From assembly GCF_006345805.1 (NCBI RefSeq), contig NC_043009.1, positions 64,666,001 through 64,730,000 of the forward strand: 64,000 bases of DNA. The letters are read 5' to 3'. The stretch comes from Octopus sinensis. Lineage: Eukaryota. Of this stretch, positions 1 through 64,000 are shown in pieces; positions within the stretch are counted from its first letter, which is position 1; each line of letters opens with the position of its first letter. The translations under genes were made by a program, and so were the position numbers. The notes beneath the pieces were generated by a model. That model had not been told where the DNA came from, ran no database searches, and saw only the letters and a program-made list of their open reading frames with translations.

Positions 1-1647
1 TACGTGTATGTGTGTGTGCATATGTGTGTGCGCGTGCGTGTGCGTGTGTATGCGTGTGTGTGTTTCTGTGTGTGTGTGCGTGTACACGCGTTCGAAAACA
101 ATAACCTCATTAGACATTTGATCTCGAAATTAAAAGTGGTTGACTGCATTTCGGAGGAAGTTGGTCGTAACAGAAAGTGTTTGTGCATTCATCTTGAAAT
201 GTTTGCATTGTGTAGCTTAACGTAATACCGAGATCAGCTTAAGGAAGTTCGTTGCTTGTGTTGATATCAGCTACGTATAAACAACTCTTGGCCACAGTCT
301 GGATATGGCTCTTAGCAGTCGACTGTCGAGAGGGCGTGGTCAGGCGTTTGTCGATACAAAAAGGCGTCTTGTGTACTGTGGTAGGAACAACGTCACGTTT
401 TCCCTACTTTATTTTGCTTTCAGCTTGAGATTCCTTAAACGCATTAATTACTGGTAGGGCCACCGTATTTCGTAATGCAACCAAATATATTACAGGCTTA
501 TAAGTCAATACTGTGCCCCACTGAGTTAGCAGTGCAATTCAGCCACATTTTAAAGTTATATCTTCAGATTTTTCTTTAGAAATAAGAACCATCGCTGGAA
601 GTCACGACATTTCGTATACAAATATGTCCATATAAACAATGCGATTGAAGATAGAAAAATAATGGGTATATGCATATTTCGGGAGTTCTTGTTCTTTCTT
701 CAGTGTCACATCCAGCACGTTAACCACTCAAGAACACATTGCTTAAATAGTCACTAAATTTTAAAGGTAATGATTCTAAGAGTTTTAATTTTGGATAGAG
801 ACTGGACGGCTGATTATGTTATTTAAGACATTAAATCAGGATAAATAATTTATGTATTCTATGTTGCTACGCTGTTGCGCTCCGGAAAATTGCGGTTCGT
901 CTTGTATCCAGCGTGTTTACAATTTTTCTACAAAACCCGAAAACCGTTATAGTGTTTTGTTATTAATAGCTTTTTTTTTTTGCCTGTTTAAGGCGGCGAG
1001 CTGGTAGAATCGATTTCACGCTGGGTGGGGTGACTAGCTGCATTTCTTCTGACTTTATGTTCTGAGTCCAAATCCTGCTGAAGTCGACTTTGCCTTTCTC
1101 AATAGGTACTGGGATCAATGTAATCGATTAGGCCCCATCCTCTCCCAAAATGTCACGCTTTGTGCCTCTAGTAGAAAAAATCGTTGTTCTTTTTTTATTT
1201 AGCCATCACTGATCCGGCCATGGCCATCAAGTCCTTTTCGGGTTACGGTGAATAGATTGTTAAATGTGTCCTTTCTTGTTTAAGCCAGTGGAATTTTGAT
1301 TCGAAAGAGATTTGGCTACTATTTTTAACAGGTCAAGCAAATACATAGCCGTTTCAATGTGCAGCTTTGTTACTTATGGTGAAAATACTTTCGTCTTCGG
1401 TGACTTACTGTATTTTAAATGATATTTTGTCGTTGGTAACTCACAAATGTATATCCTTATATGTCTGCCCCCCCTCTCTCTCTTTCCCTATCTGTCTGAC
1501 TATTTATCTACACACACACACACTCACACGCGGATATGAACCATCACCTTTGATTGCGAACTTCATAAAGCAGGATACCGCGATAGGGTTGTAAGTGCTA
1601 AACCTTTCCAGTTTTCCATCGACATTGATAACTCTTATTCTTTTACT

Positions 1648-2038
1648 CATTTACTTGTTTCAGTCATTTGACTGGGGCCATGCTGGAGCACCGTCTTTAG
1701 TCGAGCAAATCGACCCCGGGACTTATTCTTTGTAAGCCTAGTACTTATTCTATCGGTCGCTTTTGCCGAACCGCTAAGTTACGGGGACGTAAACACACCA
1801 GCATCGGTTGTCAAGCGATGTTGGGGGGGACAAACACAGACACAAATATATATACACATATATATACATATATACGACGGGCTTCTTTCAGTTTCCGTCT
1901 ACCAAATCCACTCAAAAGGCTTTGGTCGGCCCGAGGCTATAGTAGAAGACACTTGCCCAAGGTGCCACGCAGTGGGACTGAACCCGGAACCATGTGGTTG
2001 GGAAACAAGCTGCTTACCACACATCCACTCCTGCGCCT
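1648..2038 (-). mobile_element. Octopus tRNA-derived SINE, family A
   Basis: Reverse complement of head aggcgcaggagtgg...ggttccgggttcagtccc, with a body shared with many copies in the window. Confidence 0.85.
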
Positions 2039-2415
2039 AAGCAGAAAAAATAAGAACGATGTCTCATCTATCGGAGGGGATCAATGACTGAATGGAACAA
2101 TGCTGTCTTCTCTCATGCATCATAGTTCACTCTTTTTCTTCACTTCGGGGTGAGTTTATGACTGGAGACAGTTTATGACTGCACACAATGATTTTTTTCT
2201 CTCGTTTTCCCGTTCTCTGTCCTTTCGTTTCTTCTCAATGCTTTGTGACAAAGAGCGAAGGCTCGAAACGTCAAAGATTTCTCCATTCTCCCGAGCGTTA
2301 AACTAATAGACTTGATTGTTGATCCTCAACTTGTCTTCGTCTTTTGTTTACCGTAAATTCGAACTGTCTCTTTCTCTCCCCCTCTCTCTGTCTTTGTACA
2401 CACACACACACACAC

Positions 2416-2498
<83 letters not shown>

Positions 2499-2858
2499 TG
2501 GCACTCCGTCAGTTACGACGACCAGGGTTCCAGTTGATCCAATCAACGGAACAGCCTGCTAGTGAAATTAACGTGTAAGTGGCTGAGTACCTTTAACGTA
2601 GTTCTCGGGGAGATTCAGCGTGACAAGGCTGGCCTTTTAAAATACAGGTACAACAGAAAGAGGGAGACAGAGAGAAAGCTGTGGTGAAAGAGTACAGCAG
2701 GGTTCGAATATAAAATTATTATTTATATATTTATATATATATATTTATATATATATATATTTATATATTTATATATTCTAGCAAAAACTGTCTGATGAAC
2801 GGCAACGAGAAACTCAGAGTAACAGATTTTGTTGAATTTTCTGCTGCTTAAAATAAAG

Positions 2859-2903
<45 letters not shown>

Positions 2904-4896
2904 ATATATATATGTGTGTGTTGTGTGTGTGTGTGTTGTGTGTGTGTCTGTGTCTGTGTGTGTATGATAGCTGTCCACTCGTGACACTGACCATTAAGGA
3001 CGTTGTATACTCAGACAAATTTACACTTTACACTTGTGGCTCCACCGATGATTAATGAGCCCAACCCATGATAAACATACGTGGATCACCACGTCAAAGA
3101 AACGTTCGCCGAAAGAAAAAAACACACATGCATGATGTACAGGCATACATAAATGCCTATGTATCCGCGCACGCACACAGACAGACACACACACACGCGC
3201 GCACACATGCCTGTATTTCTGCGTGCGTACGTTTGAATGATTCACCAGATCACCTTTGCGCGAGCGAGTGTTTCAATACAACATAATTGAACGTGAGCGC
3301 CAGAGCTTCTCTTAAATGCCTTCAGAGAGTTCTCGTCTACAGATATAATAGAACAATGGATAATTCAAGGTCATTGACATAATACACAGATGTGTATCTG
3401 CATTTCTCTTCTCCTTCTTCTTCCTTCATCTTTTTCTTGCTTAACGCTTATTTGTTTGTTTGTTTGTGTTGTTCAATTACACACACACACCCTCCCGTTT
3501 GACACTCTCTCTCTCTCTCTCTCTGTTTCTCTTCTTGAGACGAAAACGTGTAAATAGGCTGGTGTAAGTCTGCAGACAATATGTTGGAAGTTATTCTGTA
3601 AATACAATATTTTAGTAGATAAAAGACTGTAAGAAACGCGTTATAACATTCTTTTATCTCTACGGTAATGTCTTGAAAATGTTGGCAACCTCGTTTCGTT
3701 CTTTATTATTTGATGTTGTCTTGAGTTTGGGCGGGTGAGATTAAAAAAAAAACACTTATCCCACCTCTACAACTGCTTGTTCTTGCGGTTGCTCTCAATG
3801 TTGCTGCTGCTGCTGTTTGTTTGTTTGTTTGTTGAGCGAAGCGGTCTTCGTCCCAGTAGTGGGAGAAGTCATAAACGTAGTCCTTTGCTATTCGTAAGAC
3901 CCGCAGAAGAGAAAGCAGGTCAACCCCCGACACTGAGAGCATCGTCGGATGGATGAATGCGCATCCAGGGCTCAGCGGTTGCGTAGGTAGTCGGGGTGCT
4001 GCTGCTGTTGTTGTTGTTGTTGTGTTGTTAAGCAACAAGACGGGTGAGGGTGATTAGGTGATGGTCTAGGGCTTAGGGGCGGGAGACCCCAGACCCTGGA
4101 AAAAAAAACTTTGGTCGTCTTGTTGTAGTCGAGGGCTCTTCATTGACACCTGACACCACCGGGAGGTGGCCCTCGAAGTCGCTGCAAATGGAGATCTCCA
4201 GGTCCAAATTCTTGAACGGCTGCTGCTGCTACTGCTGTTGTTGTTTGATTCCAGGTCAGCCCAGCTGGAGTAGAGCATGGATCCAAAGTGTTGCTGTTGT
4301 TGTTGTTCGATCTCAGGTCAATTGTGATCACGCGAACCAATAATCAAAAGTGTTTATTTTTGCCTAATTAAAAAAAAATTAATTCAGTGAATATAGAAAG
4401 AATTACGTTGTTTAAAGATGTCCTTGTTCTTTTTAAATGCAACGGAATGAATGCTAGTTGTACCTATGTTATTGTTGCGGTAGTTGTGGACCAGTGGTTT
4501 CTAACTAGTTCTTACTTGCGGTCCCTTTCCATTCCTATTTTATTCTAATGGTCCCCAGTAACCCTTCAAAATAAAAAAAGAAAACTCTATTGTATTATTG
4601 TAATTAAATATTATAAGGAAATGTATAAACGATATTGTTTAAATATTTTGTGTTTCGTTGAAGTATAACCAAATTAAAGCTCATCAATTTTAAGAGAAAA
4701 ATTTTACATGGCATCTAAGGGTCAAGTGACTCCCGAATGGAAACTACAGTTGTAGTTTACTGCCCTTACTGTTTCTCTCATCACTCTTCCCGCTGGTGTT
4801 GTCGTTGCTATTACTGCTACCCTTGCTGCTGTTGCTGCTACAGTTCTTACTATTGCTGTGGCTGATTTTGTTGTTGCTGCTGCAGGTATTTTGGTA

Positions 4897-4948
4897 GTTA
4901 CTACTACGACTACTACTACTACTACTACTACTGCTACTACTACTACTG

Positions 4949-4980
<32 letters not shown>

Positions 4981-4987
4981 GCTGCTG

Positions 4988-5018
<31 letters not shown>

Positions 5019-5020
5019 CA

Positions 5021-5074
<54 letters not shown>

Positions 5075-5075
5075 T
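4897..5075. repeat. (ACT)n microsatellite
   Basis: Long tactactac run. Confidence 0.95.
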
Positions 5076-5739
5076 TGCTACTCAAATTCCGCCGAGGTCG
5101 ACTTTGCCTTTCGTCGTATCGGTGTCGATGAAATAAATACTAGGGTCAATGTAATTGACTTTCTCCTCCTCTAAAAAACAAAAACCAAGAAAACAGAAAT
5201 AACAACAACAAAATAAAACCCAAACAAAACTGTTCTAAAATTTGAAACCGTTGTCATTTCGAATCGTAACGGCACCGGACAAAATGCTTAACGCCATTTC
5301 GTCCGTCTTTACATTCTGAGTTGAAATGCCGCAGAGGTCGACTTTAACTTTCATTGTTTCAGGATCGATGTTATAGGGCCAGCCCCCCCCCCCAATTTTC
5401 AGGCCTTATGTCGATAGTAGAAAGGATTATTATAATTACTATTGTTGCTGCTGTTGTTTTCGTTAGTGTTGCTTTACAGCTGTTTCGTTATTACTGCTTA
5501 TATTGTTATGGAGACTGCTACCGCTGCAAAAACGAAAAGTGTCGCTGAAGAGATCACAGCTGTTTGACGAGAGATTTCCGGACAATGGACATGAGTTAGA
5601 ATAAGAATAAATGAGAGAACAAATATATAGTGCGTGTGTTTTATTTGGCAAAAAAAATATTTTAACACACGGTTTCACATCAGGAATCTTGCAACACAAA
5701 TTGATGAACGTATATATATATGTATATATACACAAGTTT

Positions 5740-12270
<6,531 letters not shown>

Positions 12271-13232
12271 CTACACACATAATAGGTTCATTCATTAATT
12301 TCATTCCAACAACAAGCAAACAAAAATATACTTTACATAACCACATGTTCGCAAGACTCATGCGTCTTCACAAACTCGGTCACAAAAGTATCAGAACCGC
12401 GGAAGTGGCATTCCGATCACGACTACTCCAAGATAAAATCTGAAATATTGTTGAAATCTTGTACAATTTGACAGTAACTGCCTTGTAATAAATCTTGTGT
12501 CTTATTACATTCGTTTATCAACTGCCGGAATGGTTTTGAGTAGAATGAGGAATTCATCTTCTTTGTCTAACGAGTTTTTAATTAACAATGAAGTGTGAGC
12601 GTCGAAGCGAAGACGTAATATGGCAGCCACTCGAGACGGCGATGTCGTTTTAATTACATTCATGAAAAATATATATACTGTGCTTAATTTACTTAGCTAA
12701 TACATGGATAAGCGTGAATGAACGTCACAGCGTCACGTATTTCTATTGTTTATAAATCAAGATTTCCCTGCTTGTGCTTTAGAATTTCATTTTTGCTCCC
12801 ATTGAAAGTGGACCAAACATGCTTCGCCGACTCCCTTCACCGAAGGCATTGTTATTGATGTTGATGTTGTACAACAGAGAATAAAGACAAAACAAACGCG
12901 CTTATCTTTTCATTCTTTCTAAAGCTGAGGGTCTTGTGGTTGTGTTAGATATTACTATTACTCGAGGTAAGATAAGGGGGCAAAGCTGGTGGAGCGCCGA
13001 ACAAAGGGTCTTGTATTTAGCTACAACAAGTGTAATTCCAGCTGGGGTCAGCCTTACTTTTCGTCCTTTCTGGGCCGATAAAGTAAGAACCCTTCACAAC
13101 AATTCCAGCTATTGTGTACAAGATAAGGAACAAATATCATTTATTTTAAGGTAGAGTGTCTACTACAATAACCTCGGGCCGACCAAACCTTGTGAGTGAA
13201 TTTGGTAGGGGGAAACTGAAAGAAGCCCGTCG

Positions 13233-13264
<32 letters not shown>

Positions 13265-13508
13265 ATATATTATATATACATACATACATACATATGTGTG
13301 TCTGTATCTTTGTGCTGGTAAGTGTGCTTGTCCCCCTTACCACGCGTTACAACCGGTTTTGGTGTGTTTACGTCCCAGTAACTTAGCGGTTCGGCATGAG
13401 ACACCAACAGAACATATACAAGGGTAACTTCTGCAAGGCGGTGCCCCAACATGGCCACAGTCTAATGACTGAAACAAGTAAGAGTATATGCGTGTGTGTG
13501 TACGTGTG

Positions 13509-13598
<90 letters not shown>

Positions 13599-13768
13599 CC
13601 GTGAGCGAATGTGCATGCGACTGTATGTTACTGTTCGTAGTGTAATCGTTTGAGCGGCAGTGGGTGAGCTCACTCTCAACTGATCTATCTATTCGCACTT
13701 TATCTGTCATACAATGTGGAAGTACTTGAATACATTAGCTGATACTATAAGTATTCTAGACACCTAAT

Positions 13769-13801
<33 letters not shown>

Positions 13802-13894
13802 CATTCTCTTTTTCTGTCTTCTCTTTGTAGCTTTCATTCATCTCCCCCTCTCTCTCTCTCTCCTTCTCTCTCTCTTCTTCTCTCTCTCTCCTTT

Positions 13895-13926
<32 letters not shown>

Positions 13927-14385
13927 CCCTCTCCATGTCCCTCGTTCTTCACAAAACGATTCCTACAAATATCTACATCGATGACAATACACTATGTAAA
14001 AATAAAATCCTGCCAACGAAGGGCAGGCAACCCAGCGGTTCTCAGTCAACTTATACCTCTGGACCCCTGGGAAAATGCTGGAGTGGAACGGAATAGAATT
14101 AGAGGGTATTGGCGGGGTGGTGCTGTGTGCACCTCTGATCAATAAAAGATAGAAACATCCACGAAACTTCACTTAATTCATCCTCTACTGCTCTTGACCC
14201 TTTCGTTACCAATCCGACTGAAACCGCCTCTGGCTCTGAGTACAAATGTCTTGTTTTCATAACTTTTCAATTAAAATCTTCCACCAAACCTTAGTCACAA
14301 TTTATGTGTCTAACACTAGCTGAATGATAACTAAGTTATTTTACTAAATTCGTTGTTATATTTAAAATTAATTGAAAGAAATATA

Positions 14386-14795
14386 GAGGCGTAGGAGTGG
14401 TTGTGTGGTAAGTAGCTTGCTTACCAACCACATGGTTCCAGGTTCAGTCCCACTGCGTGGCACCTTGGGCAAGTGTCTTCTACTTAAGCCTCGGACCGAC
14501 CAAAGCCTTGTGAGTGGATTTGGTAGACGGAAACTGAAAGAAGCCTGTCGTATATATGTGTATATATGTATATATATGTATGTGTGTGTATGTGTTTGTG
14601 TGTCTGTGTTTGTCCCCCTAACATCGCATGACAACCGATGCTGGTGTGTTTACGTCCCCGTAACATAGCGTTTCGGCATAAGAGACCGATAGAATAAGTA
14701 CTAGGCTTACACAGAATAAGTCGTGGGGTCGATTTGCTCGACTAAAGGCAGTGCTCCAGCATGGCCATAGTCAAATGACTGAAACAAGTAAAAGA
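14386..14795 (+). mobile_element. SINE family A
   Basis: aggcgtaggagtggttgtgtggtaagtagc...ggttcagtcccactgcg...actgaaacaagtaaaagag. Confidence 0.85.
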
Positions 14796-15523
14796 GTAGA
14801 AAGAGTAAAAAAACATCTCAAAATAAATACAGTAATGAAAGGGTTAAGAAGAAGGGCATATTGGAAAAGAAAAGGTGCCATGGGTAGGCGGCACTATTAC
14901 GAATATTGGGTTGTTTTTCGTTAGGAGTGTCATTCAGAAAGTTCCGCGGGTCACAATGACCCACGGCTGGATTAAACAATAATGTGGTGCTCAAAAAATT
15001 AATCTCACGAACAGCTGAACGGATGTCAAGGGAGACTATTCGCACTAAACAAATATATTTCCGAATATGAAATGTAAGGGAAATAACTGCGGCCTACCTT
15101 TCTCAACGTTTTCGATTACTGTAAAAACACAGACCAAATATTAAAAGAAAAAAGAATAAATGTATTGTTTCAAATACGCATGTCGGATAGGATTAGTTAT
15201 GTAGACATGGAAACAGTTCTGTGAAGTTGGATTTAATAAATCTGTCGTTTTATTTTGAATTATGCTCGTTTATTGTGAGAGTAACTCCATTATCAGCCAA
15301 CCTAACAGATTAGCGGGTACAATATCAATAGTTCGGAAAATGACGGTGGTTTGTTGTTTTGAAGATAGAGTAGTTGATGCCTCGGAGAAAGTTTTGTTCT
15401 GTACGCACGTGGTTCGAGGTTCAATTCCATTACGCAGATCAATGAAATAGAATTTTCACTTTTTCGATGACCACGGACATCGTAGCAAAACTGATCACGC
15501 ACACACACATACACACATATTTT

Positions 15524-15561
<38 letters not shown>

Positions 15562-15599
15562 TATAGTGTGGATGGATGGATGAATCACACAATTATAAG

Positions 15600-15984
15600 C
15601 AGTAGAACCTCGCAGTACGAGTGCTCCATTGTACGAGTGACTTGCTGTACGAGTCGAGACTCGTGCGAATTTTTGTCTTGAAGTACGAGCGGAAATCCAC
15701 AGTACGAGCACACACATCGCCCCATCTTTAAGATAATTCAGTTAATAAAACCAGTTTACACATTTCTTTTGCATTCTCTTTTTTATAATTGTCATTTTAC
15801 TCGTAACTACAATTTTTCTGTTTTAAAACCCATAAGAAATTATTTTAACTGGTTTTTGTGGGGCCGGAACGGATTAATTATATTTTAGTTAATTTCAATG
15901 GGGAAAATTGATTTGTAAAACGAGTAAATCGCAAGACGAATTCGGTCATAGAACGAATTAAACTCGTACTGCGAATTATCACTG
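15600..15984. mobile_element. Pogo/Tigger-like MITE
   Basis: Imperfect TIRs cagtagaacctcgcagtacgagt ... actcgtactgcgaattatcactg-TA. Confidence 0.6.
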
Positions 15985-16169
15985 TACTTGCATAACGCGT
16001 ACGCACATACATGGCTGAGTAGTAAGAAGCTTGATTCCCAACCACATGGTTCCGGGTTCAACCCCACTGCGTAGCACCTTGGGTAAGTGTCTTCTACGAT
16101 AGCCTTGGTCCGACTAAAGCCTTGTGACGGAAACTGAAAGAAGCTCGTTGTTCGTGTGTGTGTGTGCCA

Positions 16170-16920
16170 GTGTTGATCCAAACTTTTGGGATACTTGATT
16201 GGTCCGTAGAGGAAATCTACACCATAGATATCAAAACCCGCAAAATCCTGACAACAACTGGGAATTTCCACAAAAACAGTAATGTTGACAGGTTCTACAT
16301 AAGAAGAAATGAAGGTGGTAGAGGCCTGAGATCAGTGCGGACGGCCTTTAAATGCTGTATGGTATCACCCAGGCAGCACCTGCAAAACAACAGCAGCAAA
16401 AATAAATATATTAATGCAGTGCTGAACAGTGAAGTGAGCAACATTGTATGTGTTGGCAGTGAACTCCTCAAGAAACACTCCTATCGTGATAATCTCCTAT
16501 ACCGCCCCAAAATAGCTGGGCTCTCTTACCTCAGGGAAGACCTGGATGGAAAACATTCAGCATACAAAGGAAAAAGACTATGCATACGTATGCTGCCCGG
16601 AAGCTTAAAGAAGACAATAGAACTGACACGAAGCGCAGCCTCTCTTGGACACAGGACCACTTGCCCCATAGTACCTGGTGAACAAGAGAAACAGTGACGC
16701 TCCTGTAATCCCAAGGGGCAACTACATGTGTAGGCTATGTCATGTTTCCGTGGAAAACATTACGCATGTGATTAGCAGCTGTCCTAAAATGTCGTCACGG
16801 TACTGCCTTCCTATGCAGTACAATGTTGTTGCTAAAACAATTTACAATGCCACCCGCAAAAACGACTGTCCTGAAATAAACTTAGAAAATCCCTCTGTTA
16901 TGGAAATACATTAATAAATA
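16170..16920 (+). mobile_element. RLE-type (R4-like) non-LTR retrotransposon fragment
   Basis: ORF with W...IDIKTRKILT..GNFH..S.VDRFY..R.EGGRGL (post-RT region), then frameshifted CRLCHVSVENITHVISSCPK (CCHC knuckle). Confidence 0.8.
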
Positions 16921-17123
16921 CCAAACTCAAGGAATATAACATCAGTGCGACAAGAGAATTCCTCCCAGACGCGTATCAGCATATCACGATCCACTGAGTA
17001 CTTCCCTGGCTGTCTGGTTAAATGCTTTATCAAAGTTTTTCCATTTCCCTTCTATGTCAATATCTTCTGGAATCGCCTCAAGCAAAGCAAATTTATTATT
17101 TACTTCCATAATGACCTTACTTT

Positions 17124-17329
17124 TGATATGCTGATACGCGTCTGGGAGGAATTCTCTTATCGCATTGATGTCGCCCATGCTGCAGGTGGTGGCCACATTG
17201 AACACTTGTAAGTCAGGAAATAAAAAATGAACCTGAGCAAATCCTTATGACTTAGCTGGAGTTTTCTGTTTCTTTTCCTTATTAAAATATTATGCAATGA
17301 AATCGGTTCATTCTTTCTGAATAACCCTG
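17124..17329 (+). mobile_element. Tc1/mariner transposase 3' remnant with right TIR
   Basis: DMLIRVWEEFSYRIDVAHAAGGGHIEHL* C-terminus, then ...aatcggttcattctttctgaataaccctg-TA end. Confidence 0.75.
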
Positions 17330-19422
17330 TATTATGTGTTTCCATGTCTGCAAGTTTACAGCTGTCAGCAGTATAACTGTCGTCATGGCTAAGACCAACA
17401 AAAGAGCAAGCGCATCAGCGCCATTATTATTGACGTCTGTAAATGAAGGAGCAATTGTGTCACTGTAAACTCGACATCCAGTGTGCATCGTTCCGGGAAT
17501 CGTGAGTTATTGATCTATCTCTAAAAGCTTCGAACTTGTCGTAACCGGTAAATGTTGCTTTATAATGAGATATCTAGCTGAATGTTGTGGAGCGCACGCG
17601 CGTTTGTGTGTGTGTGTCTGTGTTGAGAGAGAGGGAAGGACAGAGAGTGAGAGGGAGAGAGAGAGAGAGAGAGAGAGAATGAGAGAGAGAGAATTTCTTT
17701 ATTCACCATAAGGTTGAGAAAAAGAGGAGACAATACGAGGACAGACGAAACAAACATTGGGGTCAGGGTATCGAATGAGACGAAACGTATGAATAAACAA
17801 ACAATTAAAATATATACAATTAAATGAGAATGAGTGATTAACAAAAAATGAAGCGGAGGACGCGGTCGACCCCACAAACCACATACTCACACTGAAGACT
17901 TTGCTTTCTCCTTTTTTATATTCTCGTTTAAACAGGTTCTTTCACTCGCAGCATACTTCCATCTTTTACGAAACACACTTTGCAACAGGCAATTCTTCTC
18001 CAGCCTTATTTTCCGTTTCATGTGGAAAGCGAAAAGAAGTGCACGAGCAGTTCATAGCGTTGACGGTTACCACGTATGTATACAATCGTGTATGACAAAT
18101 GCTGTTGGTTTTGAGGAAGAAGCGGCACGTCCCCTTTATTCCACAAGAAACAGAAAGCGAAGCATTTTTCTTGTGAACTTTTGGATATACGATTGCAAAT
18201 ACAATCGGCGGAAATGGCAGGGTTCCCTCGAAAGATCTATATATAAATATATATATATAAGAGCACATAAGTGTACATAAGAGGCATCCATCATAGGACT
18301 CCTTGCACGCTAGAGAGAACAGTTAAATTCCAAACCACTATTAGGGATAAAATTTCGAAGGGAATAAATAATAAAAACATTTACCATCTAACTCCTGTAC
18401 CAATGGTTTCAGACTTTTTTTAGCAAATAAAATGACTTGCTAGGCGAAGTCTTCTTCAGCAGGTACACCTTAGATTAATAACTCAGAGACACTATCCGCA
18501 CAAGAATCAATAGTTAAGTTGGTGTTAACATTTTAACTGTGCACTCTAACGAGTGCATGAGTACAGTATTATCCCTGTACATAGTAGATCTGTTACCACG
18601 ACTGTAGCAAATAAGGTGGAGTCCTTTCTTCTGTTAAGAGGTTTAATAATCGGGAAATATTCTCGTTGTCTTCAGTGCTTACCAGAATGATCGAAATACA
18701 GGTAGAACACCAACTCTCCAGACTCTGATTCTCCAGAACCTCTTTATTACCTGCATAATTTACAGGTACTGAACTGGAGCAGCGTGAAATAAAGTGTCTT
18801 GCTGAATGTCACAACGTCCCACTTGCAATCGAACTCACAACGTTACGATTGTGAACCGAATACCCGAACCACGCACCTGTAATACTTACAATTGAACTCA
18901 ACTATTTTCTTCATTGAATAAATATTTCTAATTAGACTTTTGATGCCCACTAGATTCAATATGCTAACAGAAATTAACTAATTGTTTTTCAAGTCTCCGA
19001 GTAATTAATGTCAATGATTTATTTTCTTCAGTCGATCGCCTCCTCTACCCAGTGAAATCGGTCATCTATGGTTCTTAATTGCCAGACATACCCCTATCTG
19101 TACACGTTCAATAAATCAAAAGAAATCAAGGCAAGCACAGAGGGAATAGACAACTGGTATCGCTTTAATTTCATGCTTCGCTTGGCTCGTATTCAAATTG
19201 CCACTCAAGGGGCGATCAAATATTTATGCCCTTTCATTTGGTCGTCACCCAACTTGGAAAACAGTAAAGTTGATTGAACACCGTCCAATAATCAGAGGGA
19301 TAAAAATAAAGGGTGACCCCCCCCCCCGCTAATGGAATTTTAAAGCCTGTAATTTAATGGTCTGGTTCTGCAGACAATTAAAGCATCGGGTATAAAAAAA
19401 ATTCAAGACGTGGCGGCCGAGC

Positions 19423-19522
19423 NNNNNNNNNNNNNNNNNNNNNNNNNNNNNNNNNNNNNNNNNNNNNNNNNNNNNNNNNNNNNNNNNNNNNNNNNNNNNN
19501 NNNNNNNNNNNNNNNNNNNNNN
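19423..19522. other. Assembly gap (100 N)
   Basis: Exactly 100 Ns, typical of a scaffolding join of unknown size. Confidence 0.99.
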
Positions 19523-19554
19523 CATCACACACACCCACACACACACACACATGC

Positions 19555-19589
<35 letters not shown>

Positions 19590-20220
19590 CACATACACAA
19601 CAGGTTTCTTTCGGTTTCTGACTACCAAATCCACTCACAAGGCTATAGCTGAAGACGCTTGCCCAAGGTGGGATTGAACCCGAAACCATGTGGTTGGGAA
19701 GCAAGCTTCTTACCACACACCCATGCTGTGCCTATAAACAATAACACAAATGGGCTGAGGTTCACTACAGCTGTTTCAGGTGAGTTTTTTATTGGCCCAT
19801 ATCATCACCATCGTTTAACGTCCGTTTTCCATGCTAGCATGGGTTGGACAACTCGACCGGGGTCTGGGAAGCCAGGAGGCTGCACCAGGCTCCAGTCTGA
19901 TCTGGCGATGTTTCTACAGCCGGATGCCAACCACTTCAATTAAATATGCAATTCTTTTTATCCTGGGTGATGACCAAGCCAGTACGATTTCTTTCTCTGT
20001 TGTGATTCATAGATTTGGTTAGCAATTTGGAATAAGGAATCAAAGCTCTTACTGACCGTTTTCCTCTCTCAGTAAAATCTGTTGCCAAGTTCCAGTTACA
20101 AAGGAAGGCCAAGGCAAGTGAAGGCTACAGTCACTGCAAAGAAGTGTCCCCTTAACTCGCCCTCAGGTTCAACCACACTGCAGCATTTGATCCTCTATGT
20201 ATCTGTGTGTGTGTGTATTT

Positions 20221-20475
20221 ATTCATGGCTGGAGGGATACATGTATATACATACATATATAAATATATGGATGGAGGAATGCATGTGTGTGTTTATGTGT
20301 ATAGGTAGATATATATATGGCTGGAGGGATGCATGTATATATGCATATACATACATATATAATATATGAATGGAGGAATACATGTGTGTATGTGTGTATA
20401 TATATATATATACATATATGGCTGAAGGGATGCATGTATATACATACATAATATATGGATGGAGGAATGTATGTG

Positions 20476-20512
<37 letters not shown>

Positions 20513-20704
20513 CATGGCGACTGAAGAAGAGTTTTTTTTCTTTGTGTTAATTGTCCTGTACCCTATTTTTTTGTTGTTTAAAAAAAAATAGTCCAGTTCT
20601 TTGGGTTTGTGTCTATGTTTTCGTTTCTCATTGTGTTCGACGTTTTTTTGGTGTCCTGTACTCATATATGTGTGTATATATACATGTAGAGGTAGGTACG
20701 TACA

Positions 20705-20737
<33 letters not shown>

Positions 20738-20850
20738 GCATATGTTTTATTTATTAATATATATATATATATATAGCTGGAGGGATGCATGTATATATGT
20801 ATATACATACATATATAATATATGGATGGAGGAATGCATGTGTGTGTATA
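20221..20850. repeat. Minisatellite (about 95-bp unit) embedded in TA/CA repeats
   Basis: ggctggagggatgcatgtata...ggatggaggaatgcatgtgtg recurs at about 20226, 20319, 20419 and 20776. Confidence 0.7.
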
Positions 20851-21124
20851 TATATATATAATGTTTGTTTTTATGTTTAATCCTAATAAAAACAATTTTA
20901 CATTCATCCAAGGGCGTTACTCTCTTCTCCTGTAGAGTACAATTTTTTTTTTTTTCTTAAACAAGAATATTAGTGACAGTGACTTCGAAATTTTGGCCAA
21001 TTAAGACATCAATGGACAATGATGGCTTAACTGACTGAAACGTCAAAGTCACTGTCGATAATATTCTCGCTTAAGAATAAGTGTGTGTGTGTGTGGTGTG
21101 TGTGCGTGTGTGTGTGAAACTTAC

Positions 21125-21219
21125 TTTTACTTCTCACTGTATGTTTCTCAGTCGATGACGGCTGAGTTTTTTTGTGTCGTTGCGGTGAGGTTTATCTTCA
21201 GGCACATCTGAAGGGACAC
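21125..21219 (-). pseudogene. CENPC: Repeat exon R7, 95 nt with a 1-nt deletion (pseudo-exon or assembly indel)
   Basis: ttttccatcag|GT GTC CCT TCA GAT GTG CCT GAA GAT AAA -CC TCA CCG...AGT AAA A|gtaagt; one A short versus R4 (GAC AAA ACC). As assembled it reads into TGA. Confidence 0.75.
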
Positions 21220-24035
21220 CTGATGGAAAAACGTTCATGCTTTATAGAGATTTCTAAAAATAATAAACAACTACAAAGAAATATAAGAAAAAAAAAAAAA
21301 CAAGGAACAATGGACGGAAGAAAAAATTAAATGTCAAAAAGAAAAATGAGAAGTGGAGGGGAGAAACAGCAGAATGAGGATAAGATAAGGGCAGAGGAAC
21401 CACCATGGACAGAGCAAGGCCACCCAACCCACCTCTGTTGTGGACAATGAAGAGATGACATCTGCAGGCTGCACCACTGCATATGAGAAAGTGCAGCGTT
21501 AATCCTCAGTTAGGTGAAAGTGCAGGATATTTTAGGAAATATAGATATATGGGCTACATTTATGGGTTTGTCTGGCTAATATCCATCCTGTCTGTCCAAT
21601 CAGGACTGACTCTGGGATATACAAAAACTTGAATGACCCCTAATACAATATTCCATCCATCCAGTTTTGCCACCCACTATTCCTGGGAGGACTGTGGGGG
21701 TAGAGTTCTCCTCAGCCACTTCCTCCAAGGGGTCCTATCAAAAGCAACTGTTGTTACACTTTCCAGCTGGATCCCCAACTGCATCCGTCTGAGACCATAG
21801 CCCTTATCCAACCATTTTGCTGTTGGTCCTACCTTAGGGTCTCCTGCCAGTTGGCCCAGCGTGAAGAATCTGTTTTGTGATTCTTTCCAGTGGCATTCTA
21901 ATCACATGTTCTAAGGGCCAGAGCTGTAGCAGCTTGACCGGGAGAGACTTAATGATCTCTGACCCAACACCCTGTCAAGTAATGTTACTCCAGAGATCCT
22001 TCAGAGAAACCCATTTCGGCCCCTTATATTTTCAATTATATTCTTCTGGTCATTATCCAAAATCCATGGTCATAGGTGAGGACAGGCACAATACTGAATA
22101 TTGAAATTAAAATCCATTTTCTTAAAATATCCTAAAACTGAACAGGGATCAGATCTGTGCCTTTACAAATGCAGTCAATAATTGCAAAAGGTCCCCTAAA
22201 ATATTTGTGCATAAACTTATCTCATTTATAAGAATAAAATGTCCTCCTTAATTAAGGATAAAGAATAATGCCCCTTCCCGAGTCATAGAGACCTATAGGT
22301 CCTGTTTTGGGGTTCCTGGACAGGATGTTAGTCTGTCACAAGATTACTCAGTTTTGCCCACCAAGTGGACCGGAGCAATGTGAAATGAAGAGTTTTGCTC
22401 AAGAACACAACACATCGGCAGGACCCAGGAAATGAAACCACAAATTTACCATCATGAGTCCAGCACCCTAACCACCAAGCCATGTATCTCCACCTTCCTT
22501 TATTTGTACATGATTAAATAAGCAAAAACAATTATGTATCATCATCATCATCATCGTTTAACGTCCGTTTTCCGTGCTAGCACAGGTTGGACGGTTCGAC
22601 CGGGGTCTGGGAAGCCAGGGCTGCACCAGGCTCCAGTCTGATCTGGCAGTGTTTCTACAACTGGATGCCCTTCCTAATGCCAACCACTCCGTGAGTGTAG
22701 TGGGTGTTTTTTACGTGCCACCTGCACAGGTGCCAGGGGGGTCTAGCATCGGCCACGATCGGTTGATACTTTTAACGTGCCACCGGCACGGAAGCCAGCC
22801 AAAGCGGCGCTTGCATCGGCCACGTTCGGATGGTGCTTTTTATGTATACTTGTCATTAAGCAAAGAGAAGCTATTATATACATGTGTATGCCTGTGCGTG
22901 TGTGTGTGTGTGGTGTGTGATCATCATTTAATGCCCATCCTCCAGGTTGACATGGGTTACACAGTTTGACAGCATCCAGCAAGACACAGGGCTGTGCCAA
23001 GTCCCAGTGTTGGCTTTGGCATTGTTTCTATGGCTGGATGCCCTTTCTAATACCAACCACATCAAAGTGCATACTGGGTGCTTTTTTTAAATCTTTATAT
23101 ATAAAAGAGAGGTTGTGTCCTGTCTCTCTCCTACGATTTAGATTCCTAACTACTCCCACATTTTGCGGTGCAGTTTAACCAAAACCGGGTATCTTATAGT
23201 CGTGATTCATATTGAGCCCTTCTGGGTATTAGCGCGCGTCTACGATGAGTCTACGATTTAAAAAAAAATTCACCATCATTTTTTAAATAATTTACCATCA
23301 TTTGTTTCCATTTTAATGCATTTTTTCGCTATTATATAAGGGAAGTAACTCTCTAAAAATGTCTACGATGAGTCAACGATTAAAAAAAAAATTTACCATC
23401 ATTTTTTTCTCATTTTTAATGCATTTTTTTGCTATTTTTTTGGCTATAACTCTCTAAAAATGTTTATATAGTTATTTCCCTTACAAACCCGAGCAACGCC
23501 GGGCGATACTGCTAGTATATATATAACTTACTTTTGCTTTTCGATGTCTGTTTAGCAGTTGGTGATGGCTGGGACATTTTGTGTTTTGAAGGTGAAGATT
23601 TGTTTTCGGGCAAACCTGAAGGTACACCTGAGGTACACGTCATAGCTATTTCAGAAAATGCTGAACAACAAAAGAGAAACAAGGAAAAGAAAGAAAATCA
23701 CAGGTAATACAATAAAAATAAGGTGAGGAAAGGAATGAAAAAATAATAGTGAGAAAGAGTAGAATAAGAGGATGACTATAGATGCATGGTTTAGATAGAT
23801 CAAAAGATTTGCTGGTTGCACTCATTCAGTTGGCTACTTCAGGTATCATACACACCATCCCAATGAGACCTGGCCCAAAGCTGTATATCAAACCTTAATA
23901 TAATTTACATTTGACAGATACTTGTCCTCATCTTGTTTGTTGTTAACACAGCATTTTGGCCGATATACCCTCCAGCCTTCATCAGGTGTCTTGAGGAAAT
24001 TTCAAACCTGGCTTTTCATTCCTAAGGTATTTTTC

Positions 24036-24070
<35 letters not shown>

Positions 24071-27000
24071 TAATAATCGAACTCGGAATCTTGGGGTTAG
24101 TGACCTGAATATAATAATAACATTGAAAAATACCTTAGGAATGAGAACCCAGGTTCAAAATTTCCCCAAGACACCTGATAAAGGCTGGAGGGTGTATCAG
24201 CCAATACGTTGTGTTAACAACAAACAAGATGAGGACAAATATCCGTCAAATGTAAATAATGTATCAATCTTCTTCTTCGCAACAAGGGAGTGTATGCAAT
24301 AGAATATAGAAATAAAATATCACAGAATTTGTTTCAGCAACTCTAGTTTTACTGTTTTCTCAATGATGTTAACACTTTTTACATCATTGATGGACACAGA
24401 TACATACACAGACACAAATATATGTATATTTACACAAACACACAAACGCTACAGGCATCTGCCCATTATCTGTTTACCAAATTCTAACCTCAAGGTATCA
24501 ATCAACCCAATCTTCATCATCAATCATTAACCTCCATTTTTCATGCTGGCATGGATCACATGGTTTAAGAGGAGCTGCACCAGGTTCCATTGTCTGTTGC
24601 GACATGGTTTCTACGGCTGGATGCCCTTCCTAACGCCAACCACTTTAAAGAGTGTACTGGGTGCATTTATGTGGTACCAGCACAGATGCTTTTTACCAAA
24701 GGTATCATAAAAGGCATTAAGGTAACATGCAATGGGATTCGACTCAGAACCATGTGGTAGTGAAAAGAATTTAACAACACATTCATTCCTGCCAGAATTC
24801 CTCAACCACTTTCATGCTTCGGCCCACATCCCTGTGCTTCAACCTTTAATCTAAACTGCTCAGTAACGAATTTTTTCTGCAATTTTAGGATTTATAAATC
24901 TAGCTTCATAAGATGCTAAGGTTAAATTCAAATTACGATGAAAGTAAACGAAGAAAGTTTGCCTTAGAAGCGTTGAGATGTTTTGAAAGATTCAGAAATG
25001 ATTTATCCTCAGACACATGATGATGCTGATAGAATAGCATGGATAGGATAAACTAGCCATATATTGCAGGAACTTACTTTTAGTTTTCAATGTGGATTTA
25101 GCAATTGGTGATGGACGAAGTTTTTTGTGTCGTAAAGGTGAAGATTTTTCTTTGAGTACGCCTGAGGGTACTGCTGGGGAAAAAATTTCGCATTTTATGG
25201 ATATTTACAAAAATAATGAACAAAAGAAGAAAAAAAAGGAAAATAAAGTACAAAATAAAAGAAACAAACAAAAGAAAAATGTAACAAAACAAACGTAAAG
25301 AAAGACTAGAAAGAAAGAAAGAAAGAAATAAGGAGAGAATGAGAAGACTATACTGTGGGACAACAACTGACATGCCGAGGCTAAGTCCACCTCACTCAGG
25401 CTAAGTCCACCTCGCTCATTACCACTGTCGCTCCCACATAAACAACTTTAGTCCCTCCAGCACTGCCAACAGCCCTGTGATTTAATCACAAGATCCAGTT
25501 CAAAGTAAGGCTGAAAAATCCTTTATTAAACATACCTGCATAATATGCATCAAAAAAGACTGAGAATTATTTCTGCCACCTTTCCGTCAAGTTTCTTTTG
25601 GTATTTCGTTTTATCTTCTTTCAGTTATTCTTTACTCTATTTACTCTTCTTATTCTCACAGACTACCATTCATTATTCTTTTGTCTTCTCCATAAATTTC
25701 ACCCATTTTTTTTTTAACTAAAGATAAAAATTCTTTAATACTGAATGCTACTCTGTAACTGGTTTCAGTCATTGGAATACAACCATGTTGGGGCACTGCC
25801 TTCAAAAGGCTTCAGTTGATCATATCAACCCACAATTGCTTTCAGTTTGGCATTTATTTTATCAATATCTATTTGTCAAATTGTTAAGTCACACTTTTTG
25901 ACAAAATATCAGTGTTTTTTTCTTAAGCACTGGTAAACACAGACACAAAAATACACACACACACACACACAGAGACATATGCACAACAGGCTTCTGTACA
26001 GTTTTCACCAACCAAATTGCAATCTTAAGATATCAGTGATCCTGAAGCTACAGTAGAAGACACTTACCCAAGGTGCCATGCAGTGAGATTGAACTCAGAA
26101 CCACATGATTCTATAGCAATCTTGTTAACCACAAAGTTATATACATAAAAACTTACTTTTACTTTTCAATGTATGTTTAGCAGCCAATGGTGGCTGAGGT
26201 CTTTTGTGTCGTGATGGTGGGGTTTTGTCTTTGGCTTCACCTGAGAGTACAAAAAAAAAAGAAACATGGGTGTTTTATAGATAATGCAGAAAATATTAAC
26301 AACAAAGAAGTAAAAAGAAGCAATGGAAATAAAGCAAGAAGAAAAATGAAAAATAGAGGGAAAACGAAGAAAGAAAAGAACAAAGGAACAGCAACTGCTA
26401 CACAGTGTCCAAGTCCACCTTGTTCACCTCAACTGAGGCCATCATATGACTCAATAGATTTTCAGAAACATTGGATAGCAGAGAGATTGCAATACTTGCT
26501 ATGGTAAAAGACAGATAATGTTTGTGTGAAAAGAGCAATGCCATGGAATTGTTTCAGTCATTAGACTGTGGCCATGCTGGGGCACCACCACTGCATGTCA
26601 GAATGTGCAGCATTGGATCACGGCCAGCTGGAGAAATGCCATATGTAGGTCATAGCTGCATGCTTGGGTGCCATATAGGCCCTGCTAAATCAGAACTGAC
26701 AAAAGGTTAACCTCCACCAGTATTTGTATATTTTAATGATTTTATTCAAATTAAAATACATGCTGGTACAACCAAAAAAAAAAGTACCCAGTCCACTCTG
26801 TAAAGTGGTTGGCATTAGGAAGGGCATCCTACTGTAAAAACCATGCCAAAACAGACAGTGGAGCATGGCCCTGTCCTCTGGCTTACCAGTTCCTGTCAAA
26901 CACTGTCCAATCCATGCCATCACGGAAGACAAATGCTAAATGATGATGGAATAGGAAACATAATTGAAGTTCAAATACTACAATAACAGTTATACAATTA

Positions 27001-27566
27001 GGGAGATGTACTTGCATAGAAAGTGACTTGATCTGAGATTGTGTGCTGAAACGAAAACAATTGCAGCGTGGAAGGTGTTTGTAAGCCATTTAAGAAACAC
27101 ACAAAAGCCGTTCGATTCACTTCAACATTTAAGTTTAATTTGTCAAAATATTTTCGTTGCTTTAAGACCGTGACCTGTTCACTGACAAAAATCTGAGATG
27201 CATCTACAATTGTTTAGGCTATAAGCCCCCACCACACACAATCTCTTTCTCTCTCTCTCTCTTTATATATATATATATTTATTAAATATAGCCACAAAAC
27301 ACGTGTCGTTATTCTACCAAACATATATGTTTTTATTATTATTTTGCAATTTACTTAAACATTGGTATATTATTGTTATTTTACTTCTAATATTTCTATC
27401 ATATGTAATTTTCTAGAAGGTGTAATTTAATTGTTCATTTTGAATTGATAAAAGGTGGGATTTTTCTAATTTATATATATATATATTATATTTTGTGAAA
27501 TTTGATTTGGTATTTCTAAATTGAATTTTTCCCTGTAAGTTAGAAATAATATTCCTCTAAAATAAT

Positions 27567-27602
<36 letters not shown>

Positions 27603-30600
27603 ACGGAGATGTACTCGCATAGCAAGTGATTTGATCTGAGATCGTGTGCTGAAACAAAAACAATTGCAGCATGGAAGGTGTTTGTAAGCCATTTAAGAAA
27701 CACACAAAAGCCGTTCGATTCACTTCAACAATTAAGTTTAATTTGTCAAAATATTTTCGTCGCTAAAATCCGCAACCTGTTCACTGACAAAAATCCGTGC
27801 TGCTGATATATATATATATATATATTACAGAGATATTTAAAACTATTCACCATGGAATTCATTACAATATTTGTTGTAAATGCTCAAAGCTGACAGTAAA
27901 ACAGTCAGAGGCACTATTAACAATAAGTGAGTAGGGAAGAGTACAAGGCCATCAGGGATAGTCACTAAGATACTTAAAATATCTCTCAAAGTAGGTCATG
28001 TGCTAGTTGGTCTCTCAGTTAATCAGGCAGCACAGACAGCTGTCACACCCAATGATTTGCACACCTGTATCATTAGGTACAACAACGATATGACAATAGC
28101 AAAGGAGAAGAACTAAAGAGAGGTCACCACTGAAGCACCAAAATGATTGGTGAGATTGTGAAAGTCAGTGTGTTTATAGCACAAGGGGTTAGGAACAGAA
28201 TTAACTGGGAAGGGATGCTGAGGCCAGTGTCAAAGGGAGACAACTGCGGATAGGATCTTTTACTTGTTTCAGTCATTTGACTGTGGCCATGCTGGAGCAC
28301 CGCCTTTAGTCGAGCAAATACACCCCCAGGACATTCTTTGTAAGCCGAGTACTTATTCTATTGGTTTCTTCTGTTGAAAGCTAAGTTACAGGGATGTAAA
28401 CATATCAGCATCGGTTGTCAAGCGATGTTGGTGGGGGGTAAAAACACAGACACACATATATATACAATGTCTTCTTTCAGTTTCCGTTTACCAAATCCAC
28501 TCACAAGGCTTTGGTCAGCCTGAGGCTATAGTAGAAGACACTTGCCCAAGGTGCCACGCAGTGGGACTGAACCCGGAACCATGTGGTCAGTAAGCAAGCT
28601 ACTTACCACACAGCCACTCCTATATTTAGTATAAAGCCTTTGTGTCAAGTATGTGACAACCTAGAGAAGGCATTTGCTAAGATCCCACGTTCTGCAGTCT
28701 GACAGTGAATTAGGAAACAAAAGGTAGATGAATGACTCATTAGAGCCACTCAAGCCATGCACAAAAGTACAATCAGCTACGTGAAGAGTTAGCAGTGAAT
28801 TCAGCAGAAAATTTAGCATGCAGTTAATGATCAGTTCTTAGTCATCTACAGGGGGGGGGTTTTTTTTTTTTTTTTTTTGGTTTCCCATACCAGAAGAGTC
28901 CAAGACTAGCATTTAATGAAAAATGCCATGTTCTGAGGATTTGTTCTTACAGCTGAAAATGTAAGAGAGTTAGGCAATTCCAGGCATGAGAGCAAAACCT
29001 ACAATTCAGGAGACCTCAAAACAAACTTAACAAAAACTAAAGTTTTAGTAAAAATAAGAAAGAACGCAGCACCCTGCTTGTATCAGGAAAATTACATTGA
29101 TTGATCTATAGGAAGAAAAGAAAGACAAGTAGAAATTCCAGTGTACCCAGAATAAACTATGGGTGAACAAGTGACGTTATAGAAAGCTCACCAGCAGACT
29201 GGCAGAGAAGGTAGGCCTTAAAACTGTGGCAGATGGAGATTATTGTAAGAATTAACCCTTTCGTTACTGCATTTCTGTTGAGATCCTCTCTGTTTCTTTC
29301 AATTACTTTAAATATAACAAAGAATTTAGTAAAATAACTTAGTTATCATTCAGCTAGTGTTAGGAACATAAATTGTGACTAAAGTTTGGTGGAAGATTTT
29401 AATTCAAAACTTATGAAAATAAGACATTTATATACAGAGCCGGTTTCAGCCGGGTTGGTAACGAAAGGGTTAATGTAAAACCAATTCTGTTAAATACTTG
29501 GAAGACTCCCTTGAAGTAGTTGAAAGCCTTCGCTACTTAGATTACCGAATTAACAGTGAAGATGGAGGCTTCAAGAGCACTGTAACTGAAGCAAGAAATT
29601 GCAGGAAAAGTTCCAGGAGTTACCATTTCTGTTGGTAACAAACTGCTTTTCTCTTCCATGGTAAATGACAGATAACAATGTTTGTGTGAAAAGAGCAACG
29701 CTGCATAATAAGAAGGGTATGGACTTGCTTCAGTCATTAGACTGTGGCCATGCTGGGGCACCATCTTGAAGAATTTTAATCAAATGAATCAATGCCAGGA
29801 CTTTTGGCTTTTTGCATTGAAGCCTGGTACTTATTCTATCAGTCTCTTATACTGAACCACTAAGTTATAAAGATGTAAACACACCAACACCAGCTGTCAA
29901 GCAGTGGTAGGAAACACTCAAAGAAAAACACACACACTAAATATAACCCATGCTAGCATGGAAAGCGGACGCTAAACGATGATGATGATATAGTTACGTA
30001 TATATATGTATATATATATTTATTTACCTATGTATATATGTGTGAATGTATATATATATATATAAACAGTTTTCTTTCAGCTTCTGTCTACCAAATCCAC
30101 TTACAAGGTTTTGGTCAGCCCAAGGTTATAGTAGAAGACATTTGCTCGAAGTACCATGCAGTGGGACTGAACCTGGAACTTCTAACCACACAGCCACGCT
30201 TATGCTTTAATCATTTTACCTCACTAATCCTCTGCCCAATTCACTATACCACATGGGTCATGGCAGATGGTATTCCATTCCACCACCACCCTGTCGCACT
30301 GCATCTTTATTCCATCACAACCATCTGTGTAATGAGAGAAGACATGAGAAGCATTTCAATTCAACAACGCCCTACCAATACCACTCTTTGCTCCTGGGTA
30401 TCACCCTCCTCACCATCACCCTTAGTGGTGGCATCCGTCCCTTTCTTTCATAATTATCTGTCATTATTGTTATCCTGCAATCGTCCTCCCTCCTTCTCTC
30501 CCCCTCACACACACACACACACACACGCATACATGTCACTTACTTTTATTCCTCAAGGTCTGTTTCTCAGGTGATGTTGTCGGAGGTTTTTTGTACCGAG

Positions 30601-33600
30601 AAGGTGAGGATTTGTCTTGCGGTACACCTGAGAGAACAAAAGAATTTCATAATTTACAGGTAATTCTGAACAACAACAACTTCAATGGAAACCGGAAGAA
30701 AAACAGAAGGAAGAAACAAAAGAATGGAAAGTAAAAAAATAGAAAAAGAGTTAAATCTCTTTACAAACACCAACCAATGGTATGGTCACTCAGAAAAAAA
30801 AAAAATCTATGTAGTGCTTTTAACATTCCAGTGAAACGATAAGGAAAATGGTCATCTGTGGATGGTACCCAGTTATTGGAGCAGTACCTAGGTACCACAC
30901 ATTACCACACATCCGTTGACCAGGGTCTAAAGGGTTGTTTTAAGATTCTCATAATGCATCAACATCATCGTCACTTTCCCATGTTTGCATGCGTTGGATG
31001 GAGTTTATTGAGAGATATTTTCTACAGCTTTATGCCCTTTTGTCAGTAACAAGGGTGGGAAGTAAAGTAAAGGGACCTTCTCAAGTTATGCTGAGTCATA
31101 AGGACCAGTTTCCTGGTTCCCATGGTGTATAAATTCCCCTCTTGGATAGGACGCCAGTCCATCGCAGAGTTACTCATTTTTGCCATTTGAGTGGACTGGA
31201 GCAGTGTGAAATGAAGTGTTTTGATCAAGGACACAGTGCGTTACCTGGTCCAGGAATTGAAACCACAATCTTACAATCATGAGCCCAACACCCCAACCAC
31301 TAAACCATGTACCTTCACGAGGAGTGGGAGGAGTAAGGGAATAGATAAAGCTGGAATGATGATAGAGTAAAACTTTAAATGTGGTGAGCTGGCAGAGATG
31401 TTAGCATGCCAGGCGAAATGCTTAGTGGTATATCATCTGCCGCTACGTTCTGAGTTCAAATTCTGCCGAGGTCAACCTGGCCTTTCGTCCTTTCGGGGTC
31501 CATAAATTAAGTACCAGTTATGCACTGGAGTCGATATAATCAACTTAATCCGTTCGTCTGTCCTTGTTTGTCCTCTCTGTGTTTAGCCCCTTGTGGGTAG
31601 TAAAGAAATAGGTATTTTGTCTATCTTTACGTTATGAGTTCAAATTTCATTGAGGTCATCTTTGCCTTTCATCCTTTCTGGGTTGATAAATTAAGTACCA
31701 GTTACGCACTGGGTCAATCTAATTGACTGGGACCCCTGTCCAAAAATTTCAGGCCTTGTGCCTAAAGTAGAAAAGAATAAATGCCATTACCGAGGCGGTG
31801 AGCTGGCAGAAACGTTAGCACGCTGAGCAAAATGCTTATTGGTATTTCGTCTGTCTTTACTTTCTGAGTTCAAATTCCACCAAAGTCGACTTTGCCTTTC
31901 ATCCTTTTGGGGTTTATAAATTATCAGTTGTGTACTGGGGTCAATCTAATCGACTTCTCCCCCACCTCCCCCAAAATTTTGGGCCTTGTGCCTTGGAGTA
32001 AAACTTGATGACTATATGTGTATTTGTTAACTTACTTTCTCTTTTGTAGTTCAATGTATGTTTAGCAGTTGGTGATGGTTGAGGTTTCTTCCGTTTTAAA
32101 GGTGAGGACTTTTCTTGGGGTACACCTGAAGGAAAAGAATAATAAATTTAAAGATATTTCGGGAGATAAGGAACAACAACCAAAGATAAAGGGGAAAAGG
32201 ATGGAAAAGAGAGAAAAAGAAAGGAAAATAGAAGAAAAGAGGAAGAATAGAAAGGAAAGAAAAATAATTTAAATGAATTTTCTTTTTTTCAACATGCAGA
32301 GAATAAAAGAAGAATGGCAAAATAAAATAAGAGAAAAAAGAAGATAAAATGGTAAAACTGGTTGTTTGACAAATTTTTTCCTGTTTTTGAAAATTTATCA
32401 GAAACATCAAAAGTTGCAGGATTATTTAGATATGATGAGATCAACACTTGCATCATTTTAACATTGCAGGCATCATCATCATGAAAGGGAGGAGGAAGAT
32501 GGGAGGGAGAAGAGGAAGGTGGAGGGGTACAGTAGAAGGCTAAAGAAGGAAAAGTGAAGAGAAGGGAGAAAGGTAGAGGTAGAATGAAGAGAAGACGAAT
32601 GAGAAGAGGAAGGGGATATGCAGAGGAGAAAGAGGAAGAAGATGTGTGGGGAGGAGGAACTCACTTTTACTTTTCAATGTCTGTTTAGCAGTTGGTGATG
32701 GCTGAGGTTTTTTGTGTCGTAAAGGTGATGACTTGTCTTTGGGTACATCTGAAGGTACATCTGAAGAAAAGAAAAAAAATTTCAGATTTTACAGGTATTT
32801 CCGAAAAAAAAATGAACAACGCTTATAGGCGCAGGAGTGGTTGTGTGGTAAGTAGCCAGTCGAGGCGGCGATGGCAGTGTTTGATTTATTTAAACAGGTA
32901 AGATGACAAACCTTTATTTTTTTCTGCAGATCTGCCACCACTTTCTGGTTTCTTTACAATCTTCGTAGACTTTTTGAAAGTCTTTTCATTCTCTTCAATA
33001 AGAGACAAGTTGGTATCAAATACATCAAAGTAGCGTGTCTGGACTGTTGGTTTATGAACCCCAAATGCAGAAATCATTTTTCTGGGCGACTCTTTAATTT
33101 TCTCTGGACTAGCGCTGAAGCTGTCAGGAAAAAAAAAAAAAAAGGGAAAATTCCAAATACAAATTAATAAGATCTGATAGCTTCACAACAGACAAAGTAT
33201 ATCACTAACCAAGTTGTGATCTCTGTGCATCCATGTGTGTGTATTACAGAATGGACTAAACAGAACAAGATACACATGGGATGGAGAGTCACCAAAGAGG
33301 TCACAGGATGTGATGAAAGCTTTCAGAAAAGACACTAAAATAGGAACAATAATAAAACTGAAGTGAACACTAAGTATATACTGCAGGTGGTTAACAGACA
33401 AAAACAATATGACCATTCCCAAATATCATCATCATCATCATCGCTTAACGTCCGTTTTCCATGCTAGCATGGGTTGGATGGTTCGACCAAGGTCTGGGAA
33501 GCCAGGTGGCTACACCAGGCTCCAGTCTGATCTGGCAATGCTTCTACAGCTGAATGCCCTTCTTAACGCCAACCATTCCGTGAGTGTAGTGGGTGCTTTC

Positions 33601-34207
33601 TATGTGCCACCGGCACAGGGGCCAGGCCAGGCTGGCAATGGCCACGATCGGTTAGTGCAACTATATATATATACACACACATATGTAAAGTACAGTGACA
33701 CATTATGGTTAACCTAGAGATACAAAAGAGATAAGTGACAACAAAAAGATAATAGAAGGAAAGAACAAAAGAAGAAATTGCGGAAGTTACCTTTCTGACA
33801 CTGTCATCTTCCTCTTTTTTCTGGTTGATACAGCTTCTGGCAAAACCTGTGGAGAATATATAAGATGACATCGTAGAATATGGAATATAATTATTCACTT
33901 TTATATATATGTATATATATATATATATATGCATACAGGGTGGCCCCAAATGTGGGTTTGCAGTTATCATGTAGGCACTTTAAATTTCTTTTAAAACATT
34001 TTATTACATTTAAATTTCTATCTTTCAATTAACTAAATTAGCATAGAATAATGGTTTCATATTTTTTTTATAATTGAGATCTAAACTGTTGATATATGAA
34101 TGCGAAAGAGAGAGTTGAAGAATTGGAAATCTACTTTTGGGCCACCTTGTATATATACATGGCCTTGCTTTTTGCTTTTTGAGCCCAAAAATTAACTAAC
34201 TAACATA

Positions 34208-34264
<57 letters not shown>

Positions 34265-37200
34265 ATGTATATATATGAGTTGATGCCAGTAGTGCCTGAC
34301 TGGCTCCCATCCCAGTGCCATGTAAAAGGCATCATTCAATCTTGACCAATGCCAGTGGCACATAAAAAGCACCACCCAAGCATGGTCGACGTTAGTGCCG
34401 CCTGACTGGCTCCTGTGCCAGTGACACGTAAAAAGCACCCACTACACTCTTGGAGTGGTTGGTGTTAGGAAGGGAAAAGCTGTAGAAACCTTGCCAGATC
34501 AGATTAGAGCATGGTGTAGCCTACTGGCTCACCAGTCCTCAGTCAAACCGTCCAACCCATGCCAGCAGGGAAAACGGATGTTAAACGATGATGATGATAA
34601 GTTTTCATCTTTAAAACCTTAAATACAAAACCTAAAGAAATATTGACCATCAGGGCACGTAAAAAGCACCATCCGATCGTGGCCGTTTGCCAGCCTCGTC
34701 TGGCACCTGTGCCACGTAAAGAGCACCCACAACACTCATGGAGAGGTTGGCGTTAGGAAGGGTATCCAGCTGTAGAAGCCTTGCCAGATCAGACTGGAGC
34801 CTGGTGCAGCCTCCTGGCTTCCCAGACCCCAGTTGAACCGTCCAACCCATGCTAGCATGGAAAGCGGATGCTAAACGAAGATGATGATGATGATGAATAT
34901 AACGATTCTGTCAGGAAAAGATGCAGCACCAGTAACATTCAGTAGCACTCCTAAAAAATTCACACACACACAGTACATACATACATGCTTAAGTGAGCAC
35001 GCATACATCCATCAATGCAGACCGGTTCTTTTTTGATCGAATGTATTTGTTGTTTAAAAAATGAGATTGGATCTGTCCAAGGTTAATCTTCATTACTCGC
35101 GCACACAGAAATATGTGTGTGTGTGTGTATCATCATCGTCATTTAACGTCCACCTTCCATGCTGGCATGGGTGGGAGATATATATATATATATTCTTTAA
35201 TTCTTTTATTTGTTTCAGTCATTTGACTGTGGCCATGCTGAAGCATCACCTTTAGTCGAACAAACTGACCCCAGGACTTATTCTTTGTAAGCCTAGTACT
35301 TATTCTATCAGTGTCTTTTGCCGAACCACTAAGTCACAAAGATATAAACACATTATCAGTTGCCAAGTGATGTTGGGGGGGACAAACAGAGACACACACA
35401 CACATATACAACGGGCTTCTTTCAGTTTCCGTCTGCTAAATCCACTCACAAGGCTTTTGTCGGCTCAAGGCTATAGTAGAAGACAGTTGCCCAAGGTGCC
35501 TTGAAGTGGGACTGACCTGGAATCATGATTGGTAAGCAAGCTACTTACCGTACAGCCACTCTTGCACCTATATATATATATATATACCTTTGAAATGTTT
35601 TGAGGAAGGTTTACATAATGGATGCATTTCCTAATATGACATAATGAAATTACTGTGTATAGTGCTCAGGTGCACTACAACTCATCAAAGGTGAATGTAC
35701 AGTACATAGAATTATGCACAAAAGTCAGGAAAGTGAACAGTGTATGAGTCATGATATACGTGTGTGCATGCATATGGAGCGGGGGGATATCAGGTGTAGC
35801 ATTGGCGAATTTCAGGAAACAGGGAGGTTTTAAAGGATTACTTTTTTTTTACAGACTCCGATGACTCTGAAGTAGAAACTGTGAACCACACTGACAATGT
35901 TGTAAGTATCTTTTCAATTATTTCATTCAAATTCTTCCCATGAGACCTTTGGTGATTTGCCACGCTTGAGAAGACCTCTCAAGTTGAGCGAAATCTTAGT
36001 CATGGCCAATGCCAGTGTTGCATAACTGGAACGTTGGGCAATATGCTATGCTTGAGAAGACCCCGCCAAGCCAAGTGAAATGCATTCTGCCTGGTGTGCT
36101 AACGGTTCTGCTAGTTCACCACTGCCTTAATCCCAAATTATGTTAATAAAATTTACTTACATCTTCATTTTTTATATTGTCATTTTCTAGATCATCCTCA
36201 TTTTCTTCATCATCTTCATTTTCTGGAAAACAAGATCAAAAGTAGAAATAATACATTTCTAAATCTCTCAGAGAGATTTATACAGTAGTAACATGATAAA
36301 GTGGTGGCATGTTATCAACTTAATGTGACGGTCCCATGAAAGGGAAGAATACTACTGCTATTTAGCCCTAGGAAGCAGCACCACTTCCTGTCAGCCTTGA
36401 CACATTTCCTGTGTCCTATTTTCGAAATCAGTGAATGTATTACACTTGAATTATTATATGTTAACGGAGGCAGATAGACATCAATAGTGAGCAAGCCTTG
36501 CTACTCCAGACTGATGACAAGCAATGACTCAGAAACTAGTCTCTGGATGCTGGCTTTGCTGGGTGGAGATGCTTATCTCCCCATTTGTAAACATAAGGAC
36601 CTGCCTACCTCAGTTGCTATGGCATTGAGGCAGATTGGGCCACCCCCATTAGCAAGGACAAAACCCGATTTAAAACACTTGATGATGATATATATACTGG
36701 TTAGGGATATGAAATCTGGCAGAAACGCTAACAGGCCAGGCAAAACGCTCAGCAGAATTTCGTCTGCCGTTACGTTCTGAGTTCAAATTCCACCGAGGTT
36801 GACTTTGTCTTTCATCCTTTCGGGGTTGATTAAATAAGTGCCAGTTATGCACTGGAGTCGATATAATTGACTTAATCCGTTTGTCTGTCCTTGTTTGTCC
36901 TCTTTGTGTTTAGCCCTTTGTGGGTAGTAAAGAAATAGGTACCTTAGGAGCACACTAGTATAATCCTGGATCTGGCTAACCACAGTGAATGATGTGGAAC
37001 AACAGGAAATTGTTAAAGGTAAACAATCACACAGTATTTCACCTGATGTGTAAATCCTGATTTCACCTCTTTCAATTATACACCATCATCATCGTTTAAT
37101 GTTCGTTTTCCATGCTAGCATGGGTTGGACGGTTCGACCGGGGTCTGGGAAGCCAGGAGGCTGCACCAGGCTCCAGTCAGATCTGGCAGAGTTTCTACAG

Positions 37201-40200
37201 CTGGATGCCCTTCCTAACGCCAACCACTCCATGAGTATAGTGGATGCTTTTTACGTGTCACCGGCACAGGTGCCAAGGGAAGCTGGCAACGGTCACGATC
37301 AGTTGGTGTTTTTTACGTGCCAAGGGAGGCTGGCAATGGCCACGATCGGTTGGTGCTTTTTACTTGCCACCAGCACGGAAGCCAGTCAAGGCAGCGCTGG
37401 CATCGACCACGTACAGGTGATGCTTTTTACGTGCCACCAGCACAGGTATCACAACTACAATTTCCATTTGATTTTATTTTGATGTACTTGACTCAATAGA
37501 TCTCCTCAAGCACAGTATATTCAATGGGCTTCTTTCAGTTTCCATCCACCAAATCCACTCACAAAACTTTGGTTGGCTTGGGGCAATAGTAGAAGACACA
37601 GAAGACACTCTGGGTGCCCTGCTGTGAGACTGAATCCAAGACAACATAGTTGGGAAGCAAGCTTCTTAACCACCCACAGATCCACGACTGGGGGTGGGAG
37701 ATGTTCGCTAAGGAGGAGGAAGTCACCAACAGAAGAAAAGTTGCTGAATTCATTCATGTAGTCATTGAGAAAGAAAGAAAAAATGAAAGAAACAATTTGG
37801 GAGAAAGAAAGAAAGTGAATGAGGGAGAGAGAAATGAGTGAAAATGAATGAGCAGAAGATACAAAACCTTGACATTCCTTTGAACTTGAAAGACTCGTGT
37901 TGCCTCCATTTTTGACGGTTGTCTCTGGTTCTTCAGCTGATGGATCACAGACATTTGTGGAGAGAGATTCCTTTGTTGGGGACGAAGCAGCCTTTTGGAC
38001 AAAAGATTCCTCATCTTCAGGAAAAGATTTCATACCTCGCTTACTGATGATTCTGACATTGCTGTTAGAATTAGAGACTGCTGAAGACACTTCAGGTGTC
38101 TTTGTAGTGGTCACCTCCTTCTCTGAGACTATCACTTCTTGATGGTCACCGTCTTCAGAGTCAGCAGCACTAGTGTCGGCTAATGACTTCATTCCACGTT
38201 TACTGATGACTCTTTGCACATATGAAACCCTTCAAAACAAAACGAAAGCATTATTAATGAACTGTTTTCTGTATTTATTTTATTTATAGAAACAGAATTC
38301 AAAGAAAAAGAAGCAACTTTCAAAGTCAAAATCCTGATTTCAAAGAAATACATCTTTGAGATTTTTTAAGACATCCTTTTGTCTTTGAAAATTGGACCCA
38401 AAGGATAGGCATCATCATCATCATTTAACATCCGTTTTCTGGGCTAGCACGGGTTGGAGGGTTCGACCGGGGATCTAGGAAGCCAGGAGGCTGCACCAGG
38501 CTCCAGTCTGATCTGGCAGTGTTTCTACAGCTGGATGCCCTTCCTAATGCCAACCATTCCCTGAGTGCAGTGGGTGCTTTTTACGTGCCACCAGCACAGA
38601 TGCCAGGGGAGGCTGGCAGCAGCTACGATTGGTTGGTGCTTTTTATGTGCCACCAGCATATGTATCACAACTACAATTTCCAATGATATTTATTTTGATG
38701 TACTTGACTCAATAGGTCTCCTCAAGCACAGCAGGTCATGAGCCACCGGCACAGAAGCAAGTCAAGGCGGCCGGCGCTGGCATCCAATTTACAAAAAAGT
38801 ACTTCATCATCAACATTTAACATCCACTTTTCCATACAAGCATGGAAAAGTGGAGGTTGTTGGGGAAGATTTTCTCAGCCAAATGTTCAAAACATTTGGA
38901 CTAACAATGTTTGCAGCTGAAGAGAGCTTTAAACCATCTTTTATATCAGTAATACACTGATGTAAGAACGGATTGTTTATAAAGCTTGAAACACGTGTAC
39001 CACGATATCCTTTGTATTCTGTTTTTAATTTTATTTGATATATATCATCATCATCGTTTAGCGTCCGTTTTCCATGCTAGCATGATTCTGCCTATATGTC
39101 TGTGCACACCTTTGAATGCAATATATGCAAATCAAAAGACATTTTAAGATGCACAGAGATCCGAACTTATCTGCAGCTCTCGGTGGTCCAAATCGGATAT
39201 GCACTCAATGTAGGTGTCTTTTCAGAACATTGCCTGATTTAAAAAGCCATATCAGATGCCATGATGGTTCTAAGGTGTAGGTACAGAAGGTGGTCAAACT
39301 CTGCATAAGGGGTAGACAACCACCGTGATTGAGTACTAGCCCCTAAAGCATTTTTTTATTCTCTCTGTATTTTCTGTGTTCCTTTCTGCTGAAGAGCATA
39401 GACTCAAAAAGTAAAAGACTTTCTCACCTTCCTGAGCATTAAACTAATACACCTGTTTGTTATTTATATATCTGTCTTTGTCATTGTTTTTTTTGTAAAT
39501 TCCGTGACATCCACCTTGCGAACGACACACTGGTCTCACGCCATTTCCGCTCCACCGGTCACTCCTTGCAACACCTATCTGTGTTCGGTTTGTCCTTACA
39601 CAGAGGCCATCCGGATTCCCGTTTGCGCCGTGAACAGGAATTAATCTTCTCTCTTCGCTCTTATACGCCATTTGGTCTCAACTCTCCCCCCCCCCTCTCC
39701 CCCCTCCTCACCTATCCTTTCTCCCCCCGACCCCTACTTCTTCAGTCCTTCATCCTTTCACCCCTACTCCCCTTCCTTCTTCCCTTTCTCCCTCCCTCTT
39801 CCCCTTCCCTCTGCTCCCTCACTCCCTCTCTCCCCTTCTCTCTCTCCCCCTCTCCTCTTTCCTCCTTCATCCCCCTCCTCACCTTCCTTCTCCCCCATCG
39901 TCTCCTCTTCCCCTTTCTCCCCCTCCCCCTCTTCTCCTCACTACACCACATGACTTTACACATCACATCACATATGATGTGCCATACTAATACACACACA
40001 ACTAATACATACTAATACGTACTAATACATACTAGTACATACTAATACTTACACCAACCCTATACATACACACGTCCAGACCCCGCATACGCACTTATAC
40101 TCTCTCCACACACACACACACACACCTATACATACCAATACGTACTAATACATACTAATACATACTAATACATACACCAACCCCATACATACGCACGTCC

Positions 40201-43200
40201 AGACCAATCTTACGCACTAATACTCTCTCATACACACACACACACACACACCTTATACATGCTAATACATACACCAACCCTATACATACACACATCCAGA
40301 CCCCTCCCACGCACTTTTAGCTGGTCCCTCAACCCTTATCAACCCTATTATCTCCCCTTATTTCGCTCTCGCGTCTCATGTTTGATCTTGACCTCTGGCC
40401 GAAATCAGATCGCCATGTTGATTCGTTAGCTACTGCACGCATTTTTTTTCTCTCCTTCTTTCTGTGTTTTTCTCTCTCTGCGTATCTTTCTGTTGAAGAG
40501 CGTAGGCTCGAAACGTTAAAGACTTGTTTTATTTATATTTCCTGAGCGCCATACTAATACAATTGTTCGTTTGTTTTCCACCTGCCTTCGTCTTTTGTTT
40601 ATTTTCATAAAGCTTCCCGTTATATATATATATATATATATATACAAAATGGGACAAGAACACAAAACAACCAGACAATTAGGTGATACAAGAAAGGGAC
40701 AGCAAAGCATCCAGATAGACGATACAAAGAAAACAAGGATGGGTCATTCGGAGTTTTCTTTCCTCAGTCGAGTTCCAGATTATCTTTGCAATTTCGGCTG
40801 GTTGTACTTGAGATTGCTCTAATCTGGCCAGCCCCAAGGAAAAACTAAGCTAAGAACACTAGATTCCTTGGAAGCAACGAATGTCTATGGAAACAAGGAC
40901 AGAATAAAACGGAGAAATGGTACACAAATACAAATAACAGGACATAACAACAGGTGTCTTTCAACTAAGGACAAATTAAATTAAGCTGGCGTGCGTGTGT
41001 GGAAGTAAAGCCTTACGGCAGGGACAGGGAGGAATATAGATGTTGCACGGATGGTAGTCGAACCAAATTAGTGTGTACTTTATGTGCATATGTATGTGTG
41101 TGTGTATGCATACACATACAATATATTCTCTTTTATCCAAGAACTTAAAAATAAGAAGAAACACTTACTCTTCAGAAGCGTTTGAACAAGAATCTGTCAT
41201 TGACTCAACAGGAAATGATAATCTGCAAATAAAAGGCTCTCGTTTAATAACCAAACAGAAAAATACACCTCAAAATACACCCCACATCCTCCAGTCCTAT
41301 AGAAATATATCTCTCAAAACACAGAACATTCTGACACATTATAAAGTGGGATGAGTTTTTTTTCTTTTTTGTTTTAATAAACCTTCTCAATTACACAATG
41401 CCTGTACGACATTTTACAACTCTCCCTCGCCATCCCCCACTCCATATCAACATCCTCTTCTTCATTTTAAGGCTTTGTCTTTCATCCTCACCATCATCGT
41501 TAACGTCCGCTTTCCATGCTAGCATGGGTTGGACAGTTTTGACTGAGGGCTGGCGAACCAGATGGCTGCACCAGGCTCCAATCTTGATCTGGCAGAGTTT
41601 ATACAGCTGGATGCCCTTCCTAATGCCAACCACTCCGAGAGTGTAGTGGGAGCTTTTTACGTGCCACTGGCATGGGGCCCAGTCAGGTGGTACTGGCAAC
41701 GACCTCACTCAAATCTTTTTACACATGCCACTGGCACAGGTGCCAGTAAGGTGATGCTGGTAACGATCACGCTCGAATGGTGCCCTTTACGTGCCACCGA
41801 CACGGAAGCCAGTTAGCCGCTCTGGCAACGATCATGCTCAGATGGTGCAGTAAGGCGACGCTGGTAACGATTACACTCAAATGATGCCTTTTATGTGCCA
41901 ATTTTCTATAACATAATATATATCATATAATTTTTGAATAGCTCGACCCCCAACTCAACCCCTAAAATACTCTTCTTGCTATAGTCTTTAATAAACAACC
42001 CAGAAATTAGGACAAAACATTGAGGTAAATCACCAACATTTAACATCCTTTCCCCATGCTGATCTGGTTTGGATTGTTTAACAGGAACCAACAAGCCAGA
42101 TGACTGTGCCTAGCTCCCTACTTTGGTCTGGTCTCTATGGCTGGGTGCCCTTCATAAGACTAATCACTTTACAAAGTGTACTGAGTGCTTTTTTCATGAC
42201 ACAAGCACGAGTGATGTTTCGCAAATACCTAAAAGACAAGATCCCTTCAACCGAATGGGAAATGGTATCGAAGGAAATGAAATTATGATAGAGGGACAGA
42301 AACAGGCCTTACTCAATATCATTTGTTTCTAACATAAGCACATGCCCTGAAATTTCATGGAGGGATTTTATGATAATAGAATTTATTTTTAAGCTTACCT
42401 TTTCCTGGAAGGGAAATTTGAGAGAGAAAGAGGGGACACACTACTCTTGGCATCATCATCTGCTGCCGGTTTTACAGCCACTATTTTCTGAAATAAACAA
42501 AAATAATATTAATATCTAAATAAATAATTCACATAATAATCCTCAACATAATAGATATTCTTTTCTACTGTAGGCACAAGGCCCAAAATTTTGGGGGAGG
42601 GACAAGTCAATTAGATCGACCCCAGTAGGCAACCGGTACTTAATTTATTGACCCTGAAAGGATGAAAGGTAATGTCGACCTTGGTGGAATTTGAACACAG
42701 AACATAGAGATAGATGAAATACCTATTTCTTTACTACCCACAAGGGGCTAAACATAGAGGGGACAAACAAGGACAGACACACGGATTAAGTCGATTATAT
42801 CAACTCCAGTGTGTAACTAGTACTTATTTAATCGACCCCGAAAGGATGAAAGGCAAAGTCGACCTTGGCTATGCATTTCGCCCACGTGCTAACGTTTCTG
42901 TCAGCTCGCCACCTTATCAACATAATAGATATTAATATAATAATCCTGTTGCAATTTTTTGCTTTTTTATGACTTGACCATAGGAAGAAAAGAGAACATC
43001 TGTGACCCCTTCTAACCTGATGAGAGAAAAAGAAGAAATTATGCTCAGAGGAAATTCTGTTAAAAGTACTCAAGGATCAAGTGGTGATGGGCAACAGATT
43101 AAATTAATCAGAAAAGAGCAGGTCCTGCCTGTACAATGGACTTCCACAGTTTGCCTGCCACTCACATGTGGCAATCATGTAGCAAGGGTTCTAAGTGATT

Positions 43201-46200
43201 GCAGTGGAAGGTTGGCAAAGAAAATTCTGGTACCTCCACCAAAACTACTAAAAGCCATGATGAATCGTTTTCTCCCACAAGCCTTTAGTCCGTCTGGAGC
43301 CATAGTAGAGGGTATTTACCCGAGGCTCCACATAGTGGGGACTGAACCCAAGACCATATGGTTGGGAAGCAAGCTTCTTCACCACACTGCAACATGGGAA
43401 AATATCATCATCATCATTTAATGTCCATTTTTCATGCTGGCATGGGTTGAACATTATCATCATCATCGTTTAACGTCCGTTTTCTGCGCTAGCATGGGTT
43501 GGACGGTTCGACCGGGGTCTGGGAAGCCAGGGGCTGCACCAGGCTCCAGGCTTATCTGGCAGAGTTTCTACAGCTGGATGCCCTTCCTAACGCCAACCAC
43601 TCCGTGAGTGTAGTGGGTGCTTTTTACGTGCCACCTGCACAGGTGTCAGGGGGGTCCGGCATCGGCCACGATCGGTTGGAGCTTTTAACGTGGCACCGGC
43701 ACGGAAGCCAGCCAAGGCGGCACTGGCAACGGCCACTGAAAACTAGTAAGCTGGGAGCTGCACCAGGTCCCAATCTGATTTGGCCTGGTTTCTATGGCTG
43801 GATGCCCTTCTTAATGCCAACCACTCCAAGAGTGTAGTAAGTGCTTTCTACGTGTCACTGGCACGGGTGCCAGTTACGCAACACTGGCATTGGCTATGAT
43901 TTCACTCAGCTTGAGAGGTCTTCCCAAGCGTGGCACATCACCAAAGGTTTCATGGGAAGAATTTGAATGGAAAAATTGAAAAGATACTTACAACATTGTC
44001 AGCGTGGTTCACAATTTCTACATCAGAGTCATCGGAGTCTGTAAAAAAGTAACAAAATAACTTATAAATCATTTAACCTTTACGTGGTTATGTTCTTAAT
44101 GAAGCAGACTACCTGTGTTAGGAAAAGCTGTGGTAAGAAACTCGCTTCACAGCCACATCGTTTCAGGTTCAGTCCTACTGCAGGGCACTTTGGGCAAGTG
44201 TTTTCTACTATAACCCTGGGTCGACCAAAGCCTTGTTAGTGGATTTGGTGAAAAAAAAAACTGAAAGAAACCCCTCATATGTGTGTGTGTGTGTGTTTGC
44301 CCTCACCTGCTGCTTGACAGCCAGTGTTGGTGTGTTTACATCCCTGTAACTAAGTGGTTCAGCAAAAGAGATGGATACAATAAGTATCAAAAATAAATAA
44401 CTACTGGGGTCGATTCACTCGACTAAAGATTCTTCAAGGCAGTACTCCAGCATGGCCACATTCTAATGACTGAAACAAGTTAAAGATACTACAATCAAAA
44501 CCTTGTAGGTTTTTGTAAAATATCTGAAACTTAATAGATTAGGTTTTGTTGTTAAGCATTAAGGTTTGATAGAGCAGACCTATGGCCGAAAGCAGTCCAA
44601 TCATGACCATCAAGAGGTATGCAGGATTATCTGCTTTGTCTTTTCTTTTACAAAAACAGCAGTTATTGGTGAGGGAAGGGGAGTGTCAGCTAAGGCATTG
44701 TTTAGCCCCCACCCCACCCTAGTGAACCCTAATCCAACAGATCATTGAACAATAATAATTTTTCAGCCATGACGACATGACAATCTCGTCATAGTGTATC
44801 TAGAACAACATCATCTAAGGTGTGCTTACTCTTTACTCTTTTACTTGTTTCAGTCATATGACTGCGGCCATGCTGGAGCACCGCCTTTAATCGAGTAACT
44901 TGACCCCGAGACTTATTCTTTTGTAAGCCCAGTACTTATTCTATCGGTCTCTTTTACCGAACCACTAAGTGACGGGGACGTAAACACACCAGCATCGGTT
45001 GTCAAGCAATGCTAGGGGGACAAACACAGACACACAAACACAGACACATATATATATATATACATATATACGACAGGCTTCTTTCAGTTTCCGTCTACCA
45101 AATCCACTCACAAGGCATTGGTCGGCCCGGGGCTATAGCAGAAGACACTTGCCCAAGATGCCACGCAGTGGGACTGAACCCGGAACCATGTGGTTGGTAA
45201 GCAAGCTACTTACCACACAGCCACTCCTGCACCTATGAGTTTTTGCTTGCTGAGTTTTTTCTCTTTTAAAACAATTAGATGTGGTTTGAAAGAGATTTGG
45301 CTGCTATTTCTAGCAGATTGCATGATCATTTAGAAGATCTTTCTGTGGAGGAGGAAATAATTAAAAGAATTTAATTGGATGTGTTTCTCGTTACCAGTTT
45401 CTGTAAAATAGTCATCGAAATTTTCAAATCCGTCTTCATCAATTCGAATACGTTTCCCTTCCAAAATACCCTTTCCTAGGTTTCTGAAAACAACAAAAAT
45501 TAATTAATTTTAACAACACTCAATTAGCAATAATTACAAATATAGTTAATTGTTAATTAATTTTTATGATATAAACATTTTAGTTCCATTTTTTCTTTTT
45601 CCTCTCTGATATCCATTCCACCTGCGCAAGCATGAAGAAATAATAATAATAATAATCCTTTCTACTATAGGCCCAAGGCCTGAAATTTTGGGGGGAGGGG
45701 ACTAGTTAATTACATCACCCCTCCCCCCAGTGTTTCACTGGTACTTAATTTATTGAGTCCAAAAGGATGAGAGGCAAAGTTGACCACAGCTGTATTTGAA
45801 CTTAGAACATAGCAACAGGCAAAGTACTGCTAAGCATTTCATCCGGCATGCTAACAATTCTGCCAGCTTGCCGCCATAATCATCATCATCATCATCGGTA
45901 CTGGCTACGGCCACGTTCGGATAGTTTTCTTGTGTGCCACCAGCACTGGTACCACAAAGATACAAATTCCATTGATGTTCATCTATTTTGATTTGTTTTG
46001 ATTTTCACTTGCCTCAACAGGTCTTCACAAGTGTCACAAGAAGGAAGGTATGCACAGGTGGACTGACTACGTCCCAGGTAGGGGCCACGGGTTATGGCCT
46101 GACTAGTCTTGCCGGGTCTTCGGATGGTGTTTTTATGTGCCACCGACACAGGTGCCAGATGAGGCTGGCGAACAGCCACGATCGGATGGTGTTTGTTATG

Positions 46201-49200
46201 TGCCCACAGCACGGAGGCCAGTCGATGCGGTACTGGCTACGGCCACGCTCGGATAGTTTTCTTGTGTGCCACCAGCACTGGTACCACAAAGATACAAATT
46301 CCATTGATGTTCATCTATTTTGATTTTTGTTTTGTTTTGATAATAATAATAATAAAGTGGAAAATGAAGAAGATAAAGATAGTGCCAATTATTGTTGGGT
46401 CCTTGGGGAGAATATCAGAAGGCATCAAGGGGAATATAAGGGAAATTTTGAAGGAATGCTTTAATTTGATCACTTTAAACCTTAAAGTGATCGAAATTAA
46501 ATTAGCATTTAAACCAGTCATATTAGGTGAAAATATTCTGCTTTATCTTCTAACCAACCAGCTCCGGCTTCTCACACCTATCCTACAATGCCATCATAAA
46601 AATAATCACATCATCGAAATCTCAAAGACACAAGATAAAGCATGATTAATTCAAAACAAAAGCACCATCCAAAAGTGGCCGGTGGCACGTAAAAAGCACC
46701 TACTACATTCTCAGAGTGGTTGGCGTTAGGAAGGGCATCCAGCTGTAGAAACTCTGCTGGATCAGATTGGAGCCAGGTGCTGCCTCCTGGCTTGCCGGTC
46801 CTCAGTCAAACCATCCAACCCATGCCAGCATGGAAAGTGGACGTTAAACAATGATGATGATGAGAGTTCCAGTTGATCTGATCAACAGAACAGCCTCCTT
46901 GTGAAATTACATGCTAGTGGCATGTAAAAGCACCCATTACACTCTCAGAGTGGTCGGCATTAGGAAGGGCATCCAGCTGTAGAAAACCATGTCAAATCAG
47001 ACTGGAGTCAGGTTCTGCCTTCCAGCATGCCAGCCCAGTCAAACTGTCTAATCCATGCCAGCATGGGCAATGGACATTAAATGATGATGATGATGATAAA
47101 GCAGTGGTTCAAAACCAGGATCAAATAAGGCCCATGGATAGCCAGATAGGATTTTGTTTCTTAAAATTTATCTCCAATAAATTGCTTAAACTTCCACAAT
47201 ACACAAAATATTTTCACAATTTTTTTTAATACTGTTCCCAATAATATTTAATTATAAAAATTATGATTTTCTAAAATACCAAATGGCTGAGAGAGTCCAT
47301 CAAGGTAAAATAGAAATCAAAGAGATCCATAGGTAAAAAAAAAAAAATGGGTGGGGGTGGGGTGAGAATCACTGCCATGAAGCATTCTAGATGTGAATGG
47401 AAAGAAGATATTTTTCTTGGATTCATGGTTTTAATCTTTTTATTAAGAAGATTTGCAGGTACACGTTTAATTTCATGAAGAGAATCATTTGAGAGGAATT
47501 TGATGGAATAGAAAACCCATAACTTCTCCTACAGTTTGCAGGTACCATTGTTCTACATATGGAGAACAAACATGATAGAGGAAATAGTACTGAAGCCTAT
47601 CATCCAACCACAAAAGACATGAGACATACAATGAAAATTGATGCTTTTCTCTGTTGTTGCATGTTCTCAGGTGATAAAGGTGAGATGCTGTGAGAACCAT
47701 CCAACTAAAGCAAGCATCAGTAAAAAAAAACAGATGTAAAATATGAACTTTGAGGGTAAATCTCATTATATTAAAAGGTGACATTTAGCCATTCGATGAG
47801 TACTGGGATCAATATGGTTGAGCCAAGTTCCAGTAGAAAAATCTTTGAAGGCAGTGCTACAGCATGGTCACAGCCCAGTGACTGGAACCAGTGAAAAGAA
47901 TACAGAAATATAAAAACCATTATCAAATTATGGTGAAACCCAAGAAGCATAATTTAAGCAGACAAATACTTACGTTCTAATTTGAGCAGTGGAAAGTGCC
48001 ATGATCCATTTCTGAAAAAGATTAACAGGAGATTAACTTAATTTTTTTTTTCTAATTTTATTTTATAGATCAATTAGAAAGAGGTGAAGTACCTATGACC
48101 CTTATTTTCCAAGGCCTCCGAGATTAACCCTTTAACATTCAGATTACTCTGTCAAACATCAGCAATAATTTGTATTGCTTTGAATCAATCACGCATTAAC
48201 TTGTAGCTTCAAGATTTCAATGTGATTGTTTATTTTTAGAATGACATTATAGGGTAGGCATGAGAGGCCTGACCTGACCAGTTTGATCATATAATGAGTA
48301 GAATATTTTGGCCGGATGTGCAGACAAAAAAAAACAGTAACAACAAATCAACCTTTTATAAAAGGTGGTCAACTATGATTCTCTGGCTCCTGCAACGGCC
48401 CTTCATACTGGACAAGTTAAAGGATAAAGGCCAACTAATATGAACCGCCTGTTCCCAGAGGTAAAAATGAGAGTGCTTAGTGACAGCAGCCCTACCTAGA
48501 AAAACGAAAGTTATGAAGCTTCAATGACATTTCAAAGCCAACAAGACACGAGAGAAGAAAGAACTTCTTTCAGAGAAACATGATGTGGTACAGCAAAATC
48601 TGGGAGGAAGGCCAGTTCCTGAAGCACAAGTGGAGATGGATAGGCCAGACACCCACACCTTAAGGAAAACAGCATCCTAAATAAGACATCAGGCTCTGGT
48701 CTGAAACTGACAAGGGAGGCAGAAGAGAGGCCACTCTAAAAATTACTGGAGGCAGGATACTGATGCAAAGCTGAAGAACCAGAGATCTAACCAGAATGAA
48801 GACAGACAGACAAGGGTCAAGAACAGTGGAGAAAAGTTATCAATCATCTATTCTCGAAAGGGAGCAAAAGGCTTCAGTATATAAGCTATGGCCATCCAAC
48901 AGTTAGTTCTGGAGGTTACAGTTGTTGTTTAGCTGTTGATCGAGCTTTTAATGAGCGGAATTATAATTAAAGGCATTCCTGCTATAACCATCCAGTAACT
49001 GCTGTTAAGATTATAAATGTTGTTTGGCTGCCATGCTTCTATTGATCAAAAGTCTTCCGGCAATGACCATCCATCCAGTTTAGGAACATTCGTTTGTTCT
49101 TTTATTTGTTTCACTCACTGGAGTACAGCCACGCTGAGGGAACGCTTTGAGGAAGGTAGTTAATCAAATTGACACCAGTAAGTCTAATGTTTAATCATTC

Positions 49201-51389
49201 TGTTTTGTCAAACCACTAAGTGAAAGAGGGGCAAACAATCTGGCGAAAGTAAAGAGAATGCACACCCGGAGGTTAGGGTTAGGGTTTTTGTAACACTGAA
49301 AACGGATGGTGTGCAAGTTCTTTACCTCTGGCAACAATCCAACACCAAGGGTTAAGCATTGAAACACACACACACACGTTATATATATATATAAAACGGA
49401 CTTTCACACAGCTTCTGTCCACCAAATCCTTTCACAAAGCATTGGTAGGTCCAGAGCTATAGCAGAAAACACTTGCCCAAGGTGACTTGTAGTGGAACCG
49501 AACTCGAAAGCATGCGGTTACAGGATCTTCCCTTGCTAAAACCGTATAGTTGTCAGCTTCGACCAAGCAAACTTATGATCAAAGTAGTCCACCCACGACC
49601 AAGCCCGATCTTTAGGGTTGCTTTAGAATCTGTCATCTAATCAAGAGGTAACACAATGGAGCAAGTAACGCGACATATATGAGACCCCTTTCTGCTGACT
49701 GGTACTGCCATCTCAGGAGAAATCAAAGCTTCATTGTTTGATTTAGTACTGAGATTGCACCAGACTAGAACTTGAATGAGGAAGGACTATTACGAAGGCC
49801 AAGGCGAATTTAGGACAGTTTTCAATAATAACTAAAAACCAAGTCCTCAACAGCGATCTTCTTGACGCTCTCAGCTACGTGGACGAGTACTTTGTCAAAC
49901 AAGTACTAAAACAGGAAGGCCTGTTACGAAGATCGCGGTGGATATAGGAGGGCAGTCCTCAATATTAACTTACACCAAGTCCTCAACAAACAGCCATCTT
50001 CGTAAAACTGTTAGCTTAGTAGACGAGTACTAAAACTGCACCAGACTAGATCTTGCACGCGAAAGGCAATTACGAGGACCATGGCGAATTTAGGAGGACA
50101 GTCATCAACAGCCATCTTCGTAACAACAATCAGCCTGGTGGACGAGTACTTTGGGGGGTGAAACGGATACCGAACAGACTGCGTACTTGTCAGTTATCCA
50201 CTACCATCTTCACTACTTGCAACACAATGGTGCTGTCTGACTGACCAAGATGCCAGAAACGTGAATCTGATCAACGAAATTCATTATGGTCATTTACATT
50301 TCGAATCGGAGTACCACCGAGGTCGACTCTAAAAGAATGACAAAATACCAAATTACCTACTGACGTGCATTTAAATTCCTATAATGCATTTTCCGATGTG
50401 AAAAGAATTACAAGAGAACGTTGGGGAAAGGTGTAATTTGACATCTATTTCTAACGGGTTGACTGGCCACGTCCAGGCTCCGTTGTCGGTTTTGTCTGTA
50501 AACATTGGTCTCGATTTACGCCTTAGAAATAGCGAAGAGAGTCTGTAAGCTATATACACACGCGCGCGCGCTACATCTGTGTGTGTAGGTATGTGTGTAT
50601 AAGTATGTCAACAGCGTTACACACTCGTCAAGGCATGTATGTATAACGTGTATACTAGAGTGCATATATAAGAATATATGCGTGCGTGTGTGTGTGTGTA
50701 CACATAACGTAATATATGATGTGTATGTGCACACTCATATATATATTATACACACACACACACACTTATATACATGTTACTGTGTGTACACAATGTATTA
50801 TATGTGTATGTGCACACGCATATATATATATATATACACACACACACTCATTCATGTGTGTGTGTGTACACATAACGTATTATATGAATGTGTATGTGCA
50901 CACGTATATATGTGTGTATATATATAGAGAGTCGATCTTTCGTCTCTAGTAGACCTTTCGCCAGATATATATATATACACATATACATGTGACAGTGTGT
51001 GTATATACACATAACGTATTATATGAATGTGTTTGTACACACGTATATATATATACACACATACATGTGTGTGTACACATGTATTATATGAATGTGTATG
51101 TGTACACGTATATATGTGTGTGTGTGTGTGTATATATATACACACACATACATGTGACAGTGTGTGTATGTGTATAGATGTATGAGTGTGTATATTCACA
51201 CATACATTATATAAATAAAGTGCGTTTAAAATTTAAAAACGTCATTACAACGTTATCCAAACGATTATACTCACACTTCCGACCGTGCCCAACCACTCTA
51301 CGCCTCCGCTTGTACTGTAACTCTCTTCTCTACAACTTTACCATAAAATATAAACAAATGAGACTCACAAACATTTACAATACCGCCAT
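21125..51389 (-). CDS. CENPC: Multi-exon gene, putative centromere protein C (CENP-C/Mif2-like); 3' part missing in this window
   Basis: Manually spliced exons with AG/GT boundaries and matching phases give one ORF: (MA)KWIMALSTAQIRTNLGKGILEGKRIRIDEDGFENFDDYFTETDSDDSDVEIVNHADNVKIVAVKPAADDDAKSSVSPLSLSNFPSRKRLSFPVES... The N-terminal I-R-I-D-E-D-G-F-E-N-F-D-D-Y-F resembles the Mif2/CENP-C N-terminal pattern (I.xDE.(G/S)xE.xDDFF, recalled), followed by long low-complexity acidic and basic sequence. Gene existence is well supported; the identity is inferred from one motif. Confidence 0.7.
23092..23515 (+). mobile_element. Non-autonomous Helitron
   Basis: A|TCtttatatataaaa 5' end, subterminal hairpin cccgagcaacgccggg, 3' CTAG|T. 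Confidence 0.75.
23532..23627 (-). CDS. CENPC: Repeat exon R6 (SVPSGLPENKSSPSKHKMSQPSPTAKQTSKSK)
   Basis: gtacctcag|GT GTA CCT TCA G...AGC AAA A|gtaagt; 96 nt (or 84 nt), phase 1-1. Confidence 0.85.
23903..24257. repeat. Inverted repeat (about 145-bp arms), Penelope-like
   Basis: 23903-24045 is approximately the reverse complement of 24112-24257. Confidence 0.8.
25078..25173 (-). CDS. CENPC: Repeat exon R5 (TVPSGVLKEKSSPLRHKKLRPSPIAKSTLKTK)
   Basis: ttttccccag|CA GTA...ACT AAA A|gtaagt; 96 nt (alternative acceptors give 93 or 84 nt), phase 1-1. Confidence 0.85.
26157..26240 (-). CDS. CENPC: Repeat exon R4 (SEAKDKTPPSRHKRPQPPLAAKHTLKSK)
   Basis: gtactctcag|GT GAA...AGT AAA A|gtaagt; 84 nt, phase 1-1. 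Confidence 0.86.
27002..27794. repeat. Direct repeat of about 190 bp
   Basis: 27002-27193 and 27605-27794 are near-identical. Confidence 0.85.
28258..28621 (-). mobile_element. SINE family A
   Basis: Near full-length match to 1648-2038. Confidence 0.85.
29256..29469. mobile_element. piggyBac-like MITE
   Basis: TTAA-CCCTTTCGTTAC ... GTAACGAAAGGG-TTAA; an oppositely oriented partial copy at about 14195-14381 is interrupted by a SINE. Confidence 0.8.
30544..30627 (-). CDS. CENPC: Repeat exon R3 (SVPQDKSSPSRYKKPPTTSPEKQTLRNK)
   Basis: ttctctcag|GT GTA...AAT AAA A|gtaagt; 84 nt, phase 1-1. Confidence 0.86.
31075..31320 (-). mobile_element. tRNA-derived SINE family D
   Basis: gagtggactggagcagtgtgaaatgaagtg...ccaggaattgaaaccac; related copies at about 18765-18880, 22265-22490 and 55190-55345. 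Confidence 0.7.
31380..32000 (+). mobile_element. Tandem SINE family B copies
   Basis: ggcggtgagctggcagaaacgttagc...ttctgagttcaaattcc...gtcgactttgcctttcatccttt, repeated here; similar copies at about 991-1180, 36715-36940, 42560-42915, 45658-45875, 51575-51846, 58525-58735 and 62088-62295. Confidence 0.8.
32036..32125 (-). CDS. CENPC: Repeat exon R2 (SVPQEKSSPLKRKKPQPSPTAKHTLNYKRE)
   Basis: ttccttcag|GT GTA...GAA A|gtaagt; 90 nt, phase 1-1. Confidence 0.87.
32665..32760 (-). CDS. CENPC: Repeat exon R1 (DVPSDVPKDKSSPLRHKKPQPSPTAKQTLKSK)
   Basis: ttttcttcag|AT GTA...AGT AAA A|gtgagt; 96 nt, phase 1-1. Confidence 0.87.
32912..33120 (-). CDS. CENPC: Exon 10 (FSASPEKIKESPRKMISAFGVHKPTVQTRYFDVFDTNLSLIEENEK...SAEKNK)
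   Basis: ttttcctgacag|C TTC AGC...AAT AAA G|gtttgt; 209 nt, phase 2 to 1; overlaps ORF 32886..33077 in frame. Confidence 0.88.
33791..33846 (-). CDS. CENPC: Exon 9 with NLS-like RKKRK (VLPEAVSTRKKRKMTVSE-S)
   Basis: ttctccacag|GTT TTG...GAA AG|gtaact; 56 nt, phase 0 to 2. Confidence 0.87.
33936..34149. mobile_element. Tc1/mariner-like MITE
   Basis: TA-cagggtggccccaaatg ... cttttgggccaccttg-TA. Confidence 0.6.
35205..35570 (-). mobile_element. SINE family A
   Basis: Diverged match to 1648-2038. Confidence 0.8.
35838..36029 (+). repeat. Inverted duplicate of exon 4 with its splice sites and adjacent intron 4
   Basis: ttttttttacag-actccgatgactctgaagtagaaactgtgaaccacactgacaatgtt-gtaagtatc... 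is the reverse complement of 43870-44052, with 3 substitutions in the 47-nt exon part. Confidence 0.92.
36161..36222 (-). CDS. CENPC: Exon 8, acidic (ENEDDEENEDDLENDNIKNED)
   Basis: ttgttttccag|AA AAT GAA...GAA GAT|gtaagt; 62 nt, phase 1 to 0. Confidence 0.88.
37083..37515 (-). mobile_element. SINE family C with (ATG)n tail
   Basis: catcatcgtttaa...catgctagcatgggttggacgg...ctggatgcccttcctaacgccaaccac; copies also at about 19800, 22540, 33425, 34280-34895 (opposite orientation), 38410, 41490, 43460, 46660-47095 (opposite orientation), 52425, 61520 and 62470. Confidence 0.8.
37868..38229 (-). CDS. CENPC: Exon 7 (VSYVQRVISKRGMKS...SSSKECQ)
   Basis: ttttgaag|G GTT TCA...TGT CAA G|gttttg; 362 nt, same frame as ORF 37521..38219, phase 2 to 1. 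Confidence 0.88.
39500..40620 (+). mobile_element. Penelope-like element 3' fragment
   Basis: DTLVSRHFRSTGHSLQHLSVFGL...RLRREQELIFSLRSYTPFGLN, typical of the C-terminus of PLE GIY-YIG endonucleases, then a pyrimidine-rich tail and ttgaagagcgtaggctcgaaacg. Confidence 0.7.
41169..41222 (-). CDS. CENPC: Exon 6 (LSFPVESMTDSCSNASE-E)
   Basis: tttatttgcag|A TTA TCA...GAA GA|gtaagt; 54 nt, phase 2 to 2. Confidence 0.85.
42399..42487 (-). CDS. CENPC: Exon 5 (KIVAVKPAADDDAKSSVSPLSLSNFPSRK-R)
   Basis: ttatttcag|AAA ATA...AAA AG|gtaagc; 89 nt, phase 0 to 2. Confidence 0.88.
43992..44038 (-). CDS. CENPC: Exon 4 (DSDDSDVEIVNHADNV)
   Basis: ttttttacag|AC TCC GAT...AAT GTT|gtaagt; 47 nt, phase 1 to 0. 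Confidence 0.88.
44838..45233 (-). mobile_element. SINE family A
   Basis: Full-length match to 1648-2038; an oppositely oriented copy lies at about 44125-44480. Confidence 0.85.
45395..45483 (-). CDS. CENPC: Exon 3, Mif2_N-like motif (NLGKGILEGKRIRIDEDGFENFDDYFTET)
   Basis: ttgttttcag|A AAC CTA...GAA ACT G|gtaacg; 89 nt, phase 2 to 1, no stops. Confidence 0.9.
47102..47374. mobile_element. hAT-like MITE (degenerate)
   Basis: cagtggttc ... gagaatcactg ends; a related left end lies at about 4492. Confidence 0.45.
47974..48011 (-). CDS. CENPC: Exon 2 (KWIMALSTAQIR-T)
   Basis: tctttttcag|AAATGGATCATGGCA...ATTAGAAC|gtaagt; ends phase 2, matching the next exon. Confidence 0.8.
49746..50150. repeat. 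Three degenerate tandem units of about 120-150 bp
   Basis: Each unit ends in GACGAGTACT; shared ttacga, tagga and tcaaca...cagc.atctt blocks. Confidence 0.7.
51384..51389 (-). CDS. CENPC: Putative exon 1 coding part (ATG GCG, MA), phase-0 donor
   Basis: Minus strand reads cattATGGCG|gtattg just downstream of CCAAT/GC boxes. Phase 0 joins in frame to exon 2 (AAA TGG ATC ATG). Alternative: a non-coding first exon using GTGAGT donors at 51368 or 51274, with the start at ATG 48002. Confidence 0.4.
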
Positions 51390-51515
51390 AATGCGAGGTG
51401 GGACAACACTGAATAATATCGACCTTCTGATTGGTCAGAAATGGGGAATCGGGCGGTGGGGGAAGAGATTTCCTTGTGTTTTGATTGGTTAAAAAGTAAA
51501 CGTCAACGCGTGTTG
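51390..51515 (-). promoter_or_regulatory. Putative promoter of the CENP-C-like gene
   Basis: Two CCAAT boxes in gene orientation (ATTGG at 51430-51434 and 51484-51488, both with CCAATCA context), a GC box GGGCGG at 51451-51456, ACGCGT at 51507-51512, and locally higher CpG content. Confidence 0.6.
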
Positions 51516-52997
51516 ATGTATTTTTTTTATTTCTTTTCTTCTTTTAGGCACCAGGCCAAAAAGTGGTTGTTTATACCTATTTCTTTACTACACACAAGGG
51601 GCTAAACACAGAGGGGACAGACAAGCGGATTAAGTCGATTATATCGACCCCAGTACGCAACTGGTACTTAATTTATCGACCCCGAAAGGATGAAAAGCAA
51701 ATTCGACCTCGGTGGAATTTGAACTCAGAACGTAAAAACAGACGAAATACCTATTTCTTTACTAACAAACAAGGGGCTAAACACAGACAGGACAAACAAG
51801 CGTATTAAGTCGATTACATCGATCCCCAGTGCGTAACTGGTACTTATGTGGTTGTTTATATCGACTCGGCCGTCACTAAGTAAATGTTACTTAACCTCAT
51901 TGCAGACCCCGACCGAACAGAACCCTGTTCAAAAGCGTTCGGTCGTGACAATTCCGTCACTTTGCATATTAGGGACCATTTTATTAAACGTGTCTTTTTT
52001 TTTTCTTTTGTTTATTCATGACGTTATGCAAGGTTTCACTAGATATTTTTAGCAAATCGAGCAAAGATTCAGAGGCCTTCTTAACTTGTTTTATTTTATT
52101 CGGATTTTGAGGCGTATCTTCGATATAGGTACCGGAAGTACCGGATACATTTCAAGAAAGTGTTTTTTTTTTTATATATATATATATGGGGGGTTAGGGT
52201 TTGGAGTGAGAGAAAAGGGTTTCTGTTATCTTCAGAAATGTAAAAAAAGCCACTTACGGTACCTATACCGAAGGATCGCCAACCCCCAACCTTTTTACGC
52301 CACGGACCTATTCCCCACAAAGCAATTTTCCCACGGACATAAGAAAACAACATGCATAATATGTAATTTAATTATTACATATATAAAGTAAAAACACCCA
52401 GCAGATTGTCATATCAAGGAAATCATCATCATTTAGCGTCCGTTTTCCATGCTAGCATGGGTTGGACGGTTCAACTGGGGTCTGTGAAGCCGGAAGGCTG
52501 CACCAGGCCTAGTCAGATCTGGCAGTGTTTCTACGGCTGGATGCCCTTCCTAACGCCAAAAATAGAAATAATTTTTAAAAATTTATTCTTTGTGATATCT
52601 GGTACCAAATGATAGACGGTCAGGTGGTTGGGGACCCCTAATTTAAAGGATGTACTAAGTATGAATGTCTATCATTGTTCCTGTTTACAGGTCTACTAAC
52701 TATTTTTGGACGAGCTAAAGACCTACCACATTCTTAAACTGTGTAGTCCTAACATTTTATGATTTATGCACAAAGCCAGCAATTTTGTGGGAAGGAGTTT
52801 AGTCTACACCACCGCCCCACTACCTGACTACATTTTATCGCTCCTGGAAGAATAAAAGGCAAAACTGAATTCGGTGGGATTTGAACTCAGAACGTCATGG
52901 TCAGACACTGAAAAGTATCTTGTCCAGTAATAATAATCTCTTTGATTTAACCTCAGAGGACAATTTCTTACAATACCTTCATGCATACCAAATATAA

Positions 52998-53530
52998 TAA
53001 TAATGAAATTAATTGTATACAGTGCTCAGGTGCACCACAACTTGTCAGAAAGTGCATATAAAGTACATGCAGTAATGTAGAAATGTCTGGAAAGCGAACA
53101 ATGTATGAGTCAGATACATGCTTGTGTGTGTATGGAGGGGAGAAAATCAGGTGTAGTGTTGGCGAATCTCAGGAAGCATGGAAGTTTTGAAGGATGCAGT
53201 CCTCCGACAACTAACAACTGATGCCGGCAGTTTGTTCCATGCTTCAGCAACCCTCAGCGTGAAAAAATGTTTCCTGAAGTCATGGGAGCTGTGTTGTTTT
53301 CTTACTTTGTAAATATGTCCACGGGTGTTAGATGGGTGGAGTTTGAAAAGGTGCTCAGAGTTATTGTTTGTAAGATGGTTGATAATTTTATGGGTGTCTG
53401 CCAAGTCAGCTGCCAGACGTCGGAGTTTCAATGTGTCCATGCCCAGGGAAGTAAGGTGTTCAGGATATGGCAAATGCCTGATGGAGGGTATTCTTTTGGT
53501 TGCACGTCGCTGAACAGCTTCCAATGTTAA
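52998..53530 (-). mobile_element. CR1-type LINE 3' fragment
   Basis: LEAVQRRATKRIP...LKLRRL..DL...NTRGH.YK...FFTLRVAEAWNKLP, plus a shared 3' UTR ending in (ATT)n. Confidence 0.85.
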
Positions 53531-56130
53531 GACCAGAAACTTTCGAAACGAGATGGGTTGGATAAAACCCATCTCATTTTATAATATATATAAAAACCAA
53601 GGGTGAAAACGTTACACAAGTCTGATAGTTTAAAGAGTTGTGTAAAAGTAAAGACGTAGGCGTGTGGCTGTATGCTAAGAAACTTGCTTCCCAACCACAT
53701 GATTCCAGGTTCAGTCCCACTGCGTGGAACCTTGGCCAAGTGTCTTCTACTAAAACCACAAGTTTGTGAGTGAATTTAGTTGACGGAAACTGAAAGAAGC
53801 CAGTCGTGTGTATGTGTGTGTGTTCATCACTGCTGACAACAGGCGTTGTGTTTATATCCCCCGTAACTTAGCAGTTCGACAAAAAGAAAACCGATAGAAT
53901 AAAAACAACTTCGATTTTGTATCTGGTTTACAACAAAATAAAACAAGATATTATTTAATTGGGTTGTCAAACTGCCTAATGGCTGAGACATTGGCGGTTC
54001 GTGTATAGGAACTGCAGCAACACCTATTTCCACTTGATATTATCGATAACATTCAATATAATGAGTCCTTTTTCCTTTAATTCTTTCTTTATACTTGTAC
54101 ATTATATAATCCATAAGCTTAATGCCAGTAGCCGTACCCAAGTTTATGAAAAAAATACAAAAATCCTTGTATAGAACTGTGTGCTTCACGGTTCCAGTGA
54201 TGCAGTGTTTGGCTGTTGTTCACATGTCTGAGATAGGATGCTTCATGTTAGGGAGAGAGAGCACTGAGTGAACGACAGTGCCAGGTGAAAGGTAGTGCTT
54301 CTTTTTGACTCCACATGTGTTGTGCTTAAAAACATGTTTATATTCTTGAATGTGATAAAGTGCAGAATTAGATTATTATCCTGCTTCCAGCTTCACTGTT
54401 GCTGCCAGGATTTGAAAAAAAGGGCACATTTCCCCCACCTTATTTTGTGATTTATGGGGGATTTTTGAAAAACAGCAGGAAATTTGCGGTGGTGTTCAGG
54501 GAACAAATTAAACACACAACCCGGCAGTGGCTAAAATACAAACTGATCAAGTTTAAGAATAAATTTTCTTTTTATACGTTTGTTTCCTTTTACACAATAT
54601 TAAAACAACGGCTCAAAATTTTCTGAAGCAGCACCCCCACTAATTTTATTTACGAGCTGCCACTGGGCTGAGAACCTACAAGTTGGATCTGGTAAGAGTA
54701 CTTCATATCTCAACTCATTGTGGCACTTGCTGCAGATAAAGGTGACCGTTGATGCCTTTTATGGAAAGAGACCAAAAACAACCACATCCTCTGCATACTC
54801 CTGATTCAGCATTTGTTGTTATTGTGTTCTTGTTTTGGGCAAAAGCTTATCATTTAGGGCTCAGAATTCCAGCCCTGTTTGGTTTTTAAAGTATCTGACA
54901 CTCTTGGTCACAATGACAAATGTTCCAGATGATTCGATCAACAGAACAGCCTGCTTGTGAAAATAACGAGCAAGTGGCTGCACTAGCATAGCTAGTGTGT
55001 GCCACCCAAGGTGGCCCTTCCATTTGCTGCCCCCAGAGCCCACAAGAAACATATATTGCCTACAGCAGATCCAAAAGTGCCACCCCTACTGCCCCACCCG
55101 ACCTCGACCCCAGCTACACTAAGTACTCTACAGACATGCAGACCCTTCTCAGGGAAGATTCAGCATGACACAGAATGAGACGTGGTTGGTGCTGTGAAAT
55201 ACAGATGCAACCCATTTTGGCCAGGTGAGTGGACTGGAGCAATGTGAAATAAAGTGTCTTGCTCAAGGACACAATACACGACCAGGAATCGAACTCGTGA
55301 CTTTGTGATCATGAGCTGAATGTCCCTAACCACAAAGCCATGCCACTTCACCTTATTTGGTTGAACGTGATTAACACACTTCTGTAAAATCTGCCAAACC
55401 AAACAAGATCTATTCTATTTCTGAGACATTCATTCATCTTTTGGAAGGATCCGGAATTTCACGTTATCCTTGTATTCTTTGTCTTCATAATAGGGGGTGG
55501 GGGGAGCTCCACTTATGAAAACAAGACATTTGTACAACAGGGCCAGAGGCAGTTTCAGCCAGGTTCGTATCAAAAGGACTGAATATTGTACCACAGCATC
55601 ATTAATTTCTTCGCTGGAGGCAAGTCCGAGTGCTTTCCATTTGTTGAGCATCATTGATAACATTTAAATTAAAGTTAATTTCCACAGATATAATCCTTTA
55701 ACAAACTCCTGCCCCTCAAAACACTTACTGGTATCAGTGTAATGTTTATATTTATATATTTATCTCTGTAAATGTTTTAACTTTGGTATGTGCTTCAGCG
55801 TCCTTAGGCTGCCAATTTTTTTGGCAGTGGATGTTGGCATCAGATGAACCCCCTAACAAGTGGAACTTCTTTCTCTCTTCCGAAAACATATTTTTGATCA
55901 GATGTTTCCTTGGATAGGCTTAATGGTCAAGTACAGCACTGAAGTAATAATCCCTTCTACTAAAGACACGAAATTCTGCAGTGGTGGGTGGGGGAATGAG
56001 AACAGTCGATTACATCAACCCCCAATGATCAACTAGTACTTATTTTATTAACCCAAAAGAGTGAAGGACAAAGTCGATCTCTGCAGAATCTGAAATTAGA
56101 ACATATAGATAGAATAAATGGTGCCAAACA

Positions 56131-56510
56131 TAATAATAATGAAATTATTGTATACAGTGCTCAGGTGCACCACAACTTGTCAGAAAGTGCGTATAAAGCA
56201 TATGCAGTAATGTACAAATGTCTGGGAAGCGAACAATGTATGAGTCAGATACATGTTTGTGTGTGTATGGAGGGGAGAAAATCAGGTGTAGTGTTGGCGA
56301 ATCTCAGGGAGCATGGAAGTTTTGAAGGATACTGTGCTCCGACAACTAACAACTGATGCCGGTAGTCTGTTTCATGCTTCAGCAACTCTGAGCGTAAAAA
56401 AATGTTTCCAAAAGTCATGGAAGAAGCTGTGCTGTTTTCTGACTTTGTAAACATGTCCACGGGTGTTAGACAAGTGGAGTTTAAAAAGGTGCTCAGAGTT
56501 ATTGTTTGTT
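56131..56510 (-). mobile_element. CR1-type LINE 3' fragment
   Basis: High similarity to 52998-53370; a shorter copy lies at about 35643-35837. Confidence 0.85.
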
Positions 56511-57433
56511 CTGGTTTAACGATTCTGCTAGCTTGTCGTCTTTCAACAATCAACTAATAATAAGAGTAATTTCTAAATTAAACCCGTCACATTATCTGGA
56601 GGGAAGAAGCATTTGATAAAATAAACCACAGTGGTTGCAGAATTTAATTATCAGAAAAAAAAAAAGGGATTATATTGAAGAATTCCTTCCATCCAGGGGC
56701 CCACCTGAACTCTAAAAGCAAAAGTTTTGCCCCCTTGTCCTTCAACTCCCAGTAAGGGTTCGATTTTCTTCTATAAGCAGTCGTCTTGCCATAAATAAGG
56801 AACTTTTACCCCATACTCACCCTCCCCCTACTTACACGACCATATATGTCCGTCAATAGATTCCTCCATTTCTTTCCCCATCTCTTTCTCTCTTCTCCCC
56901 CTCTCTCTCTCTTTCCACCTCACCCTTACCCTCTCTTCATTCCACAATGAACAGATATGTATATTGGTCATACGTTTGTTGGCTGAAAGCTAATCCGTAG
57001 GATAACGACGAGCAAAAAAAAAAAAAAAATCGACTAATCTAAGGGACTTAACTCTGATAGGCTTACGTGACAGTTTTCTTTTTACTGCCATCCATGAGTG
57101 ACGTTGCAGCTTTTCCAAATTTCTGAGACCCATCAACCAGATATGGTGGCTGAGAGCTCTTTCAATATTGATTTACCCTTCCTCAGTCTGGAGGTTCTTC
57201 AATATGAAACCGCTCAGTAATACGATATATTTATATACATTATACACACACACATATATATATATATTATATAGAGGGTACTACTATTCATAAATAAATA
57301 AATATTTTCAAAGTGGAAAAATTTACGGATTTTTTCTCTTACGAGGTTTTTCACGCTAACTACTGATAATTTCTTATGAAGATTTTATCCTCAATTTTAA
57401 ATTTATATATATATATATATATATATACACACG

Positions 57434-57476
<43 letters not shown>

Positions 57477-57479
57477 GTT

Positions 57480-57822
57480 TTCTCACAACCTGAGTTAGAG
57501 AAGAAGTTCCAGGTATGGAAGCAAGGTCTAGAATCAAAGGGCCTTAGGGTTAACCTTACAAAAACCAGTCATAGTAAATAGGAAGGCAGACAAATCACAA
57601 ATCCTTTCAGGTAGATGGCCCTGCTCAATCTCTAGAAAAGGTGTAGGTATAAACTTCAAAAGATGCACCCAATGTAAGCTTTGGACACATAAAAGGTGCA
57701 GGAATATCAGTGGAAAGTTAACAGGGATACTAATTTTTTGTATGAGGAAGGTGTACAGGTACAATAAATGCTGAAAATGCACAGAAAATAGACTCCGTCA
57801 TCTGTCAGTGGGGCAAGCTAGA
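57480..57822 (+). mobile_element. RTE-like LINE RT fragment
   Basis: ELEKKFQVWKQGLESKGLRVNLTKT...GRWPCSI.RKGVG...CTQCKLWTHKRC, with frameshifts. Confidence 0.7.
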
Positions 57823-60255
57823 GGCCCCCTCCACAAAAATTTCAGGCCTTGTACCTAGAGTAGAAAAGAATATATATATATATCAAAAGGATGTGTTATA
57901 ATTCTATTCCAGAGCCATACCAACAATCCAATGATACTATTCTACAAATACAAAACAGCCAAGTCGATGAGTTGAGAGATTTGACTCATTGAGAAGATCC
58001 CTGTTGTAATTTTGCAACGAGCCAGCTTTGATTGAGCTAGCCATGACTTACTGATCCCTTTGTAATTCAGCCCCAGGTTTTATGATCATAGACATTCCAA
58101 AAAAGACCATTGCAACATTTTTTTATTCAGCCTTTCACATTACATGTATTTTTTTTATTGTAGGTAATACATTTGTATTTGCATATACATGCATGTATGT
58201 GTATGTGTGTATATGCATGTATATACACATTCTGTTCTGAAACTTGTAAACGCATAATTTACCTGTGATTTCTAGCAGATAAAGAGTCCAGAGAGCTCCT
58301 TTCTATTTAAAAGAAGCAAAAATGATTTAAAATGAAAAAAGCCAAACAAACCAACTTGTGACAAGATTTCATTTCAGAAAACATTCTTTATTAAGAAAAA
58401 AGCAGTAATTATACAAAAGATATATATTTAAATATGTATAACAAACCGTGGATTTATCTTTGAATATCCATGAACAAAATAATGATCATAGTAGGCATAG
58501 TAGTAGTACTAGTAATAATGTGCTCAAATTTTGCCACAAGGGCAGCAATTTGGGAGGAGGGGGTAAGTCACTTACATTGACCACAGTACACAACTGGTAC
58601 TTATTTTATCAACCCTGAAAGGATGAAAGGTAAAGTCGACCTTGGCGGAATTTGAACTCAGAACGTAGCGATGGGCAAAATACCGCTAAGTATTTCATCC
58701 AGCACGTTAACGAGTCTGCCAGCTTGCCACCTTAATAATAATAATAATAGTAATAATAACAATAATAATAATAACAACAACAACATTTTTAAAAATACTA
58801 AATTTTCTACATTATTTCTGATTTTAATATAAAGTAGTTGATATATAAACTTTGCCTAGTTATAACCATTTCAGTATTTTGTAAAAAATATAAAACAAAA
58901 TATTCCCAGTATATTTGACACTCGGTTTCACAAAATTACCATATATATTTCTATGTATAGTAATCTGCATACTACATATATATTTATATATATATATATA
59001 TATATATACATAACATATAAATATAAAACTATATGTAAATAGTATATAATATAAAAGCAATATATTATATATATAATATATATTAATTGTATGATAATAT
59101 ATAAATAACAGAATGCATTTATAATATAAACATACATATATAGAGATATAGATGTATACATATATATTTATATATGCAAATATATATATACTTTATATAT
59201 ACACATATATATTCATACATATATACACACACACATATATATATATAAAAACACACAAATATACCTATATATATATATGTGTGTATGTGTAGAGAGAGAG
59301 AGAATTCACAAAAGAACAAAAGACGAAGACAGGTGGTGTAGACAACAAACAGATGTATTATTATGTGTGCATATGAGTACGTATATATATATATTAGTAT
59401 AATGTGTGCATATATGTATATATATATAAACATGTATATGTGTGTGTGTGTGCGTATGCACATATACTTATATATATACATATATATATATATGTGTGTA
59501 TATATATATGTGTATGTGTGTGTGTGTATGCATATAAATGTATACACCGTCAACATGGCCTGAGCCAATACTACCCGGAACTGGATTACATATGTATGTG
59601 CACAACTACAGACATACATACATACATATATATATATGTATATATATACACACACACACACACGTTTTTATATCCACATGAAAGATTAAAATGAGAAGCT
59701 ATCCAACAGGTGATGAGAACACCTGCTGTGCTGTTTCAAACCCTAGCCCTGTCTTCTTGGATCTCTTTACACTATCACATATGCACCATACCCTGGCTTG
59801 TGTACTGCTTCTTCAAAGTGTGACACCCTTTGCATCACTCAGCCACCCTGGTATCACAAGATAAGGTTAACACATTTTGTTTGGCTTTTGAAGCCTTTCG
59901 CATTCAGTTTATGACATTACATATATTTTTTTTTATTGTAGTACTACATTTGCATATATACATGCATGTATGTGTATGTGTGCATATGCATGTATACATA
60001 CATATAAGTGTATATGTGCAATACGTATAATTTAATGTGCACTGTATTAAAATAAGAGTTGCTAATAGTTTCTTGTGGGTCGTTATACTGTGCCGTGTGT
60101 CTCCAAGCAATCTATAGGCTCTGAACACATGGTTTGTTCTATTTGAAAAACAAGATGCTGGTACATGAGACACCATAAGAAAATACCTTCTTTCCTGATC
60201 CTGCCTTAACAGAACAGTAAACTACATATAAATGTGTGTATGTGTATGTATATAT

Positions 60256-60304
<49 letters not shown>

Positions 60305-60445
60305 TATATATATATAATATATATATATATATCATCACTTAATAATGTTCGTTGTCCATGCTGGTCAAACCATCCAACCCATGCCAGTATGGACAACAGA
60401 CATTAAATGATGACAATGATGATATATATAATGTATATATATAAC

Positions 60446-60916
60446 ACTACAAAATTAGAAAATGGAGAAACATACTTAAATCAATCCAATATCAACCATC
60501 AGATGATACCCAATCAATACTTTATTACACCATTACATAACAGTAAAGGCATTATACAAAATATATAGTAAATATAATTAGACAATGAAATAGACATATA
60601 AAATATAAAATATAATATATAATTATATCATAGTGGGGCATCCTTGTTAATGTCTCATTTATACCTGCCTTATATGGCTTATAGGTTAAATGAGGCATGC
60701 TTGCCCTTACGGCCGAAACAGCTGTCAGATATGATATAATTATATATTATATTTTATATTTTATATGTCTATTTCATTGTCTAATTATATTTACTATATA
60801 TTTTGTATAATGCCTTTACTGTTATGTAATGGTGTAATAAAGTATTGATTGGGTATCATCTGATGGTTGATATTGGGTTGATTTAAGTATGTTTCTCCAT
60901 TTTCTAATTTTGTAGT
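60446..60916. repeat. Near-perfect inverted repeat (about 187-bp arms)
   Basis: 60446-60632 versus 60730-60916; one mismatch seen. Confidence 0.9.
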
Positions 60917-61124
60917 ATTAATTTACGGTAATAATTTTACCTTTGCCCACATAATACAGTAGATGAATTAATTGCATGGCAATTTTTAACATTTATGTAT
61001 TAGTATTGTTGGGTACCTCTCTAGCAGTATATTGGATATATGTTATCCCATGGTGGGTTGAATTTTCAACCCCTATCTCATTTTATAATGTATATATATA
61101 TATATATATATACATACACATATA

Positions 61125-61483
61125 GGCTCAGGAGTGGCTGTGTGGTAAGTAGCTTGCTTACCAACCACATGATTCTGGGTTCAGTCCCACTGTGTGACAC
61201 CTTGGACAAGTGTCTTCTACTATAGCCTCGGGCCAACCAAGGCCTTATGAGTGGATTTAGTAGATGGAAACTGAAAGAAGCCCAGCGTATATATGTATAT
61301 GGATATGTGTGTCTGTGTTTGTCCCCACCAACATCGCTTGACAACCAATGCTGGTGTGTTTATGTCCCCGTAACTTAGCAGTTCGGCAAAAGAGACCGAT
61401 AGAATAAGTACTAGGCTTACAAAGAATAAGTCCCGGGGTCAATTTCTTCTGGCCGCAGTCAAATGACTGAAACAAGTAAAAGA
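61125..61483 (+). mobile_element. SINE family A
   Basis: Match to 14386-14795. Confidence 0.85.
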
Positions 61484-62895
61484 GAATATACATCTGTATA
61501 TATATAAATATATATATATCATCATCGTCGCTGTCCACTCTCTATGCTGGCATAGGTTGGACAGTTTAACTGAGGACTGGCAAGCCAGAAGGCTTCACCC
61601 GGCTCCAGTCTTATCTGGCAAAGTTTCTACAGCTGGATGCCCTTCCTAACGCCAACCACTCTGAGAAAGTAGTGGGTGCTTTTTACATGCCAGTGAGAAT
61701 TATACTCCATGTATAGCACAACTGCTTAGCACTCAAAGTTAATTTTCAGGAAACCTATATTTTGAATTTCACTCCTACCATGTATTTTCAATTCATCTTA
61801 ATCATTTTATTTCAGTTCAGCTCATCTTTTATCTAATTCATTCAAGCGATCTTATATAAAATACAATCTGGTACAGTGTAACTGAACTTCGATGCCTATG
61901 AACCAACGCACCAAATGTGATCCTTACCGAATATTAGTATCCCTGATGAAGAAAATAGTCATAATGGAATGGATTTTAAATTGATATCTACCCTTACCAC
62001 TATGTTCCTGAAACAAGCGTAGGACGTATACATTAATTTGAACTTCTCCCTTCGAACTTTCCATATACTCTTGTGAGCTTTAATAGTCTTTTCTACTCTA
62101 GGCACAAGGCCTGAAATTTTGGGGGAGTGGGCCAGTCGATTAGATTGACCCCAGTACGCAACCCGTACTTAATTTATCAACACCAGAAGGATGAAAGGCA
62201 AAGTCAACCTTGGTGGAATTTGAACTCAGAATGTAAAGAGAGATGAAATACCACTAAGCATTTCGCCCAGCATGCTAACGTTTCTGCCAGCCAGCTGGCT
62301 TTATGTGAGCTTTAATATTAGCACCACTAACGTGATGAACCGATCCTGTATGTACAAATTTATATAAAGTGATATATATTTTTCTGAAGCATTTAATGGA
62401 TTGAAGTTTTACTTTTCATATACAGACTGATAACCCAGAATTTTGTCTCAAATCCAGAATCTTCCATAATATCATCATCATCATTTTTCCATACTGGCAT
62501 GGGTTGGACGGTTTCACTGAGTTTTGGAGAGCCAGTGGCTGTACCAGGCTCCAATCTGATCTGGCAAGGTTTCTAAAGCTGGATGCCCTTCCTAATGCCA
62601 ACCACTCTGAGAGTGTAGTAGATGCTTTTTACGTGTGACCAGCACAGGAGCCAGTCATGTAGGCCTGGCATCGATCACGTTTGAATAGTGCTTTTTATGT
62701 GCCATCGGCATGGGGTTCAGTCAGAGAGTGCTGGCATCGACCACCTTCCGATGGTACTTTTTACTTGCCACTGGCACAGGAGCCATATATTGTGAACTTG
62801 GATCTTAGTAGTTTATCACTTGGAGCACTCAGGCAGTGTACCTATTAATTTAGATCACCAGTGGCCTAAACCCTTCCTATTTTGTATGTGTATGT

Positions 62896-62926
<31 letters not shown>

Positions 62927-62934
62927 GATATATG

Positions 62935-63272
62935 CAACACCCGTGGACATATTTACAAAGTCAGAAAACAGCAGAGCTCCCATGACTTCAGGAAACATTT
63001 TTTCACGCTCAGAGTTGCTGAAGCATGGAACAAACTGCCAGCATCAGTTGTTAGTTGTCGGAGCACTGCATCCTTCAAAACTTCCATGCTTTCTGAGATT
63101 CACCAACACTACACCTGATTTTCTCCCCTCAATACACATGCAAGCATGTATCTGACTCATACATTGTTTGCTTTCCAGACATTTCTACATTACTGCTTAT
63201 ACTTTATATGCACTTTCTGACAAGTTGTGGTGCACCTGAGCACTGTATACAATAATTTCATTATTGTTATTA
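62935..63272 (+). mobile_element. CR1-type LINE 3' fragment
   Basis: NTRGHIYKVRKQQSSHDFRKHFFTLRVAEAWNKLP, plus the same 3' UTR. Confidence 0.85.
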
Positions 63273-63700
63273 TGTATGATACACACATAGCGACATTCAC
63301 AGAATGACCAAATAAAGAAGAGAACAGGTGAAGAGAATAAAACAGAAAGCATCTTTATTTCATTCAGTTACATACACTGGGTTGTATAAATCTGTAGGTA
63401 TTTAATAAGTTTAAGTTCATTTAATTATTCACTAATAACAATTTCATATATTTTTCTTAGATAAGTATATATATATAGTTATATAACTGGTTTCAAAATT
63501 TTGGCACAAGGCCAGCAATTTTAGGAGCGGGAAATAAATGATTACATCAACCCCAGTATTCAACTGGTATTTATTTTATTGACCCCCGAAGGGATGAAAG
63601 GTAACATCAATGTCGGCAAAATATGAACTGAGAATGTAAAGAGCATTTTGTCTGATGTGCAAATGGTTCGGCCAACTTACAGAGCTATATATATACATAC

Positions 63701-63738
<38 letters not shown>

Positions 63739-63855
63739 TATATATACATACATATATATATACATATATATATACATATATATATACATACATAAACATA
63801 CATACACATATATACATACATATTCATACATATATACATATATATATATATATCT

Positions 63856-63965
<110 letters not shown>

Positions 63966-64000
63966 AGGCACATGGCTCAGTGGTTAGAGCATTGAGCTTA

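Follow-up and report, generated by a model that had tools for sequence, protein, structure and literature searches.

A tandem array of symmetric basic exons in an octopus CENP-C-derived gene with no detectable CENP-C motif

Introduction

What kind of gene carries a row of look-alike exons, and what could such an array do for its product? CENP-C proteins are defined as a family by the CENP-C motif, 24 residues that bind the CENP-A nucleosome. The initial annotation of a 64,000-nt stretch of Octopus sinensis DNA (GCF_006345805.1, NC_043009.1, 64,666,001-64,730,000, forward strand; hereafter the window) placed seven homologous exons in a CENP-C-like gene.

Results

Seven homologous exons in one gene

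The seven exons were re-derived on the minus strand at the sizes first proposed, and the copies are 67-85% identical (21 pairs). Model counts below refer to O. vulgaris and O. sinensis.

32665-32760, minus strand: R1, 96 nt; in 25/25 models of the two species
32036-32125, minus strand: R2, 90 nt; missing from 5/17 O. vulgaris models
30544-30627, minus strand: R3, 84 nt; in 25/25 models
26157-26240, minus strand: R4, 84 nt; in 25/25 models; without a full CDK site
25078-25173, minus strand: R5, 96 nt; missing from 4/17 O. vulgaris and 2/8 O. sinensis models
23532-23660 (129-nt form) or 23532-23627 (96-nt form), minus strand: R6; missing from 8/17 O. vulgaris and 3/8 O. sinensis models
21125-21219, minus strand: R7, with 95 nt in the assembly but 96 nt according to two contigs; missing from 6/17 O. 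vulgaris models

The introns from R1 to R7 measure, in order, 539, 1408, 4303, 983, 1450 and 2312 nt, as expected from the proposed range of about 0.5-4.3 kb. Every repeat exon is preceded by CAG and followed by GTRAG. All seven begin in phase 1, and R1-R6 finish in phase 1 as well; a length divisible by three with equal end phases, the mark of a symmetric exon, is found for R1-R6 in the assembly and for R7 in the contigs, which upholds the proposed 1-1 symmetry. A DNA profile of the repeat, run over the window and 20 kb of the contig carrying the cupin exons, returned exactly seven copies (E 4e-41 to 6e-31; next best E 1.7). A dispersed genomic repeat is ruled out: R1 DNA has five matches genome-wide, all inside the window.

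The host gene lies on the minus strand, and its exons, taken by coordinates, translate exactly to O. sinensis RefSeq protein P0021.

47974-48011, minus strand: start-codon exon (MALSTAQIRT), translating to P0021
45395-45483, minus strand: exon carrying the N-terminal motif LEGKxI...GFxNFDxYF, which is conserved in cuttlefish
43992-44038, minus strand: acidic coding exon
42399-42487, minus strand: coding exon
41169-41222, minus strand: coding exon that together with 42399-42487 encodes KRLSF, kept in cuttlefish
37868-38229, minus strand: large exon encoding ISKRGMKS twice, each occurrence kept in cuttlefish; in contigs and models
36161-36222, minus strand: acidic coding exon
33791-33846, minus strand: coding exon
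32912-33120, minus strand: exon 9, directly before the array, ending in phase 1, with [FY]GVH and TNLxxI, also found in cuttlefish; in contigs and models
19423-19522, no strand: assembly gap, 100 N

A CENP-C-type cupin but no detectable CENP-C motif

Proteins of O. vulgaris and O. bimaculoides join the repeat exons to a CENP-C-type cupin. The domain scores 41 bits against PF11699 (cut-off 29), four of the top five matches in a PDB sequence search are Cnp3, CENP-C, CENP-C and Mif2 (weak, E 0.004-0.65), and the top five in a fold search are chicken CENP-C and Cnp3 cupins; the assignment to a CENP-C-like gene thus stands. Named relatives were also drawn on for the cupin. Orthology was judged from the cupin and single-copy status, not from a tree: the N-terminal exon and the cupin exons each have one genome match. 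No second CENP-C-like gene was found in the genome by searches that are insensitive to distant paralogues. Genome searches with the SANTA and CENP-N families gave no matches and carry little weight, because the PF11699 search was blank even for the known cupin exons. A sequence match to EGFR was of low complexity and was dismissed.

What the initial annotation overlooked is that the CENP-C motif is undetectable. Motif scores were at shuffle level in two octopus and two cuttlefish proteins (41-176/200), while the two references, P0031 and P0032, find each other at a score of 45 (0/200 shuffles), and a motif profile search was blank in the octopus and cuttlefish proteins. The O. vulgaris protein contains no tryptophan. 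The motif site of limpet and another relative, 218 residues from the C-terminus, coincides with R6/R7; neither the profile search nor motif scoring gave any signal for the repeats as decayed copies of a CENP-C-motif exon. The word TTRSMRN before the cupin was likewise rejected as a motif remnant, as it does not align with similar cuttlefish words and other stretches match the motif better. Judged by its sequence, the gene is CENP-C-derived and not a canonical CENP-C.

The N-terminal motif matched no CENP-C chain in the PDB; it may resemble Mif2-type N-termini, and its position makes it a candidate contact for the outer kinetochore (Mis12 complex). The ISKRGMKS pair is a candidate nucleosome or partner contact. 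Short motifs conserved with cuttlefish occur in the protein middle, the part that in CENP-C proteins holds the CCAN (CENP-HIKM/LN)-binding region.

Assembly faults around the array

The O. sinensis gene is currently labelled 'unc-89' or 'dao-5' and truncated, owing to the gap and a likely one-base error. R7 had been described as carrying a frame-breaking indel. Two contigs place 96 letters, with one gap, over its 95 genomic bases; the indel is therefore likely an assembly error and R7 probably intact. Given these contigs we dismissed a pseudo-exon; that the individual sequenced truly carries such an allele is less likely than an assembly error. The count of seven repeats is right for the window, but O. 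vulgaris carries an eighth (R8). Neither this exon nor the one after it was found in the O. sinensis assembly, and the three cupin exons sit at one end of an unplaced contig (G000:C9568, ~59748 to 53800, minus strand).

Splicing of the repeat exons

No listed sequencing run is recorded as RNA, and we judged contigs to be spliced from their exon-to-exon joins; these come from 4 of 23 listed runs in two studies. Isoform sets are automatic gene models, 17 for O. vulgaris and 8 for O. sinensis. Public contigs do splice through the repeat exons: exon 9 runs directly into R1, and R5 directly into R6. A contig of 2118 nt leaves exactly 450 nt, a length for which R1+R2+R3+R4+R5 is the sole combination that fits. 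The 96-nt form first given for R6 exists in 3/8 O. sinensis models, but the exon is mostly 129 nt: both contigs listed and all nine R6-containing O. vulgaris models use the acceptor at 23660. R1 has a second acceptor 12 nt inside, giving an 84-nt form (4/17 O. vulgaris models), and the CAGCAG acceptor of R5 also gives a 93-nt form.

Annotated isoforms omit R2, R5, R6 and R7 and never R1, R3, R4 or R8, leaving 5-8 repeats; R5 and R6 are omitted in models of both species. Skipping of R7 is compatible with the geometry of contig ends. Among the contig matches listed there were no joints across a skipped exon, and the joint table was filled by repeat-element noise. It is likely that several repeat exons are skipped in some transcripts. 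Annotated isoforms and contig ends support alternative inclusion, by which splicing may tune the copy number; the broader idea that any symmetric exon can be skipped is not borne out, since skipping is seen for only four of the eight repeats.

Origin of the array

Homology upstream of the repeat exons is alignable over ~60 nt only (0/100 shuffles reach the same score). From 60 to 150 nt upstream the copies have only pyrimidine-rich composition in common, and beyond 150 nt 3/15 pairs beat shuffles at ≤3/200. Pairwise comparison of the downstream flanks gave nothing clear past the donor. Duplication of whole exon-plus-intron units, as first proposed, is therefore shown just for the acceptor side. 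Copies cluster by position across species (support 52-100) and no concerted evolution was seen among them; branches giving the order of duplication have support of 22-60. The cuttlefish orthologue has no repeat (best 0.7 bits vs 41-64 for octopus copies). An independent expansion is thus retained, but its scope shrinks: the sequences support an octopus-lineage array rather than a cephalopod-wide one. Repeats are 84.4% identical against 89.7% for the N-terminal part and not clearly faster-evolving (Fisher p 0.08).

Charge and phosphorylation sites

The array comprises 257 residues with a net charge of +43 (K+R 0.24), and structure prediction from a shallow alignment modelled the repeats without structure (pLDDT <50). 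At the same place the cuttlefish orthologue has a non-repeated tract of 199 residues (K+R 0.30, net +49); the basic tract is therefore kept and its sequence is not. Six of the seven window units hold S/T-P-x-K/R, with TPPSR instead in R4, and five of the seven have a second SP, both as initially described. The R7 site was read from the O. vulgaris orthologue because the window frame breaks there. CDK sites number 8 vs 2.4 in shuffles, an excess that counts as one event since it arises from copies of one unit. In O. bimaculoides only 5/8 units have the site.

A CENP-A-like gene

An intact two-exon H3 variant with ~60% identity to H3 lies on chromosome-scale contig C17. Its N-tail is unrelated, and it lacks Gln and Phe at two diagnostic positions (criteria of PMC4359364). 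CENP-A chimeras and Cse4 rank above H3 for the second half of the protein, a segment picked after seeing the sequence; for the whole exon H3 ranks first. Loop 1 has the same length as in H3 and the Thr of KRVT is retained, where the CenH3 criteria include a longer loop 1 and a missing Thr numbered 118 (PMC4359364). We regard the gene as probably CENP-A-like.

Discussion

The initial interpretation is supported in part, namely for the exons, the CENP-C-type gene and variable inclusion, and narrowed to octopus and to four skippable repeats. The array may well be a disordered, basic, DNA-binding tether with CDK sites, its length varied by skipping; our confidence in this is about even. A single phase-1 exon, its acceptor long and pyrimidine-rich, would have undergone tandem duplication in the octopus lineage ahead of the divergence of O. 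bimaculoides from O. vulgaris/sinensis, and the symmetric phase of the exon would let copies be gained, lost or skipped without a change of frame. Paralogue pN (0.229 vs pS 0.343) and the grouping of copies by position speak for this reading. The product is predicted to bind centromeric DNA without sequence preference, with a length likely varied by exon skipping. The cupin would dimerize the protein, so that two arrays of 5-8 units could make multivalent DNA contact. Without the CENP-C motif, centromere specificity may come from partner proteins or ISKRGMKS, the array adding affinity. In chicken cells the motif is dispensable, whereas the cupin and the CCAN-binding region are needed (bioRxiv 2022.08.17.504347). 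Mitotic phosphorylation at up to 8 full CDK sites would probably lower the charge of the array and weaken its DNA affinity; in vertebrates CDK1 governs an M-phase-only CENP-A interaction, of a sense opposite to charge neutralization (PMC9252888). Many proteins contain disordered basic tracts, and a positive charge is not in itself evidence of DNA binding. We consider it unlikely that coleoids pair CENP-A centromeres with a CENP-C that lacks the histone-reading motif and that octopuses have put a splice-tunable, CDK-switched DNA-binding array of 5-8 units in the place of that motif, with cell types such as germ line, embryo and post-mitotic neurons adjusting their centromere grip through exon choice.

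The array could instead be a tolerated spacer, a disordered linker grown by neutral tandem duplication and perhaps holding nuclear-import signals; skipping would then be noise in the splicing of similar exons and do no harm, since the reading frame survives it. Weak constraint among paralogues (dN/dS 0.35-1.19 in 15 pairs), an extra unit in O. bimaculoides that makes the copy set differ between species, tandem acceptors offset by +3 and +12 nt that resemble sloppy splicing, and the lack of sequence likeness to the cuttlefish tract are all consistent with this. However, every copy keeps frame with a net charge of +2 to +8, the DNA profile found no decayed copies in the window and 20 kb of the cupin contig, cuttlefish retains a tract of comparable length and charge in the corresponding position, and four repeats occur in 17/17 O. 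vulgaris models. We judge a mere spacer possible but rather improbable.

The Polo-box consensus is S-pS/pT-P, and S-S-P in 7/8 O. vulgaris units fits it. CDK1-primed K-S-S-P units could dock a Polo-box or similar phospho-reader, with kinase recruitment scaling with repeat number; PLK1 is known to use kinetochore proteins primed by CDK1 as its receptors (PMC9252888). S-S-P is kept in only 3/8 O. bimaculoides units, however, and basic residues are better conserved than S-S-P, which leaves docking an improbable main role.

The undetectable family-defining motif in octopus and cuttlefish, and to a small extent the blank SANTA and CENP-N searches, might also mean that the gene has moved off kinetochores to a general chromatin-binding or other nuclear role. 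The cupin is nevertheless the best-conserved part of the protein (92.7%), the CENP-A-like gene is intact, and the genome yielded no other candidate CENP-C within the sensitivity noted above; such co-option seems most unlikely.

A dragonfly-like state, with loss of CENP-A, centromeres that work independently of it and the array standing in fully for histone recognition, is largely refuted and, to us, scarcely credible: the protein layout matches dragonfly CenpC (PMC4359364) and a mollusc histone survey scored CENP-A in 0/5 coleoids vs 14/23 other molluscs (PMC12210499 Table S2), but that survey also lacks CENP-A for 9 other molluscs, octopod karyotypes are scored metacentric to telocentric (PMC5646656), and the intact C17 variant, with its CENP-A features, overturns the loss that the table had prompted us to consider.

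The DNA-binding tether that we prefer can be set against known systems. Like CENP-C, Cnp3 and Mif2 (PF11699; PDB 7x85, 6o2d, 2vpv, 7xhn), the octopus protein has a short conserved N-terminal motif, possibly of like kind, a long disordered middle and a C-terminal cupin and is apparently single copy; unlike them, it has no detectable CENP-C motif. The cuttlefish orthologue (P0030, P0036; P0042 from Acanthosepion pharaonis) likewise has no detectable CENP-C motif and shares the order N-terminal motif, KRLSF, two ISKRGM, GVH, TNL, basic tract, cupin, but differs in its 30% identity, the absence of an array and a pair of Cys4 finger-like units ahead of the cupin. Dragonfly (Odonata) CenpC likewise keeps the cupin with an unrecognizable CENP-C motif (Drinnenberg 2014, PMC4359364), and is the one such case found in the literature searched, alongside CENP-A loss. 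Dragonflies are holocentric and without CenH3, whereas the octopus genome retains a CENP-A-like gene, and octopod karyotypes have been assigned to monocentric classes. A motif-less CENP-C with a retained CENP-A-like gene would, if true, be a natural test of the motif dispensability seen in chicken cells.

The closest parallel is grass CENP-C (Talbert 2004, PMC549713; Du 2010, PMC2816676), and the precedent cited by the initial annotation is borne out by both papers. Tandemly duplicated basic exons are found in the poorly conserved middle of the protein in both lineages, with basic-rich units of ~30 residues whose copy number varies by species. In grasses the unit is a pair of exons, one acidic and one basic, present in 2-4 copies, and the CENPC motif is retained, whereas octopus has 8 single symmetric exons, of which four are annotated as skipped and most carry SP sites, and its CENP-C motif is undetectable. 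Nearly all DNA/RNA binding of maize CENP-C maps to the duplicated basic exons 9-12, which also help centromere targeting, and DNA binding by the module is stabilized by single-stranded RNA (PMC2816676); binding is measured in maize and inferred in octopus. We claim no homology, and by analogy the array is best read as convergent with grass exons 9-12. The array is an animal counterpart of the grass duplication, and its natural isoform series of 5-8 units offers a way to ask what level of non-specific DNA affinity CENP-C requires and whether this comes under centromere-drive-type selection.

Results

The repeat exons and the gene that carries them

All seven exons claimed in the initial annotation are genuine, lie on the minus strand and occupy the positions assigned to them there.

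Repeat exons of the CENP-C-like gene
R1: 32665-32760, minus strand, repeat exon
R2: 32036-32125, minus strand, repeat exon
R3: 30544-30627, minus strand, repeat exon
R4: 26157-26240, minus strand, repeat exon
R5: 25078-25173, minus strand, repeat exon
R6: 23532-23627, minus strand, repeat exon
R7: 21125-21219, minus strand, repeat exon

Their pairwise identity is 67-85% (21 pairs), all seven start in phase 1 and R1-R6 also end in it. A DNA profile run over the window and 20 kb of the contig bearing the cupin recovered these seven only and no decayed additional copy; no 31-mer is common to any two repeat exons. A dispersed genomic repeat was ruled out, since R1 DNA has no match beyond the locus in the 2.7-Gb assembly.

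The exon at 37868-38229 (minus strand) is 100% identical to an O. sinensis RefSeq protein labelled 'unc-89' and 97% identical to O. vulgaris proteins with a C-terminal CENP-C cupin. RefSeq isoform X1 (P0021) is an exact translation of sixteen exons of the window and ends within R7. In the O. vulgaris and O. bimaculoides proteins R7 is intact and is followed by an eighth repeat (R8), a linker and the cupin. In the O. sinensis assembly three cupin exons lie at the extreme end of an unplaced contig (C9568), neither the eighth repeat nor the linker exon could be located, and a 100-N gap interrupts the window 1.6 kb beyond R7. The cupin matches PF11699 at 41 bits (cut-off 29). CENP-C-type proteins are the four best of its five PDB sequence matches, which are weak, and provide the five best fold matches to its predicted model (pLDDT 80-92); the three best language-model clusters, a lead only, also point to CENP-C. 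The gene is thus correctly called CENP-C-like, on evidence from outside the window. The annotated R7 indel is present in the assembly (95 bases), but two contigs (two samples, one study) represent the exon by 96 letters with a single gap, which makes an assembly error the likely source of the frameshift.

Further features of the locus were observed. Extra N-terminal coding exons of the O. vulgaris model P0020 match 51251-51334 and 55421-55462 (minus strand); both stretches are probably untranslated in O. sinensis, because the first contains a stop codon in its genome. Coding exon 4 with its flanks (43867-44048, minus strand) recurs in inverted orientation at 35845-36032 (plus strand; 169 of 188 columns identical), inside an intron further downstream in the gene; the two stretches could pair in the pre-mRNA, or the second could be a dead copy. 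Within the large exon, at 37976-38175, contigs and assembly differ at several positions (T>C and A>G, plus-strand letters); these may be alleles or RNA editing, and telling the two apart requires DNA from the same animals.

Splicing of the array

Contigs from 4 of 23 listed runs were aligned, no run being on record as RNA. In run X5, contigs splice exon 9 (32912-33120), the exon before the array, directly onto R1, and R5 directly onto R6. In a 2118-nt contig from a separate study (run X8), exon 9 and R6 stand 450 nt apart, a length reached only if R1-R5 are all included. Contigs from two studies therefore run through the array, and the exons are spliced. Both contigs listed over R6 carry a 129-nt form of it.

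The proposal that any unit can be skipped in frame holds in part. Among the 17 O. vulgaris models listed, R2 is missing from 5, R5 from 4, R6 from 8 and R7 from 6, whereas R1, R3, R4 and R8 are retained in all 17. Two of the 8 O. sinensis models listed lack R5 and three lack R6. All of these are automatic gene models, and the listing covers all but two members of the cluster. Flanks measure 26/22 nt in one R7 contig and 26/26 nt in the other; another contig stops 4 nt beyond R6. With 31-letter words these lengths are as expected for R7 bypass (using first bases of the eighth repeat deduced from its protein), whereas intron retention would give 28/30; the contig ends support R7 skipping indirectly, independently of the gene models. 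No direct skipping joint occurs among the joints listed, which are filled by repeat elements.

Origin of the array

Duplication of whole exon-plus-intron units was borne out upstream only: homology spans the exon and ∼60 nt before it (0 of 100 shuffles reach it), alignment extends further upstream in 3 of 15 pairs, and downstream flanks give no clear alignment between units. R2-R7 share a long pyrimidine-rich acceptor (fraction 0.69-0.84 over 150 nt; R1, 0.63); the acceptors of nine other exons have 0.45-0.62. In the long units R1, R5, R6 and R7 the exon starts with 12 nt whose last three letters are CAG; alignment of the short units R2-R4 sets in at this inner AG. Since repeats cluster by position across species, the array appears older than the O. 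bimaculoides split and does not seem to be undergoing homogenization. In O. bimaculoides R5 and R6 are separated by an additional unit, and R1 is missing from the model. Paralogue pN (0.229) against pS (0.343) suggests weak constraint.

The sole close non-octopus relative found among 1.84 billion representatives (5 matches) is 96% identical to a cuttlefish protein over its first 200 residues. It shares its motif order with the octopus protein, and no repeat was detected in it (best score 0.7 bits). Its basic tract is plain (199 residues, net +49); the octopus array has 257 residues and net +43. The supposed cephalopod expansion is hence lineage-specific but, judged from one decapodiform lineage, appears confined to the octopus line. 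Two ISKRGMKS motifs (37868-38229, minus strand), for which no known match was found, are near-invariant between octopus and cuttlefish, whose whole proteins are 30% identical. The cuttlefish orthologue P0030 has two finger-like units (W-x-C-x2-C...C-x2-C, residues ∼705-775) before its cupin, with no Pfam match and no octopus counterpart.

The CENP-C motif and CENP-A

The N-terminus of the octopus protein may resemble that of Mif2. A 24-residue motif is described as the defining feature of CENP-C (Talbert 2004, PMC549713). In limpet CENP-C (P0031) and another relative (P0032) it lies 218-219 residues from the C-terminus, and the two motifs find each other (0 of 200 shuffles). Against these references, two octopus and two cuttlefish proteins gave shuffle-level scores; the equivalent octopus position falls within R6/R7. 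This absence was missed initially. As the limpet motif (P0031, P0041) has HK in place of the usual aromatic pair, erosion may be wider among molluscs.

In dragonflies the same cupin-without-motif layout of CenpC accompanies absence of CenH3 (PMC4359364), and among the molluscs of a published survey CENP-A is recorded in 14 of 23 non-coleoids and 0 of 5 coleoids (PMC12210499). That survey gives no CENP-A for O. sinensis. We therefore searched the O. sinensis genome for H3 folds and scored 104 of 104 candidates.

Candidate from the H3-fold search
G000:C17, ∼24278670-24278852 and 24285232-24285474: CENP-A-like gene, two exons, intact

The C17 protein is ∼60% identical to H3 and has an unrelated N-tail; its residues at the diagnostic Gln and Phe positions are Met and Trp, loop 1 is not extended, and the C-terminal tail finishes in NGDI. 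Its second half, a segment picked afterwards, ranks chicken CENP-A chimeras and Cse4 top; the whole exon ranks H3 top. CENP-A is thus probably retained in this genome. Separately, a multi-copy H3 family (75-80% identity) and other divergent H3s occur on unplaced contigs (C8311, C10743, C2235, C8692, C2292, C1794 and others). One such gene has an apparent tiny intron, three long stretches examined contained no microsatellites, and these contigs look like foreign eukaryote DNA within the assembly.

Discussion

The array is strongly positive, built of symmetric spliced exons and has no predicted fold. By analogy with maize, we put at about an even chance that it is a non-specific DNA tether. Cupin dimerization would double the tether; the array would supply affinity, and specificity would come from partner proteins or from the conserved pair of ISKRGMKS motifs. 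That chicken cells survive without the CENP-C motif makes a protein of this kind plausible (bioRxiv 2022.08.17.504347). Exon skipping would set 5-8 units and phosphorylation would reduce their charge. Seven of the eight O. vulgaris units contain the CDK consensus, as do 5 of 8 in O. bimaculoides. Against the tether, the excess of CDK sites goes back to one event that was then copied; in vertebrates CDK1 acts on CENP-C in favour of mitotic binding (PMC9252888), the opposite sense to a loss of charge; and skipping may be noise.

That the array is instead a tolerated spacer is possible, at a little more than one chance in four. A phospho-docking scaffold is unlikely; the Polo-box consensus is S-pS/pT-P. 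Co-option of the protein away from kinetochores is improbable. CENP-A loss is least credible, given the intact C17 gene and octopod karyotypes scored as monocentric types (PMC5646656).

The literature searched, in part by title and with few subscription papers, gave no prior account of an octopus or cephalopod CENP-C array or its exon skipping. The octopus protein lacks the defining CENP-C motif although CENP-A seems present. Tandem basic CENP-C exons are known from maize (exons 9-12, PMC2816676), and it is this likeness that suggests DNA tethering in octopus; the theme is shared, and the octopus version is symmetric, partly skippable and motif-less.

Follow-up and report, generated by a model that had tools for sequence, protein, structure and literature searches.

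CENP-C connects centromeres with the spindle-attachment machinery, and the CENP-C motif is the family's defining reader of the centromeric histone CENP-A. An initial annotation of a 64,000-nucleotide stretch of the Octopus sinensis genome (NC_043009.1, positions 64,666,001 to 64,730,000; the window) proposed that short exons could be joined here into a hidden gene for a CENP-C/Mif2-like protein. Does this gene belong to the family, and which parts of the canonical protein does it keep?

Exon structure and database identity

Fifteen minus-strand exons (E2–E10 and R1–R6) with AG acceptors and GT donors join into a single open frame as proposed, and in 12 of the 15 only one stop-free frame is possible. 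The joined frame runs for 545 codons before the first stop, which sits within a 16th exon, R7. The spliced 15-exon frame is identical to RefSeq XP_029644176.1 (Octopus sinensis) over 541 residues, the sole difference being 11 residues that stem from the alternative R6 acceptor at 23660. Since splice sites were picked by eye, this database identity is the stronger evidence for the exon chain, which is real. Exons 1–10 and neighboring features are:

51275..51389, minus strand: probable exon 1, largely non-coding, ends uncertain; the O. vulgaris model matches 51275–51334 at 85%, GTGAGT donors follow 51275 and 51369
47974..48011, minus strand: exon 2, start Met of the RefSeq isoforms at 48002
45395..45483, minus strand: exon 3, conserved CENP-C N-terminal motif (22.7 bits), putative Mis12-complex site
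43992..44038, minus strand: exon 4, acidic
42399..42487, minus strand: exon 5, making a K/R-K/R-L-S-F motif together with exon 6
41169..41222, minus strand: exon 6
37868..38229, minus strand: exon 7, ISKRGM motif twice, 100% to XP_036364389.1
36161..36222, minus strand: exon 8, acidic tract
35845..36011, plus strand: inverted 167-nt copy of exon 4 including splice sites (91%), within intron 8
33791..33846, minus strand: exon 9, RKKRK, possibly NLS-like
32912..33120, minus strand: exon 10

The exon 3 peptide, the acidic exon 8, RKKRK and the SP-rich region were all found as described initially. Other points had to be revised: the interval holds seven repeat exons instead of six, R7 breaking the frame, and the gene is not hidden, eight RefSeq isoforms named unc-89 or dao-5 having been retrieved, so that it is modelled but misnamed. 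These isoforms have their start at the Met of exon 2 and not at 51389, where the proposed ATG lies. For the first exon there are three possible donors, at 51275, 51369 and 51384; the O. vulgaris gene model agrees with a first exon ending at 51275.

The K/R-K/R-L-S-F motif also occurs in scallop CENP-C, and the ISKRGM motif is common to the orthologue P0033. Lying on the opposite strand, the exon 4 copy could not be spliced into the transcript. No tRNA was found in the window, and eight other ORFs of the window gave no Pfam family above cut-off.

Repeat exons and the frame break

Downstream of exon 10 the gene continues with a series of repeat exons:

32665..32760, minus strand: R1, phase 1-1 (repeat family D9)
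32036..32125, minus strand: R2, skipped in 5 of 25 isoform models
30544..30627, minus strand: R3
26157..26240, minus strand: R4
25078..25173, minus strand: R5, cassette
23532..23660, minus strand: R6, cassette, acceptors at 23627 and 23660
21125..21219, minus strand: R7, 95 nt, frameshift and stop in the assembly; the shifted frame yields the O. vulgaris R7 peptide
19423..19522: 100-N assembly gap, 1.6 kb beyond R7

Comparison with the O. vulgaris peptide shows that R7 lacks one base near 21190, following an A run. Each of the eight retrieved O. sinensis isoform models stops within the frame-shifted R7, as would be expected if the truncation were genuine and the species or individual made a cupin-less protein from this allele. 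These models, however, were built on that very assembly; 22 of 23 residues of the shifted frame agree with O. vulgaris R7, the base loss follows a run of A with the gap close by, and O. vulgaris isoform models can skip R7. We therefore regard a genuine truncation as very unlikely; the truncation is probably an assembly error, combining a one-base loss with a gap.

Together the eight Octopus repeat exons comprise 257 amino acids with a net charge of +43 and eight full CDK consensus sites; they are Ser/Pro-rich and variably spliced. The array sits just upstream of the cupin, in place of the CENP-C motif, and is not recognisable in P0033. A derivation of the repeats from the motif by decay is not supported, since 181 of 200 shuffles reach the best score (R8, 5.4).

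The C-terminal cupin

Evidence for a cupin comes from orthologues, its exons being absent from the window, where tblastn with R8 and the cupin exons gave only cross-matches to R1–R7 and chance matches. The CENP-C-type cupin PF11699 ends the O. vulgaris and O. bimaculoides orthologues (41 bits, cut-off 29) and scores 34.5 bits in P0033. The four best PDB sequence matches are Cnp3, human CENP-C, chicken CENP-C and Mif2, though weak (E 0.004–0.65), and the best atlas clusters are Mif2/CENP-C (0.92 and 0.91). In a fold search the top-ranked structure was the chicken CENP-C cupin, with Z 17.0 and an rmsd of 1.4 across 100 residues; bacterial cupins lay just behind (Z 15–16), and the query model had itself been folded using a CENP-C alignment. 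The proposed homology to CENP-C/Mif2 is supported by PF11699 above cut-off in the orthologues and by the PDB matches. By analogy with PMC7333888, the Octopus cupin would form a homodimer.

Taken at face value, the RefSeq names would make the gene a relative of unc-89 or dao-5. Database names alone speak for this; Pfam detects no unc-89/dao-5 domain, and the names would fit low-complexity K/S/P similarity. Given the CENP-C cupin in the orthologues, the Pfam and PDB results refute this identity, which we consider practically out of the question.

The cupin is strongly diverged: it is 14–32% identical to the CENP-C cupins of other animals, whose identity with one another is 31–65%. In the best tree it falls outside the other molluscs on a long branch, a mollusc clade not being rejected (p-AU 0.23). 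Long branch and low identity would suit a fast-evolving paralogue with a derived, e.g. meiotic or non-kinetochore, role and a canonical CENP-C elsewhere in the genome. Against this, to the 29 proteins found with a profile of motif plus cupin the cephalopods contributed only nine isoforms of the window gene, a weak result as no more than 8000 candidates were scored and a single other mollusc was returned. We judge a paralogue to be rather improbable and treat the gene as the probable Octopus CENP-C orthologue.

The N-terminal motif

Exon 3 had been said to resemble the Mif2 N-terminus. Using a profile built from nine non-cephalopod CENP-C proteins, invertebrate and fungal, exon 3 is the best match in the window with 22.7 bits among 3192 six-frame segments, the next scoring 5.2. 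The Octopus proteins score 19–21 bits, which none of 500 shuffles reach; the profile itself fails on 3/3 mammalian and 1/1 scallop CENP-C. The basic R-R-T-G cluster of other invertebrates is missing in Octopus. Pfam Mif2_N (PF15624) gave no match in Octopus proteins or exon peptides. Since PF15624 matches residues 105–239 of the fungal control and not its N-terminal motif, and fails on six of seven other CENP-C proteins, this negative says little. Exon 3 produced two chance matches in PDB, none to Mif2; residues 1–60 gave no usable atlas match and five single-exon peptides no Pfam family above cut-off. The resemblance thus stands for the motif profile of invertebrate and basidiomycete CENP-C, while Mif2_N and PDB contribute nothing to it. 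Binding of the Mis12 complex by CENP-C was shown in mammals and yeast (PMC5101189), the mammalian proteins being among those that the profile misses, which speaks against the assignment; the exon 3 motif is a putative Mis12-binding site.

Absence of the CENP-C motif

A full-length transcript had been expected to carry both a C-terminal cupin and the CENP-C motif, which is of the R..R....PL.[YW]W type and reads CENP-A nucleosomes. Full-length orthologues possess the first, and the second is missing from the full-length proteins; of the two-part refutation stated initially, one half has thus occurred. By regular expression, HMM and profile the motif was found in none of five Octopus or Octopus-related proteins versus 16 of 16 comparators, a figure biased upward because the profile used to collect these comparators itself contained the motif; no CENP-C motif HMM domain occurs in any of the five. 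With the ungapped motif profile they score 5–12, shuffle means being 8–12, whereas all 16 leave-one-out comparators reach 41–76. This absence is read from protein models and does not extend to the genomic stretch that separates R7 from the cupin. None of 16 cupin-bearing O. vulgaris isoforms contains a Trp downstream of the start Met, and only 139 residues follow R8, while the comparators' motif lies 167–395 residues from the C-terminus. The limpet CENP-C motif lacks its aromatic pair, therefore motif decay is not unique to cephalopods.

On this sequence evidence octopus CENP-C appears to have lost its canonical CENP-A-reading motif; the window gene is a CENP-C homologue, a motif-less variant and not a canonical member. 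Alternatively, the protein could be a functionally ordinary CENP-C, with CENP-A kept and read through an unrecognised module, either an unmodelled exon or the two ISKRGM copies of exon 7, which would then serve as an arginine anchor. ISKRGM occurs twice in 5/5 Octopus-related proteins and in 0/17 others, octopods have been described as having monocentric karyotypes (PMC5646656), and a published mollusc histone table (PMC12210499 Table S2) lists no CENP-A in 9 of 23 non-coleoids either, including a scallop with a motif-bearing CENP-C. However, all five proteins, drawn from annotations made independently and from one contig of transcript size, are motif-free, and the six frames of the window contain no CENP-C motif (best 5.4 bits). 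We consider an ordinary CENP-C unlikely.

A model of octopus CENP-C and its significance

From the observed gene structure, orthologue cupin, N-terminal homology, motif absence in protein models and repeat anatomy, we moderately favor an Octopus CENP-C orthologue without the canonical motif: a mostly disordered linker protein that would be dimerised through its cupin and would recruit the Mis12 complex through the N-terminal motif. Its chromatin end would no longer read the CENP-A tail. Instead, the eight basic Ser/Pro-rich repeats may hold chromatin by binding DNA; exon skipping would tune their number, phosphorylation by mitotic CDK might contribute to the tuning, and other inner-kinetochore partners would supply positioning. 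We infer that the protein is located at the kinetochore.

The same histone table lists CENP-A in none of five coleoids and in 14 of 23 other molluscs, Nautilus being one of the species with a listed CENP-A; 41 O. sinensis genes appear there simply as H3. A bolder and more tentative reading, possible though short of probable, is that coleoids (octopus, squid) lost CENP-A after the Nautilus split and assemble their kinetochores without it, on chromosomes that seem to be monocentric; the CENP-C motif would have been lost and, in Octopus, splice-tunable, CDK-regulated basic repeats would serve as chromatin anchor. We know of no monocentric animal lineage described as lacking CENP-A. In a search of freely accessible literature nothing was found on CENP-C in octopus or the CENP-C cupin in molluscs, nor, among the matches listed, on cephalopod kinetochores; on cephalopod centromeres and CENP-A one relevant paper came up. 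The main text of a 2026 centromere atlas mentions molluscs and cephalopods zero times, and the cuttlefish genome paper does not mention CENP.

The unc-89/dao-5 reference annotation, which masks a core kinetochore gene, is hereby corrected. The name alone is minor because the orthologues already carry cupin-based labels in UniRef. Motif loss matters more, since in insects it was taken as an independent indication that CenH3 is gone (PMC4359364). It opens up a testable possibility, an unusual way of marking centromeres in octopuses, and bears on whether cephalopods, whose genomes are rearranged, run CENP-A-independent centromeres on monocentric chromosomes. Even with CENP-A present, its recognition by CENP-C would need to work in a new way.

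Comparison with known systems

With CENP-C/Mif2/Cnp3 of animals and fungi the Octopus protein shares the conserved N-terminal motif, the long disordered middle and the C-terminal CENP-C-type cupin; it differs in the missing CENP-C motif, the divergence of the cupin and the tandem repeat exons preceding it. According to PMC4359364, the putative CenpC of dragonflies (Odonata) likewise retains the CenpC-type cupin while its motif has decayed, which goes with CenH3 loss. Dragonflies are holocentric and their CenH3 loss was shown, whereas octopods are described as monocentric and CENP-A loss in them is a conjecture. In Mucoromycotina, according to bioRxiv 10.1101/706580, monocentric chromosomes are possible without CENP-A; in the Mucorales CENP-C is wholly lost, unlike in Octopus, and these are fungi, not animals, whereas the Umbelopsidales, which did lose CENP-A, resemble Octopus in retaining CENP-C. 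Grass CENP-C (PMC549713) shows recurrent tandem duplication of short basic mid-gene exons (9–12), which are proposed to bind DNA. There the motif is kept and the cupin is missing; in Octopus the repeat unit is one phase 1-1 exon, CDK sites are present and inclusion varies.

Gene structure in the window

With the minus-strand exons placed by their splice sites, one open frame runs through E2-E10 and the repeat exons R1-R6; of these 15 exons, 12 are free of stops in just one frame. The joined frame equals RefSeq XP_029644176.1 over 541 residues except for an 11-residue alternative acceptor, which bears out the 15-exon chain proposed in the initial annotation. The translation of exon 7 is 100% identical to Octopus sinensis XP_036364389.1. 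The ISKRGM motif of exon 7 (37868-38229) occurs twice in 5/5 Octopus-related proteins and in 0/17 others. Intron 8 contains a further exon copy:

35845-36011, plus strand: inverted copy of exon 4, 91% identical, together with its two splice sites and adjoining repeat sequence

A seventh repeat exon, R7 (95 nt), carries a frame shift near 21190, and its shifted frame encodes the R7 peptide of O. vulgaris. All eight O. sinensis isoforms among those listed (15 of the 17 main-cluster members) end at this shift and bear the database names unc-89 or dao-5. Judged from the sequence, the shift is likely an assembly error. A gap of 100 N lies 1.6 kb beyond R7, and neither R8, the eighth repeat exon, nor the cupin exons were found in the window. 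The newer O. bimaculoides model XP_052828505.1 ends after exon 10 without a cupin and an older one of 718 residues is complete; this repeat-rich CENP-C gene is broken in more than one annotation.

Directly upstream of the first exon lie two CCAAT boxes (51430, 51484), followed after another 650 bp by an ETS-like site (52132); together they could mark a cell-cycle or divergent promoter. Four ORF fragments (16128-16697, 53147-53578, 56245-56553, 62796-63155) presumably resemble LINE reverse-transcriptase ends; for two of them, Pfam returned no family above cut-off.

Cupin domain and CENP-C identity

O. vulgaris orthologues, 98% identical over exon 7, run on via R8 to the cupin PF11699 (41 bits, cut-off 29), which also ends the O. 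bimaculoides orthologue. Their UniRef label is already that of Mif2/CENP-C cupin proteins. Of the five matches in an unbiased PDB sequence search, all weak, the top four were to Cnp3, the human and chicken CENP-C proteins and Mif2, and an atlas search agreed with this identity. The O. bimaculoides C-terminus is modelled at pLDDT >85 from about residue 131, with the chicken CENP-C cupin as top fold match (Z 17.0, rmsd 1.4, 100 residues) against Z 15-16 for bacterial cupins; the match is partly circular, since the model was folded with a CENP-C alignment. The Octopus cupin is unusually diverged, with 14-32% identity to other animals compared to 31-65% among those animals. A cluster-representative search returned five proteins: O. 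vulgaris, the 956-residue orthologue P0033 (about 30% identical), limpet CENP-C, starfish CENP-C and a motif-bearing fragment. P0033, which could come from squid or Nautilus, groups with Octopus in the tree (100/99).

We scanned the truncated O. sinensis isoform X1 along with the O. vulgaris and O. bimaculoides proteins, P0033 and a second such orthologue, P0039, for the 24-residue CENP-C motif, the defining feature of the family (PMC549713). It was found in 0/5 proteins by regex, HMM or ungapped profile, best profile scores of 5-12 being at shuffle level. Leave-one-out comparators, themselves retrieved with a motif-bearing profile, scored 41-76 in 16/16 cases, an aromatic-less limpet motif included. 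In the Patella proteins P0034/P0044 the motif arginines are kept and the aromatic pair is gone. The six frames of the window likewise contain no motif; for the stretch from R7 to the cupin the scan covered protein models rather than genomic DNA. A Trp after the start Met occurs in 0/16 cupin-bearing O. vulgaris isoforms.

The proposed CENP-C/Mif2 identity is thus upheld by the orthologues' cupin and the PDB matches, but not by the motif, and since the motif test failed we file the gene as a motif-less variant rather than a canonical member. We are confident that it descends from CENP-C as a homologue, and its protein probably still works like CENP-C as a kinetochore linker; less probably, it could be a paralogue. 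Searches of the open-access literature found no paper on cephalopod CENP-C.

N-terminal motif of exon 3

A profile of the first 75 residues of nine echinoderm and fungal-type CENP-C proteins scored 19-21 bits in Octopus and 17 in P0033, equalled by 0/500 shuffles, and singled out exon 3 among 3192 six-frame segments. It recovered an annelid motif at 38 bits and missed three mammalian and one scallop CENP-C. The suggested Mif2-like motif stands on this profile but not on Pfam Mif2_N, which did not match the octopus protein and spans a different region. N-terminal CENP-C binds the Mis12 complex (PMC5101189); by analogy exon 3 would do the same.

CENP-A in coleoids

PMC12210499 surveys the genomes of 28 molluscs; CENP-A is labelled there in 14 species, Nautilus included, and in 0/5 coleoids, a gap on which the text consulted carries no comment. 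The difference from other molluscs reaches Fisher p 0.04, with four of the five coleoids being octopods, and misses are common in the survey because 9/23 other molluscs also have no entry. In dragonflies CenH3 loss goes with a cupin-only CenpC (PMC4359364), localised centromeres are described in octopod karyotypes (PMC5646656), and Mucor has monocentric chromosomes without CENP-A (bioRxiv 10.1101/706580). That coleoids lost CENP-A is a tentative reading, somewhat doubtful at present.

Repeat exons

R1-R7 measure 84-96 nt, share 67-82% pairwise identity and are of phase 1-1 except R7. Across 25 annotation-based isoform models the inclusion of R2, R5, R6 and R7 varies and that of R1, R3 and R4 does not. 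In O. vulgaris the eight-unit block comprises 257 residues with a net charge of +43 and eight full CDK consensus sites, suggesting that the repeats may bind DNA and could be under CDK control. P0033 contains a basic SP-rich stretch in which no clear repeats stand out. Upstream of the cupin, P0033 and P0039 carry two C4 zinc-finger-like W-x-C-x2-C-x10-C-x2-C motifs (about residues 712-775 of P0033), absent from Octopus and 17 other proteins scanned and spaced, we believe, like RanBP2-type zinc fingers. The repeat block sits where other CENP-Cs have the CENP-C motif, and the repeats are comparable to the duplicated basic exons described for grass CENP-C (PMC549713).
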